Positions 1 through 64,000 of a stretch of DNA of 64,000 nucleotides are shown here, one piece after another. Numbering within the stretch: the stretch's first letter is position 1; each line of letters opens with the position of its first letter. The DNA lies in contig JBAQNJ010000001.1 in assembly GCA_049303675.1 (NCBI GenBank), positions 344,711 to 408,710 on the forward strand, in the 5' to 3' direction. Below the pieces are notes generated by a model. That model was not told where the DNA came from. It worked only from the letters and a program-made list of their open reading frames with translations, and ran no database searches. Made by a program: the position numbers and the translations under genes. This stretch comes from Microgenomates group bacterium (GTDB taxonomy: Bacteria > Patescibacteriota > Microgenomatia > UBA12405).

Positions 1-4
1 CCAA

Positions 5-436
5 ATGCTGGGGATACTCTTTTCTGTTATTGCCCTAGTCGGGGCACTGTTTTCCTATATTTCTGGCAAATTTTCTCAGGGCAGAGATCTATTTTATCTA
101 ATACTCATTCTTTCCGGCGTCTCCGCCCTGACATATTTATTATCACCCTTAGCTGGAGTCGTCTTGGGGAGTATTCTCCTAATTAGTCGGAGCGCTATCA
201 TGGCTGTTTATGGTAATTACCAGTCGTCGCTGCTAAACAAGCATATTGATTCAAAATATCGGGCCACTGCCTTGTCCTCTTTCAATCTAATCAAGACACT
301 CCCTTATGCCATTTCCGCACCATTCCTAGGAATTTATATGCAGCAAATCACCGCCAGAAACTTTGCCTTTTTTGTAGGAATACTCATCGCCATTGTTGTT
401 ATCTTTCAAAGTATCGCTAAGAAGACCTCTTCTTGA
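5..436 (+). CDS. 5'-truncated membrane protein (C-terminal fragment)
   Basis: ORF runs off the window start; multiple hydrophobic helices. Confidence 0.35.
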   Translation: MLGILFSVIALVGALFSYISGKFSQGRDLFYLILILSGVSALTYLLSPLAGVVLGSILLISRSAIMAVYGNYQSSLLNKHIDSKYRATALSSFNLIKTLPYAISAPFLGIYMQQITARNFAFFVGILIAIVVIFQSIAKKTSS

Positions 437-467
437 CACCACATTATCAAACCATTATAATACCATT

Positions 468-776
468 ATGGACACTACCATTATTCAAGTACCAGTTACC
501 AAATCATTTCGTGATGAAATGGCCAAGATAGCCATCAATATGGGTTTTTCCTCGCTGCAAGATCTGATTCGTTTTAATCTCACTCAGATCAAAAATAAAA
601 TAATTACCCCAGCCATGGTGTCTACTTTTTATTCCGAAAAATTATCACCAAAAGCCGTTGCCAAATACGACAAAATGTCGGACGATATCAAAAGCGGTAA
701 AGAAAAGACATTGAAATTTAAGACTACTAGAGATATGTTTAAGTATCTCAATGATCCAAATAGAATTTCACCGTAA
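468..776 (+). CDS. DinJ/RelB-family antitoxin (probable start at MDTTIIQ, inside the 393..776 ORF)
   Basis: N-terminal pattern I.VxVxKSFRDEMAKIAxxMGFSSLQDLIRFNLTQI and C-terminal tail resemble DinJ; overlaps the downstream toxin gene. Confidence 0.5.
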   Translation: MDTTIIQVPVTKSFRDEMAKIAINMGFSSLQDLIRFNLTQIKNKIITPAMVSTFYSEKLSPKAVAKYDKMSDDIKSGKEKTLKFKTTRDMFKYLNDPNRISP

Positions 777-1023
777 CTTTGTAAAGTCGTACGACAAGCG
801 AATAAAGCCCAATGCAAAATTAGCCTTCCAGACCCAGTTAAGAGTCAACTTATTTAGGAAAAATCCCCTTGATGAAATTCTTAGAGATCATAAGTTAGCC
901 GGCAGCAAAAGAGGCTATCGTTCTTTCTCCATTACCGGCGACATCAGAATAATCTATGAAATGGTGTCTGAGAGAGTAGCGATTTTCTACGATATCGGCT
1001 CTCACAATCAAGTTTACAAATAG
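751..1023 (+). CDS. YafQ/RelE-family mRNA interferase toxin
   Basis: 90 aa; HKLAGSKRGYRSFSITGDIRIIY...GSHNQVY matches the YafQ/RelE fold signature; overlaps the antitoxin ORF. Confidence 0.7.
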   Translation: MIQIEFHRNFVKSYDKRIKPNAKLAFQTQLRVNLFRKNPLDEILRDHKLAGSKRGYRSFSITGDIRIIYEMVSERVAIFYDIGSHNQVYK

Positions 1024-1025
1024 TC

Positions 1026-1283
1026 CTATTTTGGAAAATGGGGGACACGATCTCGATTGTGAATTAACACAGTTTGGTACCCCTCACTCAGGTTTTTTCG
1101 CCGTAGCCCATTAAACAGCCAAGATGAAGCCATTGTCCCATCACCCACAAATATTATTTCCAAATTACTTTCTTTTATTACCTCTCCTTCCGCCGGATTT
1201 ACACTCTTCTTTGTCCTCCCTACACCAAACTTATCTTTACTAAATTTATGATCAGCCACAGTTAGTATTTCTGGTTTTCTCAC
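1026..1283 (-). CDS. hypothetical protein
   Basis: 85 aa ORF, no recognisable motif. Confidence 0.3.
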   Translation of the reverse strand: MRKPEILTVADHKFSKDKFGVGRTKKSVNPAEGEVIKESNLEIIFVGDGTMASSWLFNGLRRKNLSEGYQTVLIHNRDRVPHFPK

Positions 1284-1522
1284 TTCTTATTCCTTTCCCA
1301 CTCGGGATGTTTTTTATCTTTTGCAGTTGGACAGCCAGCCAGCATAGATTTCCATTCTCTATATTCCTCTACAACCAGTTTTGGCAAGTGTACCTGACAA
1401 GTAGGGCAATTACACGGCGATGGATGCTCTTGAGCATAGTTTACCTGTCTTTTGGTCATCTCCACTCTCAATAATATTGCTTCTTCTACTATTTTATTAG
1501 CTTTCTCGATTACATTTGGCAT
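1280..1522 (-). CDS. hypothetical protein (CxCxxC-containing)
   Basis: 80 aa ORF with a 4-nt overlap to the downstream ORF; Cys cluster CNCPTC. Confidence 0.3.
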   Translation of the reverse strand: MPNVIEKANKIVEEAILLRVEMTKRQVNYAQEHPSPCNCPTCQVHLPKLVVEEYREWKSMLAGCPTAKDKKHPEWERNKK

Positions 1523-1571
1523 TTTATCTTAAAAAACACATAGTTAAAATATATAACATATAATTCTCCTC

Positions 1572-1907
1572 ATGAGAATAACAAAAGATATGTTAGACCA
1601 TTCCAGCAGAGTACTCTCTCGCCCCGTAGATTATCAGAGTCCACCTTTGGAATGGATGTTAGAAGAAGCTCATGTAATTATTGACAATTCAGTCGATTCA
1701 TCTGCCAGCGAAGTCGCCAGATTTAATCAACTATTATTACTTCGGGCCAATCAAATGCTCGAGCGTCCTATTTTTTATAAGAATTTTCTCAGAAGCCGTC
1801 TGGGTGGTGCCATGTCAGAAGATAATATCACCCTACTCGAAGATTTGGCCCCAGTCGACCATCGTGTCGCCAGTGGGATTTTAGAGATGATCAAAAGAGA
1901 ACATTAA
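1572..1907 (+). CDS. hypothetical protein
   Basis: 111 aa ORF ending just before the tRNA genes. Confidence 0.35.
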   Translation: MRITKDMLDHSSRVLSRPVDYQSPPLEWMLEEAHVIIDNSVDSSASEVARFNQLLLLRANQMLERPIFYKNFLRSRLGGAMSEDNITLLEDLAPVDHRVASGILEMIKREH

Positions 1908-1912
1908 TTGAG

Positions 1913-1986
1913 TAGGCATGCATGGACTCGAACCATGGACCCCCGACTTATAAGATCGGTGCTCTAACCAGCTGAGCTACATGCCC
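1913..1986 (-). tRNA. tRNA-Ile-like gene with TAT anticodon (reads AUA); no CCA encoded
   Basis: Reverse complement GGGCATGTAGCTCAGCTGGTTAGAGCACCGATCTTATAAGTCGGGGGTCCATGGTTCGAGTCCATGCATGCCTA folds as a cloverleaf. The anticodon loop CTTATAA is palindromic, so the TAT anticodon is unambiguous. Body resembles bacterial tRNA-Ile. Confidence 0.7.
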
Positions 1987-2018
1987 CTAAAACAACTCTT
2001 CTTTTTTGCCTGCCCTGT

Positions 2019-2060
2019 CAAGGGAAGGTGGTCCCGCAGCTGCGGGACCGGAAGGGTTTT
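2019..2060. repeat. GC-rich hairpin element copy A (caagggaagg-TGGTCCCGCAGCTGCGGGACC-ggaagggtttt), between the two tRNAs
   Basis: Perfect 10-bp palindrome flanked by mirror G-rich arms; near-identical architecture at 12825-12862. Confidence 0.6.
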
Positions 2061-2061
2061 G

Positions 2062-2135
2062 TAGCAGGACCGGGACTTGAACCCGGAACCTCAGCGTTAT
2101 GAATGCTGTGCTCTAACCAATTGAGCTATCCTGCC
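2062..2135 (-). tRNA. tRNA-Met(CAT), elongator-like; no CCA encoded
   Basis: Reverse complement GGCAGGATAGCTCAATTGGTTAGAGCACAGCATTCATAACGCTGAGGTTCCGGGTTCAAGTCCCGGTCCTGCTA. Anticodon loop TTCATAA; resembles elongator tRNA-Met. Confidence 0.7.
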
Positions 2136-2192
2136 ATACCAAAAACTAAGGTGATTATATCAAAAATTGTGAATTCGCTTCGTAGCTATTGT

Positions 2193-2450
2193 CTACTGCA
2201 ACTTCGTCGGTCTTCCCTTCTGTCCGTCTGTCAGTTCTAGCAGAGATTCATCAAACAACTTTTCGGATTTATTCTGTTCTGTTGTTTCCACAATTGGGTT
2301 TAGCTCCATTATTTCCAGTGCTCTCACCATCAATTCAGCATCGTAAAGAGTTTTAGATCTGTCTTTAATTTTTTCCAATTCGCTTCCATGCCTTTCTCCC
2401 ACTATTTTCATCAACAAAGACTTGGCCATTCGCTGCTTTAATGTATCCAT
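2193..2450 (-). CDS. hypothetical protein
   Basis: 85 aa ORF. Confidence 0.3.
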   Translation of the reverse strand: MDTLKQRMAKSLLMKIVGERHGSELEKIKDRSKTLYDAELMVRALEIMELNPIVETTEQNKSEKLFDESLLELTDGQKGRPTKLQ

Positions 2451-2475
2451 ATTTGCCTATTATACCTCATAATAT

Positions 2476-2530
2476 ACAAAAAAGCCGTCAAACCTGTCCG
2501 CCGTGGTGGATTAATGACGACCTCTTTGTT
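2476..2530. repeat. copy 1 of a 37-bp direct repeat (acaaaaaagccgtcaa...ttaatgacgacctctttgtt) carrying a 19-nt internal insertion
   Basis: Matches 2834-2870 except for the insert acctgtccgccgtggtgga. Confidence 0.6.
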
Positions 2531-2833
2531 TCATCGCAACCTCCATTAAATTCTCTGCTGAATTCACATTCCCGTGGGCCATATACGCAAAATACCAAAT
2601 TGAACTATCCATATCTGTGCCAGGGACAACTCTTCTTCCCGTTGAACTCTCCACCAGTTTCTCTAGTCTAGTGACTAGTATAGCAGTTGCTGACGGCTCT
2701 GCACTTGGAATTGGTCCGCGTGTTTCTCTTCTCATACAACTTCCATGCACTATTGCCATAAGATATGTTATCACCTTTGAAGAGCTTTTGTCAATTATAC
2801 CCTCTTCTTCCACAACATTCCCAGTAACAGTGC

Positions 2834-2870
2834 ACAAAAAAGCCGTCAAGTTAATGACGACCTCTTTGTT
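2834..2870 (-). terminator. copy 2 of the 37-bp repeat; on the minus strand it forms hairpin GTCGTCA-ttaact-TGACGGC followed by TTTTTTGTG (terminator-like)
   Basis: Inverted repeat plus T-run read directly from the sequence. Confidence 0.4.
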
Positions 2871-3002
2871 GTAAAGTAAGTGGTACCGACTTTCATCGAT
2901 ACATACATATTATATCAATGAGTATCATTTATGTCTAGTTTTTACTATTTAGACCAAAAATACAAATCTATTCTATCTCTTGACTAAATTTAATATACTT
3001 TA

Positions 3003-3011
3003 TGCTAGAAT
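3003..3011 (+). promoter_or_regulatory. extended -10 promoter element TGcTAGAAT upstream of the structured RNA
   Basis: TGn + TAGAAT; TTGACT at 2980-2985 gives a long 20-nt spacer, so the -35 is weak or absent. Confidence 0.35.
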
Positions 3012-3038
3012 AGCTATGTTCTTTGACAACATAAGATG

Positions 3039-3343
3039 TGCGGGGTAGTGTACGGCTGCACGTGAGGCTAGTAGTATGGGCCCATTAAGCGGTAACGCTT
3101 AATGCAAACTTGGCTATATCGGTGAACAACCTAATGACGATGATTTAGGTAAATACCGAGGGAACCCTTTCGATAAACTCAAGGCTATAGCCCTGAGCAC
3201 AGCGAAGGGGACTCCGTAGAGACTAGACGCCAAGCTCCTCCGATAGCTATCGGAGGATGATGATATAGTCCGACACTCTTGGTAACAAGAGATTACAGAC
3301 AGCATAATCTCACAGGCTGGGTTCAACTCCCAGCCCCGCAACA
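3039..3343 (+). ncRNA. structured RNA with a tRNA-like 3' end; tmRNA (ssrA)-like candidate
   Basis: 5' TGCGGGG (3039-3045) pairs with 3' CCCCGCA (3334-3340) across about 290 nt. T-arm CTGGG-TTCAACT-CCCAG matches the E. coli tmRNA T-loop UUCAACU. Discriminator A, then promoter upstream and a strong terminator immediately downstream; no long ORF. The acceptor lacks the G3·U70 pair and no convincing ...AA tag frame was found. Confidence 0.4.
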
Positions 3344-3350
3344 GAAAAAA

Positions 3351-3377
3351 CCCTCCGATAACATCGGAGGGTTTTTA
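3351..3377. terminator. bidirectional rho-independent terminator (CCCTCCGAT-aaca-ATCGGAGGG + TTTTT; A-run on the other side)
   Basis: 9-bp GC-rich stem with flanking A6 and T5 runs; sits between the plus-strand RNA gene and the minus-strand gene ending at 3380. Confidence 0.75.
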
Positions 3378-3379
3378 AT

Positions 3380-3793
3380 TTAATTGCCTATCTGGGTCAA
3401 CAGTTCCCACCAAGCCACAATGTTTGGCTTCTGATTAGTTTGACTAAACTTTTCTACCAGTTCAGGCATTTTTTCCGCTGGCGGCATAATTAGCCAATAA
3501 TCATTTTCCCTGCCAACTCCAAAATATTCCCTTGCCTTGCGCTCAATTATTTCACTACTGGTAGCCTCTTCTGCCAATTTAGTATATTTTCTTATTTCTT
3601 GCTGCATCTCCTGTTTTTTCGTTTCTAGCCTTAGTAGACGCCTCTGCCCCGCCTCTAGGGTGGTCCATTGTCGGACTACGTTGACGATCGAAGAAAATAT
3701 TATATAAACCAAAATCACATAAAAACCCCACTGTTTTAGCCATTTCACCCATTCTAATTGTCTTTTGTCCTTATTTGTGTTACTATAAGTCAT
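3380..3793 (-). CDS. FtsB/DivIC-like septum formation initiator (single TM plus coiled coil)
   Basis: N-terminal TM helix, heptad-rich region, ERKAREYFGVGRENDY tail typical of FtsB/DivIC. Confidence 0.45.
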   Translation of the reverse strand: MTYSNTNKDKRQLEWVKWLKQWGFYVILVYIIFSSIVNVVRQWTTLEAGQRRLLRLETKKQEMQQEIRKYTKLAEEATSSEIIERKAREYFGVGRENDYWLIMPPAEKMPELVEKFSQTNQKPNIVAWWELLTQIGN

Positions 3794-3794
3794 T

Positions 3795-4661
3795 ATGTCT
3801 CAAATAACTATCGAAGCTGCCCTCAATTCATTCACTGGGGCACTTGCCAAGAAAGGCAAGTCAACCAATACTATTGTAGCCTACAAAGGCGACATCAACC
3901 AGTTAATCACTTATCTGAATACCCAAAATGTGGTTGCCATCGACTCCATAACTGGAGTCCATATCGAAGGCTTCAAAAAATATTTGGTTAGCAACAATTA
4001 CACCGCCAAATCAGTTTCTCGTAAACTCAACTCTATCAAAAACTTTTTTTCTTTTCTCATTAGCGATGGCAAAATATCTACCGATCCTTCCACCGATGTC
4101 AAGCATCCCAAGTACGAAAACGATATTCCCAAGATATTGAAACCTCTCGAATATCGCTCCCTGCGCGATGCCTGTCGCAATGATATTCGGACTACAGCTA
4201 TCGTCGAACTGATGTTGCAGGCTGGTCTGCGCATCAAAGAAATCGAGAATCTCAAATTAGAAAATGTCCGAGACAATGAAATTTTTATCGAAAGCTACGA
4301 GAGCCATGGTTCACGCGCTGTCCCGCTCAACAATTCATCCAAAACAGCCCTCAAAAAATACATCGAAGAAGTCCGTTATCAAACCAAGTCCAAAAATGTT
4401 TTTGTCACCAAAACCGGTCGTCATCTCTTAGCCCGTAATATACGTAGTTTACTCAATCGTTATTTTGACAAAGCCGATATTCATGGGGTGAAGGTCAACG
4501 ATTTGCGCAACACTTTCATCGTCTTCCAGCTCAAATCTGGTGTTCCCATGGATGTTGTTTCTCAGGTCGTTGGTCACAAGCGCATTTCTACCACCGAAAA
4601 ATATCTCGAACTCATCGATTCCAAAGAAGAATCAAAAGGGATCAAATTAAAAGAATTATAA
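3795..4661 (+). CDS. tyrosine recombinase, XerC/XerD-like
   Basis: 288 aa; N-terminal core-binding domain (TIVAYKGDINQLITYL); C-terminal catalytic region with R...HxxR...GHKRISTTEKYLEL (catalytic Tyr). Confidence 0.75.
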   Translation: MSQITIEAALNSFTGALAKKGKSTNTIVAYKGDINQLITYLNTQNVVAIDSITGVHIEGFKKYLVSNNYTAKSVSRKLNSIKNFFSFLISDGKISTDPSTDVKHPKYENDIPKILKPLEYRSLRDACRNDIRTTAIVELMLQAGLRIKEIENLKLENVRDNEIFIESYESHGSRAVPLNNSSKTALKKYIEEVRYQTKSKNVFVTKTGRHLLARNIRSLLNRYFDKADIHGVKVNDLRNTFIVFQLKSGVPMDVVSQVVGHKRISTTEKYLELIDSKEESKGIKLKEL

Positions 4662-4663
4662 AA

Positions 4664-4909
4664 ATGGCCAGTCTCTCAGCCAAACTTTCTCCCGACACCA
4701 ATAGAAGAATCTCTGAGGTTGGTGCCGATGCCGCCTATACTATCAATAGTTTAACCAATTTCGTTATGGCCACCACCACTCGAGGAACACTGCCTGTAGC
4801 AGAATTGTTAGTTACCGCTATTCCAGTCGGAAAAAAAATAAGTGCCCTCACCTTAGAAGTCACTCGAGTAGCCAGCTCAATATTATTAGACATCTCCAGA
4901 AGGAGCTAA
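4664..4909 (+). CDS. hypothetical protein
   Basis: 81 aa ORF. Confidence 0.3.
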   Translation: MASLSAKLSPDTNRRISEVGADAAYTINSLTNFVMATTTRGTLPVAELLVTAIPVGKKISALTLEVTRVASSILLDISRRS

Positions 4910-4918
4910 CTTTTCTGC

Positions 4919-5386
4919 ATGGACAAATTAAAAGATCGCCGGATCTCACCTCTGCTTGAATTATTATCCACAGTCAATGATCACGAAGTAATTCACGGTG
5001 GCCTGTCTTCACCTGATTGCCAAACCTGTGCTACAAACACCGCCAAAATAGAAAAAATGATCGAGGCTCGTATTGCCGCCCGACAACCAACTGTGGAACC
5101 TCATGTTTTTGCATTAGTCAAAACCGTATCTGAATTAAATATTCAAATGGAGGGAGGTTCTCGTGGACCAATCAAAAATGCTGCCTTTTTACTTTTTACT
5201 GCTGATTCTCCAGTCGGACGTCTCCAAACTCTAACCGCCGGTCGAAGTATGTCCGACACCACCGCCAACTTCCCTTTTGGAATAAGGGATGGCTTAACTT
5301 TATTAAGTGATTACTCCCAAAAAATGGCAGAATTTACATATAATGAAAAATGGAGCCATCTCTCAAATCTTTGTCGCAACTGGTAA
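4919..5386 (+). CDS. hypothetical protein
   Basis: 155 aa ORF. Confidence 0.35.
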   Translation: MDKLKDRRISPLLELLSTVNDHEVIHGGLSSPDCQTCATNTAKIEKMIEARIAARQPTVEPHVFALVKTVSELNIQMEGGSRGPIKNAAFLLFTADSPVGRLQTLTAGRSMSDTTANFPFGIRDGLTLLSDYSQKMAEFTYNEKWSHLSNLCRNW

Positions 5387-5423
5387 TTACAAAAATATAT
5401 TTTCTTTTGTATTATAATTCCTC

Positions 5424-6536
5424 ATGTCCCTAGACCCAGTCATCGCAGCCGAATTAATCAAACTCGAATCAAAATACACCTATCGTAGCGAGGAAGTTTA
5501 TTATTTCAACGTTCATCGTCCTGCCTCACTTGTCCGCCAACTACAACATCGGACAGAGGAATTTGATGATACAGTAGTCCCCGCTATTTTCGAGCATGCC
5601 CTCCACGAAAAAGTTTATCATCACGAGGTTTTTACCAACATGGGCACTGGCCACATTATCGTTTTTGTGCAGACTGGTAGTGGTCGCGACCTAGTTCTCC
5701 GTGCCAATCACGCCCTGACCACTCCCGAATACTATATGGATTGGGAGCGGGAAATCGCCTCCCAGTTCGAAGCCATTGGTGTTCACAGTGTTCCCATTTT
5801 ATATAGCGACACTAGCCGTCAATTTTTCCCTTTTGATTATCAAATCATCGAGAAATTATCCGGCAAAGATTTGGAATTAGAATGGGAGGGGACACAGGAT
5901 AATTATAATCAGCTTAGTTTTGACTTAGGTCAAATTTTTGCCAAGCAATATCAATTGCCAGCCACAGGGTGGGGCCGCTGGACCAAGGATGCTACAGGTC
6001 AAATAGTTGGCGCTTTGCCTAGCCATCATGATTATCTCACTGCCTATCTTGATCATGATTTAGAGTTCATTACTTTCTTCAAATTCATCTCCTCAGCCGA
6101 CTCCAATCGTCTTCATGCCTATTTCAATTCGCCAGATATCACTTCACTTTTTGCCGACACTACTCAGGGATACTACATGCACCACGACCTGCCCGATCAC
6201 AATGTCCGCTATGACAACCATAAAATCATTTCTATCTTTGATTGGGAGAATGCCGTTGTCTTCGATCCAATTTGCGATTTAGGCGCTGTCCCTACTTGGA
6301 AATCCCACTATCCTCGGGAAAAACAGTTTATCGATGGTTTTATCTCGGAGTTAGGCCACAAACCAGCCAATCTTGAGGCCAAAATTGCCGTCTATCTTCT
6401 ACGTACCATGCTCTGGAAAATCCAATTTGCTCTGAAGGGCAATCGGCTCAGTGCTCGCCATATCAATCTCTTCGAAGAAGCTCTCATCCGTAACGGCCTC
6501 TCCGAAGTCACCATCCTCGGCCAACCCTCCAACTAG
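5424..6536 (+). CDS. phosphotransferase-family (APH-like, protein-kinase fold) protein
   Basis: HHDLPDHNVRYDNHKIISIFDWENAVVFDP matches the APH catalytic loop (HxDxxxxN) and DxE/DWE motif. Confidence 0.55.
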   Translation: MSLDPVIAAELIKLESKYTYRSEEVYYFNVHRPASLVRQLQHRTEEFDDTVVPAIFEHALHEKVYHHEVFTNMGTGHIIVFVQTGSGRDLVLRANHALTTPEYYMDWEREIASQFEAIGVHSVPILYSDTSRQFFPFDYQIIEKLSGKDLELEWEGTQDNYNQLSFDLGQIFAKQYQLPATGWGRWTKDATGQIVGALPSHHDYLTAYLDHDLEFITFFKFISSADSNRLHAYFNSPDITSLFADTTQGYYMHHDLPDHNVRYDNHKIISIFDWENAVVFDPICDLGAVPTWKSHYPREKQFIDGFISELGHKPANLEAKIAVYLLRTMLWKIQFALKGNRLSARHINLFEEALIRNGLSEVTILGQPSN

Positions 6537-6551
6537 TGCTATAATCGCCAT

Positions 6552-6749
6552 ATGAACACACCAGATTTAGATAAGGACTTGCTAGTTCTAGCTGTCAAGA
6601 CAAAACTAATCATTCCCCCCATCTTTGCCGAGTCTCAGGCTCCAGACGCGGTCAAAATTGGCGATGATTCATACAATCCTCACAAACTCGCGGCCATGAT
6701 CGATGCTCGGCTCACAAATACACCACTCACCGATCTTATATTTGAGTAG
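6552..6749 (+). CDS. hypothetical small protein
   Basis: 65 aa ORF. Confidence 0.25.
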   Translation: MNTPDLDKDLLVLAVKTKLIIPPIFAESQAPDAVKIGDDSYNPHKLAAMIDARLTNTPLTDLIFE

Positions 6750-7092
6750 ACTCTTTTGCTGTTCTAATTATTTTTGAAAATATCAAATATAGTTCTTCTA
6801 TTTCATTCCACAATGGAATTAACTCAGGTTTAACGGTCGGTTCAGCAGTGCCAAGTAGTCTTATCCAGTGTTTAGTTTCTTTGATTTCTTTTAAACTAAT
6901 TTTAAGTTTATGGATAAAGTCTTTTCTACTCTCACTACCATTTGCTTCACAATAGTTAGCACCAATCGACCCAGATGACCCGACTATTTGATTAATAATT
7001 CGGCTATTTAGTGGGGTTGGCTTAATTCTTTTTAGTAACTTAATAATGTCCTCAGCAAATTTTACTGTTCTTTCCTCCAAATCATACTTCAT
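6736..7092 (-). CDS. four-helix-bundle protein (TIGR02436-like, as often found in 23S rRNA intervening sequences)
   Basis: 118 aa; ...DFIHKLKISLKEIKETKHWIRLL... pattern typical of this family. Confidence 0.45.
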   Translation of the reverse strand: MKYDLEERTVKFAEDIIKLLKRIKPTPLNSRIINQIVGSSGSIGANYCEANGSESRKDFIHKLKISLKEIKETKHWIRLLGTAEPTVKPELIPLWNEIEELYLIFSKIIRTAKESTQI

Positions 7093-7124
7093 TTTCTTTT
7101 CTTAAATTTTCTTTGTTCTTGTTT

Positions 7125-7157
7125 CTGTTAAATTCTTAAATTCTGTTAAATTTTCTC
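7125..7157 (+). repeat. TCTGTTAAATT direct-repeat motif, copy R1
   Basis: tctgttaaattcttaaattctgttaaattttctc; near-identical to 13582-13615. Confidence 0.6.
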
Positions 7158-7158
7158 A

Positions 7159-9492
7159 TCACAGTTTCGCTCTCTTACCAATATCACTCTCCACAATCTC
7201 TCTCGGTCTCCCATATTTTAGACTCGACAATTTTTTAATCATCGCTGCCAATTCTGGATTCCCCGGTTTTTTTATTTCATCAGCCGTAATGTTGAGGGAG
7301 AATGGGGATTGAGGTATTCCATTGACCATAGTCTTCAAATAAGTGTGTCCTACTGGCAAATTCAGCAAATCATGTTCGTTAAATTCTGGCTTAAATTGGT
7401 TTACTAAGAAGCTGGCATCCGAGATACCTACTCGGAAGCTACAAATCGACCCCACGTTTCCAAAGACAGCGTTTTTAATCTCATCATCCATTTGGGAGAT
7501 AAACTGGTTGCCCACCGTCAAATTCAAGTGATATTTTCGCGCCTCTGACATGATCACCGCAAAGTCTTGAGTGGCAAAGTTTTGGAACTCATCCACGTAC
7601 AAATAAAAATCTTTTCGTAGTGGCTCTGGCGTGTCCTGCCGGCTCATAGCCGCAATCAGTATTTTGGGAATTAGCACCAGTCCGAGGAAGGCGGAGTTTT
7701 CTTCGCCGATACTTCCCTTGGCCAAATTAATAATCAGTATTTTCCCCTCATCCATGGCAGTGCGAAAATTAAACGAGCTCGTCGATTGTCCAATAATATT
7801 TCGCATCATGGTGTTGGTGATGAACCGTCCAAATTTAGAGACGATATAATCGAGCACTTCTGATTTATGAAACTCATTAGTGTTGGCAATTTGATCTGTC
7901 CAATAGCGTTTGACCATCGGGTCGTGAACTTTGGGCAATAATTGTTGGACAAATGATGGGTCAGTCAGACAGCGGACTATTTCAATAAAAGTCGCCCCAG
8001 GTTCGGCCATTACCGTCAACATAATATTACGGATAGCATGTTCAAACCGCGGTCCGACAATCCCTGTTTTGTACGGATCATACAGTTTATACATCAGGTT
8101 AATAATCGAGCTAGTCACAAAATCTTTTTGGTCTTCCCGCTCGCATTCCATCACATTAAATCCCATTGGTCTATCCACCATCCCTGGGTCAAAATAAATT
8201 ACATCCTCTACTCTTTCTGGTGGTATCCGCTCCAGTATCATTTCATAGGTATCATGAGGATCAATAAAACACACCCCCTTGCCCGCCTTAATATCTTGCA
8301 GTGCCATGTTGGCCAGTAGCCACGACTTTCCTACCCCAGTTTGCCCCACGATATAAAAGTGTCGTTGTCGGTCTTTGGTAGTGATATGGAATTTCTTTTT
8401 TATTCCTCGATAATGATTTTCTCCTATATATATCCCCTCAGCCGGGCTATCGGTGGGTGCTGGGGCATTCTTGGATTTTAGCCAATAAATATTTGGGGTT
8501 TGAATAGTTTTGTTGGGGAAGTGGAATATCGAGGCCACCTCATCCGCCGACAAAATAGTTTTATTTTTATACCAATAAATAATTGGGTATTTATAAATAT
8601 AATCGTCCAAAAACAATTTTTTCACCCAAATTTTTCGCGACGATAATTTACTCCATGGTGATTCAAATTGAGAAAAGCTGGCCTTAATATTCGACAAATT
8701 TCTCTTGGCTATTTCTTCGGTCGGGGCAAACGAGACTATTCGTATGGCAGTTTCAAATCCCACCCGACTCGACTTGCTATCAATCGCCTCCAGTTGCCTC
8801 GCATCTACTTTGTAGCTCGCTTTTTCCGGATTAGCCTCCGCTTTTTTGGTACTGGCCACAAAACCTTTACCATTTTTGGCCCACATCCCGTCAGTTGGTG
8901 ACAGCACTAGTTGTATGGCCACACTTTCGTTTGGACTCAGCTTCGACAGGGCCGAGGTCATCGCCGACAGGGGATCAGTGGCTATTTCTCGGTATGTTTT
9001 TAGGGGAATATAGGGTGCCTTTTTAATTCCCATCCACGCATACTCCGCCCTACCTTCCTCCGGATAGATATTTGGCTCTTCCACTTCCTCCACATTGGCC
9101 CCCGCATAGACGCTATAAATTTGTTTCTCTATAAAATCTTGGGTCTTTTTCGGTACACAGACATAAAATTTTATGTCCTCATTAGTACCAATTATTTCTA
9201 GCGACACGCTTGGTTGGGCCTGAAATCTTTGAAAAATTTTGAATTTAGCACTTTTATAGAGACTACCCATTGATCCAATAATCTGCTCCATGGCATCAAT
9301 TTTTATCTCATTATCCTCGGGCACAGCCACGAGTAGTGTTACCATCTCTAGGGCTTTTTCTTCACGATCCCGCCACTTGTACCACAGTACGAAGGCCGCT
9401 CCCAGTAGCCACAAGAGTAGGCCCACTAGGACTACTAGCATCATTACCATCAGAGCATTGGTAGCATAGGTCACCACTATATCTGTATTCAT
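7159..9492 (-). CDS. TraG/VirD4-like type IV coupling-protein-family ATPase (two N-terminal TM helices plus FtsK/HerA-type P-loop)
   Basis: 777 aa; N-terminal hydrophobic helices; Walker A GQTGVGKS; Walker B LYVDEFQNF; size and architecture typical of T4CP / DUF87 ATPases. Confidence 0.5.
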   Translation of the reverse strand: MNTDIVVTYATNALMVMMLVVLVGLLLWLLGAAFVLWYKWRDREEKALEMVTLLVAVPEDNEIKIDAMEQIIGSMGSLYKSAKFKIFQRFQAQPSVSLEIIGTNEDIKFYVCVPKKTQDFIEKQIYSVYAGANVEEVEEPNIYPEEGRAEYAWMGIKKAPYIPLKTYREIATDPLSAMTSALSKLSPNESVAIQLVLSPTDGMWAKNGKGFVASTKKAEANPEKASYKVDARQLEAIDSKSSRVGFETAIRIVSFAPTEEIAKRNLSNIKASFSQFESPWSKLSSRKIWVKKLFLDDYIYKYPIIYWYKNKTILSADEVASIFHFPNKTIQTPNIYWLKSKNAPAPTDSPAEGIYIGENHYRGIKKKFHITTKDRQRHFYIVGQTGVGKSWLLANMALQDIKAGKGVCFIDPHDTYEMILERIPPERVEDVIYFDPGMVDRPMGFNVMECEREDQKDFVTSSIINLMYKLYDPYKTGIVGPRFEHAIRNIMLTVMAEPGATFIEIVRCLTDPSFVQQLLPKVHDPMVKRYWTDQIANTNEFHKSEVLDYIVSKFGRFITNTMMRNIIGQSTSSFNFRTAMDEGKILIINLAKGSIGEENSAFLGLVLIPKILIAAMSRQDTPEPLRKDFYLYVDEFQNFATQDFAVIMSEARKYHLNLTVGNQFISQMDDEIKNAVFGNVGSICSFRVGISDASFLVNQFKPEFNEHDLLNLPVGHTYLKTMVNGIPQSPFSLNITADEIKKPGNPELAAMIKKLSSLKYGRPREIVESDIGKRAKL

Positions 9493-9872
9493 TCTTGTTT
9501 AAATTTTACATTACCTTTGTGCTTTTTTATTATTTTTAGCAAAAATGCTGACAGCCACATCCCCGTATCTGCCACTGTTTTTTGCAACCCTTCCAGAAAC
9601 GTTTTCCGAGTTGAGGGTAATATAATTCTTGGATCTTGTGTCGGGCTAGGTGTCAACATCGGAGTACCTGTATCATCGTGGACAGTTTTCATTTGAGTAG
9701 GGTCTTGTTCAATTTTTTGCAGCCAAGTTTTTATCTCAGTTGGTACCCTCGCGTTTGTTTCCCGTAGATCCTGCAATCCCTCGTGTTGTCCACGTTGTTC
9801 TATTCTGTTTTCAGATTTATCAATTCCGATTTCGAGTTTCTCGTTTCTCGTTTCTATTTTGGACTCTGCCAT
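9489..9872 (-). CDS. hypothetical protein, translationally coupled upstream of the ATPase
   Basis: 127 aa; 4-nt overlap with 7159-9492. Confidence 0.35.
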   Translation of the reverse strand: MAESKIETRNEKLEIGIDKSENRIEQRGQHEGLQDLRETNARVPTEIKTWLQKIEQDPTQMKTVHDDTGTPMLTPSPTQDPRIILPSTRKTFLEGLQKTVADTGMWLSAFLLKIIKKHKGNVKFKQE

Positions 9873-9907
9873 GTTTTAAGTATAAACCAAACTTCCTCTT
9901 TTCGTAG

Positions 9908-11032
9908 TTGTTATACTACTTTATTATGGCTCAAAACTATTCTTCCCGTGGCACCCCAGTTGTCACTATCTTGGCCATCGCTTTTCTGATTTTTTTGTCT
10001 GTCTGGTTTGTTCGCGGTGAATCATTTCGTCTCTACGCCAGCCTTTTTTTTGGACTCTATTATCTGACCAAGACTTCGTGGTTGTCAATTATTTTAGTTA
10101 GCATTGTTCAAAACATTTTTTTTCTGCCTTTTCGGATTATCTCTGAGCGTTTTTATGTCGATTTGAAGGATTTTGAACACGAACTCACCAAGTCGAAGGG
10201 GGACGAGCAGTCTTTTGTCTTGAAGAAGCAAATCCGCTCTGGTAACCTCTCGGTTATTTTTTACATCATCAATTTCGTTCTCTTCTTTATCGCCTTTATC
10301 TCGGCCGGCCGAGTCTTTTTCTTGGAGTTTTACCACACCCCCATTGCCCAGCACTGGCTCTATTCTTGGGTGCCTTACCCCACTTATCCACTGCAAGGAG
10401 TCATTTTTAATTTTCCTTTCTTTAGGGCCACTGGTACTTTTGCTCTGGAGTGGTGGACTATTGCCAAAATTTGGCTAATTCCCATTGGCATTCTCGCCCT
10501 TATCCGCATACTCTGGCGACTTATCAAACCCTTTATTTCCGGTAATCAAAAATTGTTGGAGACTCGTATCGGTATCAATCGTTTCAAACTCCTTACCTCT
10601 GGTTTTATGGGCACCATTTTTATTTTATCTCTCTATTTTTTCCGTCATGTTCCTACCGGTATTCAGTTTTATTGGCTCTCGGCCGATTTAAGTAAACAAA
10701 ATACAGTTTTCAATATTATCACTGCTATCTGTACAGCCTTTGCAGCAGTCTATGCTGGGGCTCAGCACAACAAAGAGACATCCATTGAGGCTCGCGTTCG
10801 CGGCATCCCCGAAGACATAATTACCCGAGTCAATCACGCCTATCTGCGCCAAAGTGTCAAAAATGGCATACTGCTTGGCATTTCCGCACTCATTGTTACC
10901 CGTCTTATGCCCTGTTCCCACGACTTATCAGTTCTGGCGTTCGAAGCACTCTATTTAATGTCCCCCATTACCTTTGATCTTCTAATTCCCAAAAAACGTG
11001 ATCGTCCTGTTCCTGCTACCACATCAACATAA
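9908..11032 (+). CDS. polytopic membrane protein, function unknown
   Basis: 374 aa with at least 8 hydrophobic segments; weak YidC-like N-terminal resemblance but no conserved insertase core seen. Confidence 0.35.
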   Translation: MLYYFIMAQNYSSRGTPVVTILAIAFLIFLSVWFVRGESFRLYASLFFGLYYLTKTSWLSIILVSIVQNIFFLPFRIISERFYVDLKDFEHELTKSKGDEQSFVLKKQIRSGNLSVIFYIINFVLFFIAFISAGRVFFLEFYHTPIAQHWLYSWVPYPTYPLQGVIFNFPFFRATGTFALEWWTIAKIWLIPIGILALIRILWRLIKPFISGNQKLLETRIGINRFKLLTSGFMGTIFILSLYFFRHVPTGIQFYWLSADLSKQNTVFNIITAICTAFAAVYAGAQHNKETSIEARVRGIPEDIITRVNHAYLRQSVKNGILLGISALIVTRLMPCSHDLSVLAFEALYLMSPITFDLLIPKKRDRPVPATTST

Positions 11033-11201
11033 TCTACTACTAGTCTCTATCTATCGGCCAAATTACAATTCCAAATTCATTCGTAATTCGCCTGTGCCCA
11101 TTTGGGTATAATTATTAATTCGTAATTAATTTATACGTCCCGATTCACCATATACTCCGCCACGGCAGAATGATATATTCATCATGTCCGACTAAACTTC
11201 T

Positions 11202-12251
11202 ATGGTAGACACAGACTTCATCAGTATTCTCAAAAATTATCGTGATTTAGTTTCCCCAGTAGTTCTCCGTTACCTAAGTGAATCACTCCAGTTTCCACAG
11301 TATTGTCAAATTGATCCAGCACACCAAGCAGAATTAGATTTCCAAGAAAAATTAATTAGTGAATATCCCCGTAGATTTGGTAAATATCTTCGCCCTTCTC
11401 TGGTCATGGCTACTGCGTTGGCCATGGGAGCCAAAACCGAAGCTGTTTTATTGACCGCTGCTGCCATGCAATTATCTGAGGAATGGATTCTCATTCACGA
11501 TGATATTGAAGATGATTCCGAGGAGAGACGTGGCTCACCTACACTTCAAAAGTTATTCAATGTTCCCCTTGCCGTCAACGCTGGCGATGCCCTACATGTC
11601 ATTATGTGGAAAATAATTGGAGATATTGATAACAAAAAAGTTTTCAATGAATTCTATCAACTGTTAAATCGGACAACTCTTGGCCAGACTATTGATATTC
11701 ATTGGAATACCCAAAACAAACTTGACATTACCGATGAAGACATTTTTCTAATACTTGAAAGCAAAACTTGCTATTACACCATTTCTGGTCCTATGAGGCT
11801 GGGAGCAATAGTTGCAGGATCTACCGATTCTCAACTAAATACAATATATCTATTTGGGCGATATCTTGGTCGTGCCTTTCAAATAATCGACGACATCCTC
11901 GACCTAACCTCTGATTTTGCCGGACTCAAAAAACAATCATTTAATGATATATACGAAGGCAAACGGACAATTCCTTTATCTCACCTATTAAAATTAGCCA
12001 ACGCTGAGGAATTATCCACTATCAAAAGTATTTATTCTAAGACTCGTGCTCAAAAATCAGAATCAGAGGTAGCTACAATAATTAATTTAATGAATAAATA
12101 TCATACTATTGATTCTGCCCGTGACATGGCCAAAAATTTTGCTCAAGCAGCCAAAAAAATGTTAAATGAAAAAATGTCTTTTATAAGAATTGAGCCGTAT
12201 CGTCATCAGCTTGAGACCGCAATTGATTTTATCGTCTCTCGCGACCATTAG
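11202..12251 (+). CDS. polyprenyl (isoprenyl) diphosphate synthase
   Basis: First DDxxD (ILIHDDIEDD) and second DDxxD (FQIIDDILD) motifs at the correct spacing. Confidence 0.8.
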   Translation: MVDTDFISILKNYRDLVSPVVLRYLSESLQFPQYCQIDPAHQAELDFQEKLISEYPRRFGKYLRPSLVMATALAMGAKTEAVLLTAAAMQLSEEWILIHDDIEDDSEERRGSPTLQKLFNVPLAVNAGDALHVIMWKIIGDIDNKKVFNEFYQLLNRTTLGQTIDIHWNTQNKLDITDEDIFLILESKTCYYTISGPMRLGAIVAGSTDSQLNTIYLFGRYLGRAFQIIDDILDLTSDFAGLKKQSFNDIYEGKRTIPLSHLLKLANAEELSTIKSIYSKTRAQKSESEVATIINLMNKYHTIDSARDMAKNFAQAAKKMLNEKMSFIRIEPYRHQLETAIDFIVSRDH

Positions 12252-12333
12252 TCACAAATTTCATCAATGTGTCTTTTGCATTCATAGGTATTTAGTCGAA
12301 TTTCACTATCATATCATTTGAATTTCATTATTG

Positions 12334-12366
12334 TCTGTTAAATTCTGTTAAATTGTTAAATTTTCC
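12334..12366 (+). repeat. TCTGTTAAATT direct-repeat motif, copy R2 (upstream of 12392 CDS)
   Basis: tctgttaaattctgttaaattgttaaattttcc. Confidence 0.6.
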
Positions 12367-12391
12367 TTTCTTTTTCTGTTATTCTTAATTA

Positions 12392-13579
12392 ATGCCTCAG
12401 AAAAAACCGGAGTATACAGTCACTTTTGGTGGCTGGTACCAGCGCACTACTCTTCATCTCACCGAAATTTATGATCTCTTCGCTCTCGGCCGTTCTGGGC
12501 TCAAGTTAGACTCTCAGAAACTCCAAGAATTACATCAAAATCTCAAATTTGTCTCCGTCACTCGCGAATGGGGAGATTTAGAATATATCGTTTGTCAGAC
12601 TCGGGAAGGTATTGCCGTCCGCTATTACGAAGACGGACTTTATGTCCTCTCCCTCAATACCAGCGATATTGCCGCCGGCCAACATACTCTTCGTCATTAT
12701 TTTGACACTTGTCTTTCTCCCGCTATTTCCTACATATTTTCTCTTGGCGCCCCCACTCCCAAAATTCTCGCCAAAATCAAACCCGATCACCCATTCGTTG
12801 TTTCGAGTATTAGCTCCCCTTCTTCAAGGGGAGGTGGTCGCCTCAGGCGACCGGAGGGGTTTGGTCCCATTTATTCCCAAATTACCAGTTCTCATATTAC
12901 AGTCTCCAAAACACCATCCACAATTTACATTTTTTCCCCCTCAAATTTTTCTCACCTTCGCGACTTAATTGAAATGCAAATATTCTTCCGTGAGTTCAAA
13001 GATCAGCTCCATCGTTACCTCAACCTTCACCGAGAAATCTGGGAAGAAATTTCCGATATCAAGGAGAGGGGAGTTATCATCGGTACCCAAATTGAGACCC
13101 TTCGTTCCCGCCTCGACTCCTATCAGAAGACTATCAATCTCATCAAAAGTCGCCTCAATCAAATGGGCGCCTATGTCCACACCCGCGCCTCTCTGGCTCG
13201 CAAGTTGTCTCTCGAAGATCAACTGGCTTCTGTTTTCCAATACAAGTTCGAGACTCTCTCCGATACTCATTCTTATGTTCAGGAAATTTGGAAAATGACT
13301 CAGGATTATGTCGAAACGGCCATTGCTGTGGTCAATGAAGTCAAGGGTCGCAGTAGTAGCAACGGTATCAATTCTCTTCGACTAATCACCACCATTGGTG
13401 TCCTCTCGGGTATTTTTAGTTATTTGAGCAAGGATACTTTTCCCGTTTTTACCTGGATCGGTCTCTGGTACTTTCTCATTTTAGTTATCGGTACCTATCT
13501 TATTGATCAATTAGTTTCCTCAACTTACAAAAAATATCGTTATCAACTCAAGTTCGCCAACAATCAGGGAATTAAATGA
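12392..13579 (+). CDS. hypothetical protein with C-terminal TM helices, carrying an in-frame insertion of GC-hairpin element copy B
   Basis: 395 aa ORF; residues SSRGGGRLRRPEGFG are the translation of the 12825-12862 element. Confidence 0.4.
   Translation: MPQKKPEYTVTFGGWYQRTTLHLTEIYDLFALGRSGLKLDSQKLQELHQNLKFVSVTREWGDLEYIVCQTREGIAVRYYEDGLYVLSLNTSDIAAGQHTLRHYFDTCLSPAISYIFSLGAPTPKILAKIKPDHPFVVSSISSPSSRGGGRLRRPEGFGPIYSQITSSHITVSKTPSTIYIFSPSNFSHLRDLIEMQIFFREFKDQLHRYLNLHREIWEEISDIKERGVIIGTQIETLRSRLDSYQKTINLIKSRLNQMGAYVHTRASLARKLSLEDQLASVFQYKFETLSDTHSYVQEIWKMTQDYVETAIAVVNEVKGRSSSNGINSLRLITTIGVLSGIFSYLSKDTFPVFTWIGLWYFLILVIGTYLIDQLVSSTYKKYRYQLKFANNQGIK
12825..12862. repeat. GC-rich hairpin element copy B (caaggggagg-TGGTCGCCTCAGGCGACC-ggaggggttt), inside a CDS
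   Basis: Same mirror G-rich arms as copy A; central hairpin sequence differs but its pairing is preserved. Confidence 0.6.
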
Positions 13580-14685
13580 ATTCTGTTAAATTTTTAAATT
13601 CTGTTAAATTTTCTCAGTTTTTTCCCGCCATCTTTCTCATGTTCATGGGCACTGTTGGTTCAGGTATCTTTGTCCTGCCCTATTTATTTTCTCAGTCCAA
13701 TTTTATTTTTGCCTCGGTTTTTTTAGTCTTTCTGACTATCATCACTGCAGTTCTTAACCAGTTTTATGTCGCAATTGTCACCACTACTGCTGGCGATCAC
13801 CAGCTCTCTGGCTATGCCCAAAAATATTTAGGTCATCGCTTTGGACTTCTCGCCAGTCTCAACTTATTGATTCTTGCCTTTGGCGCCATTTTGGCCTATT
13901 CCAAGCTCTTTTCCGGCTTTACCCTAGTCGTTTTTCCCAATTTCTCTATTTATCTAATCTCTTTTTTATATTTATTAATCATTTTTGTTTTATTTTATTT
14001 TCACCAAATTTTATCCAAAAATATATTTCTCCTCATCCCCATTTTTATTTTAGTGGTTCCCATATTTCTTTATTTTTATTCTTTTAACTATCCACTATTA
14101 ACTATTAACTATTCACTATCAATTACCCCCTCCTTCTCCTTCTTTGGTCCTCTTCTCTTTGCCCTTTCTGGATTTACCATTATTCCCGAGGTCAGGGAAA
14201 CTCTCGGTACTCCCAAAAAGTTGTCACTAGTTGTTACCCTTGGGTTACTCTTAGTAGCCATCATTTATTTTCTCTTCGCTTTTTCTATTATCCGACTAAG
14301 TGGCGACTCCCTGAATATCGATTCGGTTACTGGGCTAGCCACCTCTTTTCCCTTATTAGCCAAATTAATCGCCATTTTTGGCATGGTAATTACTCTCCGA
14401 TCCACGGTAAACTTTATGGTCATTTTACGCGAGTTATTTTATCGTGATCTCAAGGTATCTTTACCCATAGCCAATCTATTACCATCACTCTTTCCCTTGT
14501 TGGGTTTGTTGCTGACAACAGTTTCTCTACTGACTGTCATCTCTTTGACTGGCCATTTTACTATTTTCGTCTCAGCCCTAGTTATTTGTCTTATCCGTCT
14601 GCGGCTTCCCCATAGCTTTTGGACAGAGTTTTGGGCAATATTAATTATGCTAACCCTTACCCTCGGATTAGTCATTGCCCTATGA
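13576..14685 (+). CDS. polytopic membrane transporter (APC/amino-acid-permease-like); true start probably 13639
   Basis: About 11 hydrophobic segments; GSGIFVLPY motif near the N-terminus. Confidence 0.4.
   Translation: MNSVKFLNSVKFSQFFPAIFLMFMGTVGSGIFVLPYLFSQSNFIFASVFLVFLTIITAVLNQFYVAIVTTTAGDHQLSGYAQKYLGHRFGLLASLNLLILAFGAILAYSKLFSGFTLVVFPNFSIYLISFLYLLIIFVLFYFHQILSKNIFLLIPIFILVVPIFLYFYSFNYPLLTINYSLSITPSFSFFGPLLFALSGFTIIPEVRETLGTPKKLSLVVTLGLLLVAIIYFLFAFSIIRLSGDSLNIDSVTGLATSFPLLAKLIAIFGMVITLRSTVNFMVILRELFYRDLKVSLPIANLLPSLFPLLGLLLTTVSLLTVISLTGHFTIFVSALVICLIRLRLPHSFWTEFWAILIMLTLTLGLVIAL
13582..13615 (+). repeat. TCTGTTAAATT direct-repeat motif, copy R3
   Basis: ttctgttaaatttttaaattctgttaaattttctc; lies in the annotated 5' end of ORF 13576-14685, whose real start is probably ATG 13639. 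Confidence 0.6.
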
Positions 14686-15881
14686 AATTCAAAAAAATCT
14701 TATTTACTGCCGGCGCCATGCTCTTTTTTTGGTCAATTTATGATGGCATTATTTCCTACTTAGTCCCTGTTTTTATTACCAATCGCGGCTACAGCAACTC
14801 GGTCGTCGGCCTACTTATTTCCCTCTCAGCTATTTCTGGTGCCATTTTTGACATTATCATCAGCAAGTTTATTCGGGGGGCGCACTATCTCAAATATTTT
14901 CTCCTCGTCTTTATCCTCAGTTTTGCTATGCCACTTGTCCTCTGGTCAGCCTCGACTATTTCTCTTTTTATACTCGCCATGGCCATGTGGGGACTCTATT
15001 ATGACCTGATGAATTTTGGTATTTTCGATTTGGCCAGCCGCATCTCACAGAAGCATGAGCACACCAAAAATATCAGCATCATCGGTGTTTTCAAAACCGT
15101 CGGCTATTTTATTGGTCCGCCACTAATTGCCTACATTATTACTTTTAGCTCCGTCTCCCTTACACCCATTGCTCCAATTTATATCTTTCTAATTATCGCC
15201 GCAATTATCTATATCATTTTATTTTCCCTTACTGATGCTCGGGATTTTATCCGTCCAGTCACCTATCGCGAATCTCATGTTTATTGGTTCAAAGAATTAA
15301 TTGTCTGGAAAAAATTGGCCAAAGTCCTCTTACCAGTGCTTATCTTCAACATCCTCTTTTACATTTTTGAGGCTACTTTTTGGACTCTTGGACCTATTTT
15401 TTCCCAGCAGTTTCCCGACTCCCAGCATTTTAGCGGCTTGTTTATGATTGTCTACGTTTTGCCGGCGGTTATCGCCGCTGGTTTTGCTGAGAAAATTACC
15501 GGTTGGTTTGGCAAGAAGCGGACAGCTTATGTTGCTTTTATTATTTCCAATTTGTTTCTCATTCCCCTCGGTCCTTTTGCTACTCCGACACTTATCTTAG
15601 TATTAGTATTTATTTCCACTATCGCCGGTTCCCTGGCGTGGTCGGCTATCAGTGGTGCTTTTGTTGATTATTTATCCGAGACAGATTTGTATGACAGTGA
15701 AATCATTGGGCTCAAAGATTTTTCAGCCAACACGGGCTATATCTTGGGGCCAATTTTAGCTGGAGTCATTTCTGATATTGTCGGCATCAGCTACACCTTC
15801 ACCATATTGGGAATTATCAATATATTGGTAGTTATCTATCTTTTTTCCATCACTCCCAAAAATATTGTTATTCCTGACTGA
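14682..15881 (+). CDS. MFS-type transporter
   Basis: 12 predicted TM helices; ATG 14682 overlaps the upstream stop (ATGA). Confidence 0.5.
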   Translation: MKFKKILFTAGAMLFFWSIYDGIISYLVPVFITNRGYSNSVVGLLISLSAISGAIFDIIISKFIRGAHYLKYFLLVFILSFAMPLVLWSASTISLFILAMAMWGLYYDLMNFGIFDLASRISQKHEHTKNISIIGVFKTVGYFIGPPLIAYIITFSSVSLTPIAPIYIFLIIAAIIYIILFSLTDARDFIRPVTYRESHVYWFKELIVWKKLAKVLLPVLIFNILFYIFEATFWTLGPIFSQQFPDSQHFSGLFMIVYVLPAVIAAGFAEKITGWFGKKRTAYVAFIISNLFLIPLGPFATPTLILVLVFISTIAGSLAWSAISGAFVDYLSETDLYDSEIIGLKDFSANTGYILGPILAGVISDIVGISYTFTILGIINILVVIYLFSITPKNIVIPD

Positions 15882-15922
15882 TACAGATTGACCCTGTAGA
15901 AATATCTGGTACAATATAGGAT

Positions 15923-16252
15923 ATGGCAAAAAGAAGAAGTCCAGAGCAAATAGAATCAGCAAATAAGATCGATACCTTTGTCAGGATTATTAAAAGTGCT
16001 GAACACCGTCTCCCCAATTATATTGAATCAGGTGACATCGAAGGTGCCACTGCTGGTATTGTTGTTCGTAATTGGTTTGCTGCATGCGCCCACGTCGAAA
16101 GGGGACGAGCCACACTCACTGGACTTGTTCCAGGTACAGAATTAGATGTACTCAAAGATGCTGGATCGGCAGTAGTCAATGTCCTCCTTATTCCAGTTGA
16201 AGCCAGTGTCTTTGCTATTAGGGCCGCAGGACATATCATTCCGAAAAAGTAA
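15923..16252 (+). CDS. hypothetical protein
   Basis: 109 aa ORF. Confidence 0.3.
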   Translation: MAKRRSPEQIESANKIDTFVRIIKSAEHRLPNYIESGDIEGATAGIVVRNWFAACAHVERGRATLTGLVPGTELDVLKDAGSAVVNVLLIPVEASVFAIRAAGHIIPKK

Positions 16253-16267
16253 AATCAAGGGAAACTA

Positions 16268-16783
16268 TTATCCCTTCATAGCCTCGTCTGCCGCATTTCT
16301 TTGATCTATATCCACCCAATATAATTTGCCGCGATCACTTTCTATCCCCTTCAACCAAAACCGATTCCTACTTCCCTGAGCATCCTTCAGTCTTGCCATT
16401 GTCTCTAGAGTATCCTTCCTTGGAAATTCATATGCCGGCCCTATTTGATTTAGCGCCTCCATTCTAGCTATATGTTTCTCATGAATATACATAAACCTGC
16501 CCGCTCTTCCGTCTTCATCTTCACTCCGCTTAACCAATTTCTTTATCGGTCCTGTTCCATATTCCACCACTTCGTCTAGTGCCGATAAAGCCGTCAAATT
16601 ACCCTGTGCCAACCCCATCCCCGGAATTCTGGCCAAAATATCATCAGCAGTCAGTGCGACATTACTTTCATTCATTATTCTCTTGATTTCTTGGCCATAA
16701 TATTGTCGTCTCTCGTATTCTCTCCTTTGTTTACTAATTATTGCCATATTCGCTATATTACCACACCCATATATTTCATCCAA
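16268..16783 (-). CDS. hypothetical protein
   Basis: 171 aa ORF. Confidence 0.35.
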   Translation of the reverse strand: MDEIYGCGNIANMAIISKQRREYERRQYYGQEIKRIMNESNVALTADDILARIPGMGLAQGNLTALSALDEVVEYGTGPIKKLVKRSEDEDGRAGRFMYIHEKHIARMEALNQIGPAYEFPRKDTLETMARLKDAQGSRNRFWLKGIESDRGKLYWVDIDQRNAADEAMKG

Positions 16784-16808
16784 TTACAATATGCTTATCT
16801 CCCTTTTT

Positions 16809-17927
16809 TCAAGGCCATGCCTGCCGGCAGGCAGGGGAGAAGCCGCGAAGCGGAGAGGGGTTTATCGCCCAGAGTATCATCCCCGCTGCCCAGGCAAAGG
16901 GGTGTTCGGCAGTATACAGTTTTCTTTTTACCGATTTTCCATTTCTTTCATAGCACTCATAAATTATTTTGTCATCTACAATTTTTTGACTTATATTTTG
17001 AATTATTTTTAGAGCTTCTTTATTTTTACCTACTCTGCTTAGGGCCACTATATAGGCAGTAATTGTCTGCCACCACAATATCCCTTTATTTTGGTAATCA
17101 GGGATTCCTACTATTCTTTGCAGGATATCCACTCGCCACCACGGATACTTTGGACTATTTGTCTCCATCGAAAAATTAGCCAGCGTCTTCTGGCACTCGG
17201 CCAAAATACTCTTACTTTCCTCACCAGTCGTTAGTCCCCAAATTATAGCCAGACAATTTCCAAAAGGATACAAATAATCTTCTCTCTTATAGTCGTGCCA
17301 GTCAGCCAAATATTTCCCATTCCATAGTTTCTCTCTTATATTTTTAGCTATGTCTTTTTCTTTGGACTTGTTTAAATCCTTATATATTTTCCAATAAATT
17401 ATATTGGTGTAGAGTAGGTGTCCCCACTTCCACACCGCATCATTCCATTCGGCCATTGGCCCATCCCATAGTAGTCCATTCTTTTCTTTAGACGACAAAT
17501 ATTTTAGGGATTTATCGATATTTTTCTTATATTTATCTTTATCAACATGTATCGCCAGCAGGGTTATTAGTGTCGTTCCATCTAGCACCTCCTGACCCAG
17601 CCCTCTCAACTTATATGTTGGTCGCGGTGTTTTATAAAACTTTGGTTTACCAAAATATTTACCCATATTTAGTGGCCCGTTCATTATCCGGTAGGGGACC
17701 ATGCCATCCTCCCGTTGGAACGAGAAAAATAGATCCACCATTTTTATGACTATTTCCCTATCCCCGATTTCCAGCGACCCGAGGGCCGCGAAAAATCCAT
17801 CTCTGGCCCAATAATCAGTAAAGTGATGTCCGCCCGCCACAACACCCTCACTCCGATAGCAATCCCTCAAATTTTTCTTGGCTATTTCTCTGGCCTCTGC
17901 CACCATATCCATTCTAAAGTCTAACAT
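16809..17927 (-). CDS. glycoside-hydrolase-like (six-hairpin / GDE_C-like) protein
   Basis: 372 aa; HFTDYWARDGFFAALGSLEIGD motif reminiscent of amylo-alpha-1,6-glucosidase / GH63-like domains. Confidence 0.4.
   Translation of the reverse strand: MLDFRMDMVAEAREIAKKNLRDCYRSEGVVAGGHHFTDYWARDGFFAALGSLEIGDREIVIKMVDLFFSFQREDGMVPYRIMNGPLNMGKYFGKPKFYKTPRPTYKLRGLGQEVLDGTTLITLLAIHVDKDKYKKNIDKSLKYLSSKEKNGLLWDGPMAEWNDAVWKWGHLLYTNIIYWKIYKDLNKSKEKDIAKNIREKLWNGKYLADWHDYKREDYLYPFGNCLAIIWGLTTGEESKSILAECQKTLANFSMETNSPKYPWWRVDILQRIVGIPDYQNKGILWWQTITAYIVALSRVGKNKEALKIIQNISQKIVDDKIIYECYERNGKSVKRKLYTAEHPFAWAAGMILWAINPSPLRGFSPACRQAWP
16810..16865. repeat. GC-rich hairpin element copy C (larger relative: caagg-GCCTGCCGGCAGGC-aggggagaa-GCCGCGAAGCGG-agaggggttta)
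   Basis: G-rich arms caagg / gaggggttt resemble copies A and B; two GC hairpins; supplies the C-terminal residues of the minus-strand ORF 16809-17927. Confidence 0.45.
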
Positions 17928-18571
17928 TTATATTCATCTTTTCCCCAGTTTTCTACGTTATTCATAATATATTTTTTCGTTGCCAAATAATGTTTTTTGT
18001 CTTTAATAATTTCATCATAATATCCTGTTTGCCATCCAAATAATATTTTATTTTGGTTGGCATATCTCGATACCGCCGATTTGTACTGTTGAATAATTTT
18101 TGGAATCATCTGTTTTGACTTCACACTTAAATATCCCATGCTTTTGTTTTGTAGAGACGCCATATATGGCGTCTCTACTGAATTATCAACACGCGTCTCT
18201 ACTGAATTAAAAACCTTCGTCTCTACTGAATCTCTAGTACACATGTTCAGTGAATCATCAGTATTCGCCACTATTGAACACGCATTAGTTACCTCGATCA
18301 ACATATGTATATGGTTTGGCATGACAGCAAATGCACAAATTATTATATTTGGAAAATGTTTTGGAATTTCAATCAAATATTGTTTTGCTATTTCTCCTAT
18401 TTTTGAAAACACCATCTTATTATTTTCAATTTTTCCCAGCGATCTATCATGTTTCCATGTACAAATTGTTATATGGTAATAACCGTTACTGGAATAGTCC
18501 CACGATTCCAACCTTGCCGATCTTATTTTATATCTCTCATCAAATGTGTCCAAATGATCATCATCGATCAT
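17921..18571 (-). CDS. REP-associated tyrosine transposase (RAYT / IS200-family TnpA, HuH-Y1), with an in-frame REP insertion
   Basis: HuH motif MPNHIHMLIEV and catalytic Tyr region FGWQTGYYDEIIKD...YIMNN. About 50 residues between them (DSVETKVFNSVETRVDNSVET...) are the translation of the palindrome/direct-repeat cluster at 18148-18235. Confidence 0.7.
   Translation of the reverse strand: MIDDDHLDTFDERYKIRSARLESWDYSSNGYYHITICTWKHDRSLGKIENNKMVFSKIGEIAKQYLIEIPKHFPNIIICAFAVMPNHIHMLIEVTNACSIVANTDDSLNMCTRDSVETKVFNSVETRVDNSVETPYMASLQNKSMGYLSVKSKQMIPKIIQQYKSAVSRYANQNKILFGWQTGYYDEIIKDKKHYLATKKYIMNNVENWGKDEYKC
18148..18235. repeat. REP-like cluster 1: palindrome GTAGAGACGCCATATATGGCGTCTCTAC plus three CGTCTCTACTGAAT direct repeats
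   Basis: Palindrome at 18151-18178; repeats at about 18170, 18193 and 18218; inside the RAYT ORF. Confidence 0.75.
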
Positions 18572-18600
18572 GTATTTATCTTATTCCTTTTTTGTAGAGA

Positions 18601-18682
18601 CGCGCCATGGCACGTCTCTACTGAATATCAAACGTCTCTACTGAATATCAAAACCAACGTCTCTATAGATTCACCAATTTTC
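18601..18682. repeat. REP-like cluster 2: palindrome GTAGAGACGCGCCATGGCACGTCTCTAC plus 20-nt direct repeats (CGTCTCTACTGAATATCAAA x2, third copy degenerate)
   Basis: Palindrome at 18604-18631; about 30 nt upstream of the RAYT start. Confidence 0.75.
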
Positions 18683-19312
18683 AATAATTCTCTCTTCCCC
18701 TTGGACTATTATTTTGTCACCGTCAACAATTATTTCCTCGCCATTTTTTAGTAAATATAATTTATTACCTATATATTGTGCTTTTATTTTTTCGTACAAA
18801 CTGTCCTCATAATGAGGGTAAATATCAAAGTCAACTAGGTTCATCGGTCTAATTTCACTCGCCCCATATTCTTTATCACCAAAATCAAACTCAGCTATTT
18901 CCAAGCTTCTTCCCGCCACCATTGATCCGGCGCTAGATCCTACATATACCTTATTTGAATTATTTTTATCCAGCAAATATTTATCAATTCCACATCTTTT
19001 TATCCAGTACATCAGATATCCAGCCATACCTCCAACAAACCACAGTATCTCATTGTCATCCAATATTTTAAGAACGCTAGCATTTCTATATTCTTCCAGT
19101 ACCACTGGAGTAACTACTGCCCCAGAATTATTTATCTGTTCCCAAGTGTTACTACTTTTCCAAGATTCCCAGCCTCCCTCACCATTTGATGCAGTCGGGA
19201 TGTAGGCAATTTTTTTATCTTTCAATCCGCCTACAAAATTTTCTAATTTGTGCCAAGTATTTGGTTCGCGAACATATGATGCCAAAAACATTTTCATCAT
19301 CAATTTTATCAT
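18671..19312 (-). CDS. peptidase S51 (dipeptidase E / cyanophycinase-like) family protein
   Basis: YVGSSAGSMVAG nucleophile-elbow-like motif in an S51-like context. Confidence 0.5.
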   Translation of the reverse strand: MIKLMMKMFLASYVREPNTWHKLENFVGGLKDKKIAYIPTASNGEGGWESWKSSNTWEQINNSGAVVTPVVLEEYRNASVLKILDDNEILWFVGGMAGYLMYWIKRCGIDKYLLDKNNSNKVYVGSSAGSMVAGRSLEIAEFDFGDKEYGASEIRPMNLVDFDIYPHYEDSLYEKIKAQYIGNKLYLLKNGEEIIVDGDKIIVQGEERIIENW

Positions 19313-19406
19313 TTGACATTAGAAAATTGCGCCCAAAGGAAGTCCACTTGGGGGAATTAAAAATTATAAATTAAAAATTAAAAATTAGATTGCGGTAGAA
19401 TACCCT

Positions 19407-21215
19407 ATGGATTCCCAAGTCGCCGATATCAAGAAAAAATTGGATATCGTCGATGTCATCGGTAAATATCTACCTCTCAAAAAACGTGGCCGCCACTGGC
19501 TGGCCAATTGTCCCTTTCACGGTGAAAAAACTCCCTCTTTTACCGTCTCTGCCGAATTACAAATGTTCAAATGTTTTGGCTGTGGCAAGTCGGGGGATTT
19601 GTTCACCTTTGTCCAAGAGTTTGACCATATCGATTTTCGTGAAGCCCTCGAAGAAATGGCCAAGTTGGCTGGAGTCGAGTTAAAAAAAGATCCCCATATT
19701 ACCGCCGTCGAGAAGCTTCATCGCCGGCTTGTCGATCTAAATCAAGAAGCTTCCAAGTTTTATCACTATATGCTGACTACTCATCCACTCGGTCAGTCTG
19801 CCCTCGAATATTTGAGTGGTCGCCATATCACTCTCGACACCATTCGCCTTTTTCGTCTTGGTTTTTCACCCCAAAATCCGGAACTGGTTATCAACTATTT
19901 ACTCAAAAAGGGTTTTACCAAATCCGAATTAATTAGCAGTGGTTCTTATGGCACATCCCGTTATGGCAATAATTTATATGACCGGTTTACTGGCCGCTTA
20001 GTTTTTCCCTTGGCCGATTTTCGAGATCGGATACTCGGCTTCTCCGGTCGAATAATACCCTCACAGTCCGGTTTACCTGCCGATAGGCAGGCCAAATATA
20101 TTAATTCGCCCGAAACCGACATTTATCACAAGAGTCAGCTACTTTTTGGCCTCAATCTGAGTAAGGATAGTATTAAGAAAAATCAGAGTGTCATCATCGT
20201 CGAGGGCGAGTTTGACATGATCTCTCCCTTTACTCATGGAGTCCAAAATATTGTGGCTATCAAGGGGACTGCCTTTACTGTCGATCAATTAACCCTCTTG
20301 CACCGCTATACCGATACTCTTATTCTTGGCCTCGACTCCGATTTTGCGGGTACAGCTGCCGCTCTCAAAAGCATCGAATTAGCCGATTCTATGGGCTTTG
20401 ATATTCATGTTATTGATCTCTTGGGTCGCTACAAGGACCCCGACGAAGCCATTACCGCCGATGTCGATTTTTACAAGCAGCAGGTCGCCCATCCCATTCC
20501 CATCTGGGACTTTATTATCAATTCGGCGCTATCAAAATTTGATTATTCCACTCCTAGGGGCAAACAAGATATTTTGCGTTTGGTATTACCTTTTATTACC
20601 AAAATCAACAATTTAGTGACTCGCTCTGATTATCTTTCCAAGTTATCCTCCGCCATTGGTTCGTCTCCTGATGCTGTTATTGCCGAATCCCAAAAATACA
20701 CCAATAAACTTTCACCCCAAACTTCAAACTTAAAACCTCAAACTTCAAACTTTGCAGTTCCAGTCGCCAAAATTGACTTATTAGAATCCCATTTATTATC
20801 TCTTATTTTCTCCGCCAAAAAACCCTATCTTCTCGCCGCTAGGATCAAGGAAAAATTAGAATTCGTCACCCCTCGTTTTGTCAAGATTTTTTCAGCCCTT
20901 CTAAGACCTCGCAAAATCTTTAATCCAGTCCGTTTTGGCAGTCGTCTGCCGCCCGAACTATTATCAATTTATCAGGATATTTTTCTCAACTCCACCCGTT
21001 TCAAATTTGAGTCAAAGGATAGGTTGGTTGAGATCAACAAGACCATTAATCAAATTCTCACCCTCACACTCAAAGACAAGTTATCTGTCATTAGCTCCAA
21101 AATCGCTCAGGCCGAATCTGCCGATGACGACGAATTAGTGGCCACATTGGAAGCAGATTACAATTCCCTCCTCCACCAACTCTCGTCTATTCAGTCCACA
21201 AAAAGTAGAAATTAG
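19407..21215 (+). CDS. dnaG: DNA primase
   Basis: N-terminal zinc ribbon CPFHGEKTPSF...CFGCG, TOPRIM region EGEFD...DSD; 602 aa; upstream of rpoD. Confidence 0.85.
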   Translation: MDSQVADIKKKLDIVDVIGKYLPLKKRGRHWLANCPFHGEKTPSFTVSAELQMFKCFGCGKSGDLFTFVQEFDHIDFREALEEMAKLAGVELKKDPHITAVEKLHRRLVDLNQEASKFYHYMLTTHPLGQSALEYLSGRHITLDTIRLFRLGFSPQNPELVINYLLKKGFTKSELISSGSYGTSRYGNNLYDRFTGRLVFPLADFRDRILGFSGRIIPSQSGLPADRQAKYINSPETDIYHKSQLLFGLNLSKDSIKKNQSVIIVEGEFDMISPFTHGVQNIVAIKGTAFTVDQLTLLHRYTDTLILGLDSDFAGTAAALKSIELADSMGFDIHVIDLLGRYKDPDEAITADVDFYKQQVAHPIPIWDFIINSALSKFDYSTPRGKQDILRLVLPFITKINNLVTRSDYLSKLSSAIGSSPDAVIAESQKYTNKLSPQTSNLKPQTSNFAVPVAKIDLLESHLLSLIFSAKKPYLLAARIKEKLEFVTPRFVKIFSALLRPRKIFNPVRFGSRLPPELLSIYQDIFLNSTRFKFESKDRLVEINKTINQILTLTLKDKLSVISSKIAQAESADDDELVATLEADYNSLLHQLSSIQSTKSRN

Positions 21216-21239
21216 TATTATAGTTTGATACACTAGGCC

Positions 21240-21551
21240 ATGGCAAAAAAACTCAGGCTTGTCAGTATCGAAGGTAGAGGTTTCAGAAATAGTCCAGATG
21301 TCGATGTCATCGATGCTCCTGAATTCATTTCCTTGCGTTCACCAAAAAGTAGCGAAGAGAGACAGATGGTCATAGGTAGTGAGGCTGTCGCCGTAAAAAG
21401 GCTACCCCTAAGCAGACGCGGTTTTCCGGTGGTTGAAAAACATGGAGTAATTGGTCCTGATAAACCATTTTTTTACGATGATCGGACACTTGCCGAAATG
21501 ATTATGCATCGAGGTCGTCAGTATGCGGTTGTAGTCAAAGAAGAGGCATAG
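21240..21551 (+). CDS. hypothetical protein between dnaG and rpoD
   Basis: 103 aa ORF. Confidence 0.3.
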   Translation: MAKKLRLVSIEGRGFRNSPDVDVIDAPEFISLRSPKSSEERQMVIGSEAVAVKRLPLSRRGFPVVEKHGVIGPDKPFFYDDRTLAEMIMHRGRQYAVVVKEEA

Positions 21552-21585
21552 CTTTTTAGCCTAATTTCCTATACAATATAACCCA

Positions 21586-22671
21586 ATGCCGACCCCTCTC
21601 AATTTTTCCAAAATCAAACAGTCGTTAGTTGCCACCGCCAAGAAGCTTCGTTATCTCACCCAAGATGAAATTTTAGCCGTCGTCGCCGAGCCCGAAAAAC
21701 ATGTTGATGAAATAGATCAATTATTCGACTATCTTTTTGAAAAAGGTATCGATGTCTTTGACAAGGTCGAATCTCAGGCTCTGGCCGATGTGAAGAAAGA
21801 GAAGGCGAACAATGCCGAGCTCTTAGCCATGCTTACCCAGAAAAATACAGTAGATTCGGTGCGCATGTATTTGAAGGAAATTGGCAAAATCGATCTTTTG
21901 ACCTTTGCCCAAGAAGTCGAGTATGCCAAGGCTATCGAGAAGGGATCCGACGAAGCCCGTGCCAATTTAATCAATGCCAATTTACGTCTCGTAGTCTCCA
22001 TTGCCAAAAAATATATTGGTCGCGGTCTCTCTTTTTTGGATCTAGTTCAAGAGGGGAATCAGGGTCTAATGCGTGCCGTCGAAAAATTTGATTGGAAGCG
22101 AGGATTCAAATTTAGTACTTATGCCACATGGTGGATTCGTCAGGCGATTACTCGGGCTATTGCCGATCAAGCCAAGACCATTCGTATTCCGGTTCACATG
22201 GTCGAGACAATCAACAAAGTATACAAAGCCACCCGTGCTCTCACTCAGCGATTAGGCCACGAGCCGGCCATCGAGCAAATTGCCGATGAAGTCGGTATCA
22301 CTGTTGAAAAAGTCGAAGAGATATATCGTATCTCACAGGACACTACTTCACTGGCCACTCCCGTCGGCGATGATGAGGATTCATTTTTGGGCGATTTTAT
22401 CGAAGATACTACCCAGCTCTCTCCTTACGAAGAGACTAGTATGGAGTTGCTGCGCGAATCCATCGAAGAAGTCTTAGAATCTCTGGATGAGCGCGAATCA
22501 AAAGTTCTCTCACTCCGCTTTGGGCTGATGGGCGAGACACCCAAGACTCTCGAAGAAGTCGGCAAAATTTTCAATGTCACTCGCGAGCGTATTCGTCAAA
22601 TCGAAGCCAAGGCTCTTAGAAAATTAAGACATCCATCACGTAGAAAGAAACTCCAAGATTACCTAGAGTAA
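21586..22671 (+). CDS. rpoD: RNA polymerase sigma-70 factor
   Basis: Region 2 [24 protein letters not shown]; region 4 [29 protein letters not shown]. Confidence 0.85.
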
Positions 22672-22959
22672 AAACTACCATGTTAAAATCACAAGACCAC
22701 TCTCCAAAAGTTCCTTTTACAATATTTCAGTATGGTTTTCGACGCATTGATTTACTATCCAGTAGTCAGATATCTCAGCCGGTCACAAATACAAAAACAA
22801 TTGGTAGATTAGAAATTAAAATCACAAAAACTCCAGTAGTTGTAGATGGTAATGTCTCTCTGGGAGACTATGAATCGATACCCTGTGTCGATACAAAAAT
22901 TATCTGTAGATTGCTACCTCCCAAGGTAAGTAATTTTGGAATTTAGAATTGTTTTTTTC

Positions 22960-22987
22960 TGATCACTGATCACTGATCACTAATCAC
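22960..22987. repeat. tandem heptamer (TGATCAC)x3 + TAATCAC spanning the stop of the minus-strand gene
   Basis: ctgatcactgatcactgatcactaatcac; each unit carries a GATC. Confidence 0.6.
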
Positions 22988-23425
22988 TAGCTCTATCTCC
23001 ACCATCTCTCCATTCTCCAATCTTCTTTTTGTCCCTGTAATCAAATAAGTCATCATCTGAATCGCGAGTAGGTGGCTGACCACTAGTATAGTCTCGCCTT
23101 GTTTGTGATCAAACTTCACATCATCCAAAAACAATTCTATTCTGGCTTTCAATTTTTCATAGTTTTCCCTTTTGTGTTTTGGGCCGACTAGGCTAGTTAG
23201 ATGTATCGGCATATTATCCTCTCTTAGTCGCAATATTTCATCCAAAGTTTGCACACATCTTGGCTTTGAAGAACAATATATTGCATCAATTTTTTGTTCA
23301 ACTAGTTTTTCTCCCACTGATATAGATTGTTTCACTCCTGCCGCCGTTAAATTATTTTCACTACCGGCCACTTTATAGCCTCTGTTATGCGCCGACTCCC
23401 CGTGGCGAATCAATATTAGTTTCAT
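22970..23425 (-). CDS. histidine phosphatase (phosphoglycerate-mutase-like) family protein
   Basis: LILIRHGESAHN (RHG motif) at the N-terminus. Confidence 0.6.
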   Translation of the reverse strand: MKLILIRHGESAHNRGYKVAGSENNLTAAGVKQSISVGEKLVEQKIDAIYCSSKPRCVQTLDEILRLREDNMPIHLTSLVGPKHKRENYEKLKARIELFLDDVKFDHKQGETILVVSHLLAIQMMTYLITGTKRRLENGEMVEIELVISDQ

Positions 23426-23495
23426 GGGGGTATTTTAACATTAGTACGTCATTGCGAGGGGTTTATCCCCGTGGCAATCTTTTGTAATTCTGCCT

Positions 23496-24104
23496 TTATA
23501 TCTTCACTCCCATTTTATTTAGTTCTTCCAAAAACTGCTCAAAATCTTTATAGACAAAAGCACAAATTCCCACTTCCTTGGCCGCAGCCACCGATGGCTC
23601 ATAATCATCAGCCAGCGCAATTTCATTGGCCGCGACCCCAGATTTTTTCACCAATTCCTCATACAAACCCTTTTCCGGTTTATTAATTCCAATTTCATAC
23701 GACAATGCGAAGGCATCAAAATTATCTAAAAATCCAAATCGCTTATGCAATCCGTTTATCCTCGCTGGAAAATTACTACTACAAATTAATGTTTTATATC
23801 CATTGTTTCTGACCCTTCTCACAATTTCGGCCACATACTCATTTACTTCATAGCCACTTATTAGCAAATCAATTAGTTCAGCTGGCTTAGCCTCTATTTT
23901 CCACTCGCTCGCCGCCCAGTTCCAAAATTCTCCATCATTCATTTTTCCAGTTTTATATAGTATATTCATTTGCTCGCTTTTAAGGAACACTCTTTTAGCC
24001 TCGTCTTCACTTATGCCATATTTCTCGCCCAAATTCTTGATAAAGTTTTCCTTACCCTTGAGAAAATAGACTCCGTCAAGGTCAAAAGTTATCGCTTTTA
24101 TCAT
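23496..24104 (-). CDS. HAD-superfamily hydrolase
   Basis: Motif I ITFDLDGV at the N-terminus; 202 aa. Confidence 0.65.
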   Translation of the reverse strand: MIKAITFDLDGVYFLKGKENFIKNLGEKYGISEDEAKRVFLKSEQMNILYKTGKMNDGEFWNWAASEWKIEAKPAELIDLLISGYEVNEYVAEIVRRVRNNGYKTLICSSNFPARINGLHKRFGFLDNFDAFALSYEIGINKPEKGLYEELVKKSGVAANEIALADDYEPSVAAAKEVGICAFVYKDFEQFLEELNKMGVKI

Positions 24105-24118
24105 TGGCTATTTTAACA

Positions 24119-24433
24119 TCAATTAACCTCTCTCACTTTTAAATCTACCCCCTGTACTTCGGTATATATTTTTCTGCCTTTCAACATTGATCTATGAATT
24201 GTAGTGATTTGATGACCAGCATGATCTCTTAGTGCCATTTTTGCCACTACGCCATCATCAACTTTATCTTTAAGTAGCGCTATTGGTTCAGTACAACCTT
24301 CGCAAAATAGCACTGATTTTACATCGTCATGTATATAGGTTGTACCCTCGTAGGCCGTTGGCAATTTGACAGTATCTAGATTAGGCATTTCGGGATTATA
24401 CCAGAACTTTAGTTTATCGTCCCACTTCCCCAA
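24119..24433 (-). CDS. hypothetical protein
   Basis: 104 aa ORF. Confidence 0.3.
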   Translation of the reverse strand: MGKWDDKLKFWYNPEMPNLDTVKLPTAYEGTTYIHDDVKSVLFCEGCTEPIALLKDKVDDGVVAKMALRDHAGHQITTIHRSMLKGRKIYTEVQGVDLKVREVN

Positions 24434-24760
24434 TATATTCCTATCAATAGAGTATCGTTTTTCGTCGGCAATCTGGTCACCAGCAGTGGTTCTTTGTTCG
24501 GGTGTCGATTCATATGATCTCCCACTGCATCCATCACATTTCCTCGGACATTCAAATCAGTTCCCTTTTCCAGTCGGATAATTAGGTCCCTGCACAATGC
24601 ACAGCCAATTTCCCGCTCGATCGCCGGTTTCTGCGATATATTTACCTCCACATCATATCTATCGGTGATTATTCTGGTCATAGGGGGATTATAGCCTAGA
24701 TTTCCTCCAGTTTCTGTTATATATCTTGACAAAGATTGGCAAACTATGGCATAATAAGCC

Positions 24761-25051
24761 ATGACCACTATGAATATCTCAGTTACCGAGGAACAAGCCA
24801 AGTTTATTGACCAAATTGCGGCCAAATTTAATTTTAGTAATCGTAGTGAATTATTTCGCTCCTTTTTACGTCTATTGCAACAGCAACCAAACCTTATTGC
24901 AGAATCAGCCACCACCCCATTTATATCGCCACCTACGCGAAGTCTGTCGGAGGTAATTAATGGTCTAAAACAAACAGGCAAATACTCTTCTGAGTTTTTA
25001 AAAGATATGGAAGACGGGCTCAAGGATAGTCTATACTTTAATGAGAAATGA
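24761..25051 (+). CDS. ribbon-helix-helix (CopG/ParD-like) antitoxin
   Basis: 96 aa; MNISVTEEQAKFIDQ...NRSELFRSFLRLL pattern; overlaps the downstream toxin ORF. Confidence 0.45.
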   Translation: MTTMNISVTEEQAKFIDQIAAKFNFSNRSELFRSFLRLLQQQPNLIAESATTPFISPPTRSLSEVINGLKQTGKYSSEFLKDMEDGLKDSLYFNEK

Positions 25052-25247
25052 TTATTCTGCCCTTAAATCCAAAGAGTCACTACTATTCCTGTCCAACATC
25101 TACCATCCAAGCTTAAATTTTGAGTTATTAGAACCAAGAGAATTGGGAAATTACAGCTTTAGACTGGATATTCATTATCGGGTAATTTTCATTTTCCACA
25201 CGTCAGAGATTGTCGAAATCATCTCCATCACCAACCATTATCGCTAA
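25041..25247 (+). CDS. RelE/ParE-family toxin
   Basis: 68 aa; ...FRLDIHYRVIFIFHTSEIVEIISITNH typical RelE/ParE C-terminus. Confidence 0.45.
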   Translation: MRNDYSALKSKESLLFLSNIYHPSLNFELLEPRELGNYSFRLDIHYRVIFIFHTSEIVEIISITNHYR

Positions 25248-25358
25248 AGACTATTTTTTTAGCTTAAATTATTCTATAATCAGACCTGTCCTTCGCTCTT
25301 TTAAATCTTATGTCAGTTCGACTGTTAACTGTTTTCTGTTAACCGACAACTGACTTAT

Positions 25359-25690
25359 TCCCCTGTAGCTCAATGGTAGAGTGCCCGCCTGTTCCTTATC
25401 GAGCAGCTTTTTATCGTAAGGTAGATCGAATAATTGGGAGAATTGCGTGAAACCTAACTTTTGAAGTAATTCAAAACATGGCAACCCGCAGCCGCGCTTT
25501 TGTCAAGACAATGGAGGGCTTTGCCACTCCGAAGCCTTGGCGAAGGAGGGTTCAGAGACTAGGTGATTACACCCTAGAGCACCCAAATCCCGATGAAATA
25601 TCGGGATATGATATAGTCCAAGCCTCATAGAAATTTGAGGGTTACTTGTAAGCGGTTGGTTCGTGGTCCGAGTCCACGCGGGGGAGCCAT
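25359..25690 (+). tRNA. tRNA-Asn(GTT) interrupted by a group I intron (exons 25359-25392 and 25650-25690, CCA encoded)
   Basis: 5' half TCCCCTG-TA-GCTC-AATGGTA-GAGT-G-CCCGC-CTGT; 3' half TAA-GCGGT-TGGTT-CGTGG-TCCGAGT-CCACG-CGGGGGA-G-CCA. Spliced anticodon loop CUGUUAA. Acceptor and discriminator G resemble bacterial tRNA-Asn. Confidence 0.7.
25393..25649 (+). ncRNA. group I self-splicing intron (257 nt) in the tRNA anticodon loop
   Basis: 5' exon ends in U and the intron ends in G. P7-like strands GUUCAGAGACUAG ... AUAUAGUCCAAGCC resemble cyanobacterial tRNA-Leu introns. Candidate internal guide sequence GAGCAGC pairs with the exon end CUGU. Confidence 0.65.
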
Positions 25691-25770
25691 CATCACTTTG
25701 ATAAACCCTATAATATTGACAAATCACCAGTTTATAGCTAAAATACCTCAGTTAATACCTAGTCTCAACT

Positions 25771-26100
25771 ATGTTTGTTTCACTTGAAGAAATTGATAGA
25801 CGACCATCACGCCATCTTCTGGAACCCATTCTAGGGGAAAGTATCGACCATTTTGATTCGCCCCGCGCTGTTGCCAAGTTAGTAAACAATCCTGCATTTT
25901 ACAACTTGGTTGCCCAAGAATATAAGGCATTGAAACCATTGAGGCAAGGTAATTTTAGTAAACGTTTGTTTAATAATTATCAAGGAATTGAAGAGCTTAT
26001 CCAGCAACTCCCCATAGTTAAGGAAACAGAGGTGCGAGGTGGAGCAATAGCGGCTGCCACGGCCGTCGTTTTTCAGGATATAGAAACTGGAGGTAGATAA
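25771..26100 (+). CDS. hypothetical protein
   Basis: 109 aa ORF. Confidence 0.3.
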   Translation: MFVSLEEIDRRPSRHLLEPILGESIDHFDSPRAVAKLVNNPAFYNLVAQEYKALKPLRQGNFSKRLFNNYQGIEELIQQLPIVKETEVRGGAIAAATAVVFQDIETGGR

Positions 26101-26285
26101 TTGGAAAACTTAGTATAAATGTCTGCCCTGATTTTGCCGATGTTATCACTCAATGAATTGACGAAGTCAAGGTCCACTAGTCCTGAGGTAATCGAAGGAC
26201 GCGGGGAGCAACTTTTTTCAGGCATAAAATCTATTCAAATAACACCTTACCCCGAAAAGGATTCGGACTGCTGATAAAATTTAGT

Positions 26286-26849
26286 ATGACTAAATTAATA
26301 TACATAACTCACCCTTCAGTTGAATTAGATAGGAATAAACTGCCCCATCAATGGGGGCTTTCGGAAAAAGGATTTGAACAGACAAAATTACTTATAGAAA
26401 AGCCATTTTGGCATGAAGTTAATGTGATTTATTCAAGTGCTGAGCCAAAAGCTACTCAAGTAGCCAATCTTGCGTCAGATAAATATCATTTGCCCTGGTT
26501 TATAGAAAAAGATCTTGGAGAAGCAGATCGTACCACTACCCCTTTTTTGCAACCAGACGAATATATGGATGAAGTTCAGAAAGCCTATCTTCATCCAGAT
26601 ATGAATATCAGAGGATGGGAAAGTCATCATCAAATGATGAAAAGAAATGCTGCAGTTTTAGAAAAAATTAAGAACGATAATCCCGAAAAGACAATCGTGA
26701 TCGTGGGTCATGGAGGAGCGGGGACAACAGTTAAATGTACAATTAAGGGAATCGAACCAAGTTTCGATGAAGACCCAAAACAAACTGGCTGCATTTTTAT
26801 TGCTGACTTAGATACAAATACAATTATTCAAGACTGGGTGAGATATTAG
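26286..26849 (+). CDS. possible histidine-phosphatase-superfamily protein
   Basis: IVGHGGAG near the C-terminus; N-terminal ITHPSVE where RHG would normally sit. Confidence 0.3.
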   Translation: MTKLIYITHPSVELDRNKLPHQWGLSEKGFEQTKLLIEKPFWHEVNVIYSSAEPKATQVANLASDKYHLPWFIEKDLGEADRTTTPFLQPDEYMDEVQKAYLHPDMNIRGWESHHQMMKRNAAVLEKIKNDNPEKTIVIVGHGGAGTTVKCTIKGIEPSFDEDPKQTGCIFIADLDTNTIIQDWVRY

Positions 26850-26920
26850 ATGAAATAATCCTAAACTCATTCCATTCATCGAGCATCTTTGGGATAGACT
26901 GGGTATAATGAATTACTACT

Positions 26921-27556
26921 ATGTTGAGTTCAACTTTTGACAATATTCATTCTGGCGATCTACGAAAACTGTCAAAAATGGAAACTGTTCAGGAGGTTGC
27001 CCAATACTTTCCAGAAGGCAGTGAGATTACTCCGGTAACCGAGGGCATGGAAAATGAATATCGTGTTTCTGGAGTTTTAAAATCAGGTGCCATCGAAGGC
27101 GGCCAAACTTTTTCAATGAAATTAACCTCTATGGATATTGATGTCGGCAGTCAGTATGCCCACCCTGTCTGGGTAATGCAGGAAATTATTGTTTGTGGTG
27201 TCGATATCTCAGCTGAGCTAGTAGTTCCGGCATATATCTCCAGACGCTATCTCCCACCAGTAGAGCCCGAGAATCTTGCCACTTACGATCAGATGATGTC
27301 AAACGTTTCAGCCTTTACCCTTACCGATCTCGGTCAAATCCATATGCCTGAATTCTCAACTGCCGACAATTTTTTTGGCTTGCTACATGAGAATGGTCAC
27401 AATAAATCAATCCCTTTTTTAAGACCGGGAGAGTATCGTGAAATTAGCGTATTTCATCAGCTAATCAACAGAATCATGTCATCATCTGACCCAGTTGGCG
27501 CAGCCCAAACTGTTTTTAGCAACGCAGTCAGGAGTGGGGGCATCTCGAAGGATTGA
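26921..27556 (+). CDS. hypothetical protein
   Basis: 211 aa ORF. Confidence 0.35.
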   Translation: MLSSTFDNIHSGDLRKLSKMETVQEVAQYFPEGSEITPVTEGMENEYRVSGVLKSGAIEGGQTFSMKLTSMDIDVGSQYAHPVWVMQEIIVCGVDISAELVVPAYISRRYLPPVEPENLATYDQMMSNVSAFTLTDLGQIHMPEFSTADNFFGLLHENGHNKSIPFLRPGEYREISVFHQLINRIMSSSDPVGAAQTVFSNAVRSGGISKD

Positions 27557-27792
27557 GAGAATTGGCCCAATCAGATTACTTTTGGGAAATGATTTCCAGC
27601 CAATATGCTCTTGACTTTGTTGCCGACCGTCCCGAAGCAAAGTGGTTTACCACCGACACTGATCTATATCGTGTAAAAAATTTTCTAAATACCATGATAC
27701 TTAGCTACCATAACTTATTTAATCAAGTTTTTGGTGTCGGCACTATTCCATCTGAGACAGTCAACTTTCAACCCACCCCTTCCGATCCATAA
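27553..27792 (+). CDS. hypothetical protein
   Basis: 79 aa ORF overlapping the previous stop. Confidence 0.3.
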   Translation: MRELAQSDYFWEMISSQYALDFVADRPEAKWFTTDTDLYRVKNFLNTMILSYHNLFNQVFGVGTIPSETVNFQPTPSDP

Positions 27793-27855
27793 TCTCTGTA
27801 GTACAAATTCGTTCGTTATATGAGCAAATCAGCCTATAATGTGATATAATCGTTA

Positions 27856-28332
27856 ATGCCTCAAAAGCTAGTACTTCATCCTTCAGAATCCGGAAAGCCG
27901 GTACCACCACTCAAAGAGTTTCAATCATTTATAAAAGTTAGTAGCGCCAAAACTAGACAAGCGCTTACAGATACATTAGAAGAGCTACATACGCTCACCT
28001 CGGAAGTCTGGCGTCCGGGCGCATGTTATGCCGCCGAACACATTCAAGCACAAGTTGAAAAAGCTAAACGTGAGGGGAGGCTGACTGGAGCAGAAATCTC
28101 GGTTAGAAGTTTTGCTGGTGGAGCTCACTATCACTTGGTTGCGGAAGTTGAAGGTCAAGAGTTAGTCGTCGATCCGTTTGGAGTCCCGACACCAGGAAAA
28201 GATTATCACATAGAACCTAGAACCATTACCCCGTTTTTTGGAGAGGCCGAGTCCGCTCCAGAACATCACAGACGTATCTATGAGAAAAGTGAATCCCTAG
28301 GGGATCGGGGATTCAGACGGTTTTCACCATAG
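27856..28332 (+). CDS. hypothetical protein
   Basis: 158 aa ORF; higher GC than surrounding core genes. Confidence 0.35.
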   Translation: MPQKLVLHPSESGKPVPPLKEFQSFIKVSSAKTRQALTDTLEELHTLTSEVWRPGACYAAEHIQAQVEKAKREGRLTGAEISVRSFAGGAHYHLVAEVEGQELVVDPFGVPTPGKDYHIEPRTITPFFGEAESAPEHHRRIYEKSESLGDRGFRRFSP

Positions 28333-28384
28333 TAAGAACTGAAAATGTTCTGAAATCACTCAATCAGCCAGCAGAAGCTTCAAC

Positions 28385-28768
28385 ATGGTGCCACAATGCA
28401 ACAAGACATTTATTGAGGTATATTTAGTTATGGATTTACCCGTATTGGCTTTTTCAATTTTAGGTTTGTTTATCATTTGTATTTTTGCCTATCAAATGTG
28501 GAGCAAAAAAGGGCGAAGGCAGACTATAGAAATGATAACTGGTCTAAAAGTTGTTGGCGAAGTCGCTGAATTACCCTCAAATGAATTTAGTCCTCGATTT
28601 GGTTTGCGTGTTCATCAAGATCTTAGGTTATACAAGTGTAAAGAAGGGGACAATCTGGTGTATATTCTCGAGAATACCCAAAGGGCACTTGGCGGAATTT
28701 CTCGGAATTTTATAAAATTATCATCCGAGTCAATTGATCGAATCAACCAATTCAAAAATCGTGCATAG
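28385..28768 (+). CDS. hypothetical membrane-anchored protein
   Basis: 127 aa ORF with an N-terminal TM helix. Confidence 0.3.
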   Translation: MVPQCNKTFIEVYLVMDLPVLAFSILGLFIICIFAYQMWSKKGRRQTIEMITGLKVVGEVAELPSNEFSPRFGLRVHQDLRLYKCKEGDNLVYILENTQRALGGISRNFIKLSSESIDRINQFKNRA

Positions 28769-29548
28769 TTTTGGGATTGTCTGAATAGTAGAACCAATTA
28801 TGCGGGAGATTCGTTAATAATTTGAAATTATTTTTCCGCACACAAATATTCAAATTCCATTTGTTGGGTTGCTTCGTTGACTTTATTGTTTATCTTAAAT
28901 TTGCATCTATTTTCTTTGCCATTTTTTAGACTCATGCAGCCAGTGTAGCCATCTTTGTTGGAAAATTGCGAGCATCCTCCTGTCGATCCAGTCTTAGACT
29001 TTGAAAAAATAAAGGCAATTCCCAAAATAACCAATACCATTACACTCACTATTATAATTTTTTTCATATTTATTAATAATAACAAATTTAAAAAGATCAT
29101 ATATACAACCACTACAACTAAGTGTATTATTACCACAATGACAAGTATTTCAAAACAACGGGTAACCCTCTTTTTAAATCCAAAGCTTCTAATTCATGCC
29201 AAGGCACAGGCAGTTATCGAAGATTCCACTCTCACCATTCTAGTTGAAAAAGCTCTGGTCGACTATCTCCCTGACGAGATAATTGTCAAAAAACCAAAAA
29301 TCTGAGTGTAATTCTTTTATAAGTTTAAGTGAGTGATTAAGTGTATGACTACTGTTATTAACAGTCCTCCATCTTCGGAAAACAACAATCTCGGTATGTT
29401 TGTTGGCATTTTTATTTTTTTAGTTCTCGGACTAGTCTTTTATTATTTTGGTCTTCCAGCGTTAAAACAAATGAGGCAAATCAGTGCTCCTCAAATTGTT
29501 ATTCCCAATCAGATCGACGTTAATATTAAGCAAACACCTTAAGAATAT

Positions 29549-29887
29549 ATGAAAGAAATAATTACCACCCCAGTTCGCTCTGGTGCCACCAACAATGAAA
29601 CCGGCGAATATTTAATCTATTTTTTCTTTGGTCTCTTAGAATCACTCTTAGCCTTCAGGCTACTCCTCAAACTAGCCGGAGCCAGTGTCTCTAGTGGTTT
29701 TGTCCGGTTTATTTATGGTATTACCGGTATTTTTACCTTACCTTTTCAGGGTATGTTCCGTCAGGCATCTGTCTCTACTTCCGTTTTTGAGCCAGCTACA
29801 TTAGTGGCCATTTTTGTTTATATATTAATCGCTTGGGGGATTGTCAGACTAATTCGCATTTCCTCAGGTGAACAACAGGAGTCATAA
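29549..29887 (+). CDS. YggT-family membrane protein
   Basis: FRLLLKLAGAS...FIYGITGIFTLPFQ pattern typical of YggT. Confidence 0.5.
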   Translation: MKEIITTPVRSGATNNETGEYLIYFFFGLLESLLAFRLLLKLAGASVSSGFVRFIYGITGIFTLPFQGMFRQASVSTSVFEPATLVAIFVYILIAWGIVRLIRISSGEQQES

Positions 29888-30033
29888 TATGAATATTTCC
29901 TTTTCCTCTCTCAGTCCTCTGTCAGCCCTAGTTTTTGGAATTCTAATTTTAGTCTTTCCTAGAATCATCAATTATCTCATCGCCGCTTATCTCATTATCA
30001 CTGGACTCATTGGTCTAGGGATTTTAAAATAAT

Positions 30034-30378
30034 ATGTTGCTACTTATTTTCCTCTTGATTATTGGCTCGGGACTAGTCTATATTTCAAAATTCAATTTCA
30101 TGTTAGTTTCCGTAAATTTTGGTTCATTTGTTGTTTACGACATTCCTCTTTTTTATGTTATTGTTGGCTCGATTCTGTTTGGACTTGTTCTCTCTTATTT
30201 AGTTCATCTAGTCAATTCTGTTTCCACCAATCTCACTCTCCGTGGTAAAAATAACCAGATCAAAAAAGAAAAAGAAGAAGTCCTAGAATTGACCAAGCGA
30301 GTTCATCAGTTAGAGTTAGAAAACGAAAAAATTAAGCACGAACCAGTTGTCGAGAATGACGACCAAAACGCCCTGTGA
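30034..30378 (+). CDS. hypothetical membrane protein with coiled-coil tail
   Basis: 114 aa ORF. Confidence 0.3.
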   Translation: MLLLIFLLIIGSGLVYISKFNFMLVSVNFGSFVVYDIPLFYVIVGSILFGLVLSYLVHLVNSVSTNLTLRGKNNQIKKEKEEVLELTKRVHQLELENEKIKHEPVVENDDQNAL

Positions 30379-30833
30379 AAAACATCTTAGCCAAAATTTA
30401 CCATGCTCTCAATCTCTCCAAGGGTACCCAGCTTTTGGCCATGCGTTTTTTACAAGATAAATTTTTAGTCGGGGTCACCGGTATTATTCAAAATGAGCAA
30501 CAGGAAATCTTGTTGTTCAAACACACCTATCGCTCTCATTCATGGAGCCTCCCCGGTGGCTATCTCAAAGCCGGTGAGCATCCCCGCGAGGGCCTCGAAA
30601 GAGAAATAAAAGAAGAATCAGGTTTGGTCGTCTCAGTGGACGAAAATCTCAAAATTCGCACCGATCGTGATACCGCCCGTTTGGACATTTGCTACACCGG
30701 AGTCCTAATTGGCGGCGATTTTACCCCCACCCACGAGGTCTCTGAATTTGGTTTTTTCAATTTAGACAATCTGCCTCTCCTTCGTCAAAACCAACTATTT
30801 CTCATCGATCTCGCCACCAAAGCCACGTTATGA
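30375..30833 (+). CDS. NUDIX hydrolase
   Basis: Nudix box GGYLKAGEHPREGLEREIKEESGL. Confidence 0.7.
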   Translation: MKNILAKIYHALNLSKGTQLLAMRFLQDKFLVGVTGIIQNEQQEILLFKHTYRSHSWSLPGGYLKAGEHPREGLEREIKEESGLVVSVDENLKIRTDRDTARLDICYTGVLIGGDFTPTHEVSEFGFFNLDNLPLLRQNQLFLIDLATKATL

Positions 30834-30865
30834 TGAAGAAGTGGTGGTTGTAAATTGATTGTCAT

Positions 30866-31735
30866 TTGACATTAATCCGGCTGTCAACTACTATCATGTA
30901 CATGGAAGGATCACAAATTTCAAAAATATTTTCTCTCAAAAATATTCTAATTATTATCATCGTTATAATTTTATTTGTTTTTGTACTTTTTATTATTTAC
31001 AATCAAAATAAATCCAAAAAATTAACATCTCTTTCAATCACTCCCACCCCCGAAAAATTAGTCGTGGTTAGTCCCTCGCCCCCTCCTACAGATACTATAG
31101 CTCCCACTGCGACAATCACTCCTCGACCTACCTCCACTCCCAAGCCCACCTCAACCCCCAATCCAACCGCCACCATTACCCCCAGCCCTACCATCACTCC
31201 CACCCCCACTCCCACTGTGGTGATAACCAATTTAACTCTCAACTCTACCGCCACACTTGATGGCTGGAGATCGAGTAATGGTGGATCAAATTGGGATTAT
31301 CCTTATGTTCAGGCAGGTCACAACGCCACTCTAACCAGTCGTGGATTTGTTAGTTTTGATATCACCTCAATTCCTGTCACTGCCACTATCGATTCAGTGA
31401 CCTTACGCTTGTATCAGGTATCAGTTGTGGGCACTCCTTATACATCATCTTTAATTATTGACCATGTTAATTATGGTACCAGCACATCTGCCACTCCCTA
31501 CGATGGTTCACCACTTAGTACCAACATTGGCACTTTTTCAGAAAACTCCACCCTTGAGTGGAAAGAATCGGTAGTTACCAACAGTGTCAAGGATGACCGG
31601 ACTAGCAGTCGCACCCATGCCCAATTTGGTCTCCATTTTGCCACCGAATCAGCCGGTGGTGCCGATGCTTGGGTACAATTTACTTCGGCCAATGGTTCGG
31701 GAAATATTCCCCAACTTGTCATTCGCTATCATTAA
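30866..31735 (+). CDS. secreted/anchored protein with Pro/Thr-rich linker
   Basis: N-terminal TM/signal, PTxTPxP repeats, Thr/Ser-rich C-terminal domain. Confidence 0.4.
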   Translation: MTLIRLSTTIMYMEGSQISKIFSLKNILIIIIVIILFVFVLFIIYNQNKSKKLTSLSITPTPEKLVVVSPSPPPTDTIAPTATITPRPTSTPKPTSTPNPTATITPSPTITPTPTPTVVITNLTLNSTATLDGWRSSNGGSNWDYPYVQAGHNATLTSRGFVSFDITSIPVTATIDSVTLRLYQVSVVGTPYTSSLIIDHVNYGTSTSATPYDGSPLSTNIGTFSENSTLEWKESVVTNSVKDDRTSSRTHAQFGLHFATESAGGADAWVQFTSANGSGNIPQLVIRYH

Positions 31736-31784
31736 TAAAAATTTACCATAGCGTAAATTATTTCAACCCCTGTCTATTTATTCC

Positions 31785-32006
31785 CTACTTTATAGTTGGC
31801 GAGTCATCAGGATAATTCTTATTTTTTATTTTAAATATTTCCCGCCATGGTTTTTTACGGTCTATCACCAGTTTCCAGCCCAGCAATTCCAGTCCCAATG
31901 GAATAAACCATACCCCTGGTAATACCGGCAATATCATCCCCAAAATACCCAAGATAATTAATAAAATACCCACTCCTCTTTTGACCCTAGCCATATATTT
32001 TTCCAC
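31785..32006 (-). CDS. YbaN/DUF454-like small inner-membrane protein
   Basis: 73 aa; GILLIILGILGMILPVLPGVWFIPLGLELLG. Confidence 0.35.
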   Translation of the reverse strand: MEKYMARVKRGVGILLIILGILGMILPVLPGVWFIPLGLELLGWKLVIDRKKPWREIFKIKNKNYPDDSPTIK

Positions 32007-32596
32007 TCCTCTATTTTACTCTCAAAAGAATATTTTGTTTCACTCAAAACTCATTATTGCCAATTTAAAAATAAATATATTCGACATTCATAGTAGAGGA
32101 TTCTAAGCTCAATTCGCATCTAGCATATATTTGTATTATCATATAAATATATGAAGCCAGAAAAACCAAGCTCTGATTGTTGCTCCACGAGTCAGCATTT
32201 TCACAAACATCATTCCTCAGGCGCCTCCAACACTATTTATGCCCTCGGCGTAATCGGGGCTCTCTTTTATTTTCTCCAACACGCCACCACTTTTTCTCTA
32301 GTTATGATTGGCATCGGCAAATCAATTTTTTGGCCCGCCATTTTGATGTTCAAACTCCTCACATTTTTGCAAATGTAGATGATGGTACCGGAGAATCCGA
32401 GAATGCTTGACATGGCCTACAGACCAAAAAAGAATCAGCCGACCCATTAGTTCCCTATCCATTTCTCAATTCGAGGAAATATTTTTTGCACCAAGATTTG
32501 GCATACTCCTCCATGTTCGTCAAAATATTTTGCTAAAATCAAGCAATGAAAGTGAGGCATAGTCAGACGATTTTCTGGTTATACCCGACTAATTAA

Positions 32597-33781
32597 ATGA
32601 GAAACAATATCAAAATTGCCTACATCCTATCTTTTTTGAGTGAGCTGTATTTTCCTATTTCTATTTGGATTTTTTATTATTTGAATTATTTGGATTTCAA
32701 GCAAATAGGTATACTCACGGCTGTCAAGTTGGTTTCGTCCAATATATTTGAAATACCTACAGGAGTATTTGCCGACATAGTCGGTCGAAAAACCTCAATT
32801 GTAATTTCATTCTCTTTGTACAGTTTGGTTATGTTTGGTTTTGCCAACATATCAGTGTTTTGGATGTTTATTGTCCTAGATATACTCAAGGCCATCAGCA
32901 ATGCATTTTTTTCAGGAAGCTTAGAAGCATTGGTCTACGACTCTTTAATAGAAAGTGGAGAAGTAGAGAATTACGACAAAGTTATCTCCAATATGGAATC
33001 GGTATCATGGACAGGATTATTTATCTCGTCCATTGCTGGAGGTTATATGTATTTCTATTGGTTTCGCTCACCATATATTTTTCAGGGTGTTTTGTATTTC
33101 ATAACTGCAATAATTGCTCTATGGTTAGTTGAGCCAAAAATTGACTCACAAAAACATAAATTTATTGAAGCAGTTAAATTAAACTTTGTCGGCTTTAAAG
33201 AATTGTTTGGTAATTTTCATGTATCTCAGATGTCTATTGTTTTTATTATTCTCGGAGCCGGCTATTTAATTGCCTCAGAACTGTTGGGAATTTCACAGGC
33301 TAGGGAATATGGTATAGATTCGCGCGGAGTTGGATTTTTGTTTGGTGCCGGTTTTATTATTTCTGCCATTGCTTCGCAGTTTTATCCTAGACTAAAAAAG
33401 TTATTGGGCACCAAAATGTTGCTATCAGTTACGGCTAGTATCTTAATATTGTCATTTTTGCTGGCAAAGTGGGTTGGTGTGTTATTCGGATCAATACTTA
33501 TAATTGCCAGAATTTCCAGCTCGACAACTTTTAGAAATACCCGATCAAGTGTTATCAATAGTCTCATTGGATCCAAAAATCGGGCCACGACGCTGTCAAC
33601 ACTGGCCCTATTATCACAGTTACCTTTGGCCTTTATGGCCTATTTTATGGGTGATTATATCGACAACTCTTCTCCAAATTCATTAGCTTGGATATTGGGG
33701 ATAGTTATGGTTGTAGTTTTATTGGGACAGGCACTCTATTTTTACCGACAAAAGTCTAATTTTGCTAAAATCAAGTTATGA
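32597..33781 (+). CDS. MFS-type transporter
   Basis: 394 aa with about 12 TM segments. Confidence 0.5.
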   Translation: MRNNIKIAYILSFLSELYFPISIWIFYYLNYLDFKQIGILTAVKLVSSNIFEIPTGVFADIVGRKTSIVISFSLYSLVMFGFANISVFWMFIVLDILKAISNAFFSGSLEALVYDSLIESGEVENYDKVISNMESVSWTGLFISSIAGGYMYFYWFRSPYIFQGVLYFITAIIALWLVEPKIDSQKHKFIEAVKLNFVGFKELFGNFHVSQMSIVFIILGAGYLIASELLGISQAREYGIDSRGVGFLFGAGFIISAIASQFYPRLKKLLGTKMLLSVTASILILSFLLAKWVGVLFGSILIIARISSSTTFRNTRSSVINSLIGSKNRATTLSTLALLSQLPLAFMAYFMGDYIDNSSPNSLAWILGIVMVVVLLGQALYFYRQKSNFAKIKL

Positions 33782-34038
33782 ATAACGTAGGATTAGAAAA
33801 AAGAATAAAGTTGATTGAAAATCGGAACAAAAGAGTTGAAATTGACAAGGCGTGGGAGACAAGTCTGACTAGAAAAGTTTTGTTGATTATCTTTACCTAT
33901 TTCAGTATTGGATTGTACATGAAGGCCATCGGGGTCGATAACCCATGGTTAAACGCCATTATACCCTCACTTGGATTTTTATTATCAACTTTGAGTTTGC
34001 CATTCTTTAAGAAGATTTGGTTAAGTAAGCAAATATGA
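33778..34038 (+). CDS. hypothetical small membrane protein
   Basis: 86 aa ORF. Confidence 0.3.
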   Translation: MNNVGLEKRIKLIENRNKRVEIDKAWETSLTRKVLLIIFTYFSIGLYMKAIGVDNPWLNAIIPSLGFLLSTLSLPFFKKIWLSKQI

Positions 34039-34601
34039 AAAATCGTATTTTTGTAATACATGGTTGGGGAGGTGGGCCTGATAAAGATTGGATGCCATGG
34101 ATTACAAAAGTACTAGGTGACAAAGGTTTTGAAGTAATTACTCCTCAAATGCCCGACACCGATGTTCCAGTAATTGATGCATGGGTAAATAAACTAAACG
34201 AAATTATTGGTGATATTAGAGAAACGGATATTTTTATTGGTCATAGTATAGGTTGCCAAACAATTTTAAGATTTTTGGAAAAATTGCCTTCAGATAAAAA
34301 AATTGGTAAGGTAATTTTAGTGGCTCCGTGGTTTGAATTAACCAATCTTGAAAATAACCAAATGTGGCAAATTGCCAACCCGTGGATCAAGTCACAAATT
34401 GACTTTTCGGAGGTAGTGCACAAATCCCTTTCATTTGTCACTATATTTTCTGACAACGATAGTTGGGTGCCAATGGATATAAATGTCAAATTATTTAAAG
34501 AAAAATTAAATCCAGAGATAATTATTTTGAAAAACAAAGGTCATTTTACTGCTGACGAGGGAAGTACTAAACTGCCAGAATTATTAAATTTAATTATATG
34601 A
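34035..34601 (+). CDS. alpha/beta-hydrolase (YdeN/RBBP9-like serine hydrolase)
   Basis: Nucleophile elbow GHSIGC; 188 aa. Confidence 0.55.
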   Translation: MKNRIFVIHGWGGGPDKDWMPWITKVLGDKGFEVITPQMPDTDVPVIDAWVNKLNEIIGDIRETDIFIGHSIGCQTILRFLEKLPSDKKIGKVILVAPWFELTNLENNQMWQIANPWIKSQIDFSEVVHKSLSFVTIFSDNDSWVPMDINVKLFKEKLNPEIIILKNKGHFTADEGSTKLPELLNLII

Positions 34602-34689
34602 TAGTTCTCAATGTTTTCACCAATGAAAAGGGGGATACGGCAAGTAGTTTTCCGATATAATCAACCATCTTAATTAGTACACTTAATAG

Positions 34690-35499
34690 ATGTACCAAAG
34701 AAAAATTATTATTTTTGTCATAGTCATTTTATTAATTACCACTAGCGTTGTACTTTATCCACAGAGCAAAAATAGTGTCAAGTCGCCATTCACTTCGGGT
34801 AACGATATCTTAAGTTGGACGTTTGATGGCCAGTCTTGGCAGGCAAGGGGTAGTCCACCTCTCTGTCCAGATCCGCTAACCTTATCCTCACCTGTTGACC
34901 TCAGACAGGTGAGTGGAATTTTGTATCCGGGGCAGGAACGAGGTAATGATTACAAGCCGCATGGGGGTTTTCGGTTTGACAACAATATTAACAATCAGAT
35001 TGACGTTTATGCACCGATGGATGGGAGCCTTTTCAAAGCCGCTCGACATTTGGAATCTGGTGAGGTCCAGTATTCGCTATATTTTATTAATAACTGTGGC
35101 TTTATGTACAAGCTGGATCATTTACGGGAGTTAACGGCTAAATTTAATGAAATATTGGACAAAATCCCCATGGGTGTTGAGGGTGACAGTCGCACAACTG
35201 AAGTAAGCCCCGCAATTTTTGTTGCTCGGAGCCAACATATCGCAACAAAAGTTGGATTTGAATATTTCAAGGGCGGGTATAAAGACAAAAATATTTTTGT
35301 CGATTTTGGTTTATATGATCTAAGGAAAACAAATGGCGTAAATTATGATTCCGCATTCCGAGCCAAACATCCAAATATCAATGAATATGGCACCTCTGCT
35401 GTTTGTTGGTTTGATTATCTTTCCAGCGAAGATGAGGCGATTGTCAGAAGTCTCCCTGCCACCGGAAATAGTGGAAAAACAAGTGATTATTGCCAGTAG
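34690..35499 (+). CDS. secreted hypothetical protein
   Basis: N-terminal signal/TM segment; 269 aa. Confidence 0.35.
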   Translation: MYQRKIIIFVIVILLITTSVVLYPQSKNSVKSPFTSGNDILSWTFDGQSWQARGSPPLCPDPLTLSSPVDLRQVSGILYPGQERGNDYKPHGGFRFDNNINNQIDVYAPMDGSLFKAARHLESGEVQYSLYFINNCGFMYKLDHLRELTAKFNEILDKIPMGVEGDSRTTEVSPAIFVARSQHIATKVGFEYFKGGYKDKNIFVDFGLYDLRKTNGVNYDSAFRAKHPNINEYGTSAVCWFDYLSSEDEAIVRSLPATGNSGKTSDYCQ

Positions 35500-35592
35500 T
35501 CGGTCTGCATGATTCTAGCAATTTAGTAATCAGTTGATATAACTCCTATCATATCAGTAGCAGTTCGTACAAAATAATTGTAAAATCATTTT

Positions 35593-36204
35593 ATGAATAA
35601 TCAAAAGGTGATCTGTGGCATAGCTATGTCAATTGATGGGTTTACCTCGGGTATCAATCAAAGTTTTGAAAAACCTTTTGGCGACAATTTTGATCCCGAT
35701 TTGCTCCGTCGTTGGCTGTTTGTGGAGCCTGAAAAAAATAATCATCAAAGAGAAATTAATTCACTTCTCGATGCAGGTGCCTTCATCATGGGCAGTAATA
35801 TGTTTGGTCCAAAAGATAGAAGATTGGCTCCAGATTGGAGAGGCTGGTGGGGTGATGAGCCTCCTTATCACGCTCCTGTTTTCGTTCTCTCTCATCAACC
35901 ACGTGAACCGTTTGAAATGAATGGCGGGACTTCTTTTACTTTTATTACCGATGGCATAGAATCAGCCCTGTCACAGGCCAAAGAAGTTGCCGGAGATCGT
36001 AATGTAGCTATCTCTGGAGGTGCCCACACGGTTAATCAATTCTTAGCCGCAGGGCTCATTGACGAGCTCTGGCTCCATATAATACCTGTCACCATTGGTG
36101 CAGGTACTCGTCTTTTTGAAGGAGTGCCTCCACTCGACTTAGTACCTATAGAAGTGGGCGGTAATAGTTTGGTCACCCATATTCGATATAAAATTATCAA
36201 ATAA
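35593..36204 (+). CDS. dihydrofolate-reductase-family (RibD C-terminal domain-like) protein
   Basis: ICGIAMSIDGF...GG...VNQFL...DELWLHIIPV pattern of the RibD_C / DHFR-like family. Confidence 0.6.
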   Translation: MNNQKVICGIAMSIDGFTSGINQSFEKPFGDNFDPDLLRRWLFVEPEKNNHQREINSLLDAGAFIMGSNMFGPKDRRLAPDWRGWWGDEPPYHAPVFVLSHQPREPFEMNGGTSFTFITDGIESALSQAKEVAGDRNVAISGGAHTVNQFLAAGLIDELWLHIIPVTIGAGTRLFEGVPPLDLVPIEVGGNSLVTHIRYKIIK

Positions 36205-36228
36205 ATATTTTAATAATTAAAAAAATAT

Positions 36229-36609
36229 ATGTCCAAATATGTCGATGGATTTGTTCTAGTAGTACCCAGCAATAAGACCGAAGAGTACAAAAAAATGGCC
36301 CAGATGGGTCGGGATTCGTGGATGAAGCATGGTGCCCTCAGTTATTTTGAATGTCGTGGTGACGATATGGCACCCCAAGAAATGGAAGGTCAAAAGACTC
36401 GTGCCTTTCCCGAAGTGGCCGGTGCTAGTAGTGGCGAAACAGTCTGGTTCTCTTTTATCACCTTTAAATCCAAAGCCCATCGAGATGAAGTCAATGCCAA
36501 AGTAATGAAGGAGATGGGCGAGCAGATGACGGATATGAAAGACATGGAAATGCCCGTCGAAATGAATCGGATGGCCTACGGCGGTTTTGAGGTCGAAGTC
36601 GAGGGATAG
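36229..36609 (+). CDS. DUF1428-family protein
   Basis: MSKYVDGFVLVVP...EYKKMAQMGRDSWMKHGALSYFEC pattern. Confidence 0.45.
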   Translation: MSKYVDGFVLVVPSNKTEEYKKMAQMGRDSWMKHGALSYFECRGDDMAPQEMEGQKTRAFPEVAGASSGETVWFSFITFKSKAHRDEVNAKVMKEMGEQMTDMKDMEMPVEMNRMAYGGFEVEVEG

Positions 36610-36633
36610 CCCATAGGGAGTATAATCAGTTAT

Positions 36634-36936
36634 ATGACCAAAAACCCCTTTATCAACGCCCTTTGTGCTTCCGGCTACATTTTATTAGTCGTCTGTGTCA
36701 TGACATTTGTCACTTCACCGCTACGCAACAAGCCAGATACTTTTATGGCTCCACTTACAGTATTATCGGTACTCACATTATCTGTCTCGGTCATGGCCTA
36801 TTTGTTTTTTTACCAGCCACTTTTGCTTTTTATTGATGGGAAGAAAAAAGAGGCAGTAAATTTATTTATCAAAACAGTTGGAGTCTTTGCCATTATCACC
36901 ACAGTGGTCTTGATCTTACTTTCCCTTGGGCTATGA
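36634..36936 (+). CDS. hypothetical membrane protein
   Basis: 100 aa, three hydrophobic segments. Confidence 0.3.
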   Translation: MTKNPFINALCASGYILLVVCVMTFVTSPLRNKPDTFMAPLTVLSVLTLSVSVMAYLFFYQPLLLFIDGKKKEAVNLFIKTVGVFAIITTVVLILLSLGL

Positions 36937-37487
36937 ACTATATTAGTGATCAACAGCAAGAAGAGCTTTTCTCGACACTAGAGGTTAGATTTGCCAAAAA
37001 CATGAATCGGCACAAGGGTATAGATTGGGATAAAGTAAAAACAAAATTAGAGTTAAGCCCGCAAAAGTTATGGTCACTTTTTGAAATGGAGCGCACCGGC
37101 GGCGAGCCAGATGTTGTTGTCTTTGATAACAAAGTCTATGAATATTTTTTCATTGACTGTAGTACTGAAAGTCCCAAGGGGAGGCGAAGTTGTTGTTATG
37201 ATCAAGAAGCTCTCGAGGATAGAAAAACATTTAAGCCCGCAGATAGCGCCGTTCATTTGGCCAAATCGATGGGTATCGATATATTATCTGAAGAGCAATA
37301 TCGAGATTTACAAAAATTAGGTGAGTTTGATTTAAAATCTCAAAGTTGGCTGAAAACCCCAGACGAAATACGAAAATTAGGTGGCGCCATTTTTGCCGAT
37401 CGTCGTTATGACCACGTCTTTGTCTACCACAATGGTGCGGAGTCTTATTATGCCACTCGTGGTTTTCGCGGTCTACTTCGTGTCTAA
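36933..37487 (+). CDS. DUF4256-family protein
   Basis: 184 aa; LEVRFAKNMNRHKGIDWDKVKTKL pattern. Confidence 0.4.
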   Translation: MNYISDQQQEELFSTLEVRFAKNMNRHKGIDWDKVKTKLELSPQKLWSLFEMERTGGEPDVVVFDNKVYEYFFIDCSTESPKGRRSCCYDQEALEDRKTFKPADSAVHLAKSMGIDILSEEQYRDLQKLGEFDLKSQSWLKTPDEIRKLGGAIFADRRYDHVFVYHNGAESYYATRGFRGLLRV

Positions 37488-37804
37488 ACTTCCTGTTTTT
37501 TATATCTTCTGTTTTCCAGAGAATTGATTTGTCGGTAAATATTATCGAGCAAATATCCTACAAAAGCATAGACAATCAGGGCAAATAGAGAAGAGAATTC
37601 AATCACCAATCCTCCCTCCAGTCTGGGCGAGGGGAATGCTCCAATAAATGGTTTTAAAAGTGGTTGAGTCGTCTCATAAATCCAATAGACAAATGGCGCC
37701 CCAGCCGATGCCCCAAATAATTTTAAAATAATTCTAAAGCCCAGCAAAAACTCGACAATTCCCAAAATAATACTAGTTAGTGAATAAAACAGTGGCTTAA
37801 ACAT
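37484..37804 (-). CDS. YggT-family membrane protein (second copy)
   Basis: FRIILKLFGASAGAPFVYWIYETTQPLLKPF. Confidence 0.5.
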   Translation of the reverse strand: MFKPLFYSLTSIILGIVEFLLGFRIILKLFGASAGAPFVYWIYETTQPLLKPFIGAFPSPRLEGGLVIEFSSLFALIVYAFVGYLLDNIYRQINSLENRRYKKQEV

Positions 37805-37891
37805 AACTAATACCTAAATAGTAGCAGTTAAATCTTTTACTGTCAATTATTAAATTCTCTGCATCCTTTTATAAAACTGGTACAATCAAGC

Positions 37892-38446
37892 ATGTCCAAA
37901 ACACCAGAGTTACCAGTCAATAGTGTTGCCAAAGTTCTGCCTATTATTTGGTTATTCACAATTATTACTATTGCTATCGCTGCCTATTTTTATATTAGTT
38001 CTGGGGCCCTCGCCCAACAATTTCTCGGACTTTTTAAAAAGCAAGTTGACAGCTATATTACTCCCTCGATTTCACCCACCGGAGTACTCAAAACTACTTC
38101 TGTACCATCAGCTGTGGCCACCAATAAGCCCACGTCTACACCCACCAAAAAACCTGTTGCTTGTTATCGCCTCAACATTCGCGAAGGCGAGTTTGCCAGC
38201 AACAAGTGTTATTCTCGGACTGATTACGACAATTTGTACTATTACCTCCAGCGACTCGATTCAGCCAAGTTCGATCTCACTGCCGCCCAAAATTCTATTA
38301 ATATTACCTGTAATTGTCGAGTCCCTCAGGAATGCGAATTCTTCAAAGATTCCTGTACTCGGGACAAAGCCCAAAAATCTCAGGCAGAGACCAATATCAA
38401 TACTTACACCACCACCATCCGTTCAATTATTGGTCGCGGTAGATAA
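37892..38446 (+). CDS. secreted hypothetical protein (Cys-containing)
   Basis: N-terminal TM/signal segment; 184 aa. Confidence 0.35.
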   Translation: MSKTPELPVNSVAKVLPIIWLFTIITIAIAAYFYISSGALAQQFLGLFKKQVDSYITPSISPTGVLKTTSVPSAVATNKPTSTPTKKPVACYRLNIREGEFASNKCYSRTDYDNLYYYLQRLDSAKFDLTAAQNSINITCNCRVPQECEFFKDSCTRDKAQKSQAETNINTYTTTIRSIIGRGR

Positions 38447-38486
38447 TGATCTATTATGAACCAAATTTTAGTATTAATCTCAATAA

Positions 38487-39251
38487 ATGAAAAATTCAAC
38501 TATTTCAATCAAGCAAAAAATAATTGATACATTCAATACCTACGTCAGAGGCAAAACAGCCGATATTTCAGCCAGTAACCAAAAACATGATGGGCGCGGG
38601 GGTCATTGGCTGGAAACACAAATGGGGATAGTCCACAACCGCTCAAACTCGCCCGATATTGACGGTTTTGAAATGAAAAATAGCACATCTACAAAAACAA
38701 CTTTTGGTGACTGGTCAGCAGATTATTATATTTTCAAAGATAAAAATATTATCTTATCTCGAGACGAATTTATGCATATTTTTGGTAAACCAAATGTCAA
38801 CAAGGACATGAGATATTCATGGTCAGGTGAGCCTATTCCAAAATACAATAAATATAATAAATTCGGTCAAATACTCATAATTAGCCCCAACGAAGATATT
38901 ATTATCCAATATAACTTTTTAAAGGACTGTCGTCCTCACAAATCAGGAATCGTCCCCAAAAACCTCCAGCATGATAGCTTAATCCTAGCTAAGTGGAGTC
39001 GTAGTTGGATGAAAAAAAAGTTAGAAAACAAATTCAATAAACTCGGCTGGTTCAAGTGCCAGACGGATAAGAATGGTATATACACCAACATTGTATTTGG
39101 TGAGCCTATTCAGTGGGCTTCATGGCTGTCAGAAATCAAGAAAGGTTTGGTTTTTTTTGACAGTGGCATGCATCAAAACAATTCTAGAAATTATTCGCAT
39201 TGGCGCGCCAACAATAAATATTGGCAAGAAAAAATAACCAGCACTTATTAA
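38487..39251 (+). CDS. MutH/Sau3AI-family (GATC-type) restriction endonuclease candidate
   Basis: KHDGRGGHWLETQMG...PDIDGFEMKNST parallels the MutH region KGWIGVLLEIWLG...DFAALGVELKT, including the PD-(D/E)xK catalytic motif; convergent with the adjacent C5-MTase. Confidence 0.55.
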   Translation: MKNSTISIKQKIIDTFNTYVRGKTADISASNQKHDGRGGHWLETQMGIVHNRSNSPDIDGFEMKNSTSTKTTFGDWSADYYIFKDKNIILSRDEFMHIFGKPNVNKDMRYSWSGEPIPKYNKYNKFGQILIISPNEDIIIQYNFLKDCRPHKSGIVPKNLQHDSLILAKWSRSWMKKKLENKFNKLGWFKCQTDKNGIYTNIVFGEPIQWASWLSEIKKGLVFFDSGMHQNNSRNYSHWRANNKYWQEKITSTY

Positions 39252-40231
39252 TCAAAAATTCCGGTTTCTTTAATTTTTTTTGCTAGTGCCCTTATCACGG
39301 GCACAGCCACGCTATTACCAAATTGCTTGTATGCTTGAGCGTCACTCACAGGGATAACAAAACTATCAGGGAAACCTTGCAGTCTGGCAGCCTCTCTCGG
39401 TGTTAATTTTCGCGGATTTTTATTTTTTTGTTCTATCAAAATTTCTGACCCATCCTTGTAATATCTTGCCGAAATAGTGCTGGTGTAGGGACTGTTTTCA
39501 TTAAAAAGGCAATATCCAAACCCATTACCCTTTATTGCATGTTCTTTTCTCCGTCTTTGATGTCCCGCCCACAATCTGTCTGAAATTGTGTATTTATTGT
39601 CAACTTTATTTTCTAGTATATCTCCGACCTTTGTTGTCTTGTTTAACTCATCAGGGTATTCAAATTTTACATCTTTTCTAAATCCAATAATATATATTCT
39701 AGCTCTATTTTGCGGTAGTCCAAAATTTTTAGCATTCAGTATTTTATAGTGCATTTTATAGCCCAGTTTTTCCAAAGTCCCTAGAATTACTTTCAAAGTG
39801 TTTCCCTTATCATGACCTGCCAAGTTTTTTACATTTTCCAAAAATACAACTTTAGGTTTGTGATGTTTGATTATTTTGACAATATCAAAAAAAAGTGTAC
39901 CCCTCGTATCAGCAAATCCTTTTTTAAAACCAGCTTGTGAAAACGGTTGACAGGGGAACCCCGCCAACAGTACATCAAAGGGCTTTATTTCCGATGGCTT
40001 AATTTTTGTAATGTCCCCATATGGTATTTCATTAAAATTTGTTTGATAGGTCTTTTGAGAGAAGTTATTCCACTCTGAGGTAAACACGCACTCCCCACCA
40101 ATACTCTCAAATCCAATTCTGATTCCTCCTATACCAGCAAATAGGTCTATGAATTTAAATTTATGTTGCATGTTTCTAATAGTTTTAGAAAATAAGTCAT
40201 TTACAATTATTCTTGGCCTAGTCTGATTCAT
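39248..40231 (-). CDS. DNA (cytosine-5)-methyltransferase
   Basis: Motif I FIDLFAGIGG, motif IV GFPCQPFSQAG, motif VI ENVKNL, motif VIII QNRARIYIIGF. Confidence 0.85.
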   Translation of the reverse strand: MNQTRPRIIVNDLFSKTIRNMQHKFKFIDLFAGIGGIRIGFESIGGECVFTSEWNNFSQKTYQTNFNEIPYGDITKIKPSEIKPFDVLLAGFPCQPFSQAGFKKGFADTRGTLFFDIVKIIKHHKPKVVFLENVKNLAGHDKGNTLKVILGTLEKLGYKMHYKILNAKNFGLPQNRARIYIIGFRKDVKFEYPDELNKTTKVGDILENKVDNKYTISDRLWAGHQRRRKEHAIKGNGFGYCLFNENSPYTSTISARYYKDGSEILIEQKNKNPRKLTPREAARLQGFPDSFVIPVSDAQAYKQFGNSVAVPVIRALAKKIKETGIFD

Positions 40232-40308
40232 ATTTTAACTATTATCAATATGATTTGTGAAGTAACTAGATTATCACACGAACAAAACCCGAAGAAAAGT
40301 AGGTAAAA

Positions 40309-40728
40309 CTATAACACTTTTATCCTCTCAAAATTCTTCCCTTCCAACCCAGATATTTTCACGGGAACAACCTTATATTTGACCGCCTCCAGTTGTCTCG
40401 GAGTCATTATATATTCAATGTAGCCATCATTGTGAGGCTTCAATAGTCCCGCCCCCACCCAAAACTTTACCACCGATGTTTTGGCTGTCCCCGTGGCGAT
40501 AGCGCATTTTGCTGGAATGTTATTTACCAATATTTTTCCTTCGTTTCGGTAATATGGCCGGCGCTTACTTGCCAGTGAATAGGCGTCGTGAACTAACTGA
40601 ACTTTTTCTCGCCATTGTCCATCACTTATTTGCCCATCTTTGGGCTTCACGTTCAGTTCCACTGTGGCGGCTTGTTGCGGTGTCAGTACTGGTAATCCGT
40701 TTGGCAGTTCCCCCTTCAGTTTTTCCAA
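40309..40728 (-). CDS. hypothetical protein downstream of the MTase
   Basis: 139 aa ORF; no recognisable motif (not Vsr-like). Confidence 0.3.
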   Translation of the reverse strand: MEKLKGELPNGLPVLTPQQAATVELNVKPKDGQISDGQWREKVQLVHDAYSLASKRRPYYRNEGKILVNNIPAKCAIATGTAKTSVVKFWVGAGLLKPHNDGYIEYIMTPRQLEAVKYKVVPVKISGLEGKNFERIKVL

Positions 40729-40740
40729 GTTTTGTTGATA

Positions 40741-41262
40741 TTACTTTTCAAACAGTTCCTGACTCTCATACTGTTCAATCAGTCGGCTCAAACTGAATCT
40801 AAAATTAGTCGGCAAATATGAATTGACCAATTCAACTAATTTTCTAAAACTATTTATATATTTTTTTATATCCTCTTCCGCCACATTATTTATTTGCGGG
40901 ACAAACACATCCTCCGAGAAAAAATCAAAATTCACTCCCGCCTCAAAACTGGCGGCAATTGGCATTAGCCATTTGGCAAAATAAATTAAGGTAAATAATT
41001 CTGCCCAGTCGACTTCTGGTGTCTCTTCTAGTCTCCACAACTTATATCCTCCAAAATCCCAGACCAAATTTATTGGAGTATTACTAGCAATTGATTCATT
41101 TATTATTTTTGTTAAATGATTCCTAAAATCATTATCTACAGCATATTTTCTGAACTTTTTTGATAATATAGTTTTCTCAATCACCTGCCCCAACTCACCC
41201 TCAGTCTTGGGCTGGTTTTTTAGGCTATTCAACTCACGAGTTATATATTCATCAGGCGTCAC
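40741..41262 (-). CDS. hypothetical protein
   Basis: 173 aa ORF. Confidence 0.3.
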   Translation of the reverse strand: MTPDEYITRELNSLKNQPKTEGELGQVIEKTILSKKFRKYAVDNDFRNHLTKIINESIASNTPINLVWDFGGYKLWRLEETPEVDWAELFTLIYFAKWLMPIAASFEAGVNFDFFSEDVFVPQINNVAEEDIKKYINSFRKLVELVNSYLPTNFRFSLSRLIEQYESQELFEK

Positions 41263-41707
41263 TGCCTATTCTACTACTTTCTTCACAATATCGTTTAAAG
41301 CTCAATAAAATTGCTTTCCATCCTTCCCGTTGTTGATTTTTGGTATGCGACTTCTCAGCCTCAAACATTTCCCAGACCTTTGTCTGCTCCTTTTCCAATT
41401 CATCAAAACCGACAATCACTCTTCTGCCGTCCGTCAAATTATATTCAATTGTCTTAGTTGGCTCAATTTTGCGATACACTCCCGCAAATTCAAAGCTATT
41501 ACTACCATCCTTGGCCGACATAGTATAGTCAAACTTTCCCCCGACTCTTAGGTCATTCGTCGCTCTCGGGCAGTACCAATCTTCACTCGCCTGATTCCAT
41601 TTGACCACCGCTTCTGGGTCAGTCCACATCTGCCAAACTTTATCTACTCCTATATTAATGTTTGTTTCAATTTTTATCATTTTCATAAGCATATACCAAA
41701 TCTGCAA
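41252..41707 (-). CDS. SRPBCC / AHSA1-domain protein
   Basis: KVWQMWTDPEAVVKW...GGKFDYTM pattern typical of Activator-of-Hsp90-ATPase-homolog-like SRPBCC proteins. Confidence 0.55.
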   Translation of the reverse strand: MQIWYMLMKMIKIETNINIGVDKVWQMWTDPEAVVKWNQASEDWYCPRATNDLRVGGKFDYTMSAKDGSNSFEFAGVYRKIEPTKTIEYNLTDGRRVIVGFDELEKEQTKVWEMFEAEKSHTKNQQREGWKAILLSFKRYCEESSRIGSDA

Positions 41708-42116
41708 TTATAATTTTTTTCATCTTCAGCATGGCTTGCATTACTCTGTTGGCCTTTGCTGGGTCTTTGTCACCCAACAATTCCATTAATTTTGTCGGCA
41801 CTATTTGCCACGACAAGCCATATTTGTCCTTTAGCCAGCCGCATTGTGACTCTTCCCCACCAGTAGTTAGTCGCTTCCAATAATAATCCACTTCTCTTTG
41901 GTCGGCACAGCTGACCATCATTGATATTGCTTCACTAAATTTGTATTGAGGTCCGCCATTGAGGGCCATTAATCTCTGCCCCTCCAGTTCAAAAGTAGTC
42001 ACCATCGGGCTTCGTTCCCATATTTTTGAATTATCAAAAATATTCACATAATATTCCGCTGCTTCTTGAGCTTTATTATCAAACCACAAGAATGGGGTTA
42101 TTTTATGACTGATCAT
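41667..42116 (-). CDS. VOC-family protein (PhnB / 3-demethylubiquinone-9 3-methyltransferase-domain-like)
   Basis: ITPFLWFDNKAQEAAEYYVNIF...QCGWLKDKYGLSWQIVP pattern. Confidence 0.55.
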   Translation of the reverse strand: MISHKITPFLWFDNKAQEAAEYYVNIFDNSKIWERSPMVTTFELEGQRLMALNGGPQYKFSEAISMMVSCADQREVDYYWKRLTTGGEESQCGWLKDKYGLSWQIVPTKLMELLGDKDPAKANRVMQAMLKMKKIIIADLVYAYENDKN

Positions 42117-42205
42117 TTTTAAAATTTATAACTAATACCACTATAGTAGTAGATAACCTAAATTTCAACAACTAATTTTTTCAATTTGTATTATTATATT
42201 GATGT

Positions 42206-42589
42206 ATGAACAAACAATTATTCCAAAGTTCTTTGCTCTGGGGTTTTCTGCTCTGGCTCTTTGGCTATATTTTAGGTTTTGTTTTATTTTTTGTGGTTCC
42301 TACTGCCTACTTAGGGTGGGTGATTATGCCTCTTGGCATATTCTTTACTCTCTGGGTGCTCAGCCACAAAATTCCTCATACCACGCTTGACCACTATATT
42401 ATTATTGCCCTAATTTGGACAATTATAGCCATAGTTTGTGATTATTATTTACTTGTCAAAGTCCTCCACCCTGCCGATGGTTACTACAAGCTCGATGTCT
42501 ACCTCTACTACCTGATTACCTTTATGTTACCAATTATCTATAGCACCAGTCACTATGTGCAAAAAAAATCTGCTCAGAAGTCTCAATAA
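42206..42589 (+). CDS. hypothetical membrane protein
   Basis: 127 aa with 4 hydrophobic segments. Confidence 0.3.
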   Translation: MNKQLFQSSLLWGFLLWLFGYILGFVLFFVVPTAYLGWVIMPLGIFFTLWVLSHKIPHTTLDHYIIIALIWTIIAIVCDYYLLVKVLHPADGYYKLDVYLYYLITFMLPIIYSTSHYVQKKSAQKSQ

Positions 42590-42775
42590 TATCCGTAAAC
42601 TAACTGCATCTTTCAACCAGCCGCCAGCGCCAAATCGCCGTCAATTTCTTTTTGATGGTACCATCATAGTCGAGGACGCCGCCGGCACTCTTATTATCGG
42701 TCCAAACACCATCCTCGATCTTCGCGTGGGGGAGACACCTTCTGTTCGAATTCACCGTCCCGAGCCAAAGACCCG

Positions 42776-43111
42776 TTAATTCAGCGCACTATTTATCTCA
42801 GCCATCAAAGTTGACTCGGGTCTAAACCCAATAAAATCTTTGACTACTTTGCCTTTGACAAACAATTTCATGTTGGGAATACTACTTATTTGATAGTCCA
42901 TAGCTAGGGCCTGATTATCTGTTTCATCAGTATCTACCTTGACCACTTTCAACTTGCCCTCCATTTTATTGGCAATTTCTTCTAGGACTGGTGCCATCAT
43001 TTGGCAAGGACCACACCATGGTGCCCAAAAGTCCACCAATACTGGTAGTTCAGAATTAATAACTTCTTTCTCAAAACTATCCTTGCCCAACACATTAACT
43101 GGATTTGACAT
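42776..43111 (-). CDS. trxA: thioredoxin
   Basis: WAPWCGPC active site; 111 aa. Confidence 0.85.
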   Translation of the reverse strand: MSNPVNVLGKDSFEKEVINSELPVLVDFWAPWCGPCQMMAPVLEEIANKMEGKLKVVKVDTDETDNQALAMDYQISSIPNMKLFVKGKVVKDFIGFRPESTLMAEINSALN

Positions 43112-43325
43112 ATTTTTTGTATTTAATTAATAATTTTTTATCATCACAAAATTGCGACTCAACGATTTCCTCAATTACTCGACTAATTCCCGACTTGACC
43201 GCTTTCAACTGCATCAACACTTTCTCACATTCACACTTACCTTCCATCATTTTTTTGACACCCTCAATCTGTCCGAGGATATTGTTTAGTCTTTGATCAA
43301 TTGATTTCATCAATAATTCTAGCAC
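43095..43325 (-). CDS. CsoR/RcnR-family metal-sensing transcriptional repressor
   Basis: 76 aa; LNNILGQIEGVKKMMEGKCECEKVLMQLKAVKSGI...C pattern (DUF156). Confidence 0.55.
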   Translation of the reverse strand: MLELLMKSIDQRLNNILGQIEGVKKMMEGKCECEKVLMQLKAVKSGISRVIEEIVESQFCDDKKLLIKYKKYVKSS

Positions 43326-43425
43326 ACCCTAGGGGGGTGTCAAGAAGAAATTGTCCCTGTCTTAATGTTTTCTTAATTTTCACTTTGTATACTCACTTTG
43401 TTCTCATTATAAATATTATAAAAAT

Positions 43426-44316
43426 ATGAAAAAAACTATCTTACTTGCCTCCGTCCTTTTGTCCTCATTATTTGTTGTCAAACCCTCGTTGGCTGCTACA
43501 GTCTGTAATGACGTATTAGATCAGCAACAGTTGCTCCGAAACGGAGGAATTAGTGCTCGCACTCTCCTCGGCTACAAAGTTGGACAGTCTTTTACTGCCA
43601 GTGCTACCGGAATTCTTTCAAAAATTGAAATAGGTTTCTACAATGAGTTCAACCCAACAGGTACTATAGACATATATGAAGGTAATGGTATTAGTGGAGC
43701 ACTCCTATCTACCCAACATGTTAACGGTGGATACTGCCTCATGGCAGACTGTAGTGCACCATTTACAGTTAGTGCCCCAGTAGTTGCCGGTCAAATATAT
43801 ACTTTCGTATTTACCCCAGATGCAGGGATGTCGGACCCATTCTTAATTTCACTTTCTAGTTTCAACCCCTATTTAGGCGGTGAAATGATCCAGGTGGATA
43901 CTGCTGGTGTCTATTTTCTCAGTAAATACAATTATGATATGAAATTTTCAACCTACATTCAGGACGTGACCTGTAGCGTCGCTCCAACTGTCGCTCCAAC
44001 TGTCGCACCAACTGTCGCTCCAACAGTCGCTCCAACTGTCGCTCCAACTGTCGCTCCAACTGTCGCTCCAACAGTCGCTCCGACTATTACTCCAACTCCT
44101 ATTGCTAGTACCGGCAAAAAAGTTGAGTCAAAAGGTAAAATCTCAGCAGTCACTGATAATTCAGTCACAGTCAACGGTATTCTTCTCCGCTTACTGCCTG
44201 AGACAGTTATTAAAATGAATTATGCTCCAGCCTTTGCCATTGGCCAAAGAGTCGAATACAAGGGTATTCTCAACACCGATGGATCAGTCAATCTTTCCAA
44301 GATAGAGATAAGATAA
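43426..44316 (+). CDS. secreted protein with (APTVA)n linker repeat
   Basis: Signal peptide MKKTILLASVLLSSLFVVKPSLA; 15-nt tandem repeat gtcgctccaactgtc x10 or so at 43975-44095. Confidence 0.45.
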   Translation: MKKTILLASVLLSSLFVVKPSLAATVCNDVLDQQQLLRNGGISARTLLGYKVGQSFTASATGILSKIEIGFYNEFNPTGTIDIYEGNGISGALLSTQHVNGGYCLMADCSAPFTVSAPVVAGQIYTFVFTPDAGMSDPFLISLSSFNPYLGGEMIQVDTAGVYFLSKYNYDMKFSTYIQDVTCSVAPTVAPTVAPTVAPTVAPTVAPTVAPTVAPTVAPTITPTPIASTGKKVESKGKISAVTDNSVTVNGILLRLLPETVIKMNYAPAFAIGQRVEYKGILNTDGSVNLSKIEIR

Positions 44317-44320
44317 TAAA

Positions 44321-44366
44321 TCATTCTCAAAATACCCCCCCACATCTTGGGGGGTATTTTTATTGG
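44321..44366 (+). terminator. rho-independent terminator (ATACCCCCC-acatcttg-GGGGGGTAT + TTTTATT)
   Basis: Read directly; follows the stop of 43426-44316. Confidence 0.7.
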
Positions 44367-44445
44367 TGCTAACTATTTTCAATTGACAAACTACCGCACA
44401 ATCCATCAATGTTGTATAATACCGGTATAGTTTTCAACGGTACCT

Positions 44446-45123
44446 ATGCAGATTTTAATTATCGAGGACGAGGTCAAGCTGGCGCAATCCATCAAGAGGG
44501 GGTTAGAGCAAAGCGGCTATTCTGTCCAGATGGTTCACGATGGTCAGGAGGGGTTGGAAGAAATTGAAATAAACCACACTGAGTACGACCTAGTTATCTT
44601 AGATCTCAATTTGCCCAATCTCACCGGTATCGAAATCTGTCAATCAGTCCGCAGCCAAGATATCAAAATTCCTATCATTATGCTCACTGCCCGCGATACA
44701 GTAGAGGACAAGGTCGCCGGTCTCAACAGTGGTGCTGATGACTATTTAGTCAAGCCCTTTTCGTTCATTGAGCTACTGGCCCGAGTCCGCTCCTTGCTTC
44801 GTCGGCCTGCCGCCATTTTATTTACCAAATTATCAGCCGGTCAAATTATTCTCGATCCCACAAATCAAAGGGTTTGGCGTACCAACGATGAAATTAAGCT
44901 GACTTCTCGAGAGTTTTCCCTTTTAGAATATCTAGTTCGCAACAAGGGGCGCATCGTCCCCCGCGAGGAAATTTTGTCCCATGTTTGGGATCAATCTTTT
45001 GATCCAGCCTCAAATGTCATCGATGTTCACATTACCAATTTAAAGAAAAAAATCAGCGGCAATACCGACAATGATCAAATTATCAAAACTATTCGTGGCT
45101 CCGGCTATAGAATCGACGACTAA
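44446..45123 (+). CDS. OmpR-family response regulator
   Basis: Receiver domain (DLVILDLNLP, phospho-accepting Asp context) plus winged-helix C-terminus (IRGSGYRI). Confidence 0.85.
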   Translation: MQILIIEDEVKLAQSIKRGLEQSGYSVQMVHDGQEGLEEIEINHTEYDLVILDLNLPNLTGIEICQSVRSQDIKIPIIMLTARDTVEDKVAGLNSGADDYLVKPFSFIELLARVRSLLRRPAAILFTKLSAGQIILDPTNQRVWRTNDEIKLTSREFSLLEYLVRNKGRIVPREEILSHVWDQSFDPASNVIDVHITNLKKKISGNTDNDQIIKTIRGSGYRIDD

Positions 45124-46081
45124 TCCCTTCAAAACAGCCCAAATTCGTTTAACTGTCCTTTACACTCTAATTTTCGGAGTCCTTGTTCTTATTCTCAGCC
45201 TCTTTCTCTATAAATTATTTGCCGCTGATATCCACGAAGACATGGTTTCAATTTATGGAGACACCGCTTCCAGTATTGACATTATTAATCAGCACAAAAT
45301 TCCCTTACGCAATTATCTAATTAAATTAGATTTAGGAATAATGCTCTTCATAATTGTCGTTAGTTATTATTTATCTCAGTTCACACTTCGTCCCATTCAG
45401 CTTAATTACGAAGCCGAAAAGCGGTTTATCACCAATGCTTCCCACGAGCTTCGCACCCCCCTAGCCATACTCCGGTCCGATATCGAAGTTAGTCTTCTCG
45501 ACCGTCATTTTCCCCGCTCACTTCGACCCAGTTATCTTAGTTTTCTCGATGAAATCGACAATATGAAGTTAATTATTGAAAACATGTTAATGCTTTTTCG
45601 TTTTGAGAGTCGACAAATAGTTCTCCATCCCGAAAAAGTATCACTCTCCCTATTGTTAAAACAGGACATCAAACGACTAAATTCTTATGCCCTGACCCAT
45701 GGAATAATTATCAATTCTCATCTTGAATCTCGGGTATATTGTCATTTGGACAAATTTTTTATCGATATCGCTCTTCGCAACATCATTAAAAACGCCATCG
45801 AATATTCACAAAAGGGAGGTTCTGTCACCATTACCCTTTCCAAAATCAAACACCATGTTTCAGTTGTCGTCACAGATTGTGGTATCGGCATCCCTCCAGA
45901 AGTTTTACACGATATCTACAACCGATTCCAACGTAGCCGTGTTTCTAGTACCAAGAGAAAAGAAGGTTTGGGTTTGGGGCTCTCCATCGTCAAACAAATT
46001 GTCGATCTCCATCATGGCACAATAAATATTACTAGCCAAGAATCAGTTGGTACCACTGTCACTCTCGACCTTAGCTGTTAA
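45071..46081 (+). CDS. sensor histidine kinase (true start probably downstream of the 52-nt overlap with the response regulator ORF)
   Basis: H-box ASHELRTPL, N-box NAIEYS, G-boxes DCGIGIP and GLGLGLSIV. Confidence 0.8.
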   Translation: MIKLSKLFVAPAIESTTNPFKTAQIRLTVLYTLIFGVLVLILSLFLYKLFAADIHEDMVSIYGDTASSIDIINQHKIPLRNYLIKLDLGIMLFIIVVSYYLSQFTLRPIQLNYEAEKRFITNASHELRTPLAILRSDIEVSLLDRHFPRSLRPSYLSFLDEIDNMKLIIENMLMLFRFESRQIVLHPEKVSLSLLLKQDIKRLNSYALTHGIIINSHLESRVYCHLDKFFIDIALRNIIKNAIEYSQKGGSVTITLSKIKHHVSVVVTDCGIGIPPEVLHDIYNRFQRSRVSSTKRKEGLGLGLSIVKQIVDLHHGTINITSQESVGTTVTLDLSC

Positions 46082-46097
46082 GGTGATATTATTAATT

Positions 46098-46856
46098 ATG
46101 AAATTAACTGACAAAGTCGCCATTGTTACTGGTGCCGCTAGCGGCATGGGACTAGCCATTGCCAAATTGTATGCCCTTGAGGGAGCCAAGGTTATCGTTT
46201 CCGATATAGATAAAGAGGGAGTTGAAGCAGTAGTCGCCGAAATAAATTCAGCTGGCGGGCAGGCCACTGGTGTAGTTGCCAATGTTGCCGTTCAGTCAGA
46301 TGTCGACAATTTAGTTGATACTGCAGTCAAAACTTATGGCACACTAGATATATTGGTAAATAACGCCGGTATTATGGATAATTTCATGCCTGTCGACAAA
46401 GTCACCGATGATCTCTGGGACAAAATAATTGCTGTCAACACTACTGGTCCAATGCGGACAATTCGCAAATCAATGCCTATATTTTTGGACAAAAAGTCTG
46501 GCGTGATTATCAACATCAGTTCAATTGGTGGACTTATGGGATCACGAGCTGGTGCCGCCTACACCACTTCCAAATTTGCCCTAATTGGCCTCACCAAAAA
46601 CATTGGTTTCCAATATGCCTCTACCGGTATCCGTTGCAATGGCATTGCCCCAGGTGGTGTCAATACCAATATTGGTAAAACTATCAACAACCCCGACAAA
46701 TTTGGAATGGAGCGCGCTACCTCAGGCTCAGCCAACAATATTCGTATGGGTGAACCCGAGGAAATTGCCCAAGTCGCCCTATTTTTGGCCTCTGCCGATT
46801 CTAGTTTGGTCAATGGCACGATTATTACTGCCGATGCTGGTTGGACGGCGTATTAA
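46098..46856 (+). CDS. short-chain dehydrogenase/reductase (FabG-like)
   Basis: TGAASGMGLAIA cofactor motif, NNAG, S...YxxxK catalytic tetrad (YTTSK). Confidence 0.8.
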   Translation: MKLTDKVAIVTGAASGMGLAIAKLYALEGAKVIVSDIDKEGVEAVVAEINSAGGQATGVVANVAVQSDVDNLVDTAVKTYGTLDILVNNAGIMDNFMPVDKVTDDLWDKIIAVNTTGPMRTIRKSMPIFLDKKSGVIINISSIGGLMGSRAGAAYTTSKFALIGLTKNIGFQYASTGIRCNGIAPGGVNTNIGKTINNPDKFGMERATSGSANNIRMGEPEEIAQVALFLASADSSLVNGTIITADAGWTAY

Positions 46857-47645
46857 TTTCCTTTGGCTTTCTCCGAGGATTTTCTGGCAGCTCTTATACA
46901 ACAATAGCCATTTATCAAAACTCAATTCAGTTGGTTTTACCTCACCGATCTTCAGCATTTTTTGGATATTTTTTCTCTGGTCATAGGTCAAGACTTTTTT
47001 GTATGACTCCATAACTGTCGGTGCCCAAGCAGCAAATCCATAGTTGACAAAATGTCTAAAAAATATTTTATCCTCATCCTTGATAAAGGCACTTTGTCTT
47101 TTAACAAACTTGACAAACACAATTTTTATTTGGGGTTTTAGGGTAAAATTTGTTCGATCAATTTGTCCTAAAACTTCTATCTCAAACCATGGTTTGGTCA
47201 ATATCGACGACTTTGTTTCATGGGGTATACCCGCAAACTTCTCAGCAGTTTCTTTTTGCATTATCAGATACATTTCTTCCGGTAAATTAGGACTAGTTAA
47301 TATCTTGTTCATTATTTCGGCTGTTATTGAAAAGGGGATATTGGCAAAAATCTTATATTTTTCCTTAGGCAATTCGTAGTCCAAAAAATCAATACATATC
47401 GCCCCATATTTTTGGGCCAACTCCGGATCTTTTTCAATAGCAATTACATTGTCGACTACTTTTCTTAGCTCGTTGGTAATAATATTTTTCCCCGATCCAA
47501 TTTCAATAACCAGATCTTCTTTTTTCAAATCCGCAGCAGCAATCAGTTCCGACACCAGTCCCCTGTATTTTATAAAATTTTGACCCAGAGAGTTTTTATC
47601 ATGATAGACCATATTATGGCTCTGGCGGCAGGAATTCTTCTCCAT
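46779..47645 (-). CDS. rRNA adenine N6-dimethyltransferase family (Erm/KsgA-like)
   Basis: GQNFI, EIGSGKNIIT (SAM motif I), IFANIPFSIT (motif IV), YLIMQKE; overall order matches ErmC/KsgA. Confidence 0.6.
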   Translation of the reverse strand: MEKNSCRQSHNMVYHDKNSLGQNFIKYRGLVSELIAAADLKKEDLVIEIGSGKNIITNELRKVVDNVIAIEKDPELAQKYGAICIDFLDYELPKEKYKIFANIPFSITAEIMNKILTSPNLPEEMYLIMQKETAEKFAGIPHETKSSILTKPWFEIEVLGQIDRTNFTLKPQIKIVFVKFVKRQSAFIKDEDKIFFRHFVNYGFAAWAPTVMESYKKVLTYDQRKNIQKMLKIGEVKPTELSFDKWLLLYKSCQKILGESQRKLIRRPTSIGSNNRAIDQTRIGRGQK

Positions 47646-48138
47646 TATCCGACACAGTTTCTCCCGCCTTCAGCCACAGAATATAGTCGCATCCAGTCGC
47701 TTTTTTCGCCTCACGATCCCAGCCACTAGTTGAACATTTTTTCATCCTCTTCCCTGCTGCCGTGGTAAATAGTACTAGTGGCTCACCACACTTGGGACAT
47801 TTCTCATCGAGTTTTTCAGTTGACCCGTTTATCCATTCGACATAGTCGCATCCAGTCGCTTTTTTGGCTTCTTTGTCCCAGCCTCCAGCGCTGCATTTTT
47901 TCATTTTTTTACCAAAACGAGTTACTTGAAGTATCAAGCTTGCCCCACATTTGGGACATTTTTCATCGAGAGTTTCTGGTTCTACCTCCAGCCATTTTAC
48001 GTATTCGCAGCCTTCATTTTTGTGTGTCTGGGGATTCCAGCTACCAGCACTACAACGTTGTAGTTTCCGGCCGGTGGCCGTAGTAGTAATCTCTCCGAGT
48101 TGCGCCCCGCATTTGGGACATTTTTCTTCTGTTGTCAT
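47614..48138 (-). CDS. protein of three tandem topoisomerase-type C4 zinc-ribbon repeats
   Basis: EKCPKCGxxL...KKCSxxGWxxEAKKATGCDY repeated three times with about 52-aa periodicity. Confidence 0.5.
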   Translation of the reverse strand: MTTEEKCPKCGAQLGEITTTATGRKLQRCSAGSWNPQTHKNEGCEYVKWLEVEPETLDEKCPKCGASLILQVTRFGKKMKKCSAGGWDKEAKKATGCDYVEWINGSTEKLDEKCPKCGEPLVLFTTAAGKRMKKCSTSGWDREAKKATGCDYILWLKAGETVSDNGEEFLPPEP

Positions 48139-48157
48139 ATGTTATCTATACTAACAT

Positions 48158-48469
48158 CTATTTAATTATTTTTATCCCTCTAATTCCCCACAGCAAGAAT
48201 CCAATAATAATTATTTTAATTAAATAATGATTGCTTGGATCCAAAAAATCTTTGGTCATTTGAGTTTTGTTACCGATTAGTAGATGTACTATGATTGATG
48301 TTGGCAGTGTCAAAAACAACCAATTAATTTTAGGTATATCAATATTTATTTTTCGAAAAAGCCAAGACAGTGCAGGGGATAATAGATATATTCCTATAAA
48401 TGAGACTATCAAGTCAAAAACGGCATAATTCCCAATTCTAAATTGTCGCAAAGTTTCAATATTTATCAT
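48158..48469 (-). CDS. hypothetical small membrane protein
   Basis: 103 aa ORF. Confidence 0.25.
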   Translation of the reverse strand: MINIETLRQFRIGNYAVFDLIVSFIGIYLLSPALSWLFRKINIDIPKINWLFLTLPTSIIVHLLIGNKTQMTKDFLDPSNHYLIKIIIIGFLLWGIRGIKIIK

Positions 48470-48489
48470 ATATCTGGTATAAAGATACC

Positions 48490-49809
48490 ATGTCCTACTC
48501 CACTCCCTCCCTCAATCTTCAGGAACTGGATGTCAGCGGGATCAGTTTGAGTACTGAGCAGCAAAAACTTTTTTCTCGATTTGAAAACACCACTTCGCAT
48601 ATGTTTATTACCGGCAAGGCTGGTACTGGCAAATCAGTTCTCCTCCAATACATAAAGTTACATACTCAAAAAAACATTATTGTCGTGGCTCCGACAGGTG
48701 TGGCTGCCCTCAATGTCGGTGGCCAGACCATCCACTCTCTTTTTATGTTCCCCCCCAGTTTTATTGATACTCGCAGTTTGCGACTATTACCCAAAACTTC
48801 CAAAATTCTCAAGCACATTGATACCCTAGTTATCGACGAAGTCAGTATGGTGCGCGCCGATTTGATGGATGGTATAGATTATTTACTCCAAAAAGCCCGT
48901 GGCAATAGCGACGCTTTTGGTGGGGTCCAGTTACTTATGTTTGGTGACCTCTATCAGCTCCCGCCGGTAGTCAACGAGCCTCAATTAATTAGTTATTTTC
49001 ATGAACTAAACGGTGGTTATTATTTTTTTAATTCTCTCGCTTGGAACGGTGCCGATTTGGAAATATATGAACTAACCCAAAACTTTCGTCAAACTGAAGA
49101 AAATTTTAAAAATATTTTAAACTCCCTTCGTCAGGGCGACATCTCCGAGTCACTTTTGTCTCTTCTCAATGCCCGTGTCAACTCCTCTCCGCCTTCGTCC
49201 GGAGTTATTACCCTCGCCACCACCAACTCCACCGTTTTTGACATCAACCACACCCGACTCAATTCACTTATCGACCAGGCTCATGCTTATCAAGCAGTTA
49301 TCACTGGCCAGCTAGACGCTGCCCTTTATCCAACTGAGAGCTCCCTAATTTTGAAAAAGGGCGCCCAAATCATGATGCTCAAAAACGACTCCAAAAAACG
49401 CTGGGTCAATGGCTCCCTCGGGATTATCGAGTCGGTTAGTAGTCACGAAATCACCGTCAAAATAGATAACAATATTTATTCAGTTTTACCCGAGACATGG
49501 AACAAAATTCGCTATACTTTTAATAATGACAAAAAACAAATCGAAGAAGAAATTATTAGTAGTTTTACTCAGTATCCTCTTCGATTGGCTTGGGCTATTA
49601 CGGTACACAAGTCACAGGGGCAGACCTATGATTCAGTCATAATCGACATGGGTCGTGGGGCTTTTGCTCATGGCCAAACCTATGTGGCCCTGTCTCGCTG
49701 CAAGAGTTTAGAGACTCTTCATTTGCTCCGTCCTTTGACCTATCAAGACATTATTATTGACCCCGCCATCATCAACTTTATGAAAAAAGCCAATATCAAT
49801 CAACTCTAA
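48490..49809 (+). CDS. Pif1/RecD-family 5'-3' DNA helicase
   Basis: GKAGTGKS (Walker A), APTGVAALNVGGQTIHS, LVIDEVSMV, FGGVQLLMFGDLYQLPPV (Pif1 signature). Confidence 0.7.
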   Translation: MSYSTPSLNLQELDVSGISLSTEQQKLFSRFENTTSHMFITGKAGTGKSVLLQYIKLHTQKNIIVVAPTGVAALNVGGQTIHSLFMFPPSFIDTRSLRLLPKTSKILKHIDTLVIDEVSMVRADLMDGIDYLLQKARGNSDAFGGVQLLMFGDLYQLPPVVNEPQLISYFHELNGGYYFFNSLAWNGADLEIYELTQNFRQTEENFKNILNSLRQGDISESLLSLLNARVNSSPPSSGVITLATTNSTVFDINHTRLNSLIDQAHAYQAVITGQLDAALYPTESSLILKKGAQIMMLKNDSKKRWVNGSLGIIESVSSHEITVKIDNNIYSVLPETWNKIRYTFNNDKKQIEEEIISSFTQYPLRLAWAITVHKSQGQTYDSVIIDMGRGAFAHGQTYVALSRCKSLETLHLLRPLTYQDIIIDPAIINFMKKANINQL

Positions 49810-50063
49810 CTTTTTTTTGGTCTAAATCCGATAGTTCTCAATTTAAATTCAGTTCTAGATCTTAGACCTATTTCTCGGGTCACTTCGGCCTGCATCGCCA
49901 CTACCTGGCTATTTACCATGGCAATTTTCTCTGCTGTGTTTATCCCGAATTCCCCATACACCTTTATTAAGGTATCCATATCTTCCTCAGTTCCCTGCAA
50001 TTTTTCCGTATTGTAGAGCATTAGTATTTTATCTGCCGCTGCCGCTATTTCATTCCCCGCCAT
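49806..50063 (-). CDS. hypothetical protein
   Basis: 85 aa ORF. Confidence 0.3.
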   Translation of the reverse strand: MAGNEIAAAADKILMLYNTEKLQGTEEDMDTLIKVYGEFGINTAEKIAMVNSQVVAMQAEVTREIGLRSRTEFKLRTIGFRPKKS

Positions 50064-50092
50064 AGATTATTTTAGAGTATTATTTTTATATT

Positions 50093-50665
50093 ATGTTATC
50101 CAACTTAGCTCTCATTAACTTTTTATTCTATCTGGCCTATGTTTTCTTAATTACCATTGTCGGATTGGTCATCAAGTTTGACTTCTTTACCCTTAGAATC
50201 GGCAACTTGTTTGGACAAGTGGCTGTGGCTTTTTACATCCTGACCCTACTATCAGGTATTTTTCGTCGGCTCAATTATAACTTTACCCCCATCAATCTTC
50301 TTCGTCTTTATCGCCGCCACTTGGGTATCTCCATGTTTCTCTGTGCCCTGTCTCACCTCATCCTCGTCAAACTCGGTTCATTCCAGACTATCTCCGCTAT
50401 TTTTTATCAAAACCCAGCTGATTTATTTGGGTCTTTAGCCGTATTATTGTCTCTACTTTTATTTATTACTTCCAATGATTATAGTCAGCGATTATTAAAA
50501 ACCTTTTGGTTTGTTCTCCATCGCCTCACTTATATTATTATGTTTTTTATTTTTCTCCATCTGGCTCTACTCGGCTCACTCAAATGGTCTGGCCTCTTTT
50601 TAGTGGTTATCGCCCTTGAAATTATTTCCTATTTAGTTAATTTTCACTCTTCTCCAAAATCATGA
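50093..50665 (+). CDS. ferric-reductase-type transmembrane heme-binding domain protein (MsrQ/YedZ-like)
   Basis: Two bis-His TM helices (H-x13-H and H-x12-H) in a 6-TM protein. Confidence 0.4.
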   Translation: MLSNLALINFLFYLAYVFLITIVGLVIKFDFFTLRIGNLFGQVAVAFYILTLLSGIFRRLNYNFTPINLLRLYRRHLGISMFLCALSHLILVKLGSFQTISAIFYQNPADLFGSLAVLLSLLLFITSNDYSQRLLKTFWFVLHRLTYIIMFFIFLHLALLGSLKWSGLFLVVIALEIISYLVNFHSSPKS

Positions 50666-51327
50666 AAACACTTTTTATATCCGGCGGTAGTCGGGGGATA
50701 GGTAGAGCCACTGTAAAGTACTTTTTATCAAAATCATGGCAAGTGATTACCACTTCCACCAGTGGTCGGCTCGACTATGTTGACACCGACTTAACCTGCA
50801 TTAAATTTGATCTTGGTGATAAAAATTCTCTTGAAAATTTAATAGCCACTCTCAGAGATTCATCAGTAAAAATTGACTGTCTTATCAATAATGCTTGGTG
50901 GTCCACCGGTCGTACTCAGGAGCAGGATATCGATATTCACCGATTGCAAGAAGTCCTCTCAGTTAACTTAGTTGGGACAATTAACTTAACTCAAAGATTA
51001 TTGTCTACACTCAAAGACGACTCAATAATAATCAATATATCCTCTGAGTACGGATCTTTAACTGAAGATTGGGGCTTTGTCTCTCCCTCATATAGGATAG
51101 CCAAGGCAGGCATCAACATGTTTACTCGTAACCTCTATAAACACGAAAGTTTGGTAAAAAGAAAGATAAAAGTTTATAGCTTTGACCCAGGGTGGGTCAA
51201 AACTGACATGGGTGGTCCGGAGGCTCCTCGTGATCCATCAGAGCCAGCCAAAGAATTATTTGATCTTGCCAATTCCAATCTAGCCTCCGGCGAATTTTAT
51301 CGTGGTTTAGTCAAAAGAGATTGGTGA
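50662..51327 (+). CDS. short-chain dehydrogenase/reductase
   Basis: ISGGSRGIGRA, NNAW, S...YRIAK. Confidence 0.7.
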   Translation: MKTLFISGGSRGIGRATVKYFLSKSWQVITTSTSGRLDYVDTDLTCIKFDLGDKNSLENLIATLRDSSVKIDCLINNAWWSTGRTQEQDIDIHRLQEVLSVNLVGTINLTQRLLSTLKDDSIIINISSEYGSLTEDWGFVSPSYRIAKAGINMFTRNLYKHESLVKRKIKVYSFDPGWVKTDMGGPEAPRDPSEPAKELFDLANSNLASGEFYRGLVKRDW

Positions 51328-51584
51328 TTTAACTAACCTTTAGTATCCCCACGTTTTTTCGCTTTCGTGATCTTACTACCCCAACGGGTGCCAATATTAT
51401 TACTCCCTTATCCAACAACTCTATAGCCTCCGCGTTGTCTTCTATCTTTACTTCCTTCTTAACCACCATCGTTTCTATTTTCATAAGCCATCATATCACC
51501 AACTCCGGAAATAATCTTTCTTTTCCGCTATAATATAGGTACTGATATCACAAAGCCACGTATCTTTTTGTAAATTTTGATTTT

Positions 51585-52718
51585 GTGCCTCACCGAGTTA
51601 TGACCAAGTTGACCAGTTTTGATGTTCTCATCGTCTATTCCCAGCACTTAGCCCGCAGTGCCAGTGACACTCCCCGTTCACTTGCCCCATTTGCTCGTGG
51701 ATCCAGCAACGAATCATACAATATAGTCTATAGTTATTTTTTGCAGAGTTGTGCTGCTGCCAATCTCTCGGCTGCCTTCACCACTTCGGCCGATATTATT
51801 GGCCCTGGTTTTTGCAAGAGCTATTGGACCTTCAAAGACAATACCTGGCACAAGGTAAATTCCCCTTGTTACGCCTCACTTATCTTCGACAAATTTTCTC
51901 CGACCAGTATTGGTATCAAAAACCGTCGCCAGTTATTATTCTCCGAAAAAACCATTAAACCATTCAACGACCCCCAGTTATTCAATATGTTTTTTGACAA
52001 ACAAAAAACCTTCGATAAATTAGCCGATTTTGCCATACCCACTATCACTCTTGATCAAAACAGCCAGCAAACAATTAGCGCCAGTTGTCAGGCTATGTCC
52101 GATCTGATGAGTACCTATTCAGGTAACGGCGATTTTACCACCGACATAATTATGAAAGACCGTTTCGGTGCCGGTGGCCGCCGAGTTTTCAAATTCAAGA
52201 CTGGTGATTCTGCTAAAATGATGTCCGTAGTCGACCGCAATACCAAAATCTCTTATATTATTCAGCCATTTGCCAAATTTGATCAAGGCTACAAATATCA
52301 AGACACTCCAGTTTCCACCGATATTAGACTGGTTTATTTAAAAGGCCAGATAGTCCAATCTTACATTCGCACTGCTAAGGCAGGAGACTTCCGTTGCAAC
52401 GAGCATCAAGGCGGAACTCTTACTTATCTTGATATTTCTCACCTCCCCACCTCGCTTCTTCAAAAATCAGCCAAAATAGCTGCATTCCTTGGCAATACCT
52501 GTTCACTTTTTTCCCTCGACTTTATTATTACCAATAGTGGCAACAGCTATCTATTAGAAGGCAATACTGGTCCTGGATTGGACTGGAATCTCAACTTACC
52601 TCAAAACGAAATAGAAGCCAAAAAATTAATTCGACTTGTAGTCAATGAATTATCTTCCCGTGCTATATTATCTTATGAACAAAATCATTCCCCGTCTCGA
52701 GTGGGAGTCAAAGTATAG
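51585..52718 (+). CDS. hypothetical protein, possibly ATP-grasp fold
   Basis: 377 aa; weak ATP-grasp-like segments (DRFGAGGRRVF, EGNTGPG). Confidence 0.3.
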   Translation: MPHRVMTKLTSFDVLIVYSQHLARSASDTPRSLAPFARGSSNESYNIVYSYFLQSCAAANLSAAFTTSADIIGPGFCKSYWTFKDNTWHKVNSPCYASLIFDKFSPTSIGIKNRRQLLFSEKTIKPFNDPQLFNMFFDKQKTFDKLADFAIPTITLDQNSQQTISASCQAMSDLMSTYSGNGDFTTDIIMKDRFGAGGRRVFKFKTGDSAKMMSVVDRNTKISYIIQPFAKFDQGYKYQDTPVSTDIRLVYLKGQIVQSYIRTAKAGDFRCNEHQGGTLTYLDISHLPTSLLQKSAKIAAFLGNTCSLFSLDFIITNSGNSYLLEGNTGPGLDWNLNLPQNEIEAKKLIRLVVNELSSRAILSYEQNHSPSRVGVKV

Positions 52719-53094
52719 TGTCGGTGTCAAAGTTATCGACGACCAGCATCAAAAGATGTTTGCCACCATTAATTCACTCATCTCCACCATCAACACCATG
52801 CCCACCAAAGATGAAGTAATGAAGATAATCACTTCACTAATAGAATACAAAAAGTTCCACTTTGCCACCGAAGAAAAATACTTTACCGAATTTAATTATG
52901 AGGGTGCAGCCGACCATATTGCTCAACACCAAGAATTTACAAAAAAATTATCCGCCATCCAGCAACAAGCCGGTGATGACTATCTTCTATTGGCCTTCGA
53001 GCTAGTTGATTTTCTCGAAGACTGGTTAATCGGTCATCTTCAGACTTCAGACCGACTCTACATAGATTGTTTCCTCTCCCATGGTTTAAAATAA
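52675..53094 (+). CDS. hemerythrin-like metal-binding protein
   Basis: EWESKYSVGVKVIDDQHQKMF...H...EE...H...HL pattern. Confidence 0.55.
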   Translation: MNKIIPRLEWESKYSVGVKVIDDQHQKMFATINSLISTINTMPTKDEVMKIITSLIEYKKFHFATEEKYFTEFNYEGAADHIAQHQEFTKKLSAIQQQAGDDYLLLAFELVDFLEDWLIGHLQTSDRLYIDCFLSHGLK

Positions 53095-53097
53095 ACT

Positions 53098-55014
53098 GTG
53101 GATCTTCAAAAATTATTTTATCCTGAAACTATTGCCCTGATCGGCGCTTCCGACAAAGTTGGCACTGTTGGTCACGCCCTCGTCACCAACTTATCTACCT
53201 TCAAAACCGTCTTTTATGTCAACCCTTATATTCCTCGTATCAACAATCAGTCCTGCTATGCCAAAATTGCCGATATTAGCAAGGATATTGATTTGGCCAT
53301 TATTGCCGTCCCCGCCAAAATAGTCCCGCTTCTAGTTGAGGAAGTGGCTCAAAAAGGTACCAAAAATATTATTATTCTCTCTTCTGGTTTTCGTGAAATT
53401 GGCCGCACCGATCTCGAGGATCTAGTCAAACTTATTTGCCAAAAAAATAATATCAACTTATTGGGACCAAATTGTCTTGGACTCGTCAATCCAAAAATAA
53501 GCCTTAATGCTACTTTTTCTAATACTATGCCTCTGCTTGGGCCAGTTGGTTTTGTCTCTCAAAGTGGCGCTCTTTGCGCCTCAATCATCGAATATTCACC
53601 AAAACTAAACATCGGCTATTCCCAGTTTGTTAGTCTTGGCAACAAAACTATTATCAATGAAAACCAAATTCTCGAATATTTTGAAACAGACCCCTCCACC
53701 AAAATAATTGCTGTTTATACCGAGCAGTTAATTTCCCCCTCTCAGCTTTTTCATCTCACCAAGCCAGTGATTGTCTTAAAATCAGGGACTACTTCTGCCG
53801 GTCAGGCCGCGGCCAAATCCCACACTGGCGCCATTTCCGGCACCGATTCGGCCTATGAGGCATTATTTGCCCAAACTGGGGCAATTCGAGCCAATTCAAT
53901 TAGTGATTTTATCAATTTCCAATCAATATTTTGCACCAATGAGTTACCCAGAGGCAACCGTTTGTCCATCATTACCAATGCTGGTGGTGTCGGAGTCATT
54001 GCGGCTGATGCCGCCATTAAGAATAATTTAATTGTCGACCATGTCACTGATTTATTAGGTGATGCCACCCCCGAAAAATACTCTCTTGCCCTAGTCCAAA
54101 ACAATTCAGATTCTATTCTGGTTATTCTCACCCCCCAGTCAGTGACCCAAGTGGCAGAAACAGCCCAAGTAATAATTGATTTTCATAAAAACTCTCATGT
54201 CCCATTAGTTGTCTGTTTCCTCGGTGGTGATTCAGTCGACCAATCTATCAAACTCCTGCGTCAACACCATATTTGTGTCATCGACTATCCCGAGGCAGCT
54301 GTTGCTGCGATTGGCGCCCTAACTAGTTATTCTCTGTTTTATAAACAGCCACCCAAAATAAATTTTGAAAAATTTGATATTGTTCCCAGTAAAAATCTTT
54401 TAGAATCATACGGACTTCCAGCAATTTCTAGTTATCTAGCCTCCACTGTCGACGCAGCCAGTGAATACGTCAAAAATAAGACTGGTAAATTTGTCCTCAA
54501 AATTTCTTCACCTGATATTCTCCACAAAAGCGATGTCGGCGGAGTCATCCTCGACGTTGATTCGGCCAATCTGTCTCTCGAGTATCAAAAATTATTAGAT
54601 CATATCGGTGCTCTTCGGCCTGACGCCAAAATCGACGGCATTCTTATTGAGCCAATGTTAGACAGAACCAATAGCCTAGAACTAATTATTGGTGCCACCA
54701 CGGATCCTTCTCTTGGACATATTATTATGGTCGGCTATGGTGGTATTTACACTGAAGTTCTTGCTGATGTCGCCTTTGGTGTTGTTCCCCTCACTCGTAC
54801 CGATGCCTATAATCTGATTAGTCAGTTAAAAGTCAAAAAAATCCTCGATGGAGTTCGTGGTAGACCTCACTTAGATATCGAATCAGTGGTTGATTGTCTT
54901 GGCCGGCTATCCCAGTTGTTAGTTGATCATCCTGAAATTAGCGAATTAGATATCAACCCGCTTCTTGTTTCCGAGCATGGTAGTCAAATTTTAGATTATC
55001 GTATTCTCAAATAA
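53098..55014 (+). CDS. acetate--CoA ligase (ADP-forming), fused alpha/beta
   Basis: N-terminal CoA-binding domain (IALIGASDKVG), succinyl-CoA-synthetase-like flavodoxin domain, C-terminal ATP-grasp; 638 aa. Confidence 0.75.
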   Translation: MDLQKLFYPETIALIGASDKVGTVGHALVTNLSTFKTVFYVNPYIPRINNQSCYAKIADISKDIDLAIIAVPAKIVPLLVEEVAQKGTKNIIILSSGFREIGRTDLEDLVKLICQKNNINLLGPNCLGLVNPKISLNATFSNTMPLLGPVGFVSQSGALCASIIEYSPKLNIGYSQFVSLGNKTIINENQILEYFETDPSTKIIAVYTEQLISPSQLFHLTKPVIVLKSGTTSAGQAAAKSHTGAISGTDSAYEALFAQTGAIRANSISDFINFQSIFCTNELPRGNRLSIITNAGGVGVIAADAAIKNNLIVDHVTDLLGDATPEKYSLALVQNNSDSILVILTPQSVTQVAETAQVIIDFHKNSHVPLVVCFLGGDSVDQSIKLLRQHHICVIDYPEAAVAAIGALTSYSLFYKQPPKINFEKFDIVPSKNLLESYGLPAISSYLASTVDAASEYVKNKTGKFVLKISSPDILHKSDVGGVILDVDSANLSLEYQKLLDHIGALRPDAKIDGILIEPMLDRTNSLELIIGATTDPSLGHIIMVGYGGIYTEVLADVAFGVVPLTRTDAYNLISQLKVKKILDGVRGRPHLDIESVVDCLGRLSQLLVDHPEISELDINPLLVSEHGSQILDYRILK

Positions 55015-55037
55015 TTTAATCTACTTTTAATGTCATT

Positions 55038-55946
55038 ATGTTAGTATTATTTATGCAAAATAAAATTTTATTTCTATTTTTTTGGTTAAGTATTTTTTTA
55101 TTTGTCACCACCGATACCGCCCTCGCCTACAACATCAATATTTCTCTTGATAATTATGGTAATGCCACCTATTCTTTCCCCAGTGTTTTAGGGGATGATG
55201 ATCAACCTGAGAAACCTGATACAGAGAAAAAGGAAGAGTCAAAGGAGGAGAAAAAAGAAGAGAAAAAATCAGAAAAATCTGAAGTTAGAGAAACACCCAA
55301 TACCTCCCGCCCTGAAAAAATTGAAATCAAAAGGGAAGAAAACAAATCCAAAGTTACTCTTAAAAAAAGCGACAAAAGCAAGCAAGAACTCAGACCAGAT
55401 AAAGTAAAATTAAAATTTTCCGCAGTTCCCAAACTCACCCCCACTCCAAAAATGGAGGTTGAAGACGAGGCTAATGATTCTTCAGATGATGTTACTAAAG
55501 TTGTCGAAGACCGTGCTAATCGTACCAACGAGAAGGTTGAGTTTCAAAGCGAAGTCCACGACGATGGCACCGTCGAAATGCAATTAGAATCCCGCAATAT
55601 CAAAGCCAAGATAAAAAGCGATGAAATTGAATTAGATGTCAAAAATAACAATATTGGTATGACCAACAATGCGGGTGTCCAAACTACACTGGTTCACTTA
55701 CCCGACCAGGTCATCACCAAGTTTTTAGAATTAGGTATCTCTAGTACTCCTGACAGTTTAGAAATCGGTCAATCAGCTGAGGGATTTGTCTACAAATCCA
55801 AATCTATCAAAAACCAAAATTTGTTTGGAATTTTCCCCCGTCAAGTTGAGTATGATGTCTCTCTCAATGACTCAACTGGTGATATCACTCAGCAAAAATC
55901 AGCCGCCAATTTTGTCCAGCAATTTCTAAATTTATTTACCTTTTAA
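55038..55946 (+). CDS. secreted Lys/Glu-rich low-complexity protein
   Basis: Signal/TM N-terminus, KEEKKEEKK repeats. Confidence 0.35.
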   Translation: MLVLFMQNKILFLFFWLSIFLFVTTDTALAYNINISLDNYGNATYSFPSVLGDDDQPEKPDTEKKEESKEEKKEEKKSEKSEVRETPNTSRPEKIEIKREENKSKVTLKKSDKSKQELRPDKVKLKFSAVPKLTPTPKMEVEDEANDSSDDVTKVVEDRANRTNEKVEFQSEVHDDGTVEMQLESRNIKAKIKSDEIELDVKNNNIGMTNNAGVQTTLVHLPDQVITKFLELGISSTPDSLEIGQSAEGFVYKSKSIKNQNLFGIFPRQVEYDVSLNDSTGDITQQKSAANFVQQFLNLFTF

Positions 55947-55947
55947 C

Positions 55948-57124
55948 CTAGACAGCCACCAATCTTTCTTTGTGAAATACTTTAAACGATAGCCAAAAAC
56001 ACAACAAGACTACTCCCGATCCACCCAAAAACGGATAATGAATATTTAGTTGCCCTAGCCCGCCACCGATAATCGGCCCCAATACCTGCCCCACACTCAT
56101 ATACGAAGTCTGCAGTCCCATTATCACCCCCTGCGATTTAGCATCTGTTTCATTGGCGATAATTGACTGAGTCAGGGGATTAACCATGGCATTAGAAACC
56201 GACATTAGTATCGAGGCCGCTATAAATAGTGGCCATGAGTTCGAGGCCGACATCAAAAAAAACGCCACCGACACTAGTCCAATTGCCATCGGATATGTTT
56301 TTTTAATAGATATTTTTTTCAGTATTCTTTGCACCAAAATTAGTTGGGACAACAATCCAGTTATTCCAAATAGAGTGAAAATTTGGGCAATTTGTTGTGG
56401 TCCCATCCCCAATGTTTTAACCGAAAATGGTTGGAAGGCGTAGGTGAATAGAGAAAATGATAGCGAATACAGCGCCGTAATAATTAGAAGTGTGCCAATG
56501 TTTGGATCAATTAAAGCTCCCAGCATTTTTTTAAAATCAAACAATCGGTGATGTGACACTTCTCCCATCTGCTGGTTTGTTTCTGGCAATATTATGGCCG
56601 TAATTACTACTGCCAATAGTGCCATGCATCCCGATATTACAAATGGTACCCACATGCCATATCCCACAGTCAGTGCTGAAATTGCCGGTCCAAAAATAAA
56701 TCCAAATCCAAACGAAGCCCCGATAATTCCAAATCCCTTGGCCCTATCTTTTGGTGCCATGGTGTCAGAAATTATTGCCGACAATATCGGTATATTTCCC
56801 GCTGTTATCCCATCCAATGCCCGTGCCAAAAACAAAAATGCTGCGCTGGGTGCCACCGCCATCAAAAAGAATGATCCGGCCGTCCCCGCCACCGATATTA
56901 TATAGTAGTGGCTTTCGGCCGTATTTGTCTGATAATCTGCCAATTATTGGCGTCGATATAAACTGGCAAATTGAAAACAGGGCAAACAGTAGCCCATTTT
57001 GAAAATCACTTAGACCAAACTTGTGACTATATGTATATAGTATCGGGATAATAATTCCATAGCCTAGGGCATTCACTATGGCAATTAGGGCAATTATTAA
57101 TAAATTTTTGTTCTCTTTTGTCAT
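55948..57124 (-). pseudogene. MFS transporter split by a frameshift near 56890-56910 (ORFs 56765-57124 and 55948-56943)
   Basis: N-terminal ORF ends GRLSDKYGRKPLL then turns to nonsense; downstream ORF continues the MFS TM3-TM12 sequence in another frame. Confidence 0.5.
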
Positions 57125-57195
57125 CTATAGTCTGGAATTATAGCAAATATAGTTATGGCAAGAATAGTCGGTTTGCGGTATCCTAACTAATAATT

Positions 57196-57651
57196 ATGAA
57201 ACCTGAGTTAGTATTTTATTGGAAAATATTACTCTATATTTTTCTCGGTTTACTTTTTATTGGGGTCAACTGTTTTCTCTACTTAAAGTATCAACAGCAA
57301 ACTACTTCCTCTATTACCACACCTACCCCCTCTCCCTCGCCTAGTCTTACTCCCACCAATGTTGTCCAAAAACAGTTTTCTGCACTCCGTTTCTCCATCC
57401 AAAACGGTTCCGGTAAGACAGGTTATGCCCTAGCTACTGCCACCCAGTTTAAGGCCGCCGGTCTCCTCGATATCACTACCAGCAACGCCCCGTCGAGTGA
57501 TTACACCCAATCCGAATTAATTTTTCAATCCTCTGAATTAAAAAATTTATATACCCCAAACTTTATCTCAATTTTTCCAGTACCATCCTCCAATATTACA
57601 GTTGATCAAAATCAATCTTTTGATGTTGTCCTTATTCTCGGCACCAACTAA
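57196..57651 (+). CDS. LytR_C-domain (LytR/CpsA/Psr C-terminal-like) membrane-anchored protein
   Basis: N-terminal TM, Pro/Ser/Thr linker, C-terminal VQKQFSALRFSIQNGSGKTGYA...FDVVLILG typical of LytR_C. Confidence 0.45.
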   Translation: MKPELVFYWKILLYIFLGLLFIGVNCFLYLKYQQQTTSSITTPTPSPSPSLTPTNVVQKQFSALRFSIQNGSGKTGYALATATQFKAAGLLDITTSNAPSSDYTQSELIFQSSELKNLYTPNFISIFPVPSSNITVDQNQSFDVVLILGTN

Positions 57652-57656
57652 ACTTT

Positions 57657-58097
57657 ATGTCAGCTCATAAATTTGAATTATTAATCATCTTTGGCACTAT
57701 CATCCTCGCCATCGCTTTTGTTGTCACTGCCCTCAACCCTGCTGCCCGCCGGCGCGAAGCCCGCAATACTGCTCGTACCGCCGCCGTCGATACTATTCTG
57801 TCTGCCATTCATCAATACGTTCTTAGTACTGGCAGTGTTCCACCAGAAATCAATTCTATTGCTAGCCAAATTGGCACCTGCACCACTGGCGGCAATGTTC
57901 TCTGTCCCAATGCTAGTTCCGTCTGTATCGACCTGAGTACCATTCTCTCCTCTGGTGAATATTTAAAATCAAATCCTCTCGACCCTCTGTCAGGTACAGC
58001 TTCTTCCACTGGTTATGCCATATCCAGAGACGTCAACAATGTTTTTACTGTTTCTGCCTGTCAAGCTGAGGGCCTATCTATCAATCACTCCCGCTAA
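57657..58097 (+). CDS. type IV pilin-like protein (degenerate prepilin N-terminus)
   Basis: KFELLIIFGTIILAIAFVV hydrophobic N-terminus followed by a Cys pair. Confidence 0.3.
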   Translation: MSAHKFELLIIFGTIILAIAFVVTALNPAARRREARNTARTAAVDTILSAIHQYVLSTGSVPPEINSIASQIGTCTTGGNVLCPNASSVCIDLSTILSSGEYLKSNPLDPLSGTASSTGYAISRDVNNVFTVSACQAEGLSINHSR

Positions 58098-58099
58098 TT

Positions 58100-58648
58100 G
58101 TGTTAAATCAACTAATTGCCTATCTCCAGCACCTATCATTAGTCCTCCCGCTCGAGATATTTTGTTTAGTAGGTTCTTTCATCGAAGAAATTATTGGCCC
58201 TATTCCTTCACCTATTATTCTAGTGACTTCGGGAACCATTGTCTTTCAACGACATGGCCCCGAACTTTACCTAATAGTCCTCGCCATTATTGCTGCCTCT
58301 GGTAAAACTTTTGCTAGTTGGATTATTTATTATCTCTCCGACAAAGTTGAAGATTTGATTTTTACCAAATACGGTCAAGTTTTGGGCACAGTTCGCCGTG
58401 AAGTCGACAAAATGAGTGCTTATTTTAATGGCACTTGGAAGGATGACTTTTTTCTAATACTATTTCGGGCTATTCCTATTTTTCCCACTACCGCTGTTTC
58501 CATTGCCAGCGGATTTATCAAGTTAGACCAAAAATCATTTATTAGGTCTACTTTTATTGGATTTTTTATTCGCAGTCTTTTTCTATTATATTTAGGTTAC
58601 GCCGGTATCGAGTCATTCGGTCTACTTCGTTCTTGGTTGGCCGAATAG
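58100..58648 (+). CDS. DedA/SNARE-associated family membrane protein
   Basis: Conserved GxxxPxxP-containing segment (IEEIIGPIPSPIIL...) and 4 TM. Confidence 0.5.
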   Translation: MLNQLIAYLQHLSLVLPLEIFCLVGSFIEEIIGPIPSPIILVTSGTIVFQRHGPELYLIVLAIIAASGKTFASWIIYYLSDKVEDLIFTKYGQVLGTVRREVDKMSAYFNGTWKDDFFLILFRAIPIFPTTAVSIASGFIKLDQKSFIRSTFIGFFIRSLFLLYLGYAGIESFGLLRSWLAE

Positions 58649-58669
58649 TTTTCAGCCCCTCTTCAGTCT

Positions 58670-59359
58670 TTGGACTATAATAGGGCCATGAGAATCCTTG
58701 TCATCGAAGACGAACATCGTATCGCCCAATCAATCAAAAAGGGCCTAGAACAGGAGCATTATGCTGTCGATGTCGCTTATGACGGTCTTGACGGTTATGA
58801 TCTAGCCACTACCGAAGAATATGATTTAATCCTTTTAGACCTAATGTTACCCAGCAAAGATGGTCTGTCTATTTGCCGTGATCTTCGTGGTCAAAAAATA
58901 AATATTCCCATACTGATGCTCACCGCCCGTGGCCAAACTGATGACAAAATTACTGGTCTCGATGCTGGTGCCGATGATTATCTCACCAAACCATTTTCCT
59001 TCGATGAACTATTGGCGCGCATTCGTGCTCTTTGTCGTCGCCCAGCACCAGCCTTATCAACGGTGCTAGCAGTCGGTGATCTCACTTTGGACACTACCAA
59101 CTACTTAGTCACTCGCCGTGGAGTCAATATTAAATTATCCGGCAAAGAGTATTCCTTACTCGAGTTTTTCATGCGTCACCCTCATCAAATTCTTCGCAAA
59201 GAGAGAATCATCGGCCATGTTTGGGACTACGACTCCGACATCCTCCCCAATACAGTTGAAGTCTATATCAAAAATCTTCGTCACAAAATTGATACCCCTT
59301 TTCCCCACCAAAAACCTCTATTTACTACCATTCGTGGTTTTGGTTATCGATTAGGATAA
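58670..59359 (+). CDS. OmpR-family response regulator
   Basis: Receiver domain plus winged helix (TIRGFGYRL). Confidence 0.85.
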   Translation: MDYNRAMRILVIEDEHRIAQSIKKGLEQEHYAVDVAYDGLDGYDLATTEEYDLILLDLMLPSKDGLSICRDLRGQKINIPILMLTARGQTDDKITGLDAGADDYLTKPFSFDELLARIRALCRRPAPALSTVLAVGDLTLDTTNYLVTRRGVNIKLSGKEYSLLEFFMRHPHQILRKERIIGHVWDYDSDILPNTVEVYIKNLRHKIDTPFPHQKPLFTTIRGFGYRLG

Positions 59360-59361
59360 TT

Positions 59362-60339
59362 ATGTTTAAATCAGCCAGAATCAAATTAACCAGTTGGTAT
59401 TTACTTATAATTATGGTTATTAGTATTGCCTTTAGTGTTTTTATCTACCAGTTAATTTCCTTTGAAATATATCGTTTTGCTCGGGCTCAGCGTGGTCGTT
59501 TTGAGAGTCGACTCTACATCAATACTCCTGTAGAAATGGACCTAATCTTCGAAACCCAGCATCGTCTCCTCTTGTCTCTTATTGTTATCAACAGCACTAT
59601 CTTTGCCATTTCTGGGACACTCGGTTATTTTCTCGCCGGCAAGACTTTAGCCCCGATCCAAAAAATGGTCGATGATCAAAATCGTTTTATCTCCGATTCT
59701 TCCCACGAATTTAGGACTCCACTTACAGCCCTTAAATCATCACTTGAGGTAAATTTGCGCGACAAAAAAATGACTCTATCCGCCGCCCGTCGACTAATGA
59801 GGGACAACATTATTGAAGTCAACAGTCTTCAGGCACTCTCTGATGGTTTGCTTCAATTGACTCAGTATCAGCAGGTCAAAATAAATTTTCACCCACTCGA
59901 TATTTACGATGTTATCCAAAAATCTATCGACAAAATCTCGCCTCTAGCCCATCATAAAAAAATCACTCTTAAAAATAAAACAATTCACCAACAAGTCATG
60001 GGGGACATTTATAGTCTCACCGATTTGTTTGTAATTTTATTAGACAATGCCATCAAGTATAGTCCCCCAAATTCTTCCATAAAAATTACATCCCTCACCA
60101 AAAACAAAAATTTATTAATCTCAGTCCAAGATCAGGGGCAGGGGATCGCCCCCACCGACGTCCCCCATATCTTTGATCGCTTTTATCGATCCGATACCAG
60201 TCGCACCAAATCTGAGGTTACTGGTTTTGGACTTGGGTTATCAATTGCCCAGAACATAGTTGATAATCACCACGGTACCATCAAAGTTGATAGTCAATTA
60301 AATCACGGTAGTACCTTTATTATTTCCTTACCATTATGA
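59362..60339 (+). CDS. sensor histidine kinase
   Basis: SHEFRTPL H-box, NAIKYS, DQGQGI, GFGLGLSIA. Confidence 0.8.
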   Translation: MFKSARIKLTSWYLLIIMVISIAFSVFIYQLISFEIYRFARAQRGRFESRLYINTPVEMDLIFETQHRLLLSLIVINSTIFAISGTLGYFLAGKTLAPIQKMVDDQNRFISDSSHEFRTPLTALKSSLEVNLRDKKMTLSAARRLMRDNIIEVNSLQALSDGLLQLTQYQQVKINFHPLDIYDVIQKSIDKISPLAHHKKITLKNKTIHQQVMGDIYSLTDLFVILLDNAIKYSPPNSSIKITSLTKNKNLLISVQDQGQGIAPTDVPHIFDRFYRSDTSRTKSEVTGFGLGLSIAQNIVDNHHGTIKVDSQLNHGSTFIISLPL

Positions 60340-61547
60340 AATTACCTAATAAAAAAATAGTTATCGGTTTAATCTTTTTAATCGCCATTTATTTTGGCTC
60401 CAAATATTTTTTTACATCATCTAGCTCCGCTCCCACCTATCAAATAGCCAATGCAGAAAAAGGCAGCCTCATCATTAACCTGTCTACTTCAGGGTCAGTC
60501 GCTGCTACCAATAGTCGGACTGTTACCACCACTGCCTCAGGTGTCGTCAAAAAAGTCTACGTCAAGGAGGGACAGGCAGTCCGTACTGGTACTCCAATCA
60601 TGTTAATCGAGCTAGATCTCAATGGAACTCAAAAACTATCATCAGCATATTCATCCTATCTATCCGCCCAAAATAGTTACAAATCTACTCAGGACAAAAT
60701 TTATTCACTCCAGAGTGATCTAGTTTCTGCCAAAAATATTTTCGACAATCAGTGGGCCGGCCAATCTCCCAACGATCCTACCTACATCCAAAAACACAAT
60801 GCCCTTTTGTCCGCCCAAGCCGCCTACGACAATTTACAAAATAGTCTTCGTCAGGCTAGTTCGGCGCTTGAGTCAGCCCGCTTGTCTTATCAAATGGCTA
60901 GCGCTACAGTCTATGCCCCCATTTCCGGTACAGTCTCAGCCATTTCTCTCGCTTCTGGCATGATTCTCAATCCCACTAGTGATACTGCCAATAGCAGTAA
61001 TGTCGCCAACAAAATTGCCATTGTCAAAACCAGTGCCACTCCAGCAATATCTGTTTCTCTCACCGAGACTGATGTCACCAAAGTGAAGGTTGGTCAAAAA
61101 GCCACCATTACCCTCGACGCCCTTCCTGAAAAAACTTATACCGGCAAAGTTATCGCAGTTGACACCAGTGGTACTGTTAGTTCGGGAGTTGTCTCCTACA
61201 CCACTACTATTCAGTTGGATACCAATGTCGATGAAATATTGTCCAACATGTCCGCCACCGCCAGCATTATTACTGATATCGTTGATGATGCCATTTTGGT
61301 TCCCTCTAGCGCGGTAGTTACCGTCAATGGCCAAACTGTAGTACGTCAATTAATCAACAAAGTATTGACCAACATTGAGGTACAAGTTGGCAAAAGCAAT
61401 GGCACTCTAACCCAAATTATTTCTGGCATCAATGATGAGGACTCAGTAGTTACCAGCATCACTACACCCAGTACTACCAGTAAATCTACTACAGGTACTT
61501 CGGTATTTAGTTCCCCTATGGGCAGTGGCAGTCGTATCGGTCGTTAA
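60336..61547 (+). CDS. HlyD/MacA-family periplasmic adaptor
   Basis: N-terminal TM, coiled-coil, beta-barrel/lipoyl-like segments; precedes the ABC ATPase. Confidence 0.55.
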   Translation: MKLPNKKIVIGLIFLIAIYFGSKYFFTSSSSAPTYQIANAEKGSLIINLSTSGSVAATNSRTVTTTASGVVKKVYVKEGQAVRTGTPIMLIELDLNGTQKLSSAYSSYLSAQNSYKSTQDKIYSLQSDLVSAKNIFDNQWAGQSPNDPTYIQKHNALLSAQAAYDNLQNSLRQASSALESARLSYQMASATVYAPISGTVSAISLASGMILNPTSDTANSSNVANKIAIVKTSATPAISVSLTETDVTKVKVGQKATITLDALPEKTYTGKVIAVDTSGTVSSGVVSYTTTIQLDTNVDEILSNMSATASIITDIVDDAILVPSSAVVTVNGQTVVRQLINKVLTNIEVQVGKSNGTLTQIISGINDEDSVVTSITTPSTTSKSTTGTSVFSSPMGSGSRIGR

Positions 61548-61548
61548 T

Positions 61549-62214
61549 ATGATCAAATTAATCAATATTTCCAAGGTCTACCAAAATGACAGCGTCAAGA
61601 CTGTAGCTCTAACCGATATTTCTTTTCATATAAAAAAAGGCGATTTTGTGGCTATCATGGGTCCATCTGGTTCGGGTAAATCTACCTTAATGCATATTTT
61701 GGGGGCCCTCGATACCCCCACCGCAGGTGAATATTTATTAGATGGTATCTCAGTTGCCAAACTAAATGATGATCAGCTATCCGAAATTCGTAATCAAAAA
61801 ATTGGCTTTATTTTTCAAGCATTCAATTTATTACCCCGAACTACCGTTCTCAAAAATGTCATGTTACCCATGGCCTATGCTGGAATCGAGGCAGACAAAC
61901 GTGAAGAAATTGCCCTAAAGTACATCAAACTAGTTGGTCTCTCGGATAGGATCAACCATACTAGCAATCAATTATCCGGCGGCCAGCAGCAACGAGTTGC
62001 CATTGCCAGATCACTAGTTTTGAATCCCAAAATAATTCTGGCCGATGAGCCTACCGGTAATATTGCCTCAGATCAGGCCGAGCAAATCATGGCTATATTT
62101 AAAAAACTAAATCAAGAGGGTCATACAGTTATCATGATTACTCATGAGCCCGACATCGCCGCCCATGCCCATCGTATTATTCACATCCGTGACGGCAAAA
62201 TCTCCAAAAATTAG
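61549..62214 (+). CDS. ABC transporter ATP-binding protein (MacB/LolD type)
   Basis: Walker [10 protein letters not shown], signature LSGGQQQRV, Walker B ILADEPTG. Confidence 0.85.
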
Positions 62215-62224
62215 AATTATTTTT

Positions 62225-62262
62225 TAAATTATTAAATTCCGTTAAATTATTAAATTTTATTA
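62225..62262 (+). repeat. degenerate copy R4 of the TTAAATT direct-repeat motif, directly upstream of the permease gene
   Basis: ttaaattattaaattccgttaaattattaaattttattaa. Confidence 0.45.
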
Positions 62263-62263
62263 A

Positions 62264-63487
62264 ATGAATCTCTTTGAAATATTTATTGAAGCATTAGGAA
62301 CTCTAACTCTCAACAAAACTCGTACCGGTCTGGCTATTTTAGGAATTGTCATTGGTATTGGTTCGGTTATCTCTCTTGTATCTCTTGGCAAAGCCAGTCA
62401 GACCGCCATCCAAAACCAAATTCAATCTCTTGGCGCCAATTTATTAACTATTTCCCCAGGTTCTCAGTCTCAGAGTGGGGGAGTCCGTGGCGCCGCCGGT
62501 GGCCGCACTACTCTAACCAACGAAGATGCTACTGCTATTTCGACATCTACAACTTTGACCAATATTGTCGCAGTTTCACCCGAATACTCTGGTCGCACCC
62601 AATTAATTACTACCAGCAGTAATTCCAATTCTCAAGTAATCGGTGCCACTCCCACCTATCAGACAATTCACAAAATAACTCTATCGTCTGGTAGTTTTCT
62701 GACAGACGCCGATGTTCAGTCTAGTAATCGTGTCGCCATCATTGGCCCCACTGTAGCTACCAATTTGTTTGGCAGCACCGATCCACTTGGCCAAAATTTA
62801 CGTATTAAGGGCAAAAATTTTATTGTTATTGGGGTAACCACCAGTAAGGGAGGCTCAGGTTTTATGAACCAAGATGATTTGGTAATTATTCCACTTACTA
62901 CTGCCCAAAAACAAATATTTGGTGTCAATTATTTATCTTCAATTGCCCTTGAGGCTCGCTCGGCCGATGTCATGACCGCCGCCCAAGACGAAGTGGGTTA
63001 TTTCTTACTGAGTCGCCACCAACTAACTGATCCGGCTACTGCTGATTTCTCCATCTTTTCCCAGCAAGATATTTTGACCGCTGCCACCAGCACTACCGGT
63101 ACTTTTACCACCCTTTTAACTGGTGTCGCTGCCATCTCTTTATTGGTCGGTGGCATTGGCATTATGAATATAATGTTAGTGACTGTCACCGAGCGCACCC
63201 GCGAAATTGGTCTACGCAAAGCCCTCGGTGCCAAGAGGAAAACCATTATTTATCAATTTCTTATCGAAGCAGTTATTCTTACTTTTACTGGCGGTGTCAT
63301 TGGGGTCATCTTCGGAATTATTACTTCTTATATTATTTCGCTTTTGACCAATACTTTGTTTGTTGTCTCACCTACTTCTATTTTATTAGCCTTTGCGGTT
63401 TCCTCGGTAATTGGGATAGTTTTTGGTTGGTATCCGGCCAACAAGGCCGCCAAGTTACAGCCCATCGAGGCTCTTCGTTATGAATAG
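62264..63487 (+). CDS. ABC transporter permease (MacB/FtsX-like)
   Basis: N-terminal TM, large periplasmic domain, C-terminal 3 TM with FtsX-type layout. Confidence 0.75.
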   Translation: MNLFEIFIEALGTLTLNKTRTGLAILGIVIGIGSVISLVSLGKASQTAIQNQIQSLGANLLTISPGSQSQSGGVRGAAGGRTTLTNEDATAISTSTTLTNIVAVSPEYSGRTQLITTSSNSNSQVIGATPTYQTIHKITLSSGSFLTDADVQSSNRVAIIGPTVATNLFGSTDPLGQNLRIKGKNFIVIGVTTSKGGSGFMNQDDLVIIPLTTAQKQIFGVNYLSSIALEARSADVMTAAQDEVGYFLLSRHQLTDPATADFSIFSQQDILTAATSTTGTFTTLLTGVAAISLLVGGIGIMNIMLVTVTERTREIGLRKALGAKRKTIIYQFLIEAVILTFTGGVIGVIFGIITSYIISLLTNTLFVVSPTSILLAFAVSSVIGIVFGWYPANKAAKLQPIEALRYE

Positions 63488-63528
63488 TTCAGCCTTTCTT
63501 CAGTCTTATTGATTACAATCAATCCAAT

Positions 63529-63963
63529 ATGAATAATAATAATCTGCTGATCACCGCTATCTTAGTTATCGTTTTTACCATTGCTGGATTCTATGGAGGG
63601 ATTAGGTATCAACAGTCTAAAGTGCCCTCGTTTGGTGGTAGGTTTACTCAAGTCGAACGAACAGGAAATCTTCAAAACAGTCGAGGTCGGATGATGGGTG
63701 GTGGCAATATCTTTGGTGACATTATCGCCTCCGATGAAAAGTCTATTACCGTCAAATTAGCCGATGGTTCGAGCAAAATAATTTTGGTAACTAGTTCAAC
63801 TAGTATCGACAAGGCCTCATCAGCCACCATTGCCGATTTCAAAGTTGGTGAAAAAGTCTCCGCTTTTGGAGTGGCCAATGCCGATGGTAGTCTCACTGCC
63901 GCCAACATCCAACTAAATCCCATCATACGCGGCCAAATTAGTCCTACTCCCATAAGCAAATAA
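63529..63963 (+). CDS. hypothetical membrane-anchored protein
   Basis: 144 aa with N-terminal TM helix. Confidence 0.3.
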   Translation: MNNNNLLITAILVIVFTIAGFYGGIRYQQSKVPSFGGRFTQVERTGNLQNSRGRMMGGGNIFGDIIASDEKSITVKLADGSSKIILVTSSTSIDKASSATIADFKVGEKVSAFGVANADGSLTAANIQLNPIIRGQISPTPISK

Positions 63964-64000
63964 ATCCTATATAATCACCTCAATGAAGATAATTGTTGTT

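Follow-up and report, generated by a model that had tools for sequence, protein, structure and literature searches.

The three GC-rich elements A, B and C found in the window (the whole 64-kb stretch of DNA analysed here) belong, as the original prediction had it, to one repeat family, and their conserved core of a pyrimidine, a purine and a mirror-purine block is, judged by its sequence, the published class II intrastrand triplex motif known in E. coli and other bacteria as BoxC, PIT or TMECO (Holder et al. 2015, PMC4666352). Our preferred reading, which we regard as probable, is that A, B and C are solo motifs of this kind, namely non-autonomous derivatives of a selfish unit encoding a DUF559 nuclease, which are spread or maintained in trans.

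In copy A (2009-2059, plus strand) the pyrimidine block CCTGCCCT (2009-2016) is separated by a loop (2017-2020) from the purine block AGGGAAGG (2021-2028), which is followed by a T (2029), a palindromic hairpin GGTCCCGCAG/CTGCGGGACC (2030-2049), the mirror (reverse-Hoogsteen) block GGAAGGGT (2050-2057) and TT. Copy B (12814-12862, plus strand) comprises the pyrimidine block CTCCCCTT (12814-12821), a loop (12822-12825), the purine block AAGGGGAG (12826-12833), a hairpin GGTCGCCT c AGGCGACC (12836-12852) and the mirror block GAGGGGTT (12854-12861). In copy C (16798-16863, plus strand) the pyrimidine block TCTCCCTT (16798-16805) is followed by a first loop of 27 nt that contains the palindrome GCCTGCC/GGCAGGC (16819-16832), the purine block AGGGGAGA (16833-16840), a hairpin CCGC-GAA-GCGG in the second loop (16843-16853) and the mirror block AGAGGGGT (16854-16861). 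All three copies, 49-66 bp in size, have the blocks in the same order on one strand, with the third antiparallel to the second, and a second loop that measures 21 nt (A), 20 nt (B) or 13 nt (C) between the 8-nt blocks and harbors a hairpin in each case.

Re-reading of the sequence reproduced A (2019-2060) and B (12825-12862) as they had been reported, including the G-rich arms, which are indeed mirror repeats and not complements of each other. The left edge was drawn too short, as the pairing, CTCCCCT-like pyrimidine block upstream had been overlooked. The pattern AAGGGRAGG-N10-30-GGARGGGTT matches only these two sites in the window and nothing in 100 dinucleotide shuffles. A generic triplex detector identified exactly three family members in the 64 kb (shuffles: 0-1): A with 8 triads and one mismatch on the pyrimidine strand, B with 8/8 canonical triads, and C with 8 triads including one G.T mismatch, the latter detected only if the first loop was allowed to reach 32 nt (shuffles: 0). 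The motif class calls for 7-8 or more canonical triads (C-G.G, T-A.A/T) and no more than one mismatch. Prediction of the DNA fold yielded two stable hairpins on both strands of the elements and left the third block unpaired, as expected for a triplex layout; in copy A (z = -3.7) this is the 3' G-rich arm, and copy B scored z = -5.3. The genome was described as AT-rich, which applies only moderately, with G+C at about 40%. A further hairpin at 23445-23468, proposed as a related element, has neither the three blocks nor a mirror arm, was undetected at any detector setting, and is dropped from the family; it is a separate small hairpin beside the direct repeat TCCCCGTGGC(G/A)AATC.

Beyond the window, 143 distinct copies of the family were collected from many phyla, in every context: intergenic or within coding sequence on either strand, often in-frame, and also within conserved proteins such as UvrB. 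The hairpin is optional and does not define the family: 40 of the 143 copies, all from other genomes, have a short linker of 3-5 nt in its place. The three blocks, on the other hand, show three-way covariation that keeps the predicted triads isomorphic. Triad position 9, which was left free by the search pattern, is occupied by the triplets CGG (76 copies), GCT (22) and TAA (9), and Watson-Crick and mirror agreement is found there in 110/143 copies, compared with a mean of 38.5 and a maximum of 52 in shuffles. Position 10 gave no covariation signal in the 143 copies.

Comparison of orthologous sites shows the elements present in some and absent in others, which points to their gain or loss. 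Copy A lies, as predicted, between two tRNA genes of the minus strand (1912-2135), tRNA-Ile(TAT) at 1912-1986 and tRNA-Met(CAT) at 2061-2135, whose spacer has 74 nt in the window and 13 nt in a relative (L007). Copy B is confirmed to lie in-frame within the ORF 12392-13579 (plus strand), where it is translated as SSRGGGRLRRPEGFG; the ORF encodes a conserved protein of 395 aa and unknown function from Microgenomates/Shapirobacteria, and the element occupies a variable linker. At this site its orthologues have either hairpin forms, a form whose loop is short and whose stem differs (L278), a decayed form, or nothing. Four different hairpins at a single codon position corroborate the view that the central hairpin varies while its pairing is kept; their loops are the C-G-closed triloops TCA, GCA, GAA and GGA, and C-G-closed triloops are typical of stable DNA mini-hairpins. 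Distant homologues of the protein are without the element, and some orthologues have a linker peptide SPLSKGDLEGF at standard length. Copy C supplies, as had been noticed, the C-terminal tail LRGFSPACRQAWP of the ORF 16809-17927 (minus strand; a weak GDE_C-like match), and it is the C-rich strand of the element that encodes the last ~13-16 codons; the alignment of homologues ends at about residue 356 of 372.

The block order is shared with BoxC/PIT/TMECO, as are the 8-9 triads (C-G.G and T-A.A), the short first loop, the many dispersed copies, the frequent inverted pairs of two subtypes, and the fact that no transposase was found nearby. The TMECO single strand forms a triplex in vitro, and inverted pairs of type A and type B occur in that family; in DMS footprints, Holder et al. 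detected no TMECO triplex in vivo, and they found no mobility genes in the vicinity (PMC4666352). The differences lie in the stem (CCCTCNCCC / GGGNGAGGG / GGGNGAGGG in TMECO, CTCCCCT / AGGGGAG / GAGGGG here), in the second loop, which has 17-22 nt (13 nt in C, counted between the 8-nt blocks) and a GC hairpin here (C also has a hairpin in the first loop), and in the host, which here is a CPR bacterium. TMECO has also been reported as always intergenic, whereas the present motif includes in-frame copies within genes. We rejected E. coli TMECO proper (CCCTCNCCC N3-6 GGGNGAGGG N3 GGGNGAGGG) as the identity of the window's copies, on account of its stem and the location of B and C in coding sequence. 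Published limits on loop length, 1-6 nt (ITxF) or 0-10 nt (PIT search), are exceeded by A, B and C; since loops were allowed only to 6 or 10 nt, elements such as these would escape the published searches. An intrinsic terminator was likewise discarded, as an 8-nt purine block intervenes between the hairpin and TTT and copy B is positioned in mid-gene.

Clustering of 3575 ORFs around the copies revealed DUF559 (PF04480) beside the motifs in four phyla. We take DUF559 proteins to be YcjD-like nucleases of the Vsr-fold, PD-(D/E)XK type. Conversely, of 80 metagenomic DUF559 loci, 74 contain motifs close to the gene (259 motifs in 186 kb, 0 in shuffles); the 80 were those that best matched a single query protein, so that one subfamily may be over-represented. 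Among 56 loci with enough sequence on either side of the gene, a motif lies at most 150 nt from it in 51, and 27 exhibit the inverted bracket in full; the upstream motif stops at a median of ~10 nt 5' of the ATG and the downstream one begins 0-7 nt past the stop codon. The bracketing of DUF559 genes is evident from these sequences, although its layout is opposite in the two sets of loci, with the pyrimidine blocks outside in the metagenomic set and inside in CPR loci. The stretch of similarity among 13 DUF559 units from different contexts is delimited by the outer edges of the motif pair, and no clear target-site duplication was found at the edges of these 13 units. One locus (L215) contains a full DUF559 unit and, adjacent to it, a gene-less doublet that retains the ends of the spacer; gene-less doublets outside the window are MITE-like in behavior.

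Closer to the window, a gene encoding a DUF559 protein (P0364) is located between two motifs on the same contig, ~500 kb away, and the purine block of the motif upstream of it is identical to that of copy C. In the related Ca. Shapirobacteria L284, and likewise in L286, a DUF559 gene sits between motifs with a hairpin loop of just the A/B type, AAGGGGAGGTGGTC...GACCGGAGGGGT. By the triplex detector the window's own copies are solo, without an opposite-strand partner in the 64 kb; in all, the survey for copies covered ~84 kb of a genome of ~1 Mb. In E. coli K-12 a TMECO-type remnant is located at the stop codon of the DUF559 gene ycjD, and a complete TMECO follows at a distance of 168 nt. Genomes of phylogroups A/B1, in which ycjD is present, have published TMECO counts of 18-30, and those of B2, in which it is replaced, of 1-2; this correlation is confounded by phylogeny.

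The arrangement resembles the REP/REPIN-RAYT systems (Bertels & Rainey 2011, PMC3116915; PMC3337134), in which a small nuclease-type gene, typically present in one or few copies, likewise has a short structured repeat on either side, in inverted orientation. There, too, inverted doublets without the gene and solo copies are dispersed over the genome, and they are of the repeat type that flanks the gene in the same genome. The correspondence is an analogy of architecture, not membership: RAYT is a Y1 HUH transposase (PF01797) and here the protein is a Vsr-like PD-(D/E)XK nuclease of DUF559, and the repeat here is a three-block triplex motif, while REP is simple, an imperfect palindrome headed by GTAG. 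RAYT and REP have also been studied biochemically.

By this analogy we propose the following model. On one strand the pyrimidine and purine blocks would pair into a hairpin, and the second, mirror purine block could serve as the third strand in its major groove (triads G.G-C, A.A-T and T.A-T), the turn between the purine blocks usually carrying its own short GC hairpin in this lineage. Such motifs may form the two ends, inverted with respect to each other, of a small selfish unit (about 430-550 bp) encoding the DUF559 nuclease, with gene-less doublets and solo motifs as its non-autonomous derivatives. The solo copies would be spread or maintained in trans by a DUF559 nuclease encoded elsewhere on the chromosome, as REP/REPIN are by RAYT, and copies within genes would survive only if stop-free, in-frame and placed in a tolerant loop or tail. 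We infer that the triplex folds in vivo and that the nuclease recognizes the fold and mobilizes the element. We speculate that the motif could be nicked where folded or extruded and then copied by repair; this step is a guess, because neither cut-and-paste nor copy-in can be accounted for by a PD-(D/E)XK nuclease on its own.

It is conceivable, if rather unlikely, that the motifs are instead structural DNA selected by the host, such as a replication pause, a hot spot of recombination or instability, or an insulator, and that DUF559 genes insert beside or between them as landing pads. TMECO loci are linked to local genomic variability and cause polymerase stops in vitro (Holder et al., PMC4666352), and a homing-type nuclease gene that used a repeat pair as target and homology arms would become bracketed too. 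However, the orientation of the copies reveals no bias with respect to local GC skew (33 vs 39, p = 0.56), a pause site would be costly within UvrB and other conserved proteins, and PIT elements (Hoyne & Maher 2000, as cited in PMC4666352) have, as far as that citation goes, neither promoter or terminator activity nor an effect on replication in vivo. The coincidence of unit boundaries with motif edges and the doublets' retention of spacer ends also fit deletion derivatives better than empty targets.

The in-frame copies prompted a comparison with Rickettsia palindromic elements (RPEs), which are palindromes of about 100-150 bp known only from Rickettsia; they are not known to have a mirror-repeat or triplex architecture, and no similarity in sequence would be expected. 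The likeness holds insofar as both are short structured repeats that sit in-frame within genes of a small genome, where surface loops or tails tolerate them; with their smaller size, mirror core and CPR host, the present elements are not RPEs, a distinction drawn from descriptions of RPEs. We consider it improbable that our copies represent REP- or RPE-type hairpin MITEs moved by another enzyme, for instance a Y1 (RAYT or IS200-IS605-like) transposase, with the mirror arm incidental. Besides the RPE-like insertion, this would accord with a faint PF01797 (Y1_Tnp) match in a 186-aa neighbor on one orthologous contig (of P0006), and in REP systems, too, a gene is bracketed by inverted repeats (PMC3116915). 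Yet here the hairpin is dispensable and unconserved in sequence while the covarying blocks are conserved, and the recurrent neighbor is DUF559, with no cluster of Y1 genes among the 3575 ORFs. The small dispersed repeats (SDR) of cyanobacteria, reportedly described by Elhai and co-workers in 2008, may be comparable, being likewise tiny (20-30 nt), dispersed, able to nest within each other, and built from a variable, compensated hairpin between conserved flanks; matches of the present motif exist in cyanobacteria (L067).

Very little probability attaches to the notion that the element acts as RNA, either as a cis-regulatory or processing structure (e.g. with the tRNA precursor at A) or as a pyrimidine-motif triplex of the C-rich strand. 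Copy A lies in a probable tRNA co-transcript, either strand could supply the two stable hairpins, and triples of the C+.G-C and U.A-U kind, an RNA-compatible type (PMC4666352), are in principle open to the C-rich strand. Against it, purine-motif triplexes do not form in RNA (PMC4666352), the strand that is transcribed differs between copies (C-rich in A and C, G-rich in B), none of the elements matched an Rfam family (the hits were confined to tRNAs and two group I introns), and copies occur in all contexts on either strand. The triloops at the B site, of the DNA mini-hairpin kind, argue likewise. Finally, that A and B are alike by chance or as a by-product of peptide coding, for which the linker peptide SPLSKGDLEGF might speak, has a negligible likelihood and is refuted by the empty shuffles, the intergenic location of A, the recurrence of the motif in unrelated genes of several phyla on either strand, and the distant B-protein homologues devoid of it.

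Whether, across bacteria, BoxC/PIT/TM repeats are the cognate DNA of YcjD-type DUF559 nucleases, in a second partnership of the REPIN/RAYT kind, we judge an even question. The link to DUF559 is absent from the BoxC/PIT/TMECO literature, and the bracketing suggests how a repeat family that has been puzzling for 25 years spreads. If the proposed relationship is true, a folded, single-stranded triple helix, with or without a mini-hairpin, would mark the ends of the DUF559 unit of ~0.45 kb and of its gene-less offspring, which may lodge in-frame even in essential genes of the tiny CPR genomes; it would also assign a function to DUF559, a domain that so far lacks one although it is very widespread, and explain where repeats known since the 1990s come from.

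The window host is a Microgenomates-group (CPR/Patescibacteria) bacterium near Ca. Shapirobacteria, with a G+C content of ~40% across the window. The 395-aa protein encoded by ORF 12392-13579 has an identical counterpart on the NCBI contig JBAQFH010000001.1 (998 kb; GCA_049287145.1), and in total 84 kb of DNA from this genome was covered. The sequences of three GC-rich repeats, copy A (2009-2059), copy B (12814-12862) and copy C (16798-16863), agree with the original prediction (where they were delimited as 2019-2060, 12825-12862 and 16810-16865), and the likeness of the arms of A and B noted there is genuine: the pattern AAGGGRAGG-N10-30-GGARGGGTT matches these two copies only, with no match in 100 shuffles. 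What had been missed is that the left arms are directly preceded by a complementary pyrimidine block (CCTGCCCT in A, CTCCCCTT in B, TCTCCCTT in C), which defines the element as pyrimidine block, loop, purine block, optional hairpin and mirror purine block. A mirror repeat has no Watson-Crick pairing, and it suits the antiparallel third strand of a purine-motif triple helix (G.G-C, A.A-T, T.A-T). Folding predictions for the single-stranded DNA give two hairpins in A and B, with the 3' G-rich block left free (z = -3.7 and -5.3), and a less clean structure in C (z = -0.8). A generic triplex detector (8-nt purine block, complement 2-9 nt upstream, mirror 2-40 nt downstream, up to 1 mismatch) reported only A and B in the window at standard settings and added C once loop lengths of up to 32 nt were permitted for the first loop; shuffled windows yielded 0-1 matches. 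The G-runs could also suggest a G-quadruplex, which is ruled out by the orthologous B-site copy in the retrieved stretch L003, with just two G-tracts outside the hairpin. Likewise, the hairpins are not those of a terminator, since the block separates the hairpin from the T-run and the location is mid-gene. Rfam, searched with both gathering and E-value thresholds, contained nothing corresponding to A, B or C, and a full-text literature search with the arm sequences returned unrelated eukaryotic papers only.

The existence of further copies, on which the original prediction depended, was established by a single scan across 185,579 species-representative genomes with the three-block pattern, in which most stem positions are fixed. 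The matches listed include Oscillospiraceae and other Clostridia, Gallionella, Bacteroidales, Elusimicrobia, Verrucomicrobia, Ignavibacteria, cyanobacteria and several CPR phyla, hence the family is broad and not private to this genome. Among the matches listed (143 distinct copies), position 9 of the triad stem, left free in the search pattern, is CGG in 76, GCT in 22 and TAA in 9 cases, and Watson-Crick and mirror agreement hold jointly at this position in 110 of the 143 copies (mean 38.5 and maximum 52 in 2000 shuffles), demonstrating that the motif is under a three-way constraint. Position 10 gave no covariation signal in the same copies, which indicates a stem of about 9 triads. The second loop is bimodal in the matches listed, with a 3-5 nt linker in 40/143 copies and a longer insert in 103/143, and 91 of these 103 inserts fold a hairpin of at least 4 bp; thus, the loop hairpin is common but optional, and the three blocks constitute the core. 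No replication-strand bias was found relative to local GC skew (33 vs 39 in genomes, 22 vs 29 in viral contigs). In IMG/VR, 68 stretches matched, some probably by chance; several of them (e.g. L136, L142, L158 and relatives) lie in conserved phage genes without a proper pyrimidine block and were excluded as evidence. A megablast search of the first 20 kb of the window against phage genomes returned no match.

Copy A is intergenic, as originally described, between tRNA-Ile(TAT) and tRNA-Met(CAT) on the minus strand; the spacer between them is 74 nt long in the window, 51 nt of which are copy A, versus 13 nt in Ca. Shapirobacteria HYV64 (L007). Copy B resides in frame within ORF 12392-13579; the encoded protein is conserved, and the linker that holds the motif is variable. 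Comparison of orthologues of this gene revealed that the one in L007 is devoid of the motif. Four orthologous sites (window, L005, L003 and L279) carry hairpin-loop forms with the same blocks and differing hairpins (loops TCA, GCA, GAA and GGA), in accordance with the claim that the central hairpin varies while the flanking blocks stay. L278 carries a short-loop form with the coordinately changed stem TCTCCCTT / AAGGGAGA / AGAGGGAT, and L280 a decayed form. The motif has therefore been gained and lost at orthologous sites. In L005 (3385-3460) the purine block is read in another frame than in the window, and a second, degenerate mirror block GAGGGATTTGG is found 10 nt past the first, which hints at repeated remodelling of one site. 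In another motif-bearing orthologue, on the contig encoding protein P0006 (JGI 3300075153), a 186-aa gene with a faint match to the PF01797 Y1 transposase is located directly upstream. Copy C forms the tail of ORF 16809-17927, and the alignment of 150 homologues of its product ends near residue 356 of 372. The hairpin at 23445-23468, proposed as a fourth relative, turned out not to be a family member, as there is no triplex motif there; a direct repeat TCCCCGTGGC(G/A)AATC at 23394-23409 and 23465-23480 flanks the start of a histidine-phosphatase ORF (22970-23425), and its second copy overlaps this small hairpin.

As to the tRNA genes of the window, the tRNA-Ile with anticodon TAT (1912-1986, minus strand), a type uncommon among bacteria, is located beside tRNA-Met also in L007 (1586-1746). 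Two further tRNA genes are split by group I introns (Rfam; 3060-3292 and 25381-25640) and are called by ARAGORN only with introns allowed: tRNA-Met(CAT) (3039-3342, plus strand; intron of 233 nt), behind which a hairpin and T-run form a clean terminator at 3347-3375, and tRNA-Thr(TGT) (25359-25689, plus strand; intron of 256 nt).

Residence within genes is not limited to copy B. In L014 (Ca. Magasanikbacteria), UvrB contains a 14-residue in-frame insert exactly at a triplex motif (2367-2397), translated from the C-rich strand; it separates the segments DYF and IDESH, both conserved, and none of the solved UvrB structures has it. L281, a stretch of the window's own genome (record 605,619-626,035), contains at 4285-4317 a perfect short-loop motif of another stem type, CCCCCCTT-GTTA-AAGGGGGG-ACCGA-GGGGGGAT, in frame in a UPF0004 + radical-SAM (MiaB/RimO-like) gene and translated as SPLVKGGTEGG, while L090 has an inverted motif pair within an RND pump. 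Together with B, these cases indicate that in-frame genic residence is a general trait of the family, at least in CPR genomes, and in this respect the comparison with Rickettsia palindromic elements made in the original prediction is apt. Many of the long stop-to-stop ORFs spanning copies in GC-rich genomes have the motif in their first ~30 or last ~30 codons; in such ORFs the copy is probably intergenic and read through, not truly inserted.

The three-block architecture has been published as BoxC, then as PIT elements and then as TMECO or 'intrastrand triplex motifs' (Holder et al. 2015, PMC4666352, where Hoyne & Maher 2000 is reviewed). The K-12 strain of E. coli carries 23 copies of CCCTCNCCC-N3-6-GGGNGAGGG-N3-GGGNGAGGG, all intergenic, including five inverted pairs that each combine type A with type B; a TMECO single strand formed a triplex in vitro, none was detected in vivo, promoter or terminator activity and a nearby transposase were not found, and the loci are unusually variable among strains (PMC4666352). 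TMECO copies are reported as intergenic only, whereas B and C of the window lie within coding sequence. The published searches limited the loops to 6 nt (ITxF) or 10 nt (PIT) (PMC4666352), so that hairpin-loop forms such as A, B and C were beyond their reach.

In a gene-neighbour test, 3575 ORFs around the copies were clustered, and a single family proved to be small, recurrent in unrelated phyla and near the motif, namely PF04480 (DUF559; Pfam E-values 1e-26 to 1e-33); the other clusters comprised only common families (e.g. ABC ATPase) and syntenic phage genes. DUF559 proteins have a Vsr-like PD-(D/E)XK fold (PMC1189080), and their nearest solved structure is PDB 3HRL, named 'endonuclease-like protein'. 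The reverse test, on 80 metagenomic DUF559 loci (186 kb) that may over-represent one subfamily, revealed 259 triplex motifs in 74/80 loci and none in shuffled copies; for comparison, the density in the window is ~0.05 per kb. Where the sequence on either side measures at least 200 nt (56 loci), a motif lies no more than 150 nt from the DUF559 gene in 51 loci, and a full bracket is present in 27; the gene-strand motif of the bracket ends a median of ~10 nt upstream of the ATG, and the opposite-strand motif starts 0-7 nt after the stop codon. In 13 units of one subfamily from unrelated contexts, the similarity runs from the outer edge of the upstream motif to the outer edge of the downstream motif, and the two end motifs differ in subtype, like the type A/type B pairs of E. 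coli; no target-site duplication was evident at the unit edges. DUF559 genes are therefore bracketed by inverted motifs, which mark the limits of a unit occurring in different contexts. Doublets without a gene exist as well: in L215 a full unit is followed, 77 nt on, by a doublet with both of the same end types and a 35-nt spacer in which the bases at either end of the full unit's interior are retained, which identifies it as a deletion derivative. Motifs also form tandem arrays, with ten head-to-tail copies of 38-nt period upstream of the DUF559 gene in L217 (1138-1473), and left-end and right-end motifs alternating with a period of ~155-220 nt downstream of the gene in L227 (1834-2795).

A bracketed DUF559 gene with a matching stem is present on the chromosome of A, B and C. 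The 998-kb contig JBAQFH010000001.1 encodes (within 605,619-626,035) P0364, a DUF559 protein of 138 aa, with TCTCCCCT-GTTA-AGGGGAGA-TTT-AGAGGGAT upstream on the opposite strand, the purine block of which is identical to that of copy C, and CCCCTCGT-GTTA-AAGAGGGG-GG-AGGGGGAGAT overlapping its last codons. These two motifs, at 9949-9979 and 10383-10414 of L281, represent two stem types. In the sister genome Ca. Shapirobacteria GCA_041674845.1 (L284), the A/B hairpin type serves as the bracket: CCTCGCCT-GTC-AAGGGGAGG-T-[hairpin]-GGAGGGGT is found on both sides of the DUF559 gene, one of these motifs (AAGGGGAGGTGGTCGGCAGCGGCCGACCGGAGGGGT) being of the A/B type with another hairpin, and in L286 the DUF559 gene is flanked by a doublet of this type on either side. 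The brackets of the CPR loci have their pyrimidine blocks turned towards the gene, those of the metagenome subfamily have them pointing the opposite way, and both layouts are inverted brackets. A small GIY-YIG nuclease ORF (L284, 1899-2219) adjoins the DUF559 unit and overlaps its downstream motif, and another is found in L281 (336-587) beside a 23S_rRNA_IVP gene; these are likely other selfish nuclease genes of these tiny genomes.

In E. coli K-12 (MG1655, stretch 1,351,205-1,351,760, L277) the DUF559 gene is ycjD, the stop codon of which is spanned by CCCTCGCTC-TTTC-AGGGAGAGGG, a TMECO-type remnant consisting of the pyrimidine/purine pair and lacking the third block; TMECO no. 9 is located 168 nt downstream. 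Strains of phylogroups A/B1 carry 18-30 TMECO copies, those of B2 only 1-2 (Suppl. Table S1 of Holder et al., PMC4666352), and ycjD lies between fabI and sapF in phylogroups A, B1 and C, its place being taken by eefRABCD in B2 and others (PMC12817139). These distributions fit a repeat population that depends on the gene, with shared phylogeny confounding both. A search confined to the open-access literature found no paper linking DUF559, YcjD or PF04480 to BoxC or triplex repeats.

We infer three things: in vivo, the motif would fold into a triplex when it is single-stranded; the DUF559 nuclease would recognize it; and this enzyme may mobilize or maintain the gene-less copies. The closest working analogy is the REP/REPIN-RAYT system (PMC3116915, PMC3337134), from which the enzyme fold and the DNA structure differ. 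The hairpin-in-loop class is large and phylogenetically broad, and was overlooked by published searches with loops of up to 6-10 nt; triplex repeats are also not limited to intergenic DNA, since UvrB and a radical-SAM enzyme, for example, contain them in frame. The repeats are also tied to one gene family: since the 1990s no origin, enzyme or function has been assigned to BoxC/PIT/TMECO, and DUF559 (E. coli YcjD) has had no substrate assigned to it. A concrete hypothesis linking the two, testable in E. coli K-12 with its one gene and 23 repeats, emerges from the way the genes are bracketed, the match in stem types, the gene-less doublets and the correlation with E. coli phylogroup. If the nuclease does recognize a DNA triple helix, it would recognize nucleic acid in a way that is unusual for a mobile element.

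Follow-up and report, generated by a model that had tools for sequence, protein, structure and literature searches.

We interpret four arrays of a short AT-rich repeat, R1 to R4, as probably one lineage-specific repeat family that derives from the arm of an intervening-sequence-like cassette, was spread by ectopic copying and varies by slippage; we put the probability of this reading at about 55%. The arrays lie in a 64,000-nt stretch of DNA (the window) from a Microgenomates (CPR) genome of about 1 Mb. R1 would be the founding, conserved copy, the tandem-repeat 5' arm of a selfish cassette. R3 would have been copied recently, and almost exactly, from R1, in frame directly after ATGAATTCTG of a permease-like gene, and R2 and R4 would be older, diverged copies. 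Array length probably shifts by slippage, with 2 to 7 units across five lineages. The features concerned are listed here by window coordinates.

6736-7092, minus strand: four-helix-bundle protein gene, family PF05635 23S_rRNA_IVP / TIGR02436, identified by profile matches and PDB 2rld.
7101-7108, plus strand: lone CTTAAATT unit with its core at 7102, 9 nt off the four-helix-bundle start codon.
7123-7158, plus strand: R1, three TTAAATT cores (7128, 7136, 7146) in a 36-nt block, with positional orthologs in lineages L252, L253, L254 and L255.
7159-9492, minus strand: T4CP/HerA-like ATPase gene (DUF8128 and DUF87), whose stop codon (7159-7161) adjoins R1.
12334-12366, plus strand: R2, three units (12338, 12348, 12356), 29 nt upstream of the ATG at 12392.
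13581-13616, plus strand: R3, 36 nt long and identical to R1 at all but one position, forming codons 2-13 (NSVKFLNSVKFS) of the gene at 13576-14685.
19355-19387, plus strand: AAATT-core heptamer array (AATTAAA, 4.7 copies) that abuts the dnaG -10 box TAGAAT-N5-ATG.
62219-62266, plus strand: R4, four full units (62224, 62232, 62242, 62250) followed by TTAAATG, which contains a start codon.

The repeat unit is about 10 nt long (TCTGTTAAAT) with the core TTAAATT, and because some units are short by 2 nt, the cores lie 8 or 10 nt apart: 8 and 10 in R1 and R3, 10 and 8 in R2, and 8, 10 and 8 in R4. Clusters of the core occur at 7124-7152, 12334-12362, 13582-13610 and 62224-62266, all four on the plus strand, and TRF detects a tandem array at each. 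Exact matches to TCTGTTAAATT number six (7124, 7142, 12334, 12344, 13582 and 13600), all on the plus strand, where TCCGTTAAATT also occurs at 62238. The 11-mers had been described as 17 nt apart; the distance is 18 nt in R1 and R3 and 10 nt in R2. Counted with at most one mismatch, the 11-mer is found 7 times against 3.2 expected, a count that 6 of 100 shuffles also reach; its abundance by itself is within chance, and it is the clustering that is significant. The window holds 30 cores on the plus strand and 18 on the minus strand, and every one of the nine TTAAATT-N1-3-TTAAATT pairs is on the plus strand and inside the four loci; 300 simulations with a third-order Markov model gave 0.023 such pairs on average. 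The preliminary description was thus right to see four non-random direct-repeat loci in one orientation, with clustering far beyond chance. The window has five arrays with three or more AAATT units spaced 7-10 nt apart, against 0.18 expected; the fifth is the heptamer array upstream of dnaG, which belongs to the same repeat class as R1-R4 but is built from another unit, and L251 has an analogous array upstream of its dnaG. No further arrays were found in about 9 kb of flank on each side of the window, and neither intrinsic terminators nor known RNA families were found at the arrays.

Searches of public collections point to a narrow distribution. TTAAATTNTTAAATTCYGTTAAATT had 0 matches in IMG/VR and in GTDB species representatives, a set without the source genome, and only 2 in JGI metagenomes, which lie on contigs of 16-19% GC and were taken as chance. 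The looser pattern TTAAATT-N1-3-TTAAATT-N1-3-TTAAATT returned, among the matches listed, unrelated AT-rich viral contigs in IMG/VR, and CTGTTAAATT-N0-8-CTGTTAAATT was taxonomically scattered among the matches listed for GTDB representatives. By these sequence matches, the exact arrays appear lineage-specific within the three collections.

The four-helix-bundle gene (Pfam PF05635, E = 7e-16; TIGR02436, E = 8e-22) is the ORF of an intervening-sequence-like cassette, and R1 is its proximal (5') repeat arm. The cassette is flanked by a tyrosine-recombinase gene and the T4CP-like ATPase gene, and R1 occupies the 66-nt spacer between the T4CP-like stop codon and the start of the four-helix-bundle gene (7092). 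These two genes, previously described as divergent, are co-directional on the minus strand, and R1 is antisense to both. Four-helix-bundle orthologs with 70-85% identity occupy the same position in relatives. In all five lineages that carry the gene, an AAATT-core array separates its start from the T4CP stop codon (three units plus the lone one in the window, 2 in L253, 3+4 in L254 and in L255, and 4 of the form TGAAATT in L252), and neither of the two lineages that lack it there (L121 and L250) has an array at this site. In L252 and L255 a second, inverted array lies 3' of the ORF, between convergent gene ends, so that inverted arms flank the ORF, 45 nt long and 80% complementary in L252, 35 nt long and 86% complementary in L255; both arms in L252 share the variant unit TGAAATT. 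These arms are predicted to pair in minimum-energy and centroid RNA folds; compared with shuffles, the fold energy gives z = -2.6 for L252 and z = -0.84 for L255, the latter being overall no better than shuffles. The association of R1 with the four-helix-bundle gene is therefore conserved, and the arms in relatives are inverted, with a predicted stem.

A complete cassette, spanning 445-478 nt in relatives, would thus consist of the proximal array, the ORF and an inverted second array, and the modeled transcript would fold an A-U-rich terminal stem of 35-45 bp round the ORF. By analogy with known intervening sequences, this stem may be processed by RNase III. Of the features of transposons or MITEs, inverted termini occur in L252 and L255 only, and the flanks, where a target-site duplication would lie, are themselves repeats; the cassette contains no transposase. 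A search for PF05635 relatives in viral contigs, intended to gauge the generality of flanking arms, confirmed none. The window's own cassette has no inverted partner for R1 within 6400-7400, and there are no minus-strand arrays across the window; its distal arm has been lost, and APH and other genes occupy that place. Being single-armed, this cassette cannot use the stem mechanism in cis. Since arrays survive without a partner arm, and are even longer in L254, something beyond cis pairing would have to maintain or regenerate them.

R3 differs from R1 at a single position (7123-7158 versus 13581-13616; 97% identity with sharp boundaries), that is, once in 36 nt and not twice in 34 as first counted, and the two share the 8/10 unit arrangement and the 3' flank TTTTCTCA. 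Relative to seven orthologs of the permease-like gene, R3 is an in-frame insertion of about 30 nt and lies within the coding sequence. These orthologs have a common N-terminus, M-x(2-4)-F-L-S-A-I-F-L-Q-F-x-G-T-V-G, and carry Q/I/M and S/T/M at the residues encoded in the window by the ATGs at 13639 and 13645. The gene has no alternative in-frame start 5' of the conserved block; as only the start at 13576 precedes it, R3 is translated, as an insertion of 9-10 residues. The suggestion that this ORF had been called too early is contradicted by the ortholog N-termini, which back 13576 and not 13639, and R3 gives the annotation no ground for shifting the start. At the same junction, L254 carries one unit (ATTCTGGTAAATT) and L121 an AAATT array abutting a -10 box. 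Copying would have run from an R1-type array to R3. We also considered R1 and R3 as att-type direct repeats around a 6.4-kb island but discarded the idea, since relatives without these repeats have their genes in the same order (T4CP, 127 aa, 368 aa, polyprenyl synthase, R2 gene, R3 gene, MFS, dnaG, sigma-70).

R2 is promoter-proximal and R4 intercistronic, and both are diverged copies. A tblastn search found no PF05635 gene near R2-R4 in the window or its flanks, so that sequence identity is their sole link to the cassette. The last TAAATT of R2 lies 17 nt 5' of TGTTATTCT (12377-12385), a putative extended -10 box that forms a leaderless-type arrangement, TGTTATTCT-N6-ATG; no array was found at this site in L121, L123, L250, L251 or L252. 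R4 takes up the entire 49-nt spacer between the stop codon of an ABC ATPase gene (62214) and the start of a MacB-type permease gene (62264), inside a response regulator / histidine kinase / YknX / ABC / MacB operon, and is identical in two further assemblies. Its description as degenerate holds insofar as it is diverged, but it still has four full units plus TTAAATG. Similarly, of the three copies said to precede start codons, R2 and R4 do lie where promoter DNA is expected, whereas R3 is inside codons 2-13.

The genes of this genome are mostly of leaderless type, with TGnTAnnnT 5-9 nt ahead of the ATG: among 70 genes, TAnnnT was found at 36 and TGnTAnnnT at 14, and Shine-Dalgarno-like motifs at 2. 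We found no paper on leaderless promoters in Patescibacteria. The sequence TGTTAAATT, which occurs 7 times in R1-R3, fits TGnTAnnnT. It is possible, if unlikely, that the arrays are selected cis-elements, either tandem extended -10-like boxes (TGnTAAATT) or a UP-like A-tract, that recruit RNA polymerase to leaderless genes. The unit matches the genome's own box, as with TGTTAAAAT ahead of the genes at 22970-23425 and 23496-24104; the majority of arrays precede starts in the sense direction, the last R2 unit is at -35 spacing from its -10 box, the final full R4 unit reads TAAATT-N7-ATG, though without the TG, and AAATT arrays abut -10 boxes at dnaG (window and L251) and at the R3 junction of L121. 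A box 4-9 nt upstream of a same-strand start is formed by the last full R4 unit only; R2 and R3 are at 28-29 nt, and R1 has no downstream plus-strand gene. Against the promoter reading, R3 is within coding sequence with no start codon at leaderless distance, and R1 and all its orthologs face away from the gene that they precede. The distal arms of L252 and L255, between convergent gene ends, need no promoter, a consensus promoter scan found no plus-strand sigma-70 site in R1-R3, and in most relatives the orthologous promoters lack arrays. If the solo arrays have a role at present, it is most likely that of AT-rich promoter-proximal DNA; any effect of the arrays on promoters or on RNA pairing is hypothetical.

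A sequence-specific DNA-binding protein, either an OmpR-type response regulator or the four-helix-bundle protein, might instead use the arrays as operator sites, which we consider distinctly unlikely. In its favour, these are direct repeats whose conserved 7-nt core is retained at the R1 site in four lineages, R4 is inside a two-component operon, the window does encode two OmpR-type regulators, as had been noted, and TGAAATT in both L252 arms would suit co-evolution with a binding protein, but RNA pairing or homogenisation explains this co-variation equally well. Moreover, the cores are by turns 8 and 10 nt apart (7 nt in relatives) and not at a fixed 10-11 bp; neither regulator operon (44446, 58670) has an upstream array; R4 separates the ATPase gene from the permease gene, away from the operon promoter; five relatives lack the R2 site, and one of them keeps R3, as a single unit only. 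With R1 tracking the four-helix-bundle gene and not a two-component system, the proposed OmpR link is not specifically supported, and the arrays should not be labelled response-regulator boxes in annotation. The iteron or origin reading was likewise dropped, as no replication gene is nearby, no GC-skew switch is present, and the units of 8-10 nt are dispersed over 55 kb; plasmid or phage iterons are clustered repeats of 17-22 bp next to a rep gene or an AT-rich origin. Already disfavoured, and in our view very unlikely, is a set of independent, functionless microsatellites formed by in-place slippage of AT-rich promoter-like DNA, with no common origin. Like microsatellites, the units are head-to-tail and vary in number between related genomes (at the R1 site, 3 in the window and 2 in L253), and the exact arrays are lineage-specific; unrelated tandem repeats of 7-12 nt (e.g., CTGATCA and AATTCCT heptamers) are so frequent in the window and in relatives that the pattern could partly reflect a general slippage-prone background. 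Yet the near-identity, unit arrangement and 3' flank shared by R1 and R3 cannot plausibly arise twice, and one unit at four loci on a single strand, the five-to-zero association of the R1-site array with the four-helix-bundle gene and the matched inverted arms in L252 and L255 all argue against it.

A split arm pair acting in trans, also improbable, would couple three genes for membrane or transporter proteins to expression of the cassette transcript, through duplexes between R1 RNA and the R2-R4 RNAs that serve as RNase III substrates. Because R1 would be transcribed from the minus strand and R2-R4 from the plus strand, R1 RNA would be complementary to R3 over 36 nt, in a duplex of 35 Watson-Crick pairs and one G-U that spans codons 2-13 of the permease-like gene, with a predicted energy of -47.8 kcal/mol against -15.9 +/- 3.7 for shuffles. 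R1 RNA would also be partly complementary to R2 and, beside the start of the MacB permease gene, to R4. Such pairing would explain why the four copies are on one DNA strand despite the opposite direction of R1's genes. Minus-strand transcription of R1 is placed, for this model, within an mRNA covering the T4CP-like and four-helix-bundle genes. In a related alternative, the four-helix-bundle protein, a homologue of Avd, the nucleic-acid-binding protein of diversity-generating retroelements, would bind these repeats.

If the cassette-derived origin is correct, intervening-sequence cassettes, with a four-helix-bundle ORF between pairing arms, would not be limited to rRNA genes; in CPR bacteria they would sit amid protein-coding genes with slippage-prone AT-rich repeats as arms. 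Copies of these arms would seed novel sequence where genes begin, in one case as an N-terminal insertion that is translated, and very small genomes would thereby have a concrete source of promoter-proximal repeats specific to a lineage. They would also offer a handle on the role of the widespread PF05635 family, on which we found very little literature outside rRNA or diversity-generating retroelements.

Several known systems resemble the arrays in part. Cyanobacterial STRR heptamers and other dispersed intergenic families are short head-to-tail units, lineage-specific and of no known function. The TTAAATT arrays are likewise 7-10 nt head-to-tail units at several mostly intergenic loci, but have only 3-5 units per array and a single strand in the window, with one array translated and one tied to a mobile-looking cassette. 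OmpR/PhoB operators are direct repeats at about 10-11 bp phasing that suits a head-to-tail dimer, such as the pho box CTGTCAT-N4-CTGTCAT, and their regulon usually takes in the regulator's own operon; the shared traits are direct repeats, a core of about 7 nt beginning CTGT, and the 10-nt period of R2 with its overlap of the -35 region, whereas the irregular 8/10 spacing, the array-free promoters of the regulators themselves, the lack of conservation at orthologous promoters and the one conserved copy that tracks another gene all differ. The A/T-rich AAATT tracts at -35 to -60 (R2, dnaG) recall UP elements or phased A-tracts, and TGTTAAATT recalls extended -10 boxes (TGnTATAAT), but R1, R3 and the relatives' distal arms are wrongly oriented or placed and the period is not helical. 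The cassette has its parallel in the 23S rRNA intervening sequences with an S23p / four-helix-bundle ORF of Coxiella, Leptospira, Brucella and Xanthomonas (PMC4990558). That of Coxiella is 428-444 nt long, with terminal inverted repeats that form a 28-bp stem cut by RNase III, the S23p ORF and, just 5' of it, copy-number-variable tandem heptamers (GACAGAT, 2-3 copies) (PMC4990558). The cassettes described here share the ORF family, a similar length in relatives (445-478 nt), terminal inverted repeats in relatives that are predicted to enclose the ORF in a stem, and variable tandem direct repeats directly 5' of the ORF. They differ in lying between protein-coding genes in all five lineages and not in a helix of 23S rRNA, the window having no rRNA, and in arms made wholly of A/T-rich tandem units of 7-10 nt; the window copy has the proximal arm only, and its repeat is found again, as a solo array, at the starts of three other genes.

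The repeat loci of the window form a real, non-random and lineage-specific family. Re-reading of the sequence confirmed the existence of the four loci reported in the preliminary description and slightly corrected their coordinates and copy numbers, each locus being an array of TTAAATT cores with the following core-to-core spacing:

7123-7158 (+), R1: 8 and 10 nt
12334-12366 (+), R2: 10 and 8 nt
13581-13616 (+), R3: 8 and 10 nt
62219-62266 (+), R4: 8, 10 and 8 nt, the array ending in TTAAATG, start codon included

This spacing implies that the arrays are tandem copies of a ~10-nt unit, TCTGTTAAAT, with some units lacking 2 nt. In the window, TCTGTTAAATT occurs in six exact copies and one single-mismatch copy (at 62238), all on the + strand. 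The 11-mer tally with one mismatch allowed (7 observed versus 3.2 expected) is by itself weak evidence, whereas the clustering is strong evidence: nine adjacent TTAAATT pairs were observed, 100% of them inside the four loci and on the + strand, versus 0.023 expected from third-order Markov simulations. Furthermore, R1 and R3 share 35 of 36 nt, and the match ends sharply on either side. No additional arrays were present in the ~9 kb flanking the window on each side. The exact arrays are lineage-specific: the specific array patterns gave no matches in IMG/VR or in the GTDB species representatives and only two chance matches in JGI metagenomes, on contigs of 16-19% GC, and looser patterns matched unrelated AT-rich sequences among the matches listed.

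Gene 6736-7092 (-), downstream of R1, belongs to the four-helix-bundle "23S rRNA intervening sequence protein" family (PF05635, TIGR02436) and runs in the same direction as the T4CP/HerA-like gene 7159-9492, R1 filling the spacer between them. Across the window and syntenic contigs from relatives (L- and P-numbered), an AAATT-core tandem array was found in the same spacer and orientation in all lineages with a four-helix-bundle gene there (5/5), and in neither L121 nor L250 (0/2), which have no such gene at this position. The number of units in this spacer varied:

Window: three, plus one isolated unit
L253: two (four-helix-bundle protein 85% identical)
L254: 3+4
L255: 3+4
L252: four, of the variant TGAAATT

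In L252 and L255, a second, inverted array lies directly past the four-helix-bundle stop codon, giving cassettes of 445 and 478 nt, respectively. In RNA fold predictions, the inverted arms (45 nt in L252, 35 nt in L255; 80-86% complementarity) pair with each other as a terminal stem, in the minimum-energy structure as well as in the centroid. The distal arm is absent from the window, L253 and L254, where other genes, e.g., APH, occupy its place. The conserved proximal array, together with the layout in relatives, which resembles that of a 23S rRNA intervening sequence (IVS), therefore makes R1 probably the conserved proximal arm of an IVS-like cassette located outside rRNA, and the explainable part of the repeat family.

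The interval from the tyrosine-recombinase gene to the T4CP-like gene varies by lineage (window 4664-7092, L121 3875-4119, L252 1621-2050, L253 3667-5171). It holds just an 80-aa gene in L121 and just the four-helix-bundle cassette in L252 and L255, whereas in the window and L253 the cassette is accompanied by small ORFs and a gene for an APH phosphotransferase. An array-like sequence, GTTAAATTCTGGCTTAAATT, with two units at 12-nt spacing, is located at 7378-7397 (+), towards the 3' end of the T4CP-like CDS and ~220 nt from R1.

The ORF containing R3 had been thought to start too early at 13576, a view contradicted by ortholog N-termini and a start-codon check. The N-terminus is M-x(2-4)-F-L-S-A-I-F-L-Q-F-x-G-T-V-G in seven orthologs, whose residues aligned to the window ATGs at 13639 and 13645 are variable (Q/I/M and S/T/M). 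No in-frame ATG, GTG or TTG other than 13576 precedes the conserved block, and the start is thus ATG 13576, sharing an ATGA overlap with the stop codon upstream. With this start, R3 is translated, as NSVKFLNSVKFS. Compared with L252 (ATGAATCCTG-CG-TTTTTATCC), the window has ~30 extra in-frame nt after ATGAATTCTG, and L254 retains one unit, ATTCTGGTAAATT, at the R3 junction. The R1/R3 identity extends to the unit arrangement and the 3' flank, and points to probable ectopic copying rather than independent slippage; such copying could have involved gene conversion or template switching at TTCTG/TTTT microhomologies. R3 is probably a recent copy of R1, and it is translated.

R2 and R4 are both solo copies and occupy spacers near gene starts. 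ATG 12392 follows R2 at a distance of 29 nt, and the final R2 unit stands at -35 spacing from the leaderless-type box of that gene itself (TGTTATTCT-N6-ATG), which relatives keep as TGCTAATCT. TTAAATT arrays were absent from the R2 site in five relatives, and L121 and L123 carry a different short repeat there, CTAAAGTTCCAAAGTTC. Upstream of R2, the polyprenyl synthase gene, at 11202-12251 (+) in the window versus 8828-9889 (-) in L121, has one orientation in the window, L250 and the P0010 contig and the opposite one in L121, L123, L251 and L252, which makes the spacer with R2 a rearrangement junction. In a response regulator/histidine kinase/YknX/ABC/MacB operon, R4 takes up all 49 nt that separate the ABC ATPase gene from the MacB-type permease gene, and its final full unit (TAAATT-N7-ATG) is at the distance expected of a leaderless promoter. 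Both copies may influence promoters or RNA.

Leaderless-type starts predominate in the window, with TAnnnT preceding the start codon by 4-9 nt in 36 of 70 genes, the extended box TGnTAnnnT in 14 of 70 and a Shine-Dalgarno-like motif in just 2 of 70; our literature search found no paper on leaderless promoters in Patescibacteria. The repeat unit TGTTAAATT matches the leaderless -10 consensus of this genome. The window and its relatives contain many short tandem repeats of 7-12 nt, and heptamer arrays are frequent in the intergenic DNA of this clade:

19355-19387: AATTAAA x4.7, heptamer array with an AAATT core, immediately upstream of dnaG
22959-22988: CTGATCA x4.3, heptamer array between convergent genes
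L121, 7504-7627: (AATTCCT) x17.7, heptamer array
L251, upstream of 8716: G[AT]AATTN units, upstream of dnaG

Tandem repetition was also observed in coding sequence: ORF 43426-44316 contains ten copies of the 12-nt unit GTCGCTCCAACT at 43978-44097 (+). Regardless of gene orientation, the + strand shows a strongly negative GC skew (-0.1 to -0.25) across almost the whole window, except at ~26-38 kb, with values close to zero or positive.

A pure promoter module would be consistent with R2, R4 and the dnaG-type arrays, but R1 faces away from its gene, R3 lies within a coding sequence, the distal arms in relatives sit between convergent gene ends, and a consensus promoter scan found no + strand sigma-70 site in R1-R3, making this reading doubtful. 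Operators for OmpR-type regulators, as proposed in the preliminary description, are unlikely: although two such regulators are encoded in the window, at 44446-45123 and 58670-59359, the repeats are irregularly spaced, no array precedes either regulator operon, orthologous promoters do not keep the sites, and R1, the copy that is conserved, goes with the four-helix-bundle gene. Independent neutral microsatellites, for their part, are very improbable, as they would leave unaccounted for the R1/R3 identity, the single-strand occurrence and the 5/5 versus 0/2 association with the four-helix-bundle gene. Iterons and terminators were excluded, as were att sites, by synteny with relatives.

Transcription reads R1 on the - strand but R2-R4 on the + strand, which makes R1 RNA complementary to R2-R4. 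The R1/R3 duplex pairs over all 36 nt, including one G-U, and spans codons 2-13 of the permease-like gene, with a predicted energy of -47.8 kcal/mol versus -15.9 +/- 3.7 for shuffles. Such pairing results automatically from direct repeats in opposed transcription units and is thus no evidence of function; the duplex might possibly be a trans counterpart of the cis pairing between the arms in relatives.

Other elements were also recorded in the window:

3060-3292 (+): group I intron (Rfam RF00028), 78.6 bits
25381-25640 (+): group I intron (Rfam RF00028), 60.1 bits
18147-18236 and 18590-18652: REP-like palindromes (GTAGAGACGCC...GGCGTCTCTAC) with tandem copies, on both sides of gene 17921-18571 (-)

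Both introns interrupt tRNA genes; after their removal in silico, ARAGORN called a tRNA-Leu-like gene and a second tRNA over the joined exons. Gene 17921-18571 (-) is a Y1_Tnp, IS200-like/RAYT-like gene (Pfam E = 9e-8), and the palindrome also occurs in L254, upstream of the ortholog of the R2 gene.

The cassette layout of L252 and L255 is that of 23S rRNA intervening sequences. [quoted passage not shown] Unlike the 23S rRNA IVS, the cassette of the window clade sits outside rRNA.

Follow-up and report, generated by a model that had tools for sequence, protein, structure and literature searches.

We found that a RAYT gene in a Microgenomates (CPR) genome, lying in a 64-kb stretch of DNA analyzed here in full (the window), is most likely part of a REPtron of the RAYT group 4/TnpA_Y1 subclass 2.4 type, a reading to which we assign a probability of roughly 85%. 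Its putative cognate element is a 28-nt "double-foot" REP, one copy of which is found upstream of the gene and another in frame within it, in the part coding for the β3-αC loop. A RAYT with its own REP inside and beside its gene was already published in 2018; hence, the locus is a new CPR example and not a new phenomenon. The relevant subclass was described by Quentin, Siguier, Chandler, and Fichant (2018, BMC Genomics 19:475, PMC6006769) and is equivalent to RAYT group 4 of Bertels et al. (2017). [quoted passage not shown] Its proteins lack a C-terminal extension, possess a variable-length β3-αC insertion holding short DNA repeats, and show the motifs NH[IFV]H, WQ, and YIxNNP (Table 1 in PMC6006769). 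The hosts listed in that work are Cyanobacteria, Bacteroidetes, and "various phyla," with no mention of the CPR.

A class 2 RAYT with an intact-looking active site

The gene (positions 17921 to 18571, minus strand) codes for a 216-aa TnpA_REP-like HuH/Y1 protein, as indicated by the list of ORFs, a Pfam match, a profile match to 4ER8, an AF2 model, and Foldseek searches. Its translation contains the hallmarks to which the original prediction had drawn attention, namely, MPNHIHMLIEV at residues 84 to 94 and FGWQTGYYDEII...YIMNN. An alignment of its relatives (A1) places the HuH motif, NHIH, at residues 86 to 89 (18305 to 18316, minus strand), in agreement with the NH[IFV]H signature of subclass 2.4; the WQ motif at W180 and Q181 (18029 to 18034, minus strand); and the Y motif, YIMNN, at 17957 to 17971 (minus strand), with Y201 as the predicted catalytic tyrosine and N205 as a predicted metal ligand. 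H87, H89, Y201, and N205 are invariant in this alignment, and the presence of N205 corresponds to the Asn-type signature of class 2 RAYTs (Y---NP), as opposed to the Y---Q of IS200. With NHIH, GWQ, and YIMNNV, the protein departs from the subclass motifs at a single position (five of six agree in the last motif), where a V unique to the window protein replaces the P of most relatives. The protein ends 15 residues past Y201 and thus has no C-terminal extension.

The assignment to the RAYT-type HuH/Y1 enzymes is borne out by profile and structure comparisons. The Pfam Y1_Tnp model (PF01797) matches with 32.7 bits, above its cutoff of 23, and the match in the native protein is confined to the N-terminal half (profile positions 3 to 65); upon in silico removal of residues 95 to 141, it becomes a single continuous match covering positions 3 to 121 of 121. 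This places the extra segment precisely at the junction of the core's two halves, in the HuH-Tyr loop to which the original prediction had assigned it. The top-scoring family is NCBIfam NF047646 (REP_Tyr_transpos), with 43.9 bits for the native protein and 53.2 bits with the segment removed, both short of the equivalog cutoff of 80 bits. A phmmer search of the PDB with the single sequence recovered nothing relevant; the match to 4ER8, the Escherichia coli TnpA_REP, needed the A1 profile, which retrieved it with E = 8e-6. In this profile alignment, Y201/N205 correspond to Y115/N119 and W180/Q181 to W94/Q95, the pair that contacts GTAG in the E. coli enzyme (PMC6006769). Foldseek returned 29 matches in the PDB at E ≤ 1e-3, all of them IS200/IS605 TnpA proteins or the RAYT 4ER8, which had the best query TM-score, and the core of the AF2 model has a pLDDT of >90. 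Judging from H87, H89, Y201, N205, and W180/Q181, the gene product looks like a catalytically intact HuH/Y1 single-strand DNA endonuclease.

These features bear on the proposal that the gene is a decaying pseudogene or an assembly artefact, with the repeat array described below being a mis-assembly or the disruption of a dead transposase gene. Short-read MAG assemblies are indeed prone to collapse or expansion of tandem repeats, and the score under the NCBIfam cutoff could be read in the same direction. However, the ORF is unbroken and retains all catalytic residues, the core is confidently modeled, the array has a period of exactly eight codons, and the gene has closely spaced, conserved neighbors. 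Further, the identical protein is recorded on two contigs, one of them a 998-kb NCBI contig, which, together with the intact ORF, makes a frameshift artefact unlikely. We regard this proposal as highly improbable.

A perfect palindrome and an eight-codon array in the β3-αC loop

The extra protein segment (residues 95 to 141; 18149 to 18289, minus strand) runs from the HuH strand to the next helix and was delimited by the A1 gap relative to the shortest relatives, by pLDDT, and by the HMM match after deletion. It is predicted to be disordered, with pLDDT values of <50 for approximately residues 101 to 152. An inverted-repeat search and folding revealed within it the intragenic double-foot REP, GTAGAGACGCCATATATGGCGTCTCTAC, at 18151 to 18178, which is read as VETPYMASL(Q). 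The two 14-nt halves of this 28-bp palindrome are 100% complementary and fold into a 12-bp stem with a 4-nt loop. The three direct repeats that had been reported next to it are likewise exact, with TTCAGTAGAGACG occurring at 18170 to 18182, 18194 to 18206, and 18218 to 18230, i.e., with a period of 24 nt (TRF: period 24, 2.6 copies). Analysis of the repeat family and its register extended them to a tandem array of five 24-nt (8-codon) units on the minus strand, each consisting of ATTCA, GTAGAGACG, and a spacer, that spans approximately 18160 to 18279, or 40 codons. The units match in register at 14/14, 14/14, 14/14, 9/14, and 10/14 positions, indicating three exact and two degenerate units, with the latter starting at 18255 and 18279 (minus strand). 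The intragenic palindrome's own left arm forms the last of these units.

The GTAGAGACG motif occurs eight times in the window against an expectation of 0.15, a count reached by none of 100 shuffles, and seven of the eight copies fall within the two clusters of the RAYT locus. The stray copy at 10028 was considered as a further REP and rejected, since it does not lie in a hairpin. As no additional hairpin copies were found in the 64-kb window or in the flanks of the CPR relatives, the term "REP-associated" applies to the locus itself only. Elsewhere in the window, a GC-rich palindrome at 16818 to 16833 is present as a single copy.

The upstream hairpin and the gene neighborhood

A second double-foot REP, found by repeat search and folding, occupies the intergenic region upstream of the gene (18594 to 18621) and combines the same 9-bp arms with another center and one mismatched pair. 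The second cluster described in the original prediction is thus real, but its coordinates were slightly off, with the palindrome ending 22 nt, and not about 30 nt, before the RAYT ATG. Similarly, "near-identical" holds for the outer 9-bp arms of the two palindromes and not for their central 10 nt (CCATATATGG versus TGCCATGGCG). Translation of the upstream palindrome gives VETCHGASLQ, which is the intragenic motif of the closest relative (P0002, 54% identity). GTAG opens and CTAC closes each of the two palindromes; consequently, either strand can form the same GTAG-footed hairpin. The upstream arm repeats (18607 to 18670, minus strand) comprise two exact 20-nt units and one degenerate copy (TRF: period 20, 100% match); the exact arm copies are found at 18613 to 18625 and 18633 to 18645, and the degenerate one, at 18658 to 18670, begins directly past the stop codon of a peptidase S51 gene. 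Hence, a GT[AG]G-footed hairpin is available within ~1 kb of the RAYT gene, both 22 nt upstream and inside it, and the locus combines the β3-αC insertion, the double-foot REP, and the in-frame REP between HuH and Y that constitute the subclass 2.4 architecture.

The RAYT gene adjoins dnaG and is packed tightly among conserved genes. On its 3' side, where the stop codon overlaps or abuts the next gene, we found no hairpin copy, so the description of the gene as flanked by its element applies to the 5' side alone. We also rejected the label BIME, including the "BIME-like" of the original prediction. BIMEs are regularly spaced whole REPs in alternating orientation, whereas the repeats here are a single palindrome accompanied by direct copies of one half-palindrome, with no alternation.

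Conservation and concerted change of the intragenic hairpin

We compared the locus with the proteins of alignment A1 (P-numbered) and with 80 metagenome loci (L-numbered); the hairpin count covers 75 complete relatives from metagenomes. A GT[AG]G...C[TC]AC hairpin is present between HuH and WQ in 47 of these 75 relatives; elsewhere in the relatives' ORFs, hairpins were seen only in L181, which has two upstream of HuH. The intragenic hairpins are read in frame 0 (37 cases) or frame 1 (12 cases); frame 2 would read TAG. The window's 28-mer recurs with 28/28 identity and at the same position in L201, L203, and L205, whose proteins are only 40 to 48% identical to that of the window, and the RAYT gene of L201 also adjoins dnaG. 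The decapeptide that the palindrome encodes, VETPYMASLQ, is conserved in the clade, at a fixed position.

These observations weigh strongly against the original prediction's claim that a mobile REP/BIME-like element recently jumped in frame into this very gene, a scenario under which orthologues should lack the palindrome. Such an event would account for the absence of the segment from the distant relatives P0018, P0022, and P0024 in A1 and for the continuous HMM match restored by its deletion, and it has a precedent in the published wording, which also calls the intragenic REPs "insertions" (PMC6006769). Against it, the palindrome-encoded motif occurs at the same position in all close relatives (P0003 to P0013), and the occurrence of VETPYMASLQ with 28/28 identical DNA at loci so divergent in protein sequence, one of them also beside dnaG, implies that no insertion event took place in this gene itself. 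Moreover, in L201 and L205, the flanking copies have decayed while the intragenic copy has not, and the lineages differ in the arm copies only. We therefore consider a recent insertion quite unlikely. The observation that, by the original prediction's own account, would refute it, namely, that the segment is a normal part of the family, is partly borne out, in that the palindrome is conserved across the clade; in the sequences compared, the part specific to the window's lineage is the tandem amplification of the left arm in units of 24 nt (8 codons).

Several comparisons suggest that the constraint operates at the level of DNA. At identical degenerate residues, codons are identical in 103 of 103 cases within the hairpin as against 813 of 1,313 (62%) outside it. 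In L210, a compensatory C/G swap is found in all three of that locus's own hairpin copies. The description of the element as "cognate" gains support from the match of intragenic and flanking hairpins within related loci, the two being the same in 9/18 such loci compared with 6/306 mismatched locus pairs. On these grounds, the intragenic hairpin is, as far as sequence can tell, ancestral to the clade, fixed in position, constrained at the DNA level, and evolving in concert with the flanking copies. The perfect conservation of hairpin DNA could in part reflect the double constraint of peptide and palindrome and not an active process.

The same stem is also dispersed in other phyla, in at least 120 genomic stretches, nearly all outside RAYT-like reading frames. 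Among the matches listed, half-palindrome arrays similar to those of the window adjoin 10 of 128 such dispersed hairpins, in unrelated bacteria, and the logo of their 5' flanks displays a weak T at -1 and no clear target motif. This distribution weighs against a purely protein-level feature, in which the SVET repeats and ETPYMASLQ would be selected as a peptide (e.g., as a linker or a modification site) and the palindrome would be incidental. The conservation of the peptide motif across the clade is what such a feature would entail. Yet the same sequence is found in the upstream noncoding DNA, and the stem lies outside RAYT-like frames in many phyla; codon choice in the hairpin is invariant; the amino acid variants seen, VETRYIASLH and VETCHGASLQ, are those that keep the palindrome; the region is predicted to be disordered; and other relatives read the hairpin in another frame, as xRD...VST. 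Selection on the peptide has, in our judgment, very little chance of being the explanation.

Possible roles of the hairpins in RNA

Both regions fold strongly as RNA, with free energies of -38 kcal/mol (z = -6.7) and -30.6 kcal/mol (z = -3.6), which raises the possibility that the hairpins act in transcripts, the upstream one as a 3' stabilizer or translation damper for the S51 gene or as a 5'-UTR element and the internal one in the control of translation or decay of the RAYT mRNA. In line with this, the upstream cluster starts directly past the S51 stop codon, the one mismatch of its hairpin pairs as G-U in the sense orientation, and REPs in general have been reported to act on mRNA (PMC3733652). 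However, a terminator scan detected no terminator-like T-run after either hairpin on either strand, and a simple intrinsic-terminator role was dropped. Mismatches in the hairpins of relatives are not enriched in sense-strand G-T relative to A-C (12 versus 25 intragenic and 18 versus 17 flanking), which argues against selection on the transcript alone, and a perfect palindrome that carries both feet suggests that either strand of the DNA is recognized. An RNA-level explanation is thus improbable, less so than the other alternatives considered above, and such a role could coexist with the REPtron that we favor.

Relationship to other known systems

The closest counterparts of the locus are the subclass 2.4 loci, with which it shares the motifs, the double-foot REPs in and beside the gene, the repeat-bearing β3-αC insertion, and the lack of a C-terminal extension. 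It differs from them in its CPR/Microgenomates host, in the Y motif that ends in V instead of P, in having the REP at the locus itself only (in the DNA covered), and in its arm-only tandem arrays with an eight-codon period. Further, in place of the sporadic "insertions" described for the subclass, our data suggest a conserved, coevolving intragenic copy. The E. coli TnpA_REP/REPtron (4ER8; RAYT group 2, subclass 2.2) resembles it in the HuH/Y1 fold, the aligned Tyr and Asn, the WQ pair, a hairpin substrate with a 5' GTAG foot, and a gene adjoining its own REPs. Unlike the window's elements, the E. coli REPs are imperfect, bulged, single footed, and strictly extragenic and number in the hundreds, arranged as BIMEs; their enzyme carries a C-terminal extension, lacks a β3-αC insertion, and shows a weak similarity to the window protein that was detected by profile only.

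The IS200/IS605 TnpA proteins (IS608, ISDra2) share the fold and chemistry, along with the recognition of subterminal hairpins on single-stranded DNA and a guide tetranucleotide 5' of the hairpin. In contrast to the window's RAYT, they belong to true multicopy insertion sequences, whose left and right ends differ, and have a Y...Q motif; the window's RAYT has Y...N, is single copy, lies beside dnaG in two Microgenomates genomes (those of the window and L201), and carries its hairpin in the coding sequence. Finally, Rickettsia palindromic elements (RPEs) and other intragenic GTAG/CGTC REPs (Di Nocera et al. 2013, PMC3733652) are comparable as in-frame palindromic repeats that are tolerated in surface loops. 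The RPEs differ in being longer, in residing in many unrelated genes, and in having no tie to the gene of their own mobilizing enzyme, whereas in the window it is the gene of the cognate RAYT that hosts the hairpin, at a position that does not vary within the subfamily.

Proposed mechanism and implications

By analogy with RAYTs that have been studied, the enzyme would bind single-stranded DNA at the hairpin with its GTAG foot and then cleave at a CT or CA dinucleotide close by. In a group 3 RAYT, the GTAG guide selects the CT and CA sites that are cut (PMC8266576), and CA precedes every GTAG of the window's arm repeats. Cleavage and rejoining, or gene conversion among the copies, might then keep the hairpins alike. 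The encoded peptide is presumably tolerated on account of the loop's disorder and its distance from the active site. As for the ~40 additional codons, they may have arisen by tandem amplification of a 24-nt unit made up of the left arm and its 5' flank, either through slippage at the hairpin or through enzyme-mediated rejoining, and the amplification was probably able to persist because the 24-nt unit length is divisible by three and the element has no stops in frames 0 and 1.

More speculatively, the RAYT of these tiny CPR genomes and its hairpins may constitute a self-contained, vertically inherited module without dispersed REPs, in which the intragenic hairpin, the best-conserved copy, would be the enzyme's real cis-acting substrate; we consider this doubtful on present evidence. 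If it held, the intragenic hairpin could serve in autoregulation or could be a protected master copy, the loss of which breaks the gene, and a group 4 RAYT would have a host-level role independent of spreading REPs. The comparisons define no new class of system; they recast the published "insertions" as a testable proposal that a function is maintained, and a subfamily with its own recognition hairpin retained in the coding sequence offers a natural handle on what RAYTs do for their hosts.

Identification of a probable group 4 RAYT in a Microgenomates genome

The minus-strand ORF at 17921-18571, from a Microgenomates-group (CPR) MAG (contig JBAQFH010000001.1), codes for a 216-aa protein with, as in the original prediction, both the HuH motif (MPNHIHMLIEV) and the tyrosine segment (FGWQTGYYDEII...YIMNN) of REP-associated tyrosine transposases (RAYTs). 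The native protein matches Pfam Y1_Tnp above threshold, in its N-terminal half only, and its best NCBIfam match is the REP-associated tyrosine transposase model, with a score under the equivalog cutoff. When residues 95-141 were deleted in silico, both matches became continuous (3-121 of 121 for Pfam; 7-130 of 146, 53 bits, for NCBIfam). A profile built from 22 relatives for comparison with the PDB matched Escherichia coli TnpA_REP (4ER8; E = 8e-6); in the alignment, W180/Q181 correspond to W94/Q95, Y201 to the catalytic tyrosine (Y115), and N205 to N119. The core of the AlphaFold model is confident (pLDDT >90), residues ~101-152 are modeled as disordered, and the significant PDB neighbors of the model are IS200/IS605 transposases and 4ER8 only. 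The protein belongs to the RAYT family by motif, HMM, and fold, and its extra segment sits in a loop.

Quentin et al. 2018 (PMC6006769) characterized TnpA_Y1 subclass 2.4, which corresponds to RAYT group 4, by the motifs NH[IFV]H, WQ, and YIxNNP, a variable beta3-alphaC insertion holding short DNA repeats, double-foot REPs, and in-frame REPs inside tnpA between HuH and Y, called there a "remarkable and unique feature." Every one of these features is present at our locus. The in-gene REP is a published property of group 4, and the window provides a new member from an unusual host: the study makes no mention of CPR hosts, and we found no paper in the literature linking RAYTs to Patescibacteria.

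Palindromes and repeat arrays of the locus

The perfect 28-bp palindrome (GTAGAGACGCCATATATGGCGTCTCTAC; 18151-18178) and the three repeats first noticed inside the gene are both there, and the palindrome translates literally as VETPYMASLQ. On the coding strand, the 13-mer TTCAGTAGAGACG, which is the left arm of the palindrome plus four 5' bases, occurs three times in the gene with a period of 24 nt. Two further units fit this register, with 9/14 and 10/14 matches to the 14-nt core ATTCAGTAGAGACG (the 13-mer with an A before it), so the array comprises five units, or 40 codons (18160-18279).

The predicted second palindrome with repeats also exists upstream of the gene, with its coordinates corrected slightly to 18594-18621, 22 nt from the RAYT ATG. 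Its 9-bp arms equal those of the first palindrome, its 10-nt center differs, and one pair is mismatched; in the coding-strand sense, it is preceded by two exact 20-nt units, and a degenerate arm copy starts immediately after the stop of the peptidase S51 gene upstream. The window contains eight copies of GTAGAGACG versus 0.15 expected, and no hairpin surrounds the single copy outside both clusters. Each GTAG in the arm repeats has a CA before it. Corneloup et al. 2021 (PMC8266576) showed cleavage by a group 3 RAYT at CT and CA sites chosen by a GTAG guide, and we regard the CA as a lead to the cleavage site rather than a result.

The upstream cluster starts at the very next base after the peptidase S51 stop (18671-18673), and the RAYT stop overlaps an ATG of a downstream GDE_C-like ORF (17921-17927), whose start is placed 9 nt later in the NCBI annotation. 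This tight minus-strand packing suggests that the RAYT gene is cotranscribed with its housekeeping neighbors. A 16-nt GC-rich perfect palindrome, TGCCTGCCGGCAGGCA (16818-16833), makes up the final codons of the GDE_C-like ORF (…PACRQAWP*) and has no second copy in the window. A relaxed hairpin scan also recovered the foot-like GTGGTCCCGCAGCTGCGGGACCGG (2028-2051), with a GTGG start and two mismatches, whose sequence is unrelated to the GAGACG-type hairpin of the locus.

Age and constraint of the intragenic hairpin

The original prediction regarded the gene as interrupted by an in-frame insertion of its own repeat. A recent insertion is rejected by the presence of the peptide and the 28-mer at the same place in relatives: VETPYMASLQ is kept directly after the HuH strand in aligned proteins with only 40-55% identity, and among the DNA of four CPR relatives compared, three loci (L201, L203, and L205) have the identical 28-mer (28/28). 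Variants in other relatives (VETCHGASLQ, VETPDLASLQ, VETRYIASLH, and VETIHELSLQ) are all palindrome compatible, the first being the translation of the window's own upstream palindrome. At positions where two sequences share a residue with degenerate codons, pairwise comparisons gave the same codon in 103/103 cases inside the hairpin versus 813/1313 elsewhere, a clear contrast even though the pairs are not independent. The intragenic copy is perfect in L201 and L205, two loci whose upstream copies have decayed. A further locus, L210, forms a complete three-copy REPtron (2973-3696): of its identical 28-mers, one sits against the ATG, one lies in frame within the gene, and one is placed at the stop, where the TAG of its GTAG is the stop codon; all three carry a compensatory C/G swap at the center relative to the palindrome of the window. 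The hairpin is conserved at the DNA level.

In L201, from a Shapirobacteria genome (relative 48% identical), the RAYT gene adjoins the primase gene dnaG (964-2772), as it does in the window (19407-21215, plus strand); another GC-rich hairpin, different from TGCCTGCCGGCAGGCA, lies between the two genes in L201. Among other CPR relatives, the L203 gene directly follows an MgsA/RarA-type AAA gene, as, judging by upstream sequence similarity, the L208 gene probably does. These positions are conserved sites near replication-linked genes.

Distribution of the hairpin

Among 75 complete metagenomic relatives (27-41% identity), 47 have a GT[AG]G...C[TC]AC hairpin between HuH and WQ; L181 is an exception, with two hairpins upstream of HuH. 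The hairpins are read in frames 0 and 1; frame 2 would read TAG. The intragenic and flanking hairpins are identical in 9/18 loci having both, compared with 6/306 mismatched locus pairs, which shows concerted evolution of the copies. Several relatives (L208, at 1285-1548, and also L129, L156, and L161) carry a pair of hairpins inside the gene, of which the first has just the 5' foot (GTAG) and the second just the 3' foot (CTAC); a variable, AT-rich in-frame spacer, about 200 nt long in L208, separates them. Such pairs look like a REPIN-like dimer in coding sequence.

The same stem, with variable but palindromic centers, was found in >120 genomic stretches from Cyanobacteria, Bacteroidota, Chloroflexi, and other phyla. 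As RAYT motifs are absent from the surrounding frame in all but ~5 of 128 hairpins, the GAGACG-type stem is a widespread REP type. Tandem copies of one half-palindrome occur at 10/128 dispersed hairpins, making arm arrays a recurrent property of the element and pointing to hairpin-linked duplication as a recurrent process. Three such arrays, at ~900 in L059, ~1487 in L076, and ~7627 in L105, range from 3 to over 6 units, each 15-18 nt long, and their hosts are unrelated bacteria.

Proposed mechanism and implications

For the locus anatomy observed here, we propose that, as in studied RAYTs, the enzyme would bind the GTAG-footed hairpin on single-stranded DNA and then cut and rejoin close by. 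Such cutting and rejoining, or gene conversion, could homogenize the copies, and the intragenic one may have been kept because the loop tolerates its peptide. Slippage, or rejoining by the enzyme, might have lengthened the 24-nt array, which would have survived by preserving the reading frame. A role of the hairpins at the RNA level is possible but unsupported, as neither is followed by a terminator-like T-run and the mismatches display no sense-strand G-T bias.

With small coordinate corrections, the original observation is confirmed as correct and well made. To it we add two modest points: dispersed copies of the hairpin are apparently absent within the DNA available, and the evidence points to an ancestral intragenic REP under constraint.

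Follow-up and report, generated by a model that had tools for sequence, protein, structure and literature searches.

The stretch of DNA analyzed here, a window of 64,000 nucleotides, carries at positions 25359-25689 of its forward strand a tRNA-Asn(GUU) gene that is interrupted by a group I intron. With a probability of roughly nine in ten, a bacterium of the Microgenomates group here has its tRNA-Asn(GUU) gene split between U35 and U36 by a self-splicing intron of 256 nucleotides; the locus is real and probably functional. The arrangement as such is already described, and was shown to splice, in papers that appeared between 2020 and 2026; the window adds one more Microgenomates example. That a group I intron splits a tRNA-Asn(GUU) in the anticodon loop had been proposed beforehand from the letters alone (the sequence-only reading), and this proposal is now borne out by a match of 60.1 bits to the Rfam group I intron model RF00028, by the ARAGORN call Asn(gtt), and by covariation in 88 homologues.

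Joining the two exons (25359-25392 and 25649-25689) gives a 75-nt cloverleaf, and ARAGORN calls this spliced sequence tRNA-Asn(gtt), with the acceptor, D, anticodon, and T stems all paired. The acceptor stem is UCCCCUG/CGGGGGA (TCCCCTG/CGGGGGA in the DNA), the T stem is CGUGG/CCACG (CGTGG/CCACG), the discriminator is G25686 (G73), and CCA is encoded at 25687-25689; each of these elements had been named in the sequence-only reading, and all can be read in the sequence. The same agreement holds for the spliced anticodon loop CUGUUAA, which is formed at the junction of 25392 and 25649, for an intron that follows an exon U (U25392) and ends in G (G25648), and for an insertion site one position 3' of 34/35: the exon stops at U35 (25392) and restarts at U36 (25649), that is, at 35/36. 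Two numbers had to be corrected, because the intron has 256 nt (25393-25648) instead of the 257 first given, and the gene ends at 25689 instead of 25690. Compared with the published Microgenomatia tRNA-Asn, the spliced tRNA shows 86% identity. Its positions 27/43 form a C×U mismatch, and its T loop, UCCGAGU, has a C at position 55. A U at this position is near-universal in tRNAs, and among 105 sequences of the matches listed only two loci besides the window's own have the C55 T loop.

Which organism carries this gene? The proteins of the window bear the NCBI label 'MAG: ... [Microgenomates group bacterium]', and its RpoD shares 93% identity with the RpoD of a Candidatus Shapirobacteria MAG (L015), which places the host in the Patescibacteria (CPR). 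The genes dnaG and rpoD lie 3-6 kb upstream of the split tRNA-Asn gene, and both also occur inside the 8-kb stretches around split tRNA-Asn genes in many Patescibacteria loci among the matches listed. No sigma-70-like promoter was found just upstream of the tRNA-Asn. As for protein-coding potential, the 74-aa ORF at 25503-25727 on the minus strand has no Pfam match; it had been dismissed as spurious, which stands, and placed inside the intron, which does not, since it extends past the intron to span the 3' exon and 38 nt further. A public gene call of 50 aa on the plus strand (∼25478-25630), which overlaps the intron, also has no Pfam match. The window holds, in addition, a second split tRNA gene, with anticodon CAU, at 3039-3342.

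The RF00028 match covers 25381-25640 of the plus strand and, at 60.1 bits, lies above the gathering score of 50 bits; the E value is 9e-13 over the whole window and 6.7e-15 in a local search of the tRNA-Asn locus. An unconstrained minimum free energy (MFE) fold of the intron recovers most group I helices. P7 crosses P3 in every group I core, and for this reason the nested fold lacks P7. The features are collected in Table 1. The internal guide that the sequence-only reading had paired with the exon end CUGU is found in P1, where GAGCAG faces that exon end and the first two intron bases, and the wobble U25392•G25403 within this helix marks the 5' splice site. With P1 in place, G25648 is the only G that restores a loop of 7 nt, CUGU↓UAA. 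The P6 region has a 56-nt insert relative to the Rfam model, and its extension is missing in all relatives aligned. The P7 helix forms the guanosine-binding site in group I introns. Only one helix follows P7 in the window intron, the P7.1-like hairpin at 25562-25573; this region is a 16-nt insert relative to the Rfam model, and the hairpin is kept in 9-10 close relatives among the matches listed and in the published Microgenomatia intron.

Table 1. Parts of the split tRNA-Asn(GUU) gene and of its intron, in window coordinates (an arrow marks the splice site)
Feature	Position	Strand	Basis
5' exon of tRNA-Asn(GUU): tRNA positions 1-35, with acceptor 5' strand, D arm, anticodon stem 5' strand, C32 U33 G34 U35	25359-25392	+	ARAGORN on spliced sequence; sequence; P1 sets the end at U25392
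Group I intron, 256 nt, without an ORF of its own	25393-25648	+	RF00028; P1 U•G wobble and terminal G; homology
P1, 6-bp helix: CUGU↓UC with GAGCAG (internal guide)	25389-25394 / 25401-25406	+	MFE fold
Candidate P10 strand CUUA in P1 loop	25395-25398	+	Complementary to UAAG 25649-25652; read from sequence alone
P2, 6-bp hairpin with GUAA (GNRA) tetraloop	25410-25425	+	MFE fold; covariation; loop G..AA nearly invariant
P3, UUGGG with CCCAA	25434-25438 / 25582-25586	+	MFE fold; pairing in close subfamily
P4	25444-25449 / 25485-25490	+	MFE fold; pairing with compensatory changes
P5, within P4	25453-25454 / 25480-25481	+	MFE fold; pairing with compensatory changes
P5a, within P4, GUAA loop	25459-25465 / 25470-25476	+	MFE fold
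P6 with lineage-specific extension of ∼40 nt	25491-25550	+	Rfam alignment; alignment gaps in relatives; MFE fold
P7 5' strand (R element GAGACUA, A25556 bulged)	25555-25561	+	Pairs with UAGUCC 25614-25619 (S element)
Extra hairpin GGUG-AUUA-CACC between P7 and P3', P7.1-like	25562-25573	+	Rfam alignment; relatives
P8 hairpin, core CCCGAU/AUCGGG	25587-25607	+	MFE fold; pairing in relatives by eye
P9 hairpin CCUCA/UGAGG, GAAA-containing loop	25623-25640	+	MFE fold; covariation
Terminal guanosine (omega G) ahead of 3' splice site	25648	+	Sequence; followed by UAAGCGG
3' exon of tRNA-Asn: U36 A37 A38, anticodon stem 3' strand, variable loop, T arm, acceptor 3' strand, G73, CCA	25649-25689	+	ARAGORN; sequence

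The helices P1-P9 are also supported by covariation. A collection of genomes was scanned with a pattern composed of the R element, the S element, G↓UAA, the T loop, and GGAG, and it returned at least 120 loci, with more than 100 further examples of split tRNA-Asn. The matches listed are 122 stretches, counting the window and its own locus in the public assembly GCA_049287145.1 (contig JBAQFH010000001.1 of 998 kb; L001), and in 105 of these 122 a 5' exon that matches and terminates in CUGU lies where it is required. From the matches listed, 88 introns were aligned with MAFFT. In this alignment 82% of the cells of the proposed structure are paired, and sliding the partner strand by 1-3 columns lowers this to 34-41%; changes on both sides of a pair occur in 647 cells, against 239 in shuffles, and the observed covariation score was reached by none of 500 shuffles.

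For the individual helices, the U•G pair of P1 is present in all 88 listed introns, and in the same set covariation through six pair types links the first intron base to its P1 partner. P2 has 97% of its cells paired, and all six of its pairs are altered on both sides across the 88 introns listed. P4 and P5 are 97-100% paired, with compensatory changes, in the alignments of the 88 introns and of the close subset of the matches listed, while P9 is 84% paired in the former and 96% in the latter, with compensatory changes in 4-5 pairs. P3, P7.1, and P8 are only 18-48% paired in the MAFFT alignment of the 88 listed sequences, because MAFFT misaligns the variable region across distant subfamilies. 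These three helices were retested on the 10 closest sequences among the matches listed, where the structure as a whole has 94% of its cells paired against 35-46% in the slid controls. Within these 10, P3 reaches 100% pairing, and two of its positions show compensatory changes; P8 is 67% paired in this close-subset alignment, a value to be read with the length variation that disturbs the alignment there. Of the six P7 pairs, five were fixed by the search pattern itself, as was the terminal G, so that their invariance carries no independent weight; the outer G-C pair of P7, which lies outside the pattern, is present in 88 of 88 introns among the matches listed.

How would this intron leave the transcript? 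The steps can be inferred from the anatomy and from the homologues. The tRNA-Asn gene would be transcribed as a precursor of ∼331 nt, in which the intron RNA would fold into the P1-P9 core. The guide GAGCAG would pair with the exon end CUGU and the first two intron bases to form P1, with U25392•G25403 at the cleavage site, and a free guanosine held in the P7 pocket would attack after U25392. The terminal G25648 would then replace this guanosine in the pocket, the start of the 3' exon, UAAG, may be aligned by pairing with CUUA of the P1 loop (P10), and ligation of the exons would restore the loop CUGUUAA. A homologue, the tRNA-Asn intron of GCA_016700035.1, self-splices in vitro precisely at 35/36, with the product sequenced, and its terminal G-to-C mutant gives no exon ligation, stalling at the intron-3' exon intermediate (PMC13011429). 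Since no homing endonuclease gene is present, the window intron was probably inherited vertically and is not mobile.

Two copies of CTGTTAAC lie upstream of the gene, at 25322 and 25336, and match the ligated anticodon loop. A link between this heptamer and the intron was considered and rejected: the heptamer is part of a wider repeat found elsewhere in the window, and among the matches listed only 3 of 99 other loci tested carry it in the 150 nt upstream.

Might the splicing of this intron also serve as a control? The single hairpin after P7, the P6 domain of ∼40 nt, and the C55 tRNA could together define a structural variant whose splicing tracks the levels of guanosine nucleotides and acts as a checkpoint on the only tRNA-Asn of the cell. 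This reading is unlikely; an RNA-level regulatory role of tRNA introns appears in Nakagawa et al. (PMC13011429) as speculation only.

The idea of a decaying copy, which would splice poorly or yield a non-functional tRNA while the cell draws its tRNA-Asn from another gene, is quite improbable. It could appeal to the unusual C55 T loop and the C×U mismatch at 27/43, to two altered conserved positions of P6 next to an insertion that is unshared, and to the extent of the inspection, which covered 64 kb out of the 1 Mb or more that the genome comprises. However, the core helices are all intact, and of the 51 columns in which the other 87 introns among the matches listed are conserved to 90% or more, the window intron agrees with the consensus in 49; its two departures, 25494-25495, fall at the start of the private P6 insertion. 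Moreover, the four stems of the tRNA pair and its CCA is encoded, and ARAGORN, in default as well as in intron mode, found no second tRNA-Asn in the 64-kb window. A functional split gene remains the preferred reading.

The family to which this intron belongs is treated in two papers. Williams (bioRxiv 2020; 10.1101/2020.01.27.920355) applied tFind and raised the intron-split bacterial tRNAs from four classical types to 21 cases; the class 'Asn.4Ug' goes back to that work, as cited by Nakagawa et al. The latter authors (mSystems 2026; PMC13011429; preprint July 2025) counted 22 tRNA genes split by introns in 95 complete Patescibacteria genomes; 15 of them are tRNA-Asn(GUU) with the intron at 35/36, the commonest tRNA intron of Patescibacteria. 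The sequence-only reading, which knew of no described tRNA-Asn host, was mistaken on this point, for the class is in both papers, the second of which adds splicing assays. The genome of the window is not in the data tables of PMC13011429, and published sequences for comparison were taken from its Tables S3 and S4. Over aligned positions, the identity of the window intron with four published tRNA-Asn introns lies at 76-79%: with that of GCA_016700035.1 the identity is 79% and z = 8.4 against shuffles, and with the published Microgenomatia tRNA-Asn intron z = 5.8 against shuffles. By this sequence comparison, the window locus belongs to the already described lineage of Patescibacteria tRNA-Asn 35/36 introns.

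These alignments also bear on the subgroup. Could the intron instead stem from the cyanobacterial and plastid IC3 lineage, that of tRNA-Leu(UAA), and have moved to a new tRNA host? Its R and S strands do resemble those of the Nostoc tRNA-Leu intron, with CAGAGACU and AGUCCAA in common, and the overall alignment to the Nostoc PCC 7120 tRNA-Leu intron exceeds chance (z = 3.9). Both strands belong to core elements, R and S, that are common to most group I introns. The alignment to Patescibacteria Asn introns is better (z = 5.8-8.4), the hairpin that separates P7 from P3' in the window intron has no counterpart in the Nostoc Leu intron, and the segment from P7 to S measures 49 nt in the window intron against 36 nt in Nostoc. 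The insertion sites differ as well, 35/36 of tRNA-Asn against 34/35 of tRNA-Leu(UAA). Finally, no Patescibacteria tRNA intron has been assigned to IC, and 25 of the 28 introns at 35/36 are of subgroup IA (PMC13011429). Descent from the tRNA-Leu introns is thus very unlikely, and the likeness that the sequence-only reading had seen extends no further than the R and S strands. The P7.1 and P7.2 helices are the feature by which introns are assigned to subgroup IA (PMC3428280). Because of the P7.1-like hairpin and the closer alignment to the published Asn introns, we infer that the window intron is a member of the IA-type Patescibacteria lineage. Like the Nostoc Leu intron, the intron of the window's tRNA-CAU gene has no hairpin after P7; from P7 to S these two introns measure 36-37 nt.

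There remains the identity of the tRNA. On the native sequence ARAGORN finds no tRNA at 25359-25689 in default mode; with introns allowed it reports a 75-nt tRNA there with a 256-nt insert and calls it tRNA-Thr(tgt), which would place the insert two bases further 5'. It chooses Thr(UGU) because of a short repeat at the junctions, UGUU/UUGU, which leaves a 7-nt loop under either reading. At such a junction a C would precede the 5' splice site and another C would close the intron, which breaks the rule that a group I intron has U at -1 and G at its end; this reading also disregards the P1 helix, in which U25392 faces G25403. Among the matches listed, an intron end in UUG, which allows the Thr reading, occurs in only 15 of 105 homologues, and the Asn reading fits 105 of 105. 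The fetched loci contain only 25 intron-less tRNAs, a number that makes isotyping by overall identity uninformative, and identity elements and the published tRNA-Asn were used instead. The U1-A72 and G73 of the window tRNA are those of the intron-less tRNA-Asn in one retrieved locus, unlike the tRNA-Thr of that same locus, which has G1-C72 and U73; G73 is an identity element for AsnRS. ARAGORN and tFind often label genes of this class Thr(UGU) at 33/34, and the identical miscall has been documented and disproved by sequencing the spliced product (Nakagawa et al., PMC13011429). On the group I splice rules and the comparison with the homologues, the tRNA-Thr(UGU) call is hardly credible and was rejected.

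What, then, does this locus add? Its value is practical, for annotation, rather than conceptual. Standard annotation misses the gene, for which ARAGORN offers either nothing or Thr(UGU) and the public record has a 50-aa ORF in the intron; the genome would therefore seem to be without tRNA-Asn, and its completeness score would be lower. In addition, the matches listed suggest, by sequence, that introns at 35/36 of tRNA-Asn are common beyond the Patescibacteria as well, namely in Omnitrophota, Planctomycetes, and Chloroflexota. These hosts are broader than those of the published census of complete genomes, where the hosts other than Patescibacteria are Cyanobacteriota, Nitrospirota, Bacillota_A, Bipolaricaulota, and Pseudomonadota (PMC13011429).

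Set beside known systems, the window intron shares with the phage IA2 introns (T4 td, Twort, and the Pf-WMP3 DNA polymerase intron) the presence of extra helices after P7 (PMC3428280); those introns, however, reside in protein-coding hosts, often carry endonuclease ORFs, and have two such helices, whereas the window intron has a tRNA gene as its host and a single helix. With the Nostoc tRNA-Leu(UAA) intron it has in common a place in the anticodon loop, a length of ∼250 nt, the lack of an ORF, and similar R and S strands, and the two differ in P7, which is ACUC/GAGU in Nostoc and ACUA/UAGU in the window. The introns of the Azoarcus tRNA-Ile(CAU) and the Agrobacterium tRNA-Arg(CCU) are IC3 introns of proteobacterial hosts, without P7.1, in which the exon U pairs with a guide G as in the window. 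They are inserted at 36/37, 3' of the anticodon, against 35/36 in the window (site list of PMC13011429). The closest likeness is to the Patescibacteria tRNA-Asn 35/36 class. From the published members the window locus differs by its private P6 extension of ∼40 nt and by the C55 T loop of the tRNA, and the published Microgenomatia intron has two hairpins after P7 of which the window has the first only; that first hairpin, GGUGAGUACACC in the published intron, is shared by both. The tRNA, the insertion site, and the phylum are common to the class and the window, as are U at -1, the terminal G, the GCAG core of the guide, and the ARAGORN miscall as Thr(UGU), and like most members of the class the window intron has no endonuclease ORF.

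In the genome scan, the arrangement of the tRNA-Asn(GUU) gene, with an intron at 35/36, was confirmed in at least 103 further genes (loci L003-L122). The host groups of these loci were assigned by record title, and, among the matches listed, Patescibacteria account for 52 of the at least 103 genes. The other hosts in this set of matches include Omnitrophota (12), Planctomycetes (6) and Chloroflexota (4), together with filamentous cyanobacteria (5), hosts labelled as Gammaproteobacteria or Pseudomonadales (8), and a Methanosarcinales bin, represented by one contig. The last of these is probably a bacterial contig that was mis-binned. Some of the other host labels look doubtful as well: for example, the "Pseudomonadales" locus L114 carries an intron with the same P7.1-type hairpin, located between P7 and P3', as the Microgenomates introns, and for this reason its label is questionable.

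Another point concerns the size of these introns. Among the matches listed, 15 of the 105 split tRNA-Asn genes, a count that includes the window and its public counterpart, have introns of 511-576 nt. These form a distinct size class, ∼300 nt above the remaining tRNA-Asn introns, with hosts in the Patescibacteria, Omnitrophota and Planctomycetes, and the additional length probably houses predicted homing endonuclease genes. According to Nakagawa et al. (mSystems 2026, PMC13011429), such endonuclease genes are of the HNH family.

The surroundings of the gene also recur. In the window, this tRNA-Asn gene is preceded by dnaG and rpoD. At many Patescibacteria loci (L013, L015, L005, L087, L114) the pair is again found inside the fetched 8-kb stretches around the split gene, and this recurrence suggests that the neighbourhood is conserved. 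The tRNA itself has an unusual T loop (25667-25673): its sequence is UCCGAGU, which puts a C at position 55 in place of the nearly universal U (pseudouridine). In the matches listed for the 105 homologous tRNA-Asn genes, C55 occurs, beside the window's locus, only at loci L084 and L121.

Features in and around the split tRNA-Asn gene and elsewhere in the window
Feature	Position	Strand	Remarks
tRNA-Ile(UAU) and adjoining tRNA-Met(CAU)	1912-1986 and 2061-2135	both -	
Intron-split tRNA, anticodon CAU	3039-3342; intron 3070-3302	+	Rfam group I, 78.6 bits
dnaG and rpoD	19407-22671	+	3-6 kb upstream of split tRNA-Asn gene
68-aa ORF	25041-25247	+	just upstream of tRNA-Asn gene
50-aa ORF	~25478-25630 (2193-2345 in L001, the window's locus in the public assembly)	+	wholly within intron; public gene calls for contig

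As for the ORFs, the 50-aa one gave no match when searched against Pfam; it is probably a false gene call, made, in all likelihood, because the intron went unrecognised. The 68-aa ORF matches HigB-like toxins weakly and below threshold (E = 1.4e-4; 22.7 bits, cut-off 27), and it overlaps the end of a 96-aa ORF (24761-25051), for which reason the two may constitute a putative toxin-antitoxin pair.

The TTCTGTTAAATT unit forms closely spaced direct repeats at three + strand sites (7123-7152, 12334-12362 and 13579-13612). Two copies of CTGTTAAC lie directly upstream of the tRNA-Asn gene (25322-25343). Over the window, the + strand has 10 copies of CTGTTAA and the - strand has one. Repeats of this type could be a candidate regulator-binding or promoter-type motif, and their match to the ligated anticodon loop of tRNA-Asn looks like a coincidence.

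The remaining tRNA genes deserve mention. A UAU anticodon is uncommon for tRNA-Ile in bacteria, and its presence may indicate that AUA is decoded without a lysidine-modified CAU tRNA. The same window also holds the second split tRNA, whose 233-nt group I intron is inserted at 33/34 and passes from P7 to P3' without a hairpin. The U1-A72 pair is present in this CAU tRNA, the three G-C pairs are missing from its anticodon stem, and its gene does not encode CCA; with these features it could be either an initiator or an elongator. "Met (CAT) 33/34" genes have been published from two Microgenomatia genomes, and the exons of the window's CAU gene are near-identical to theirs.
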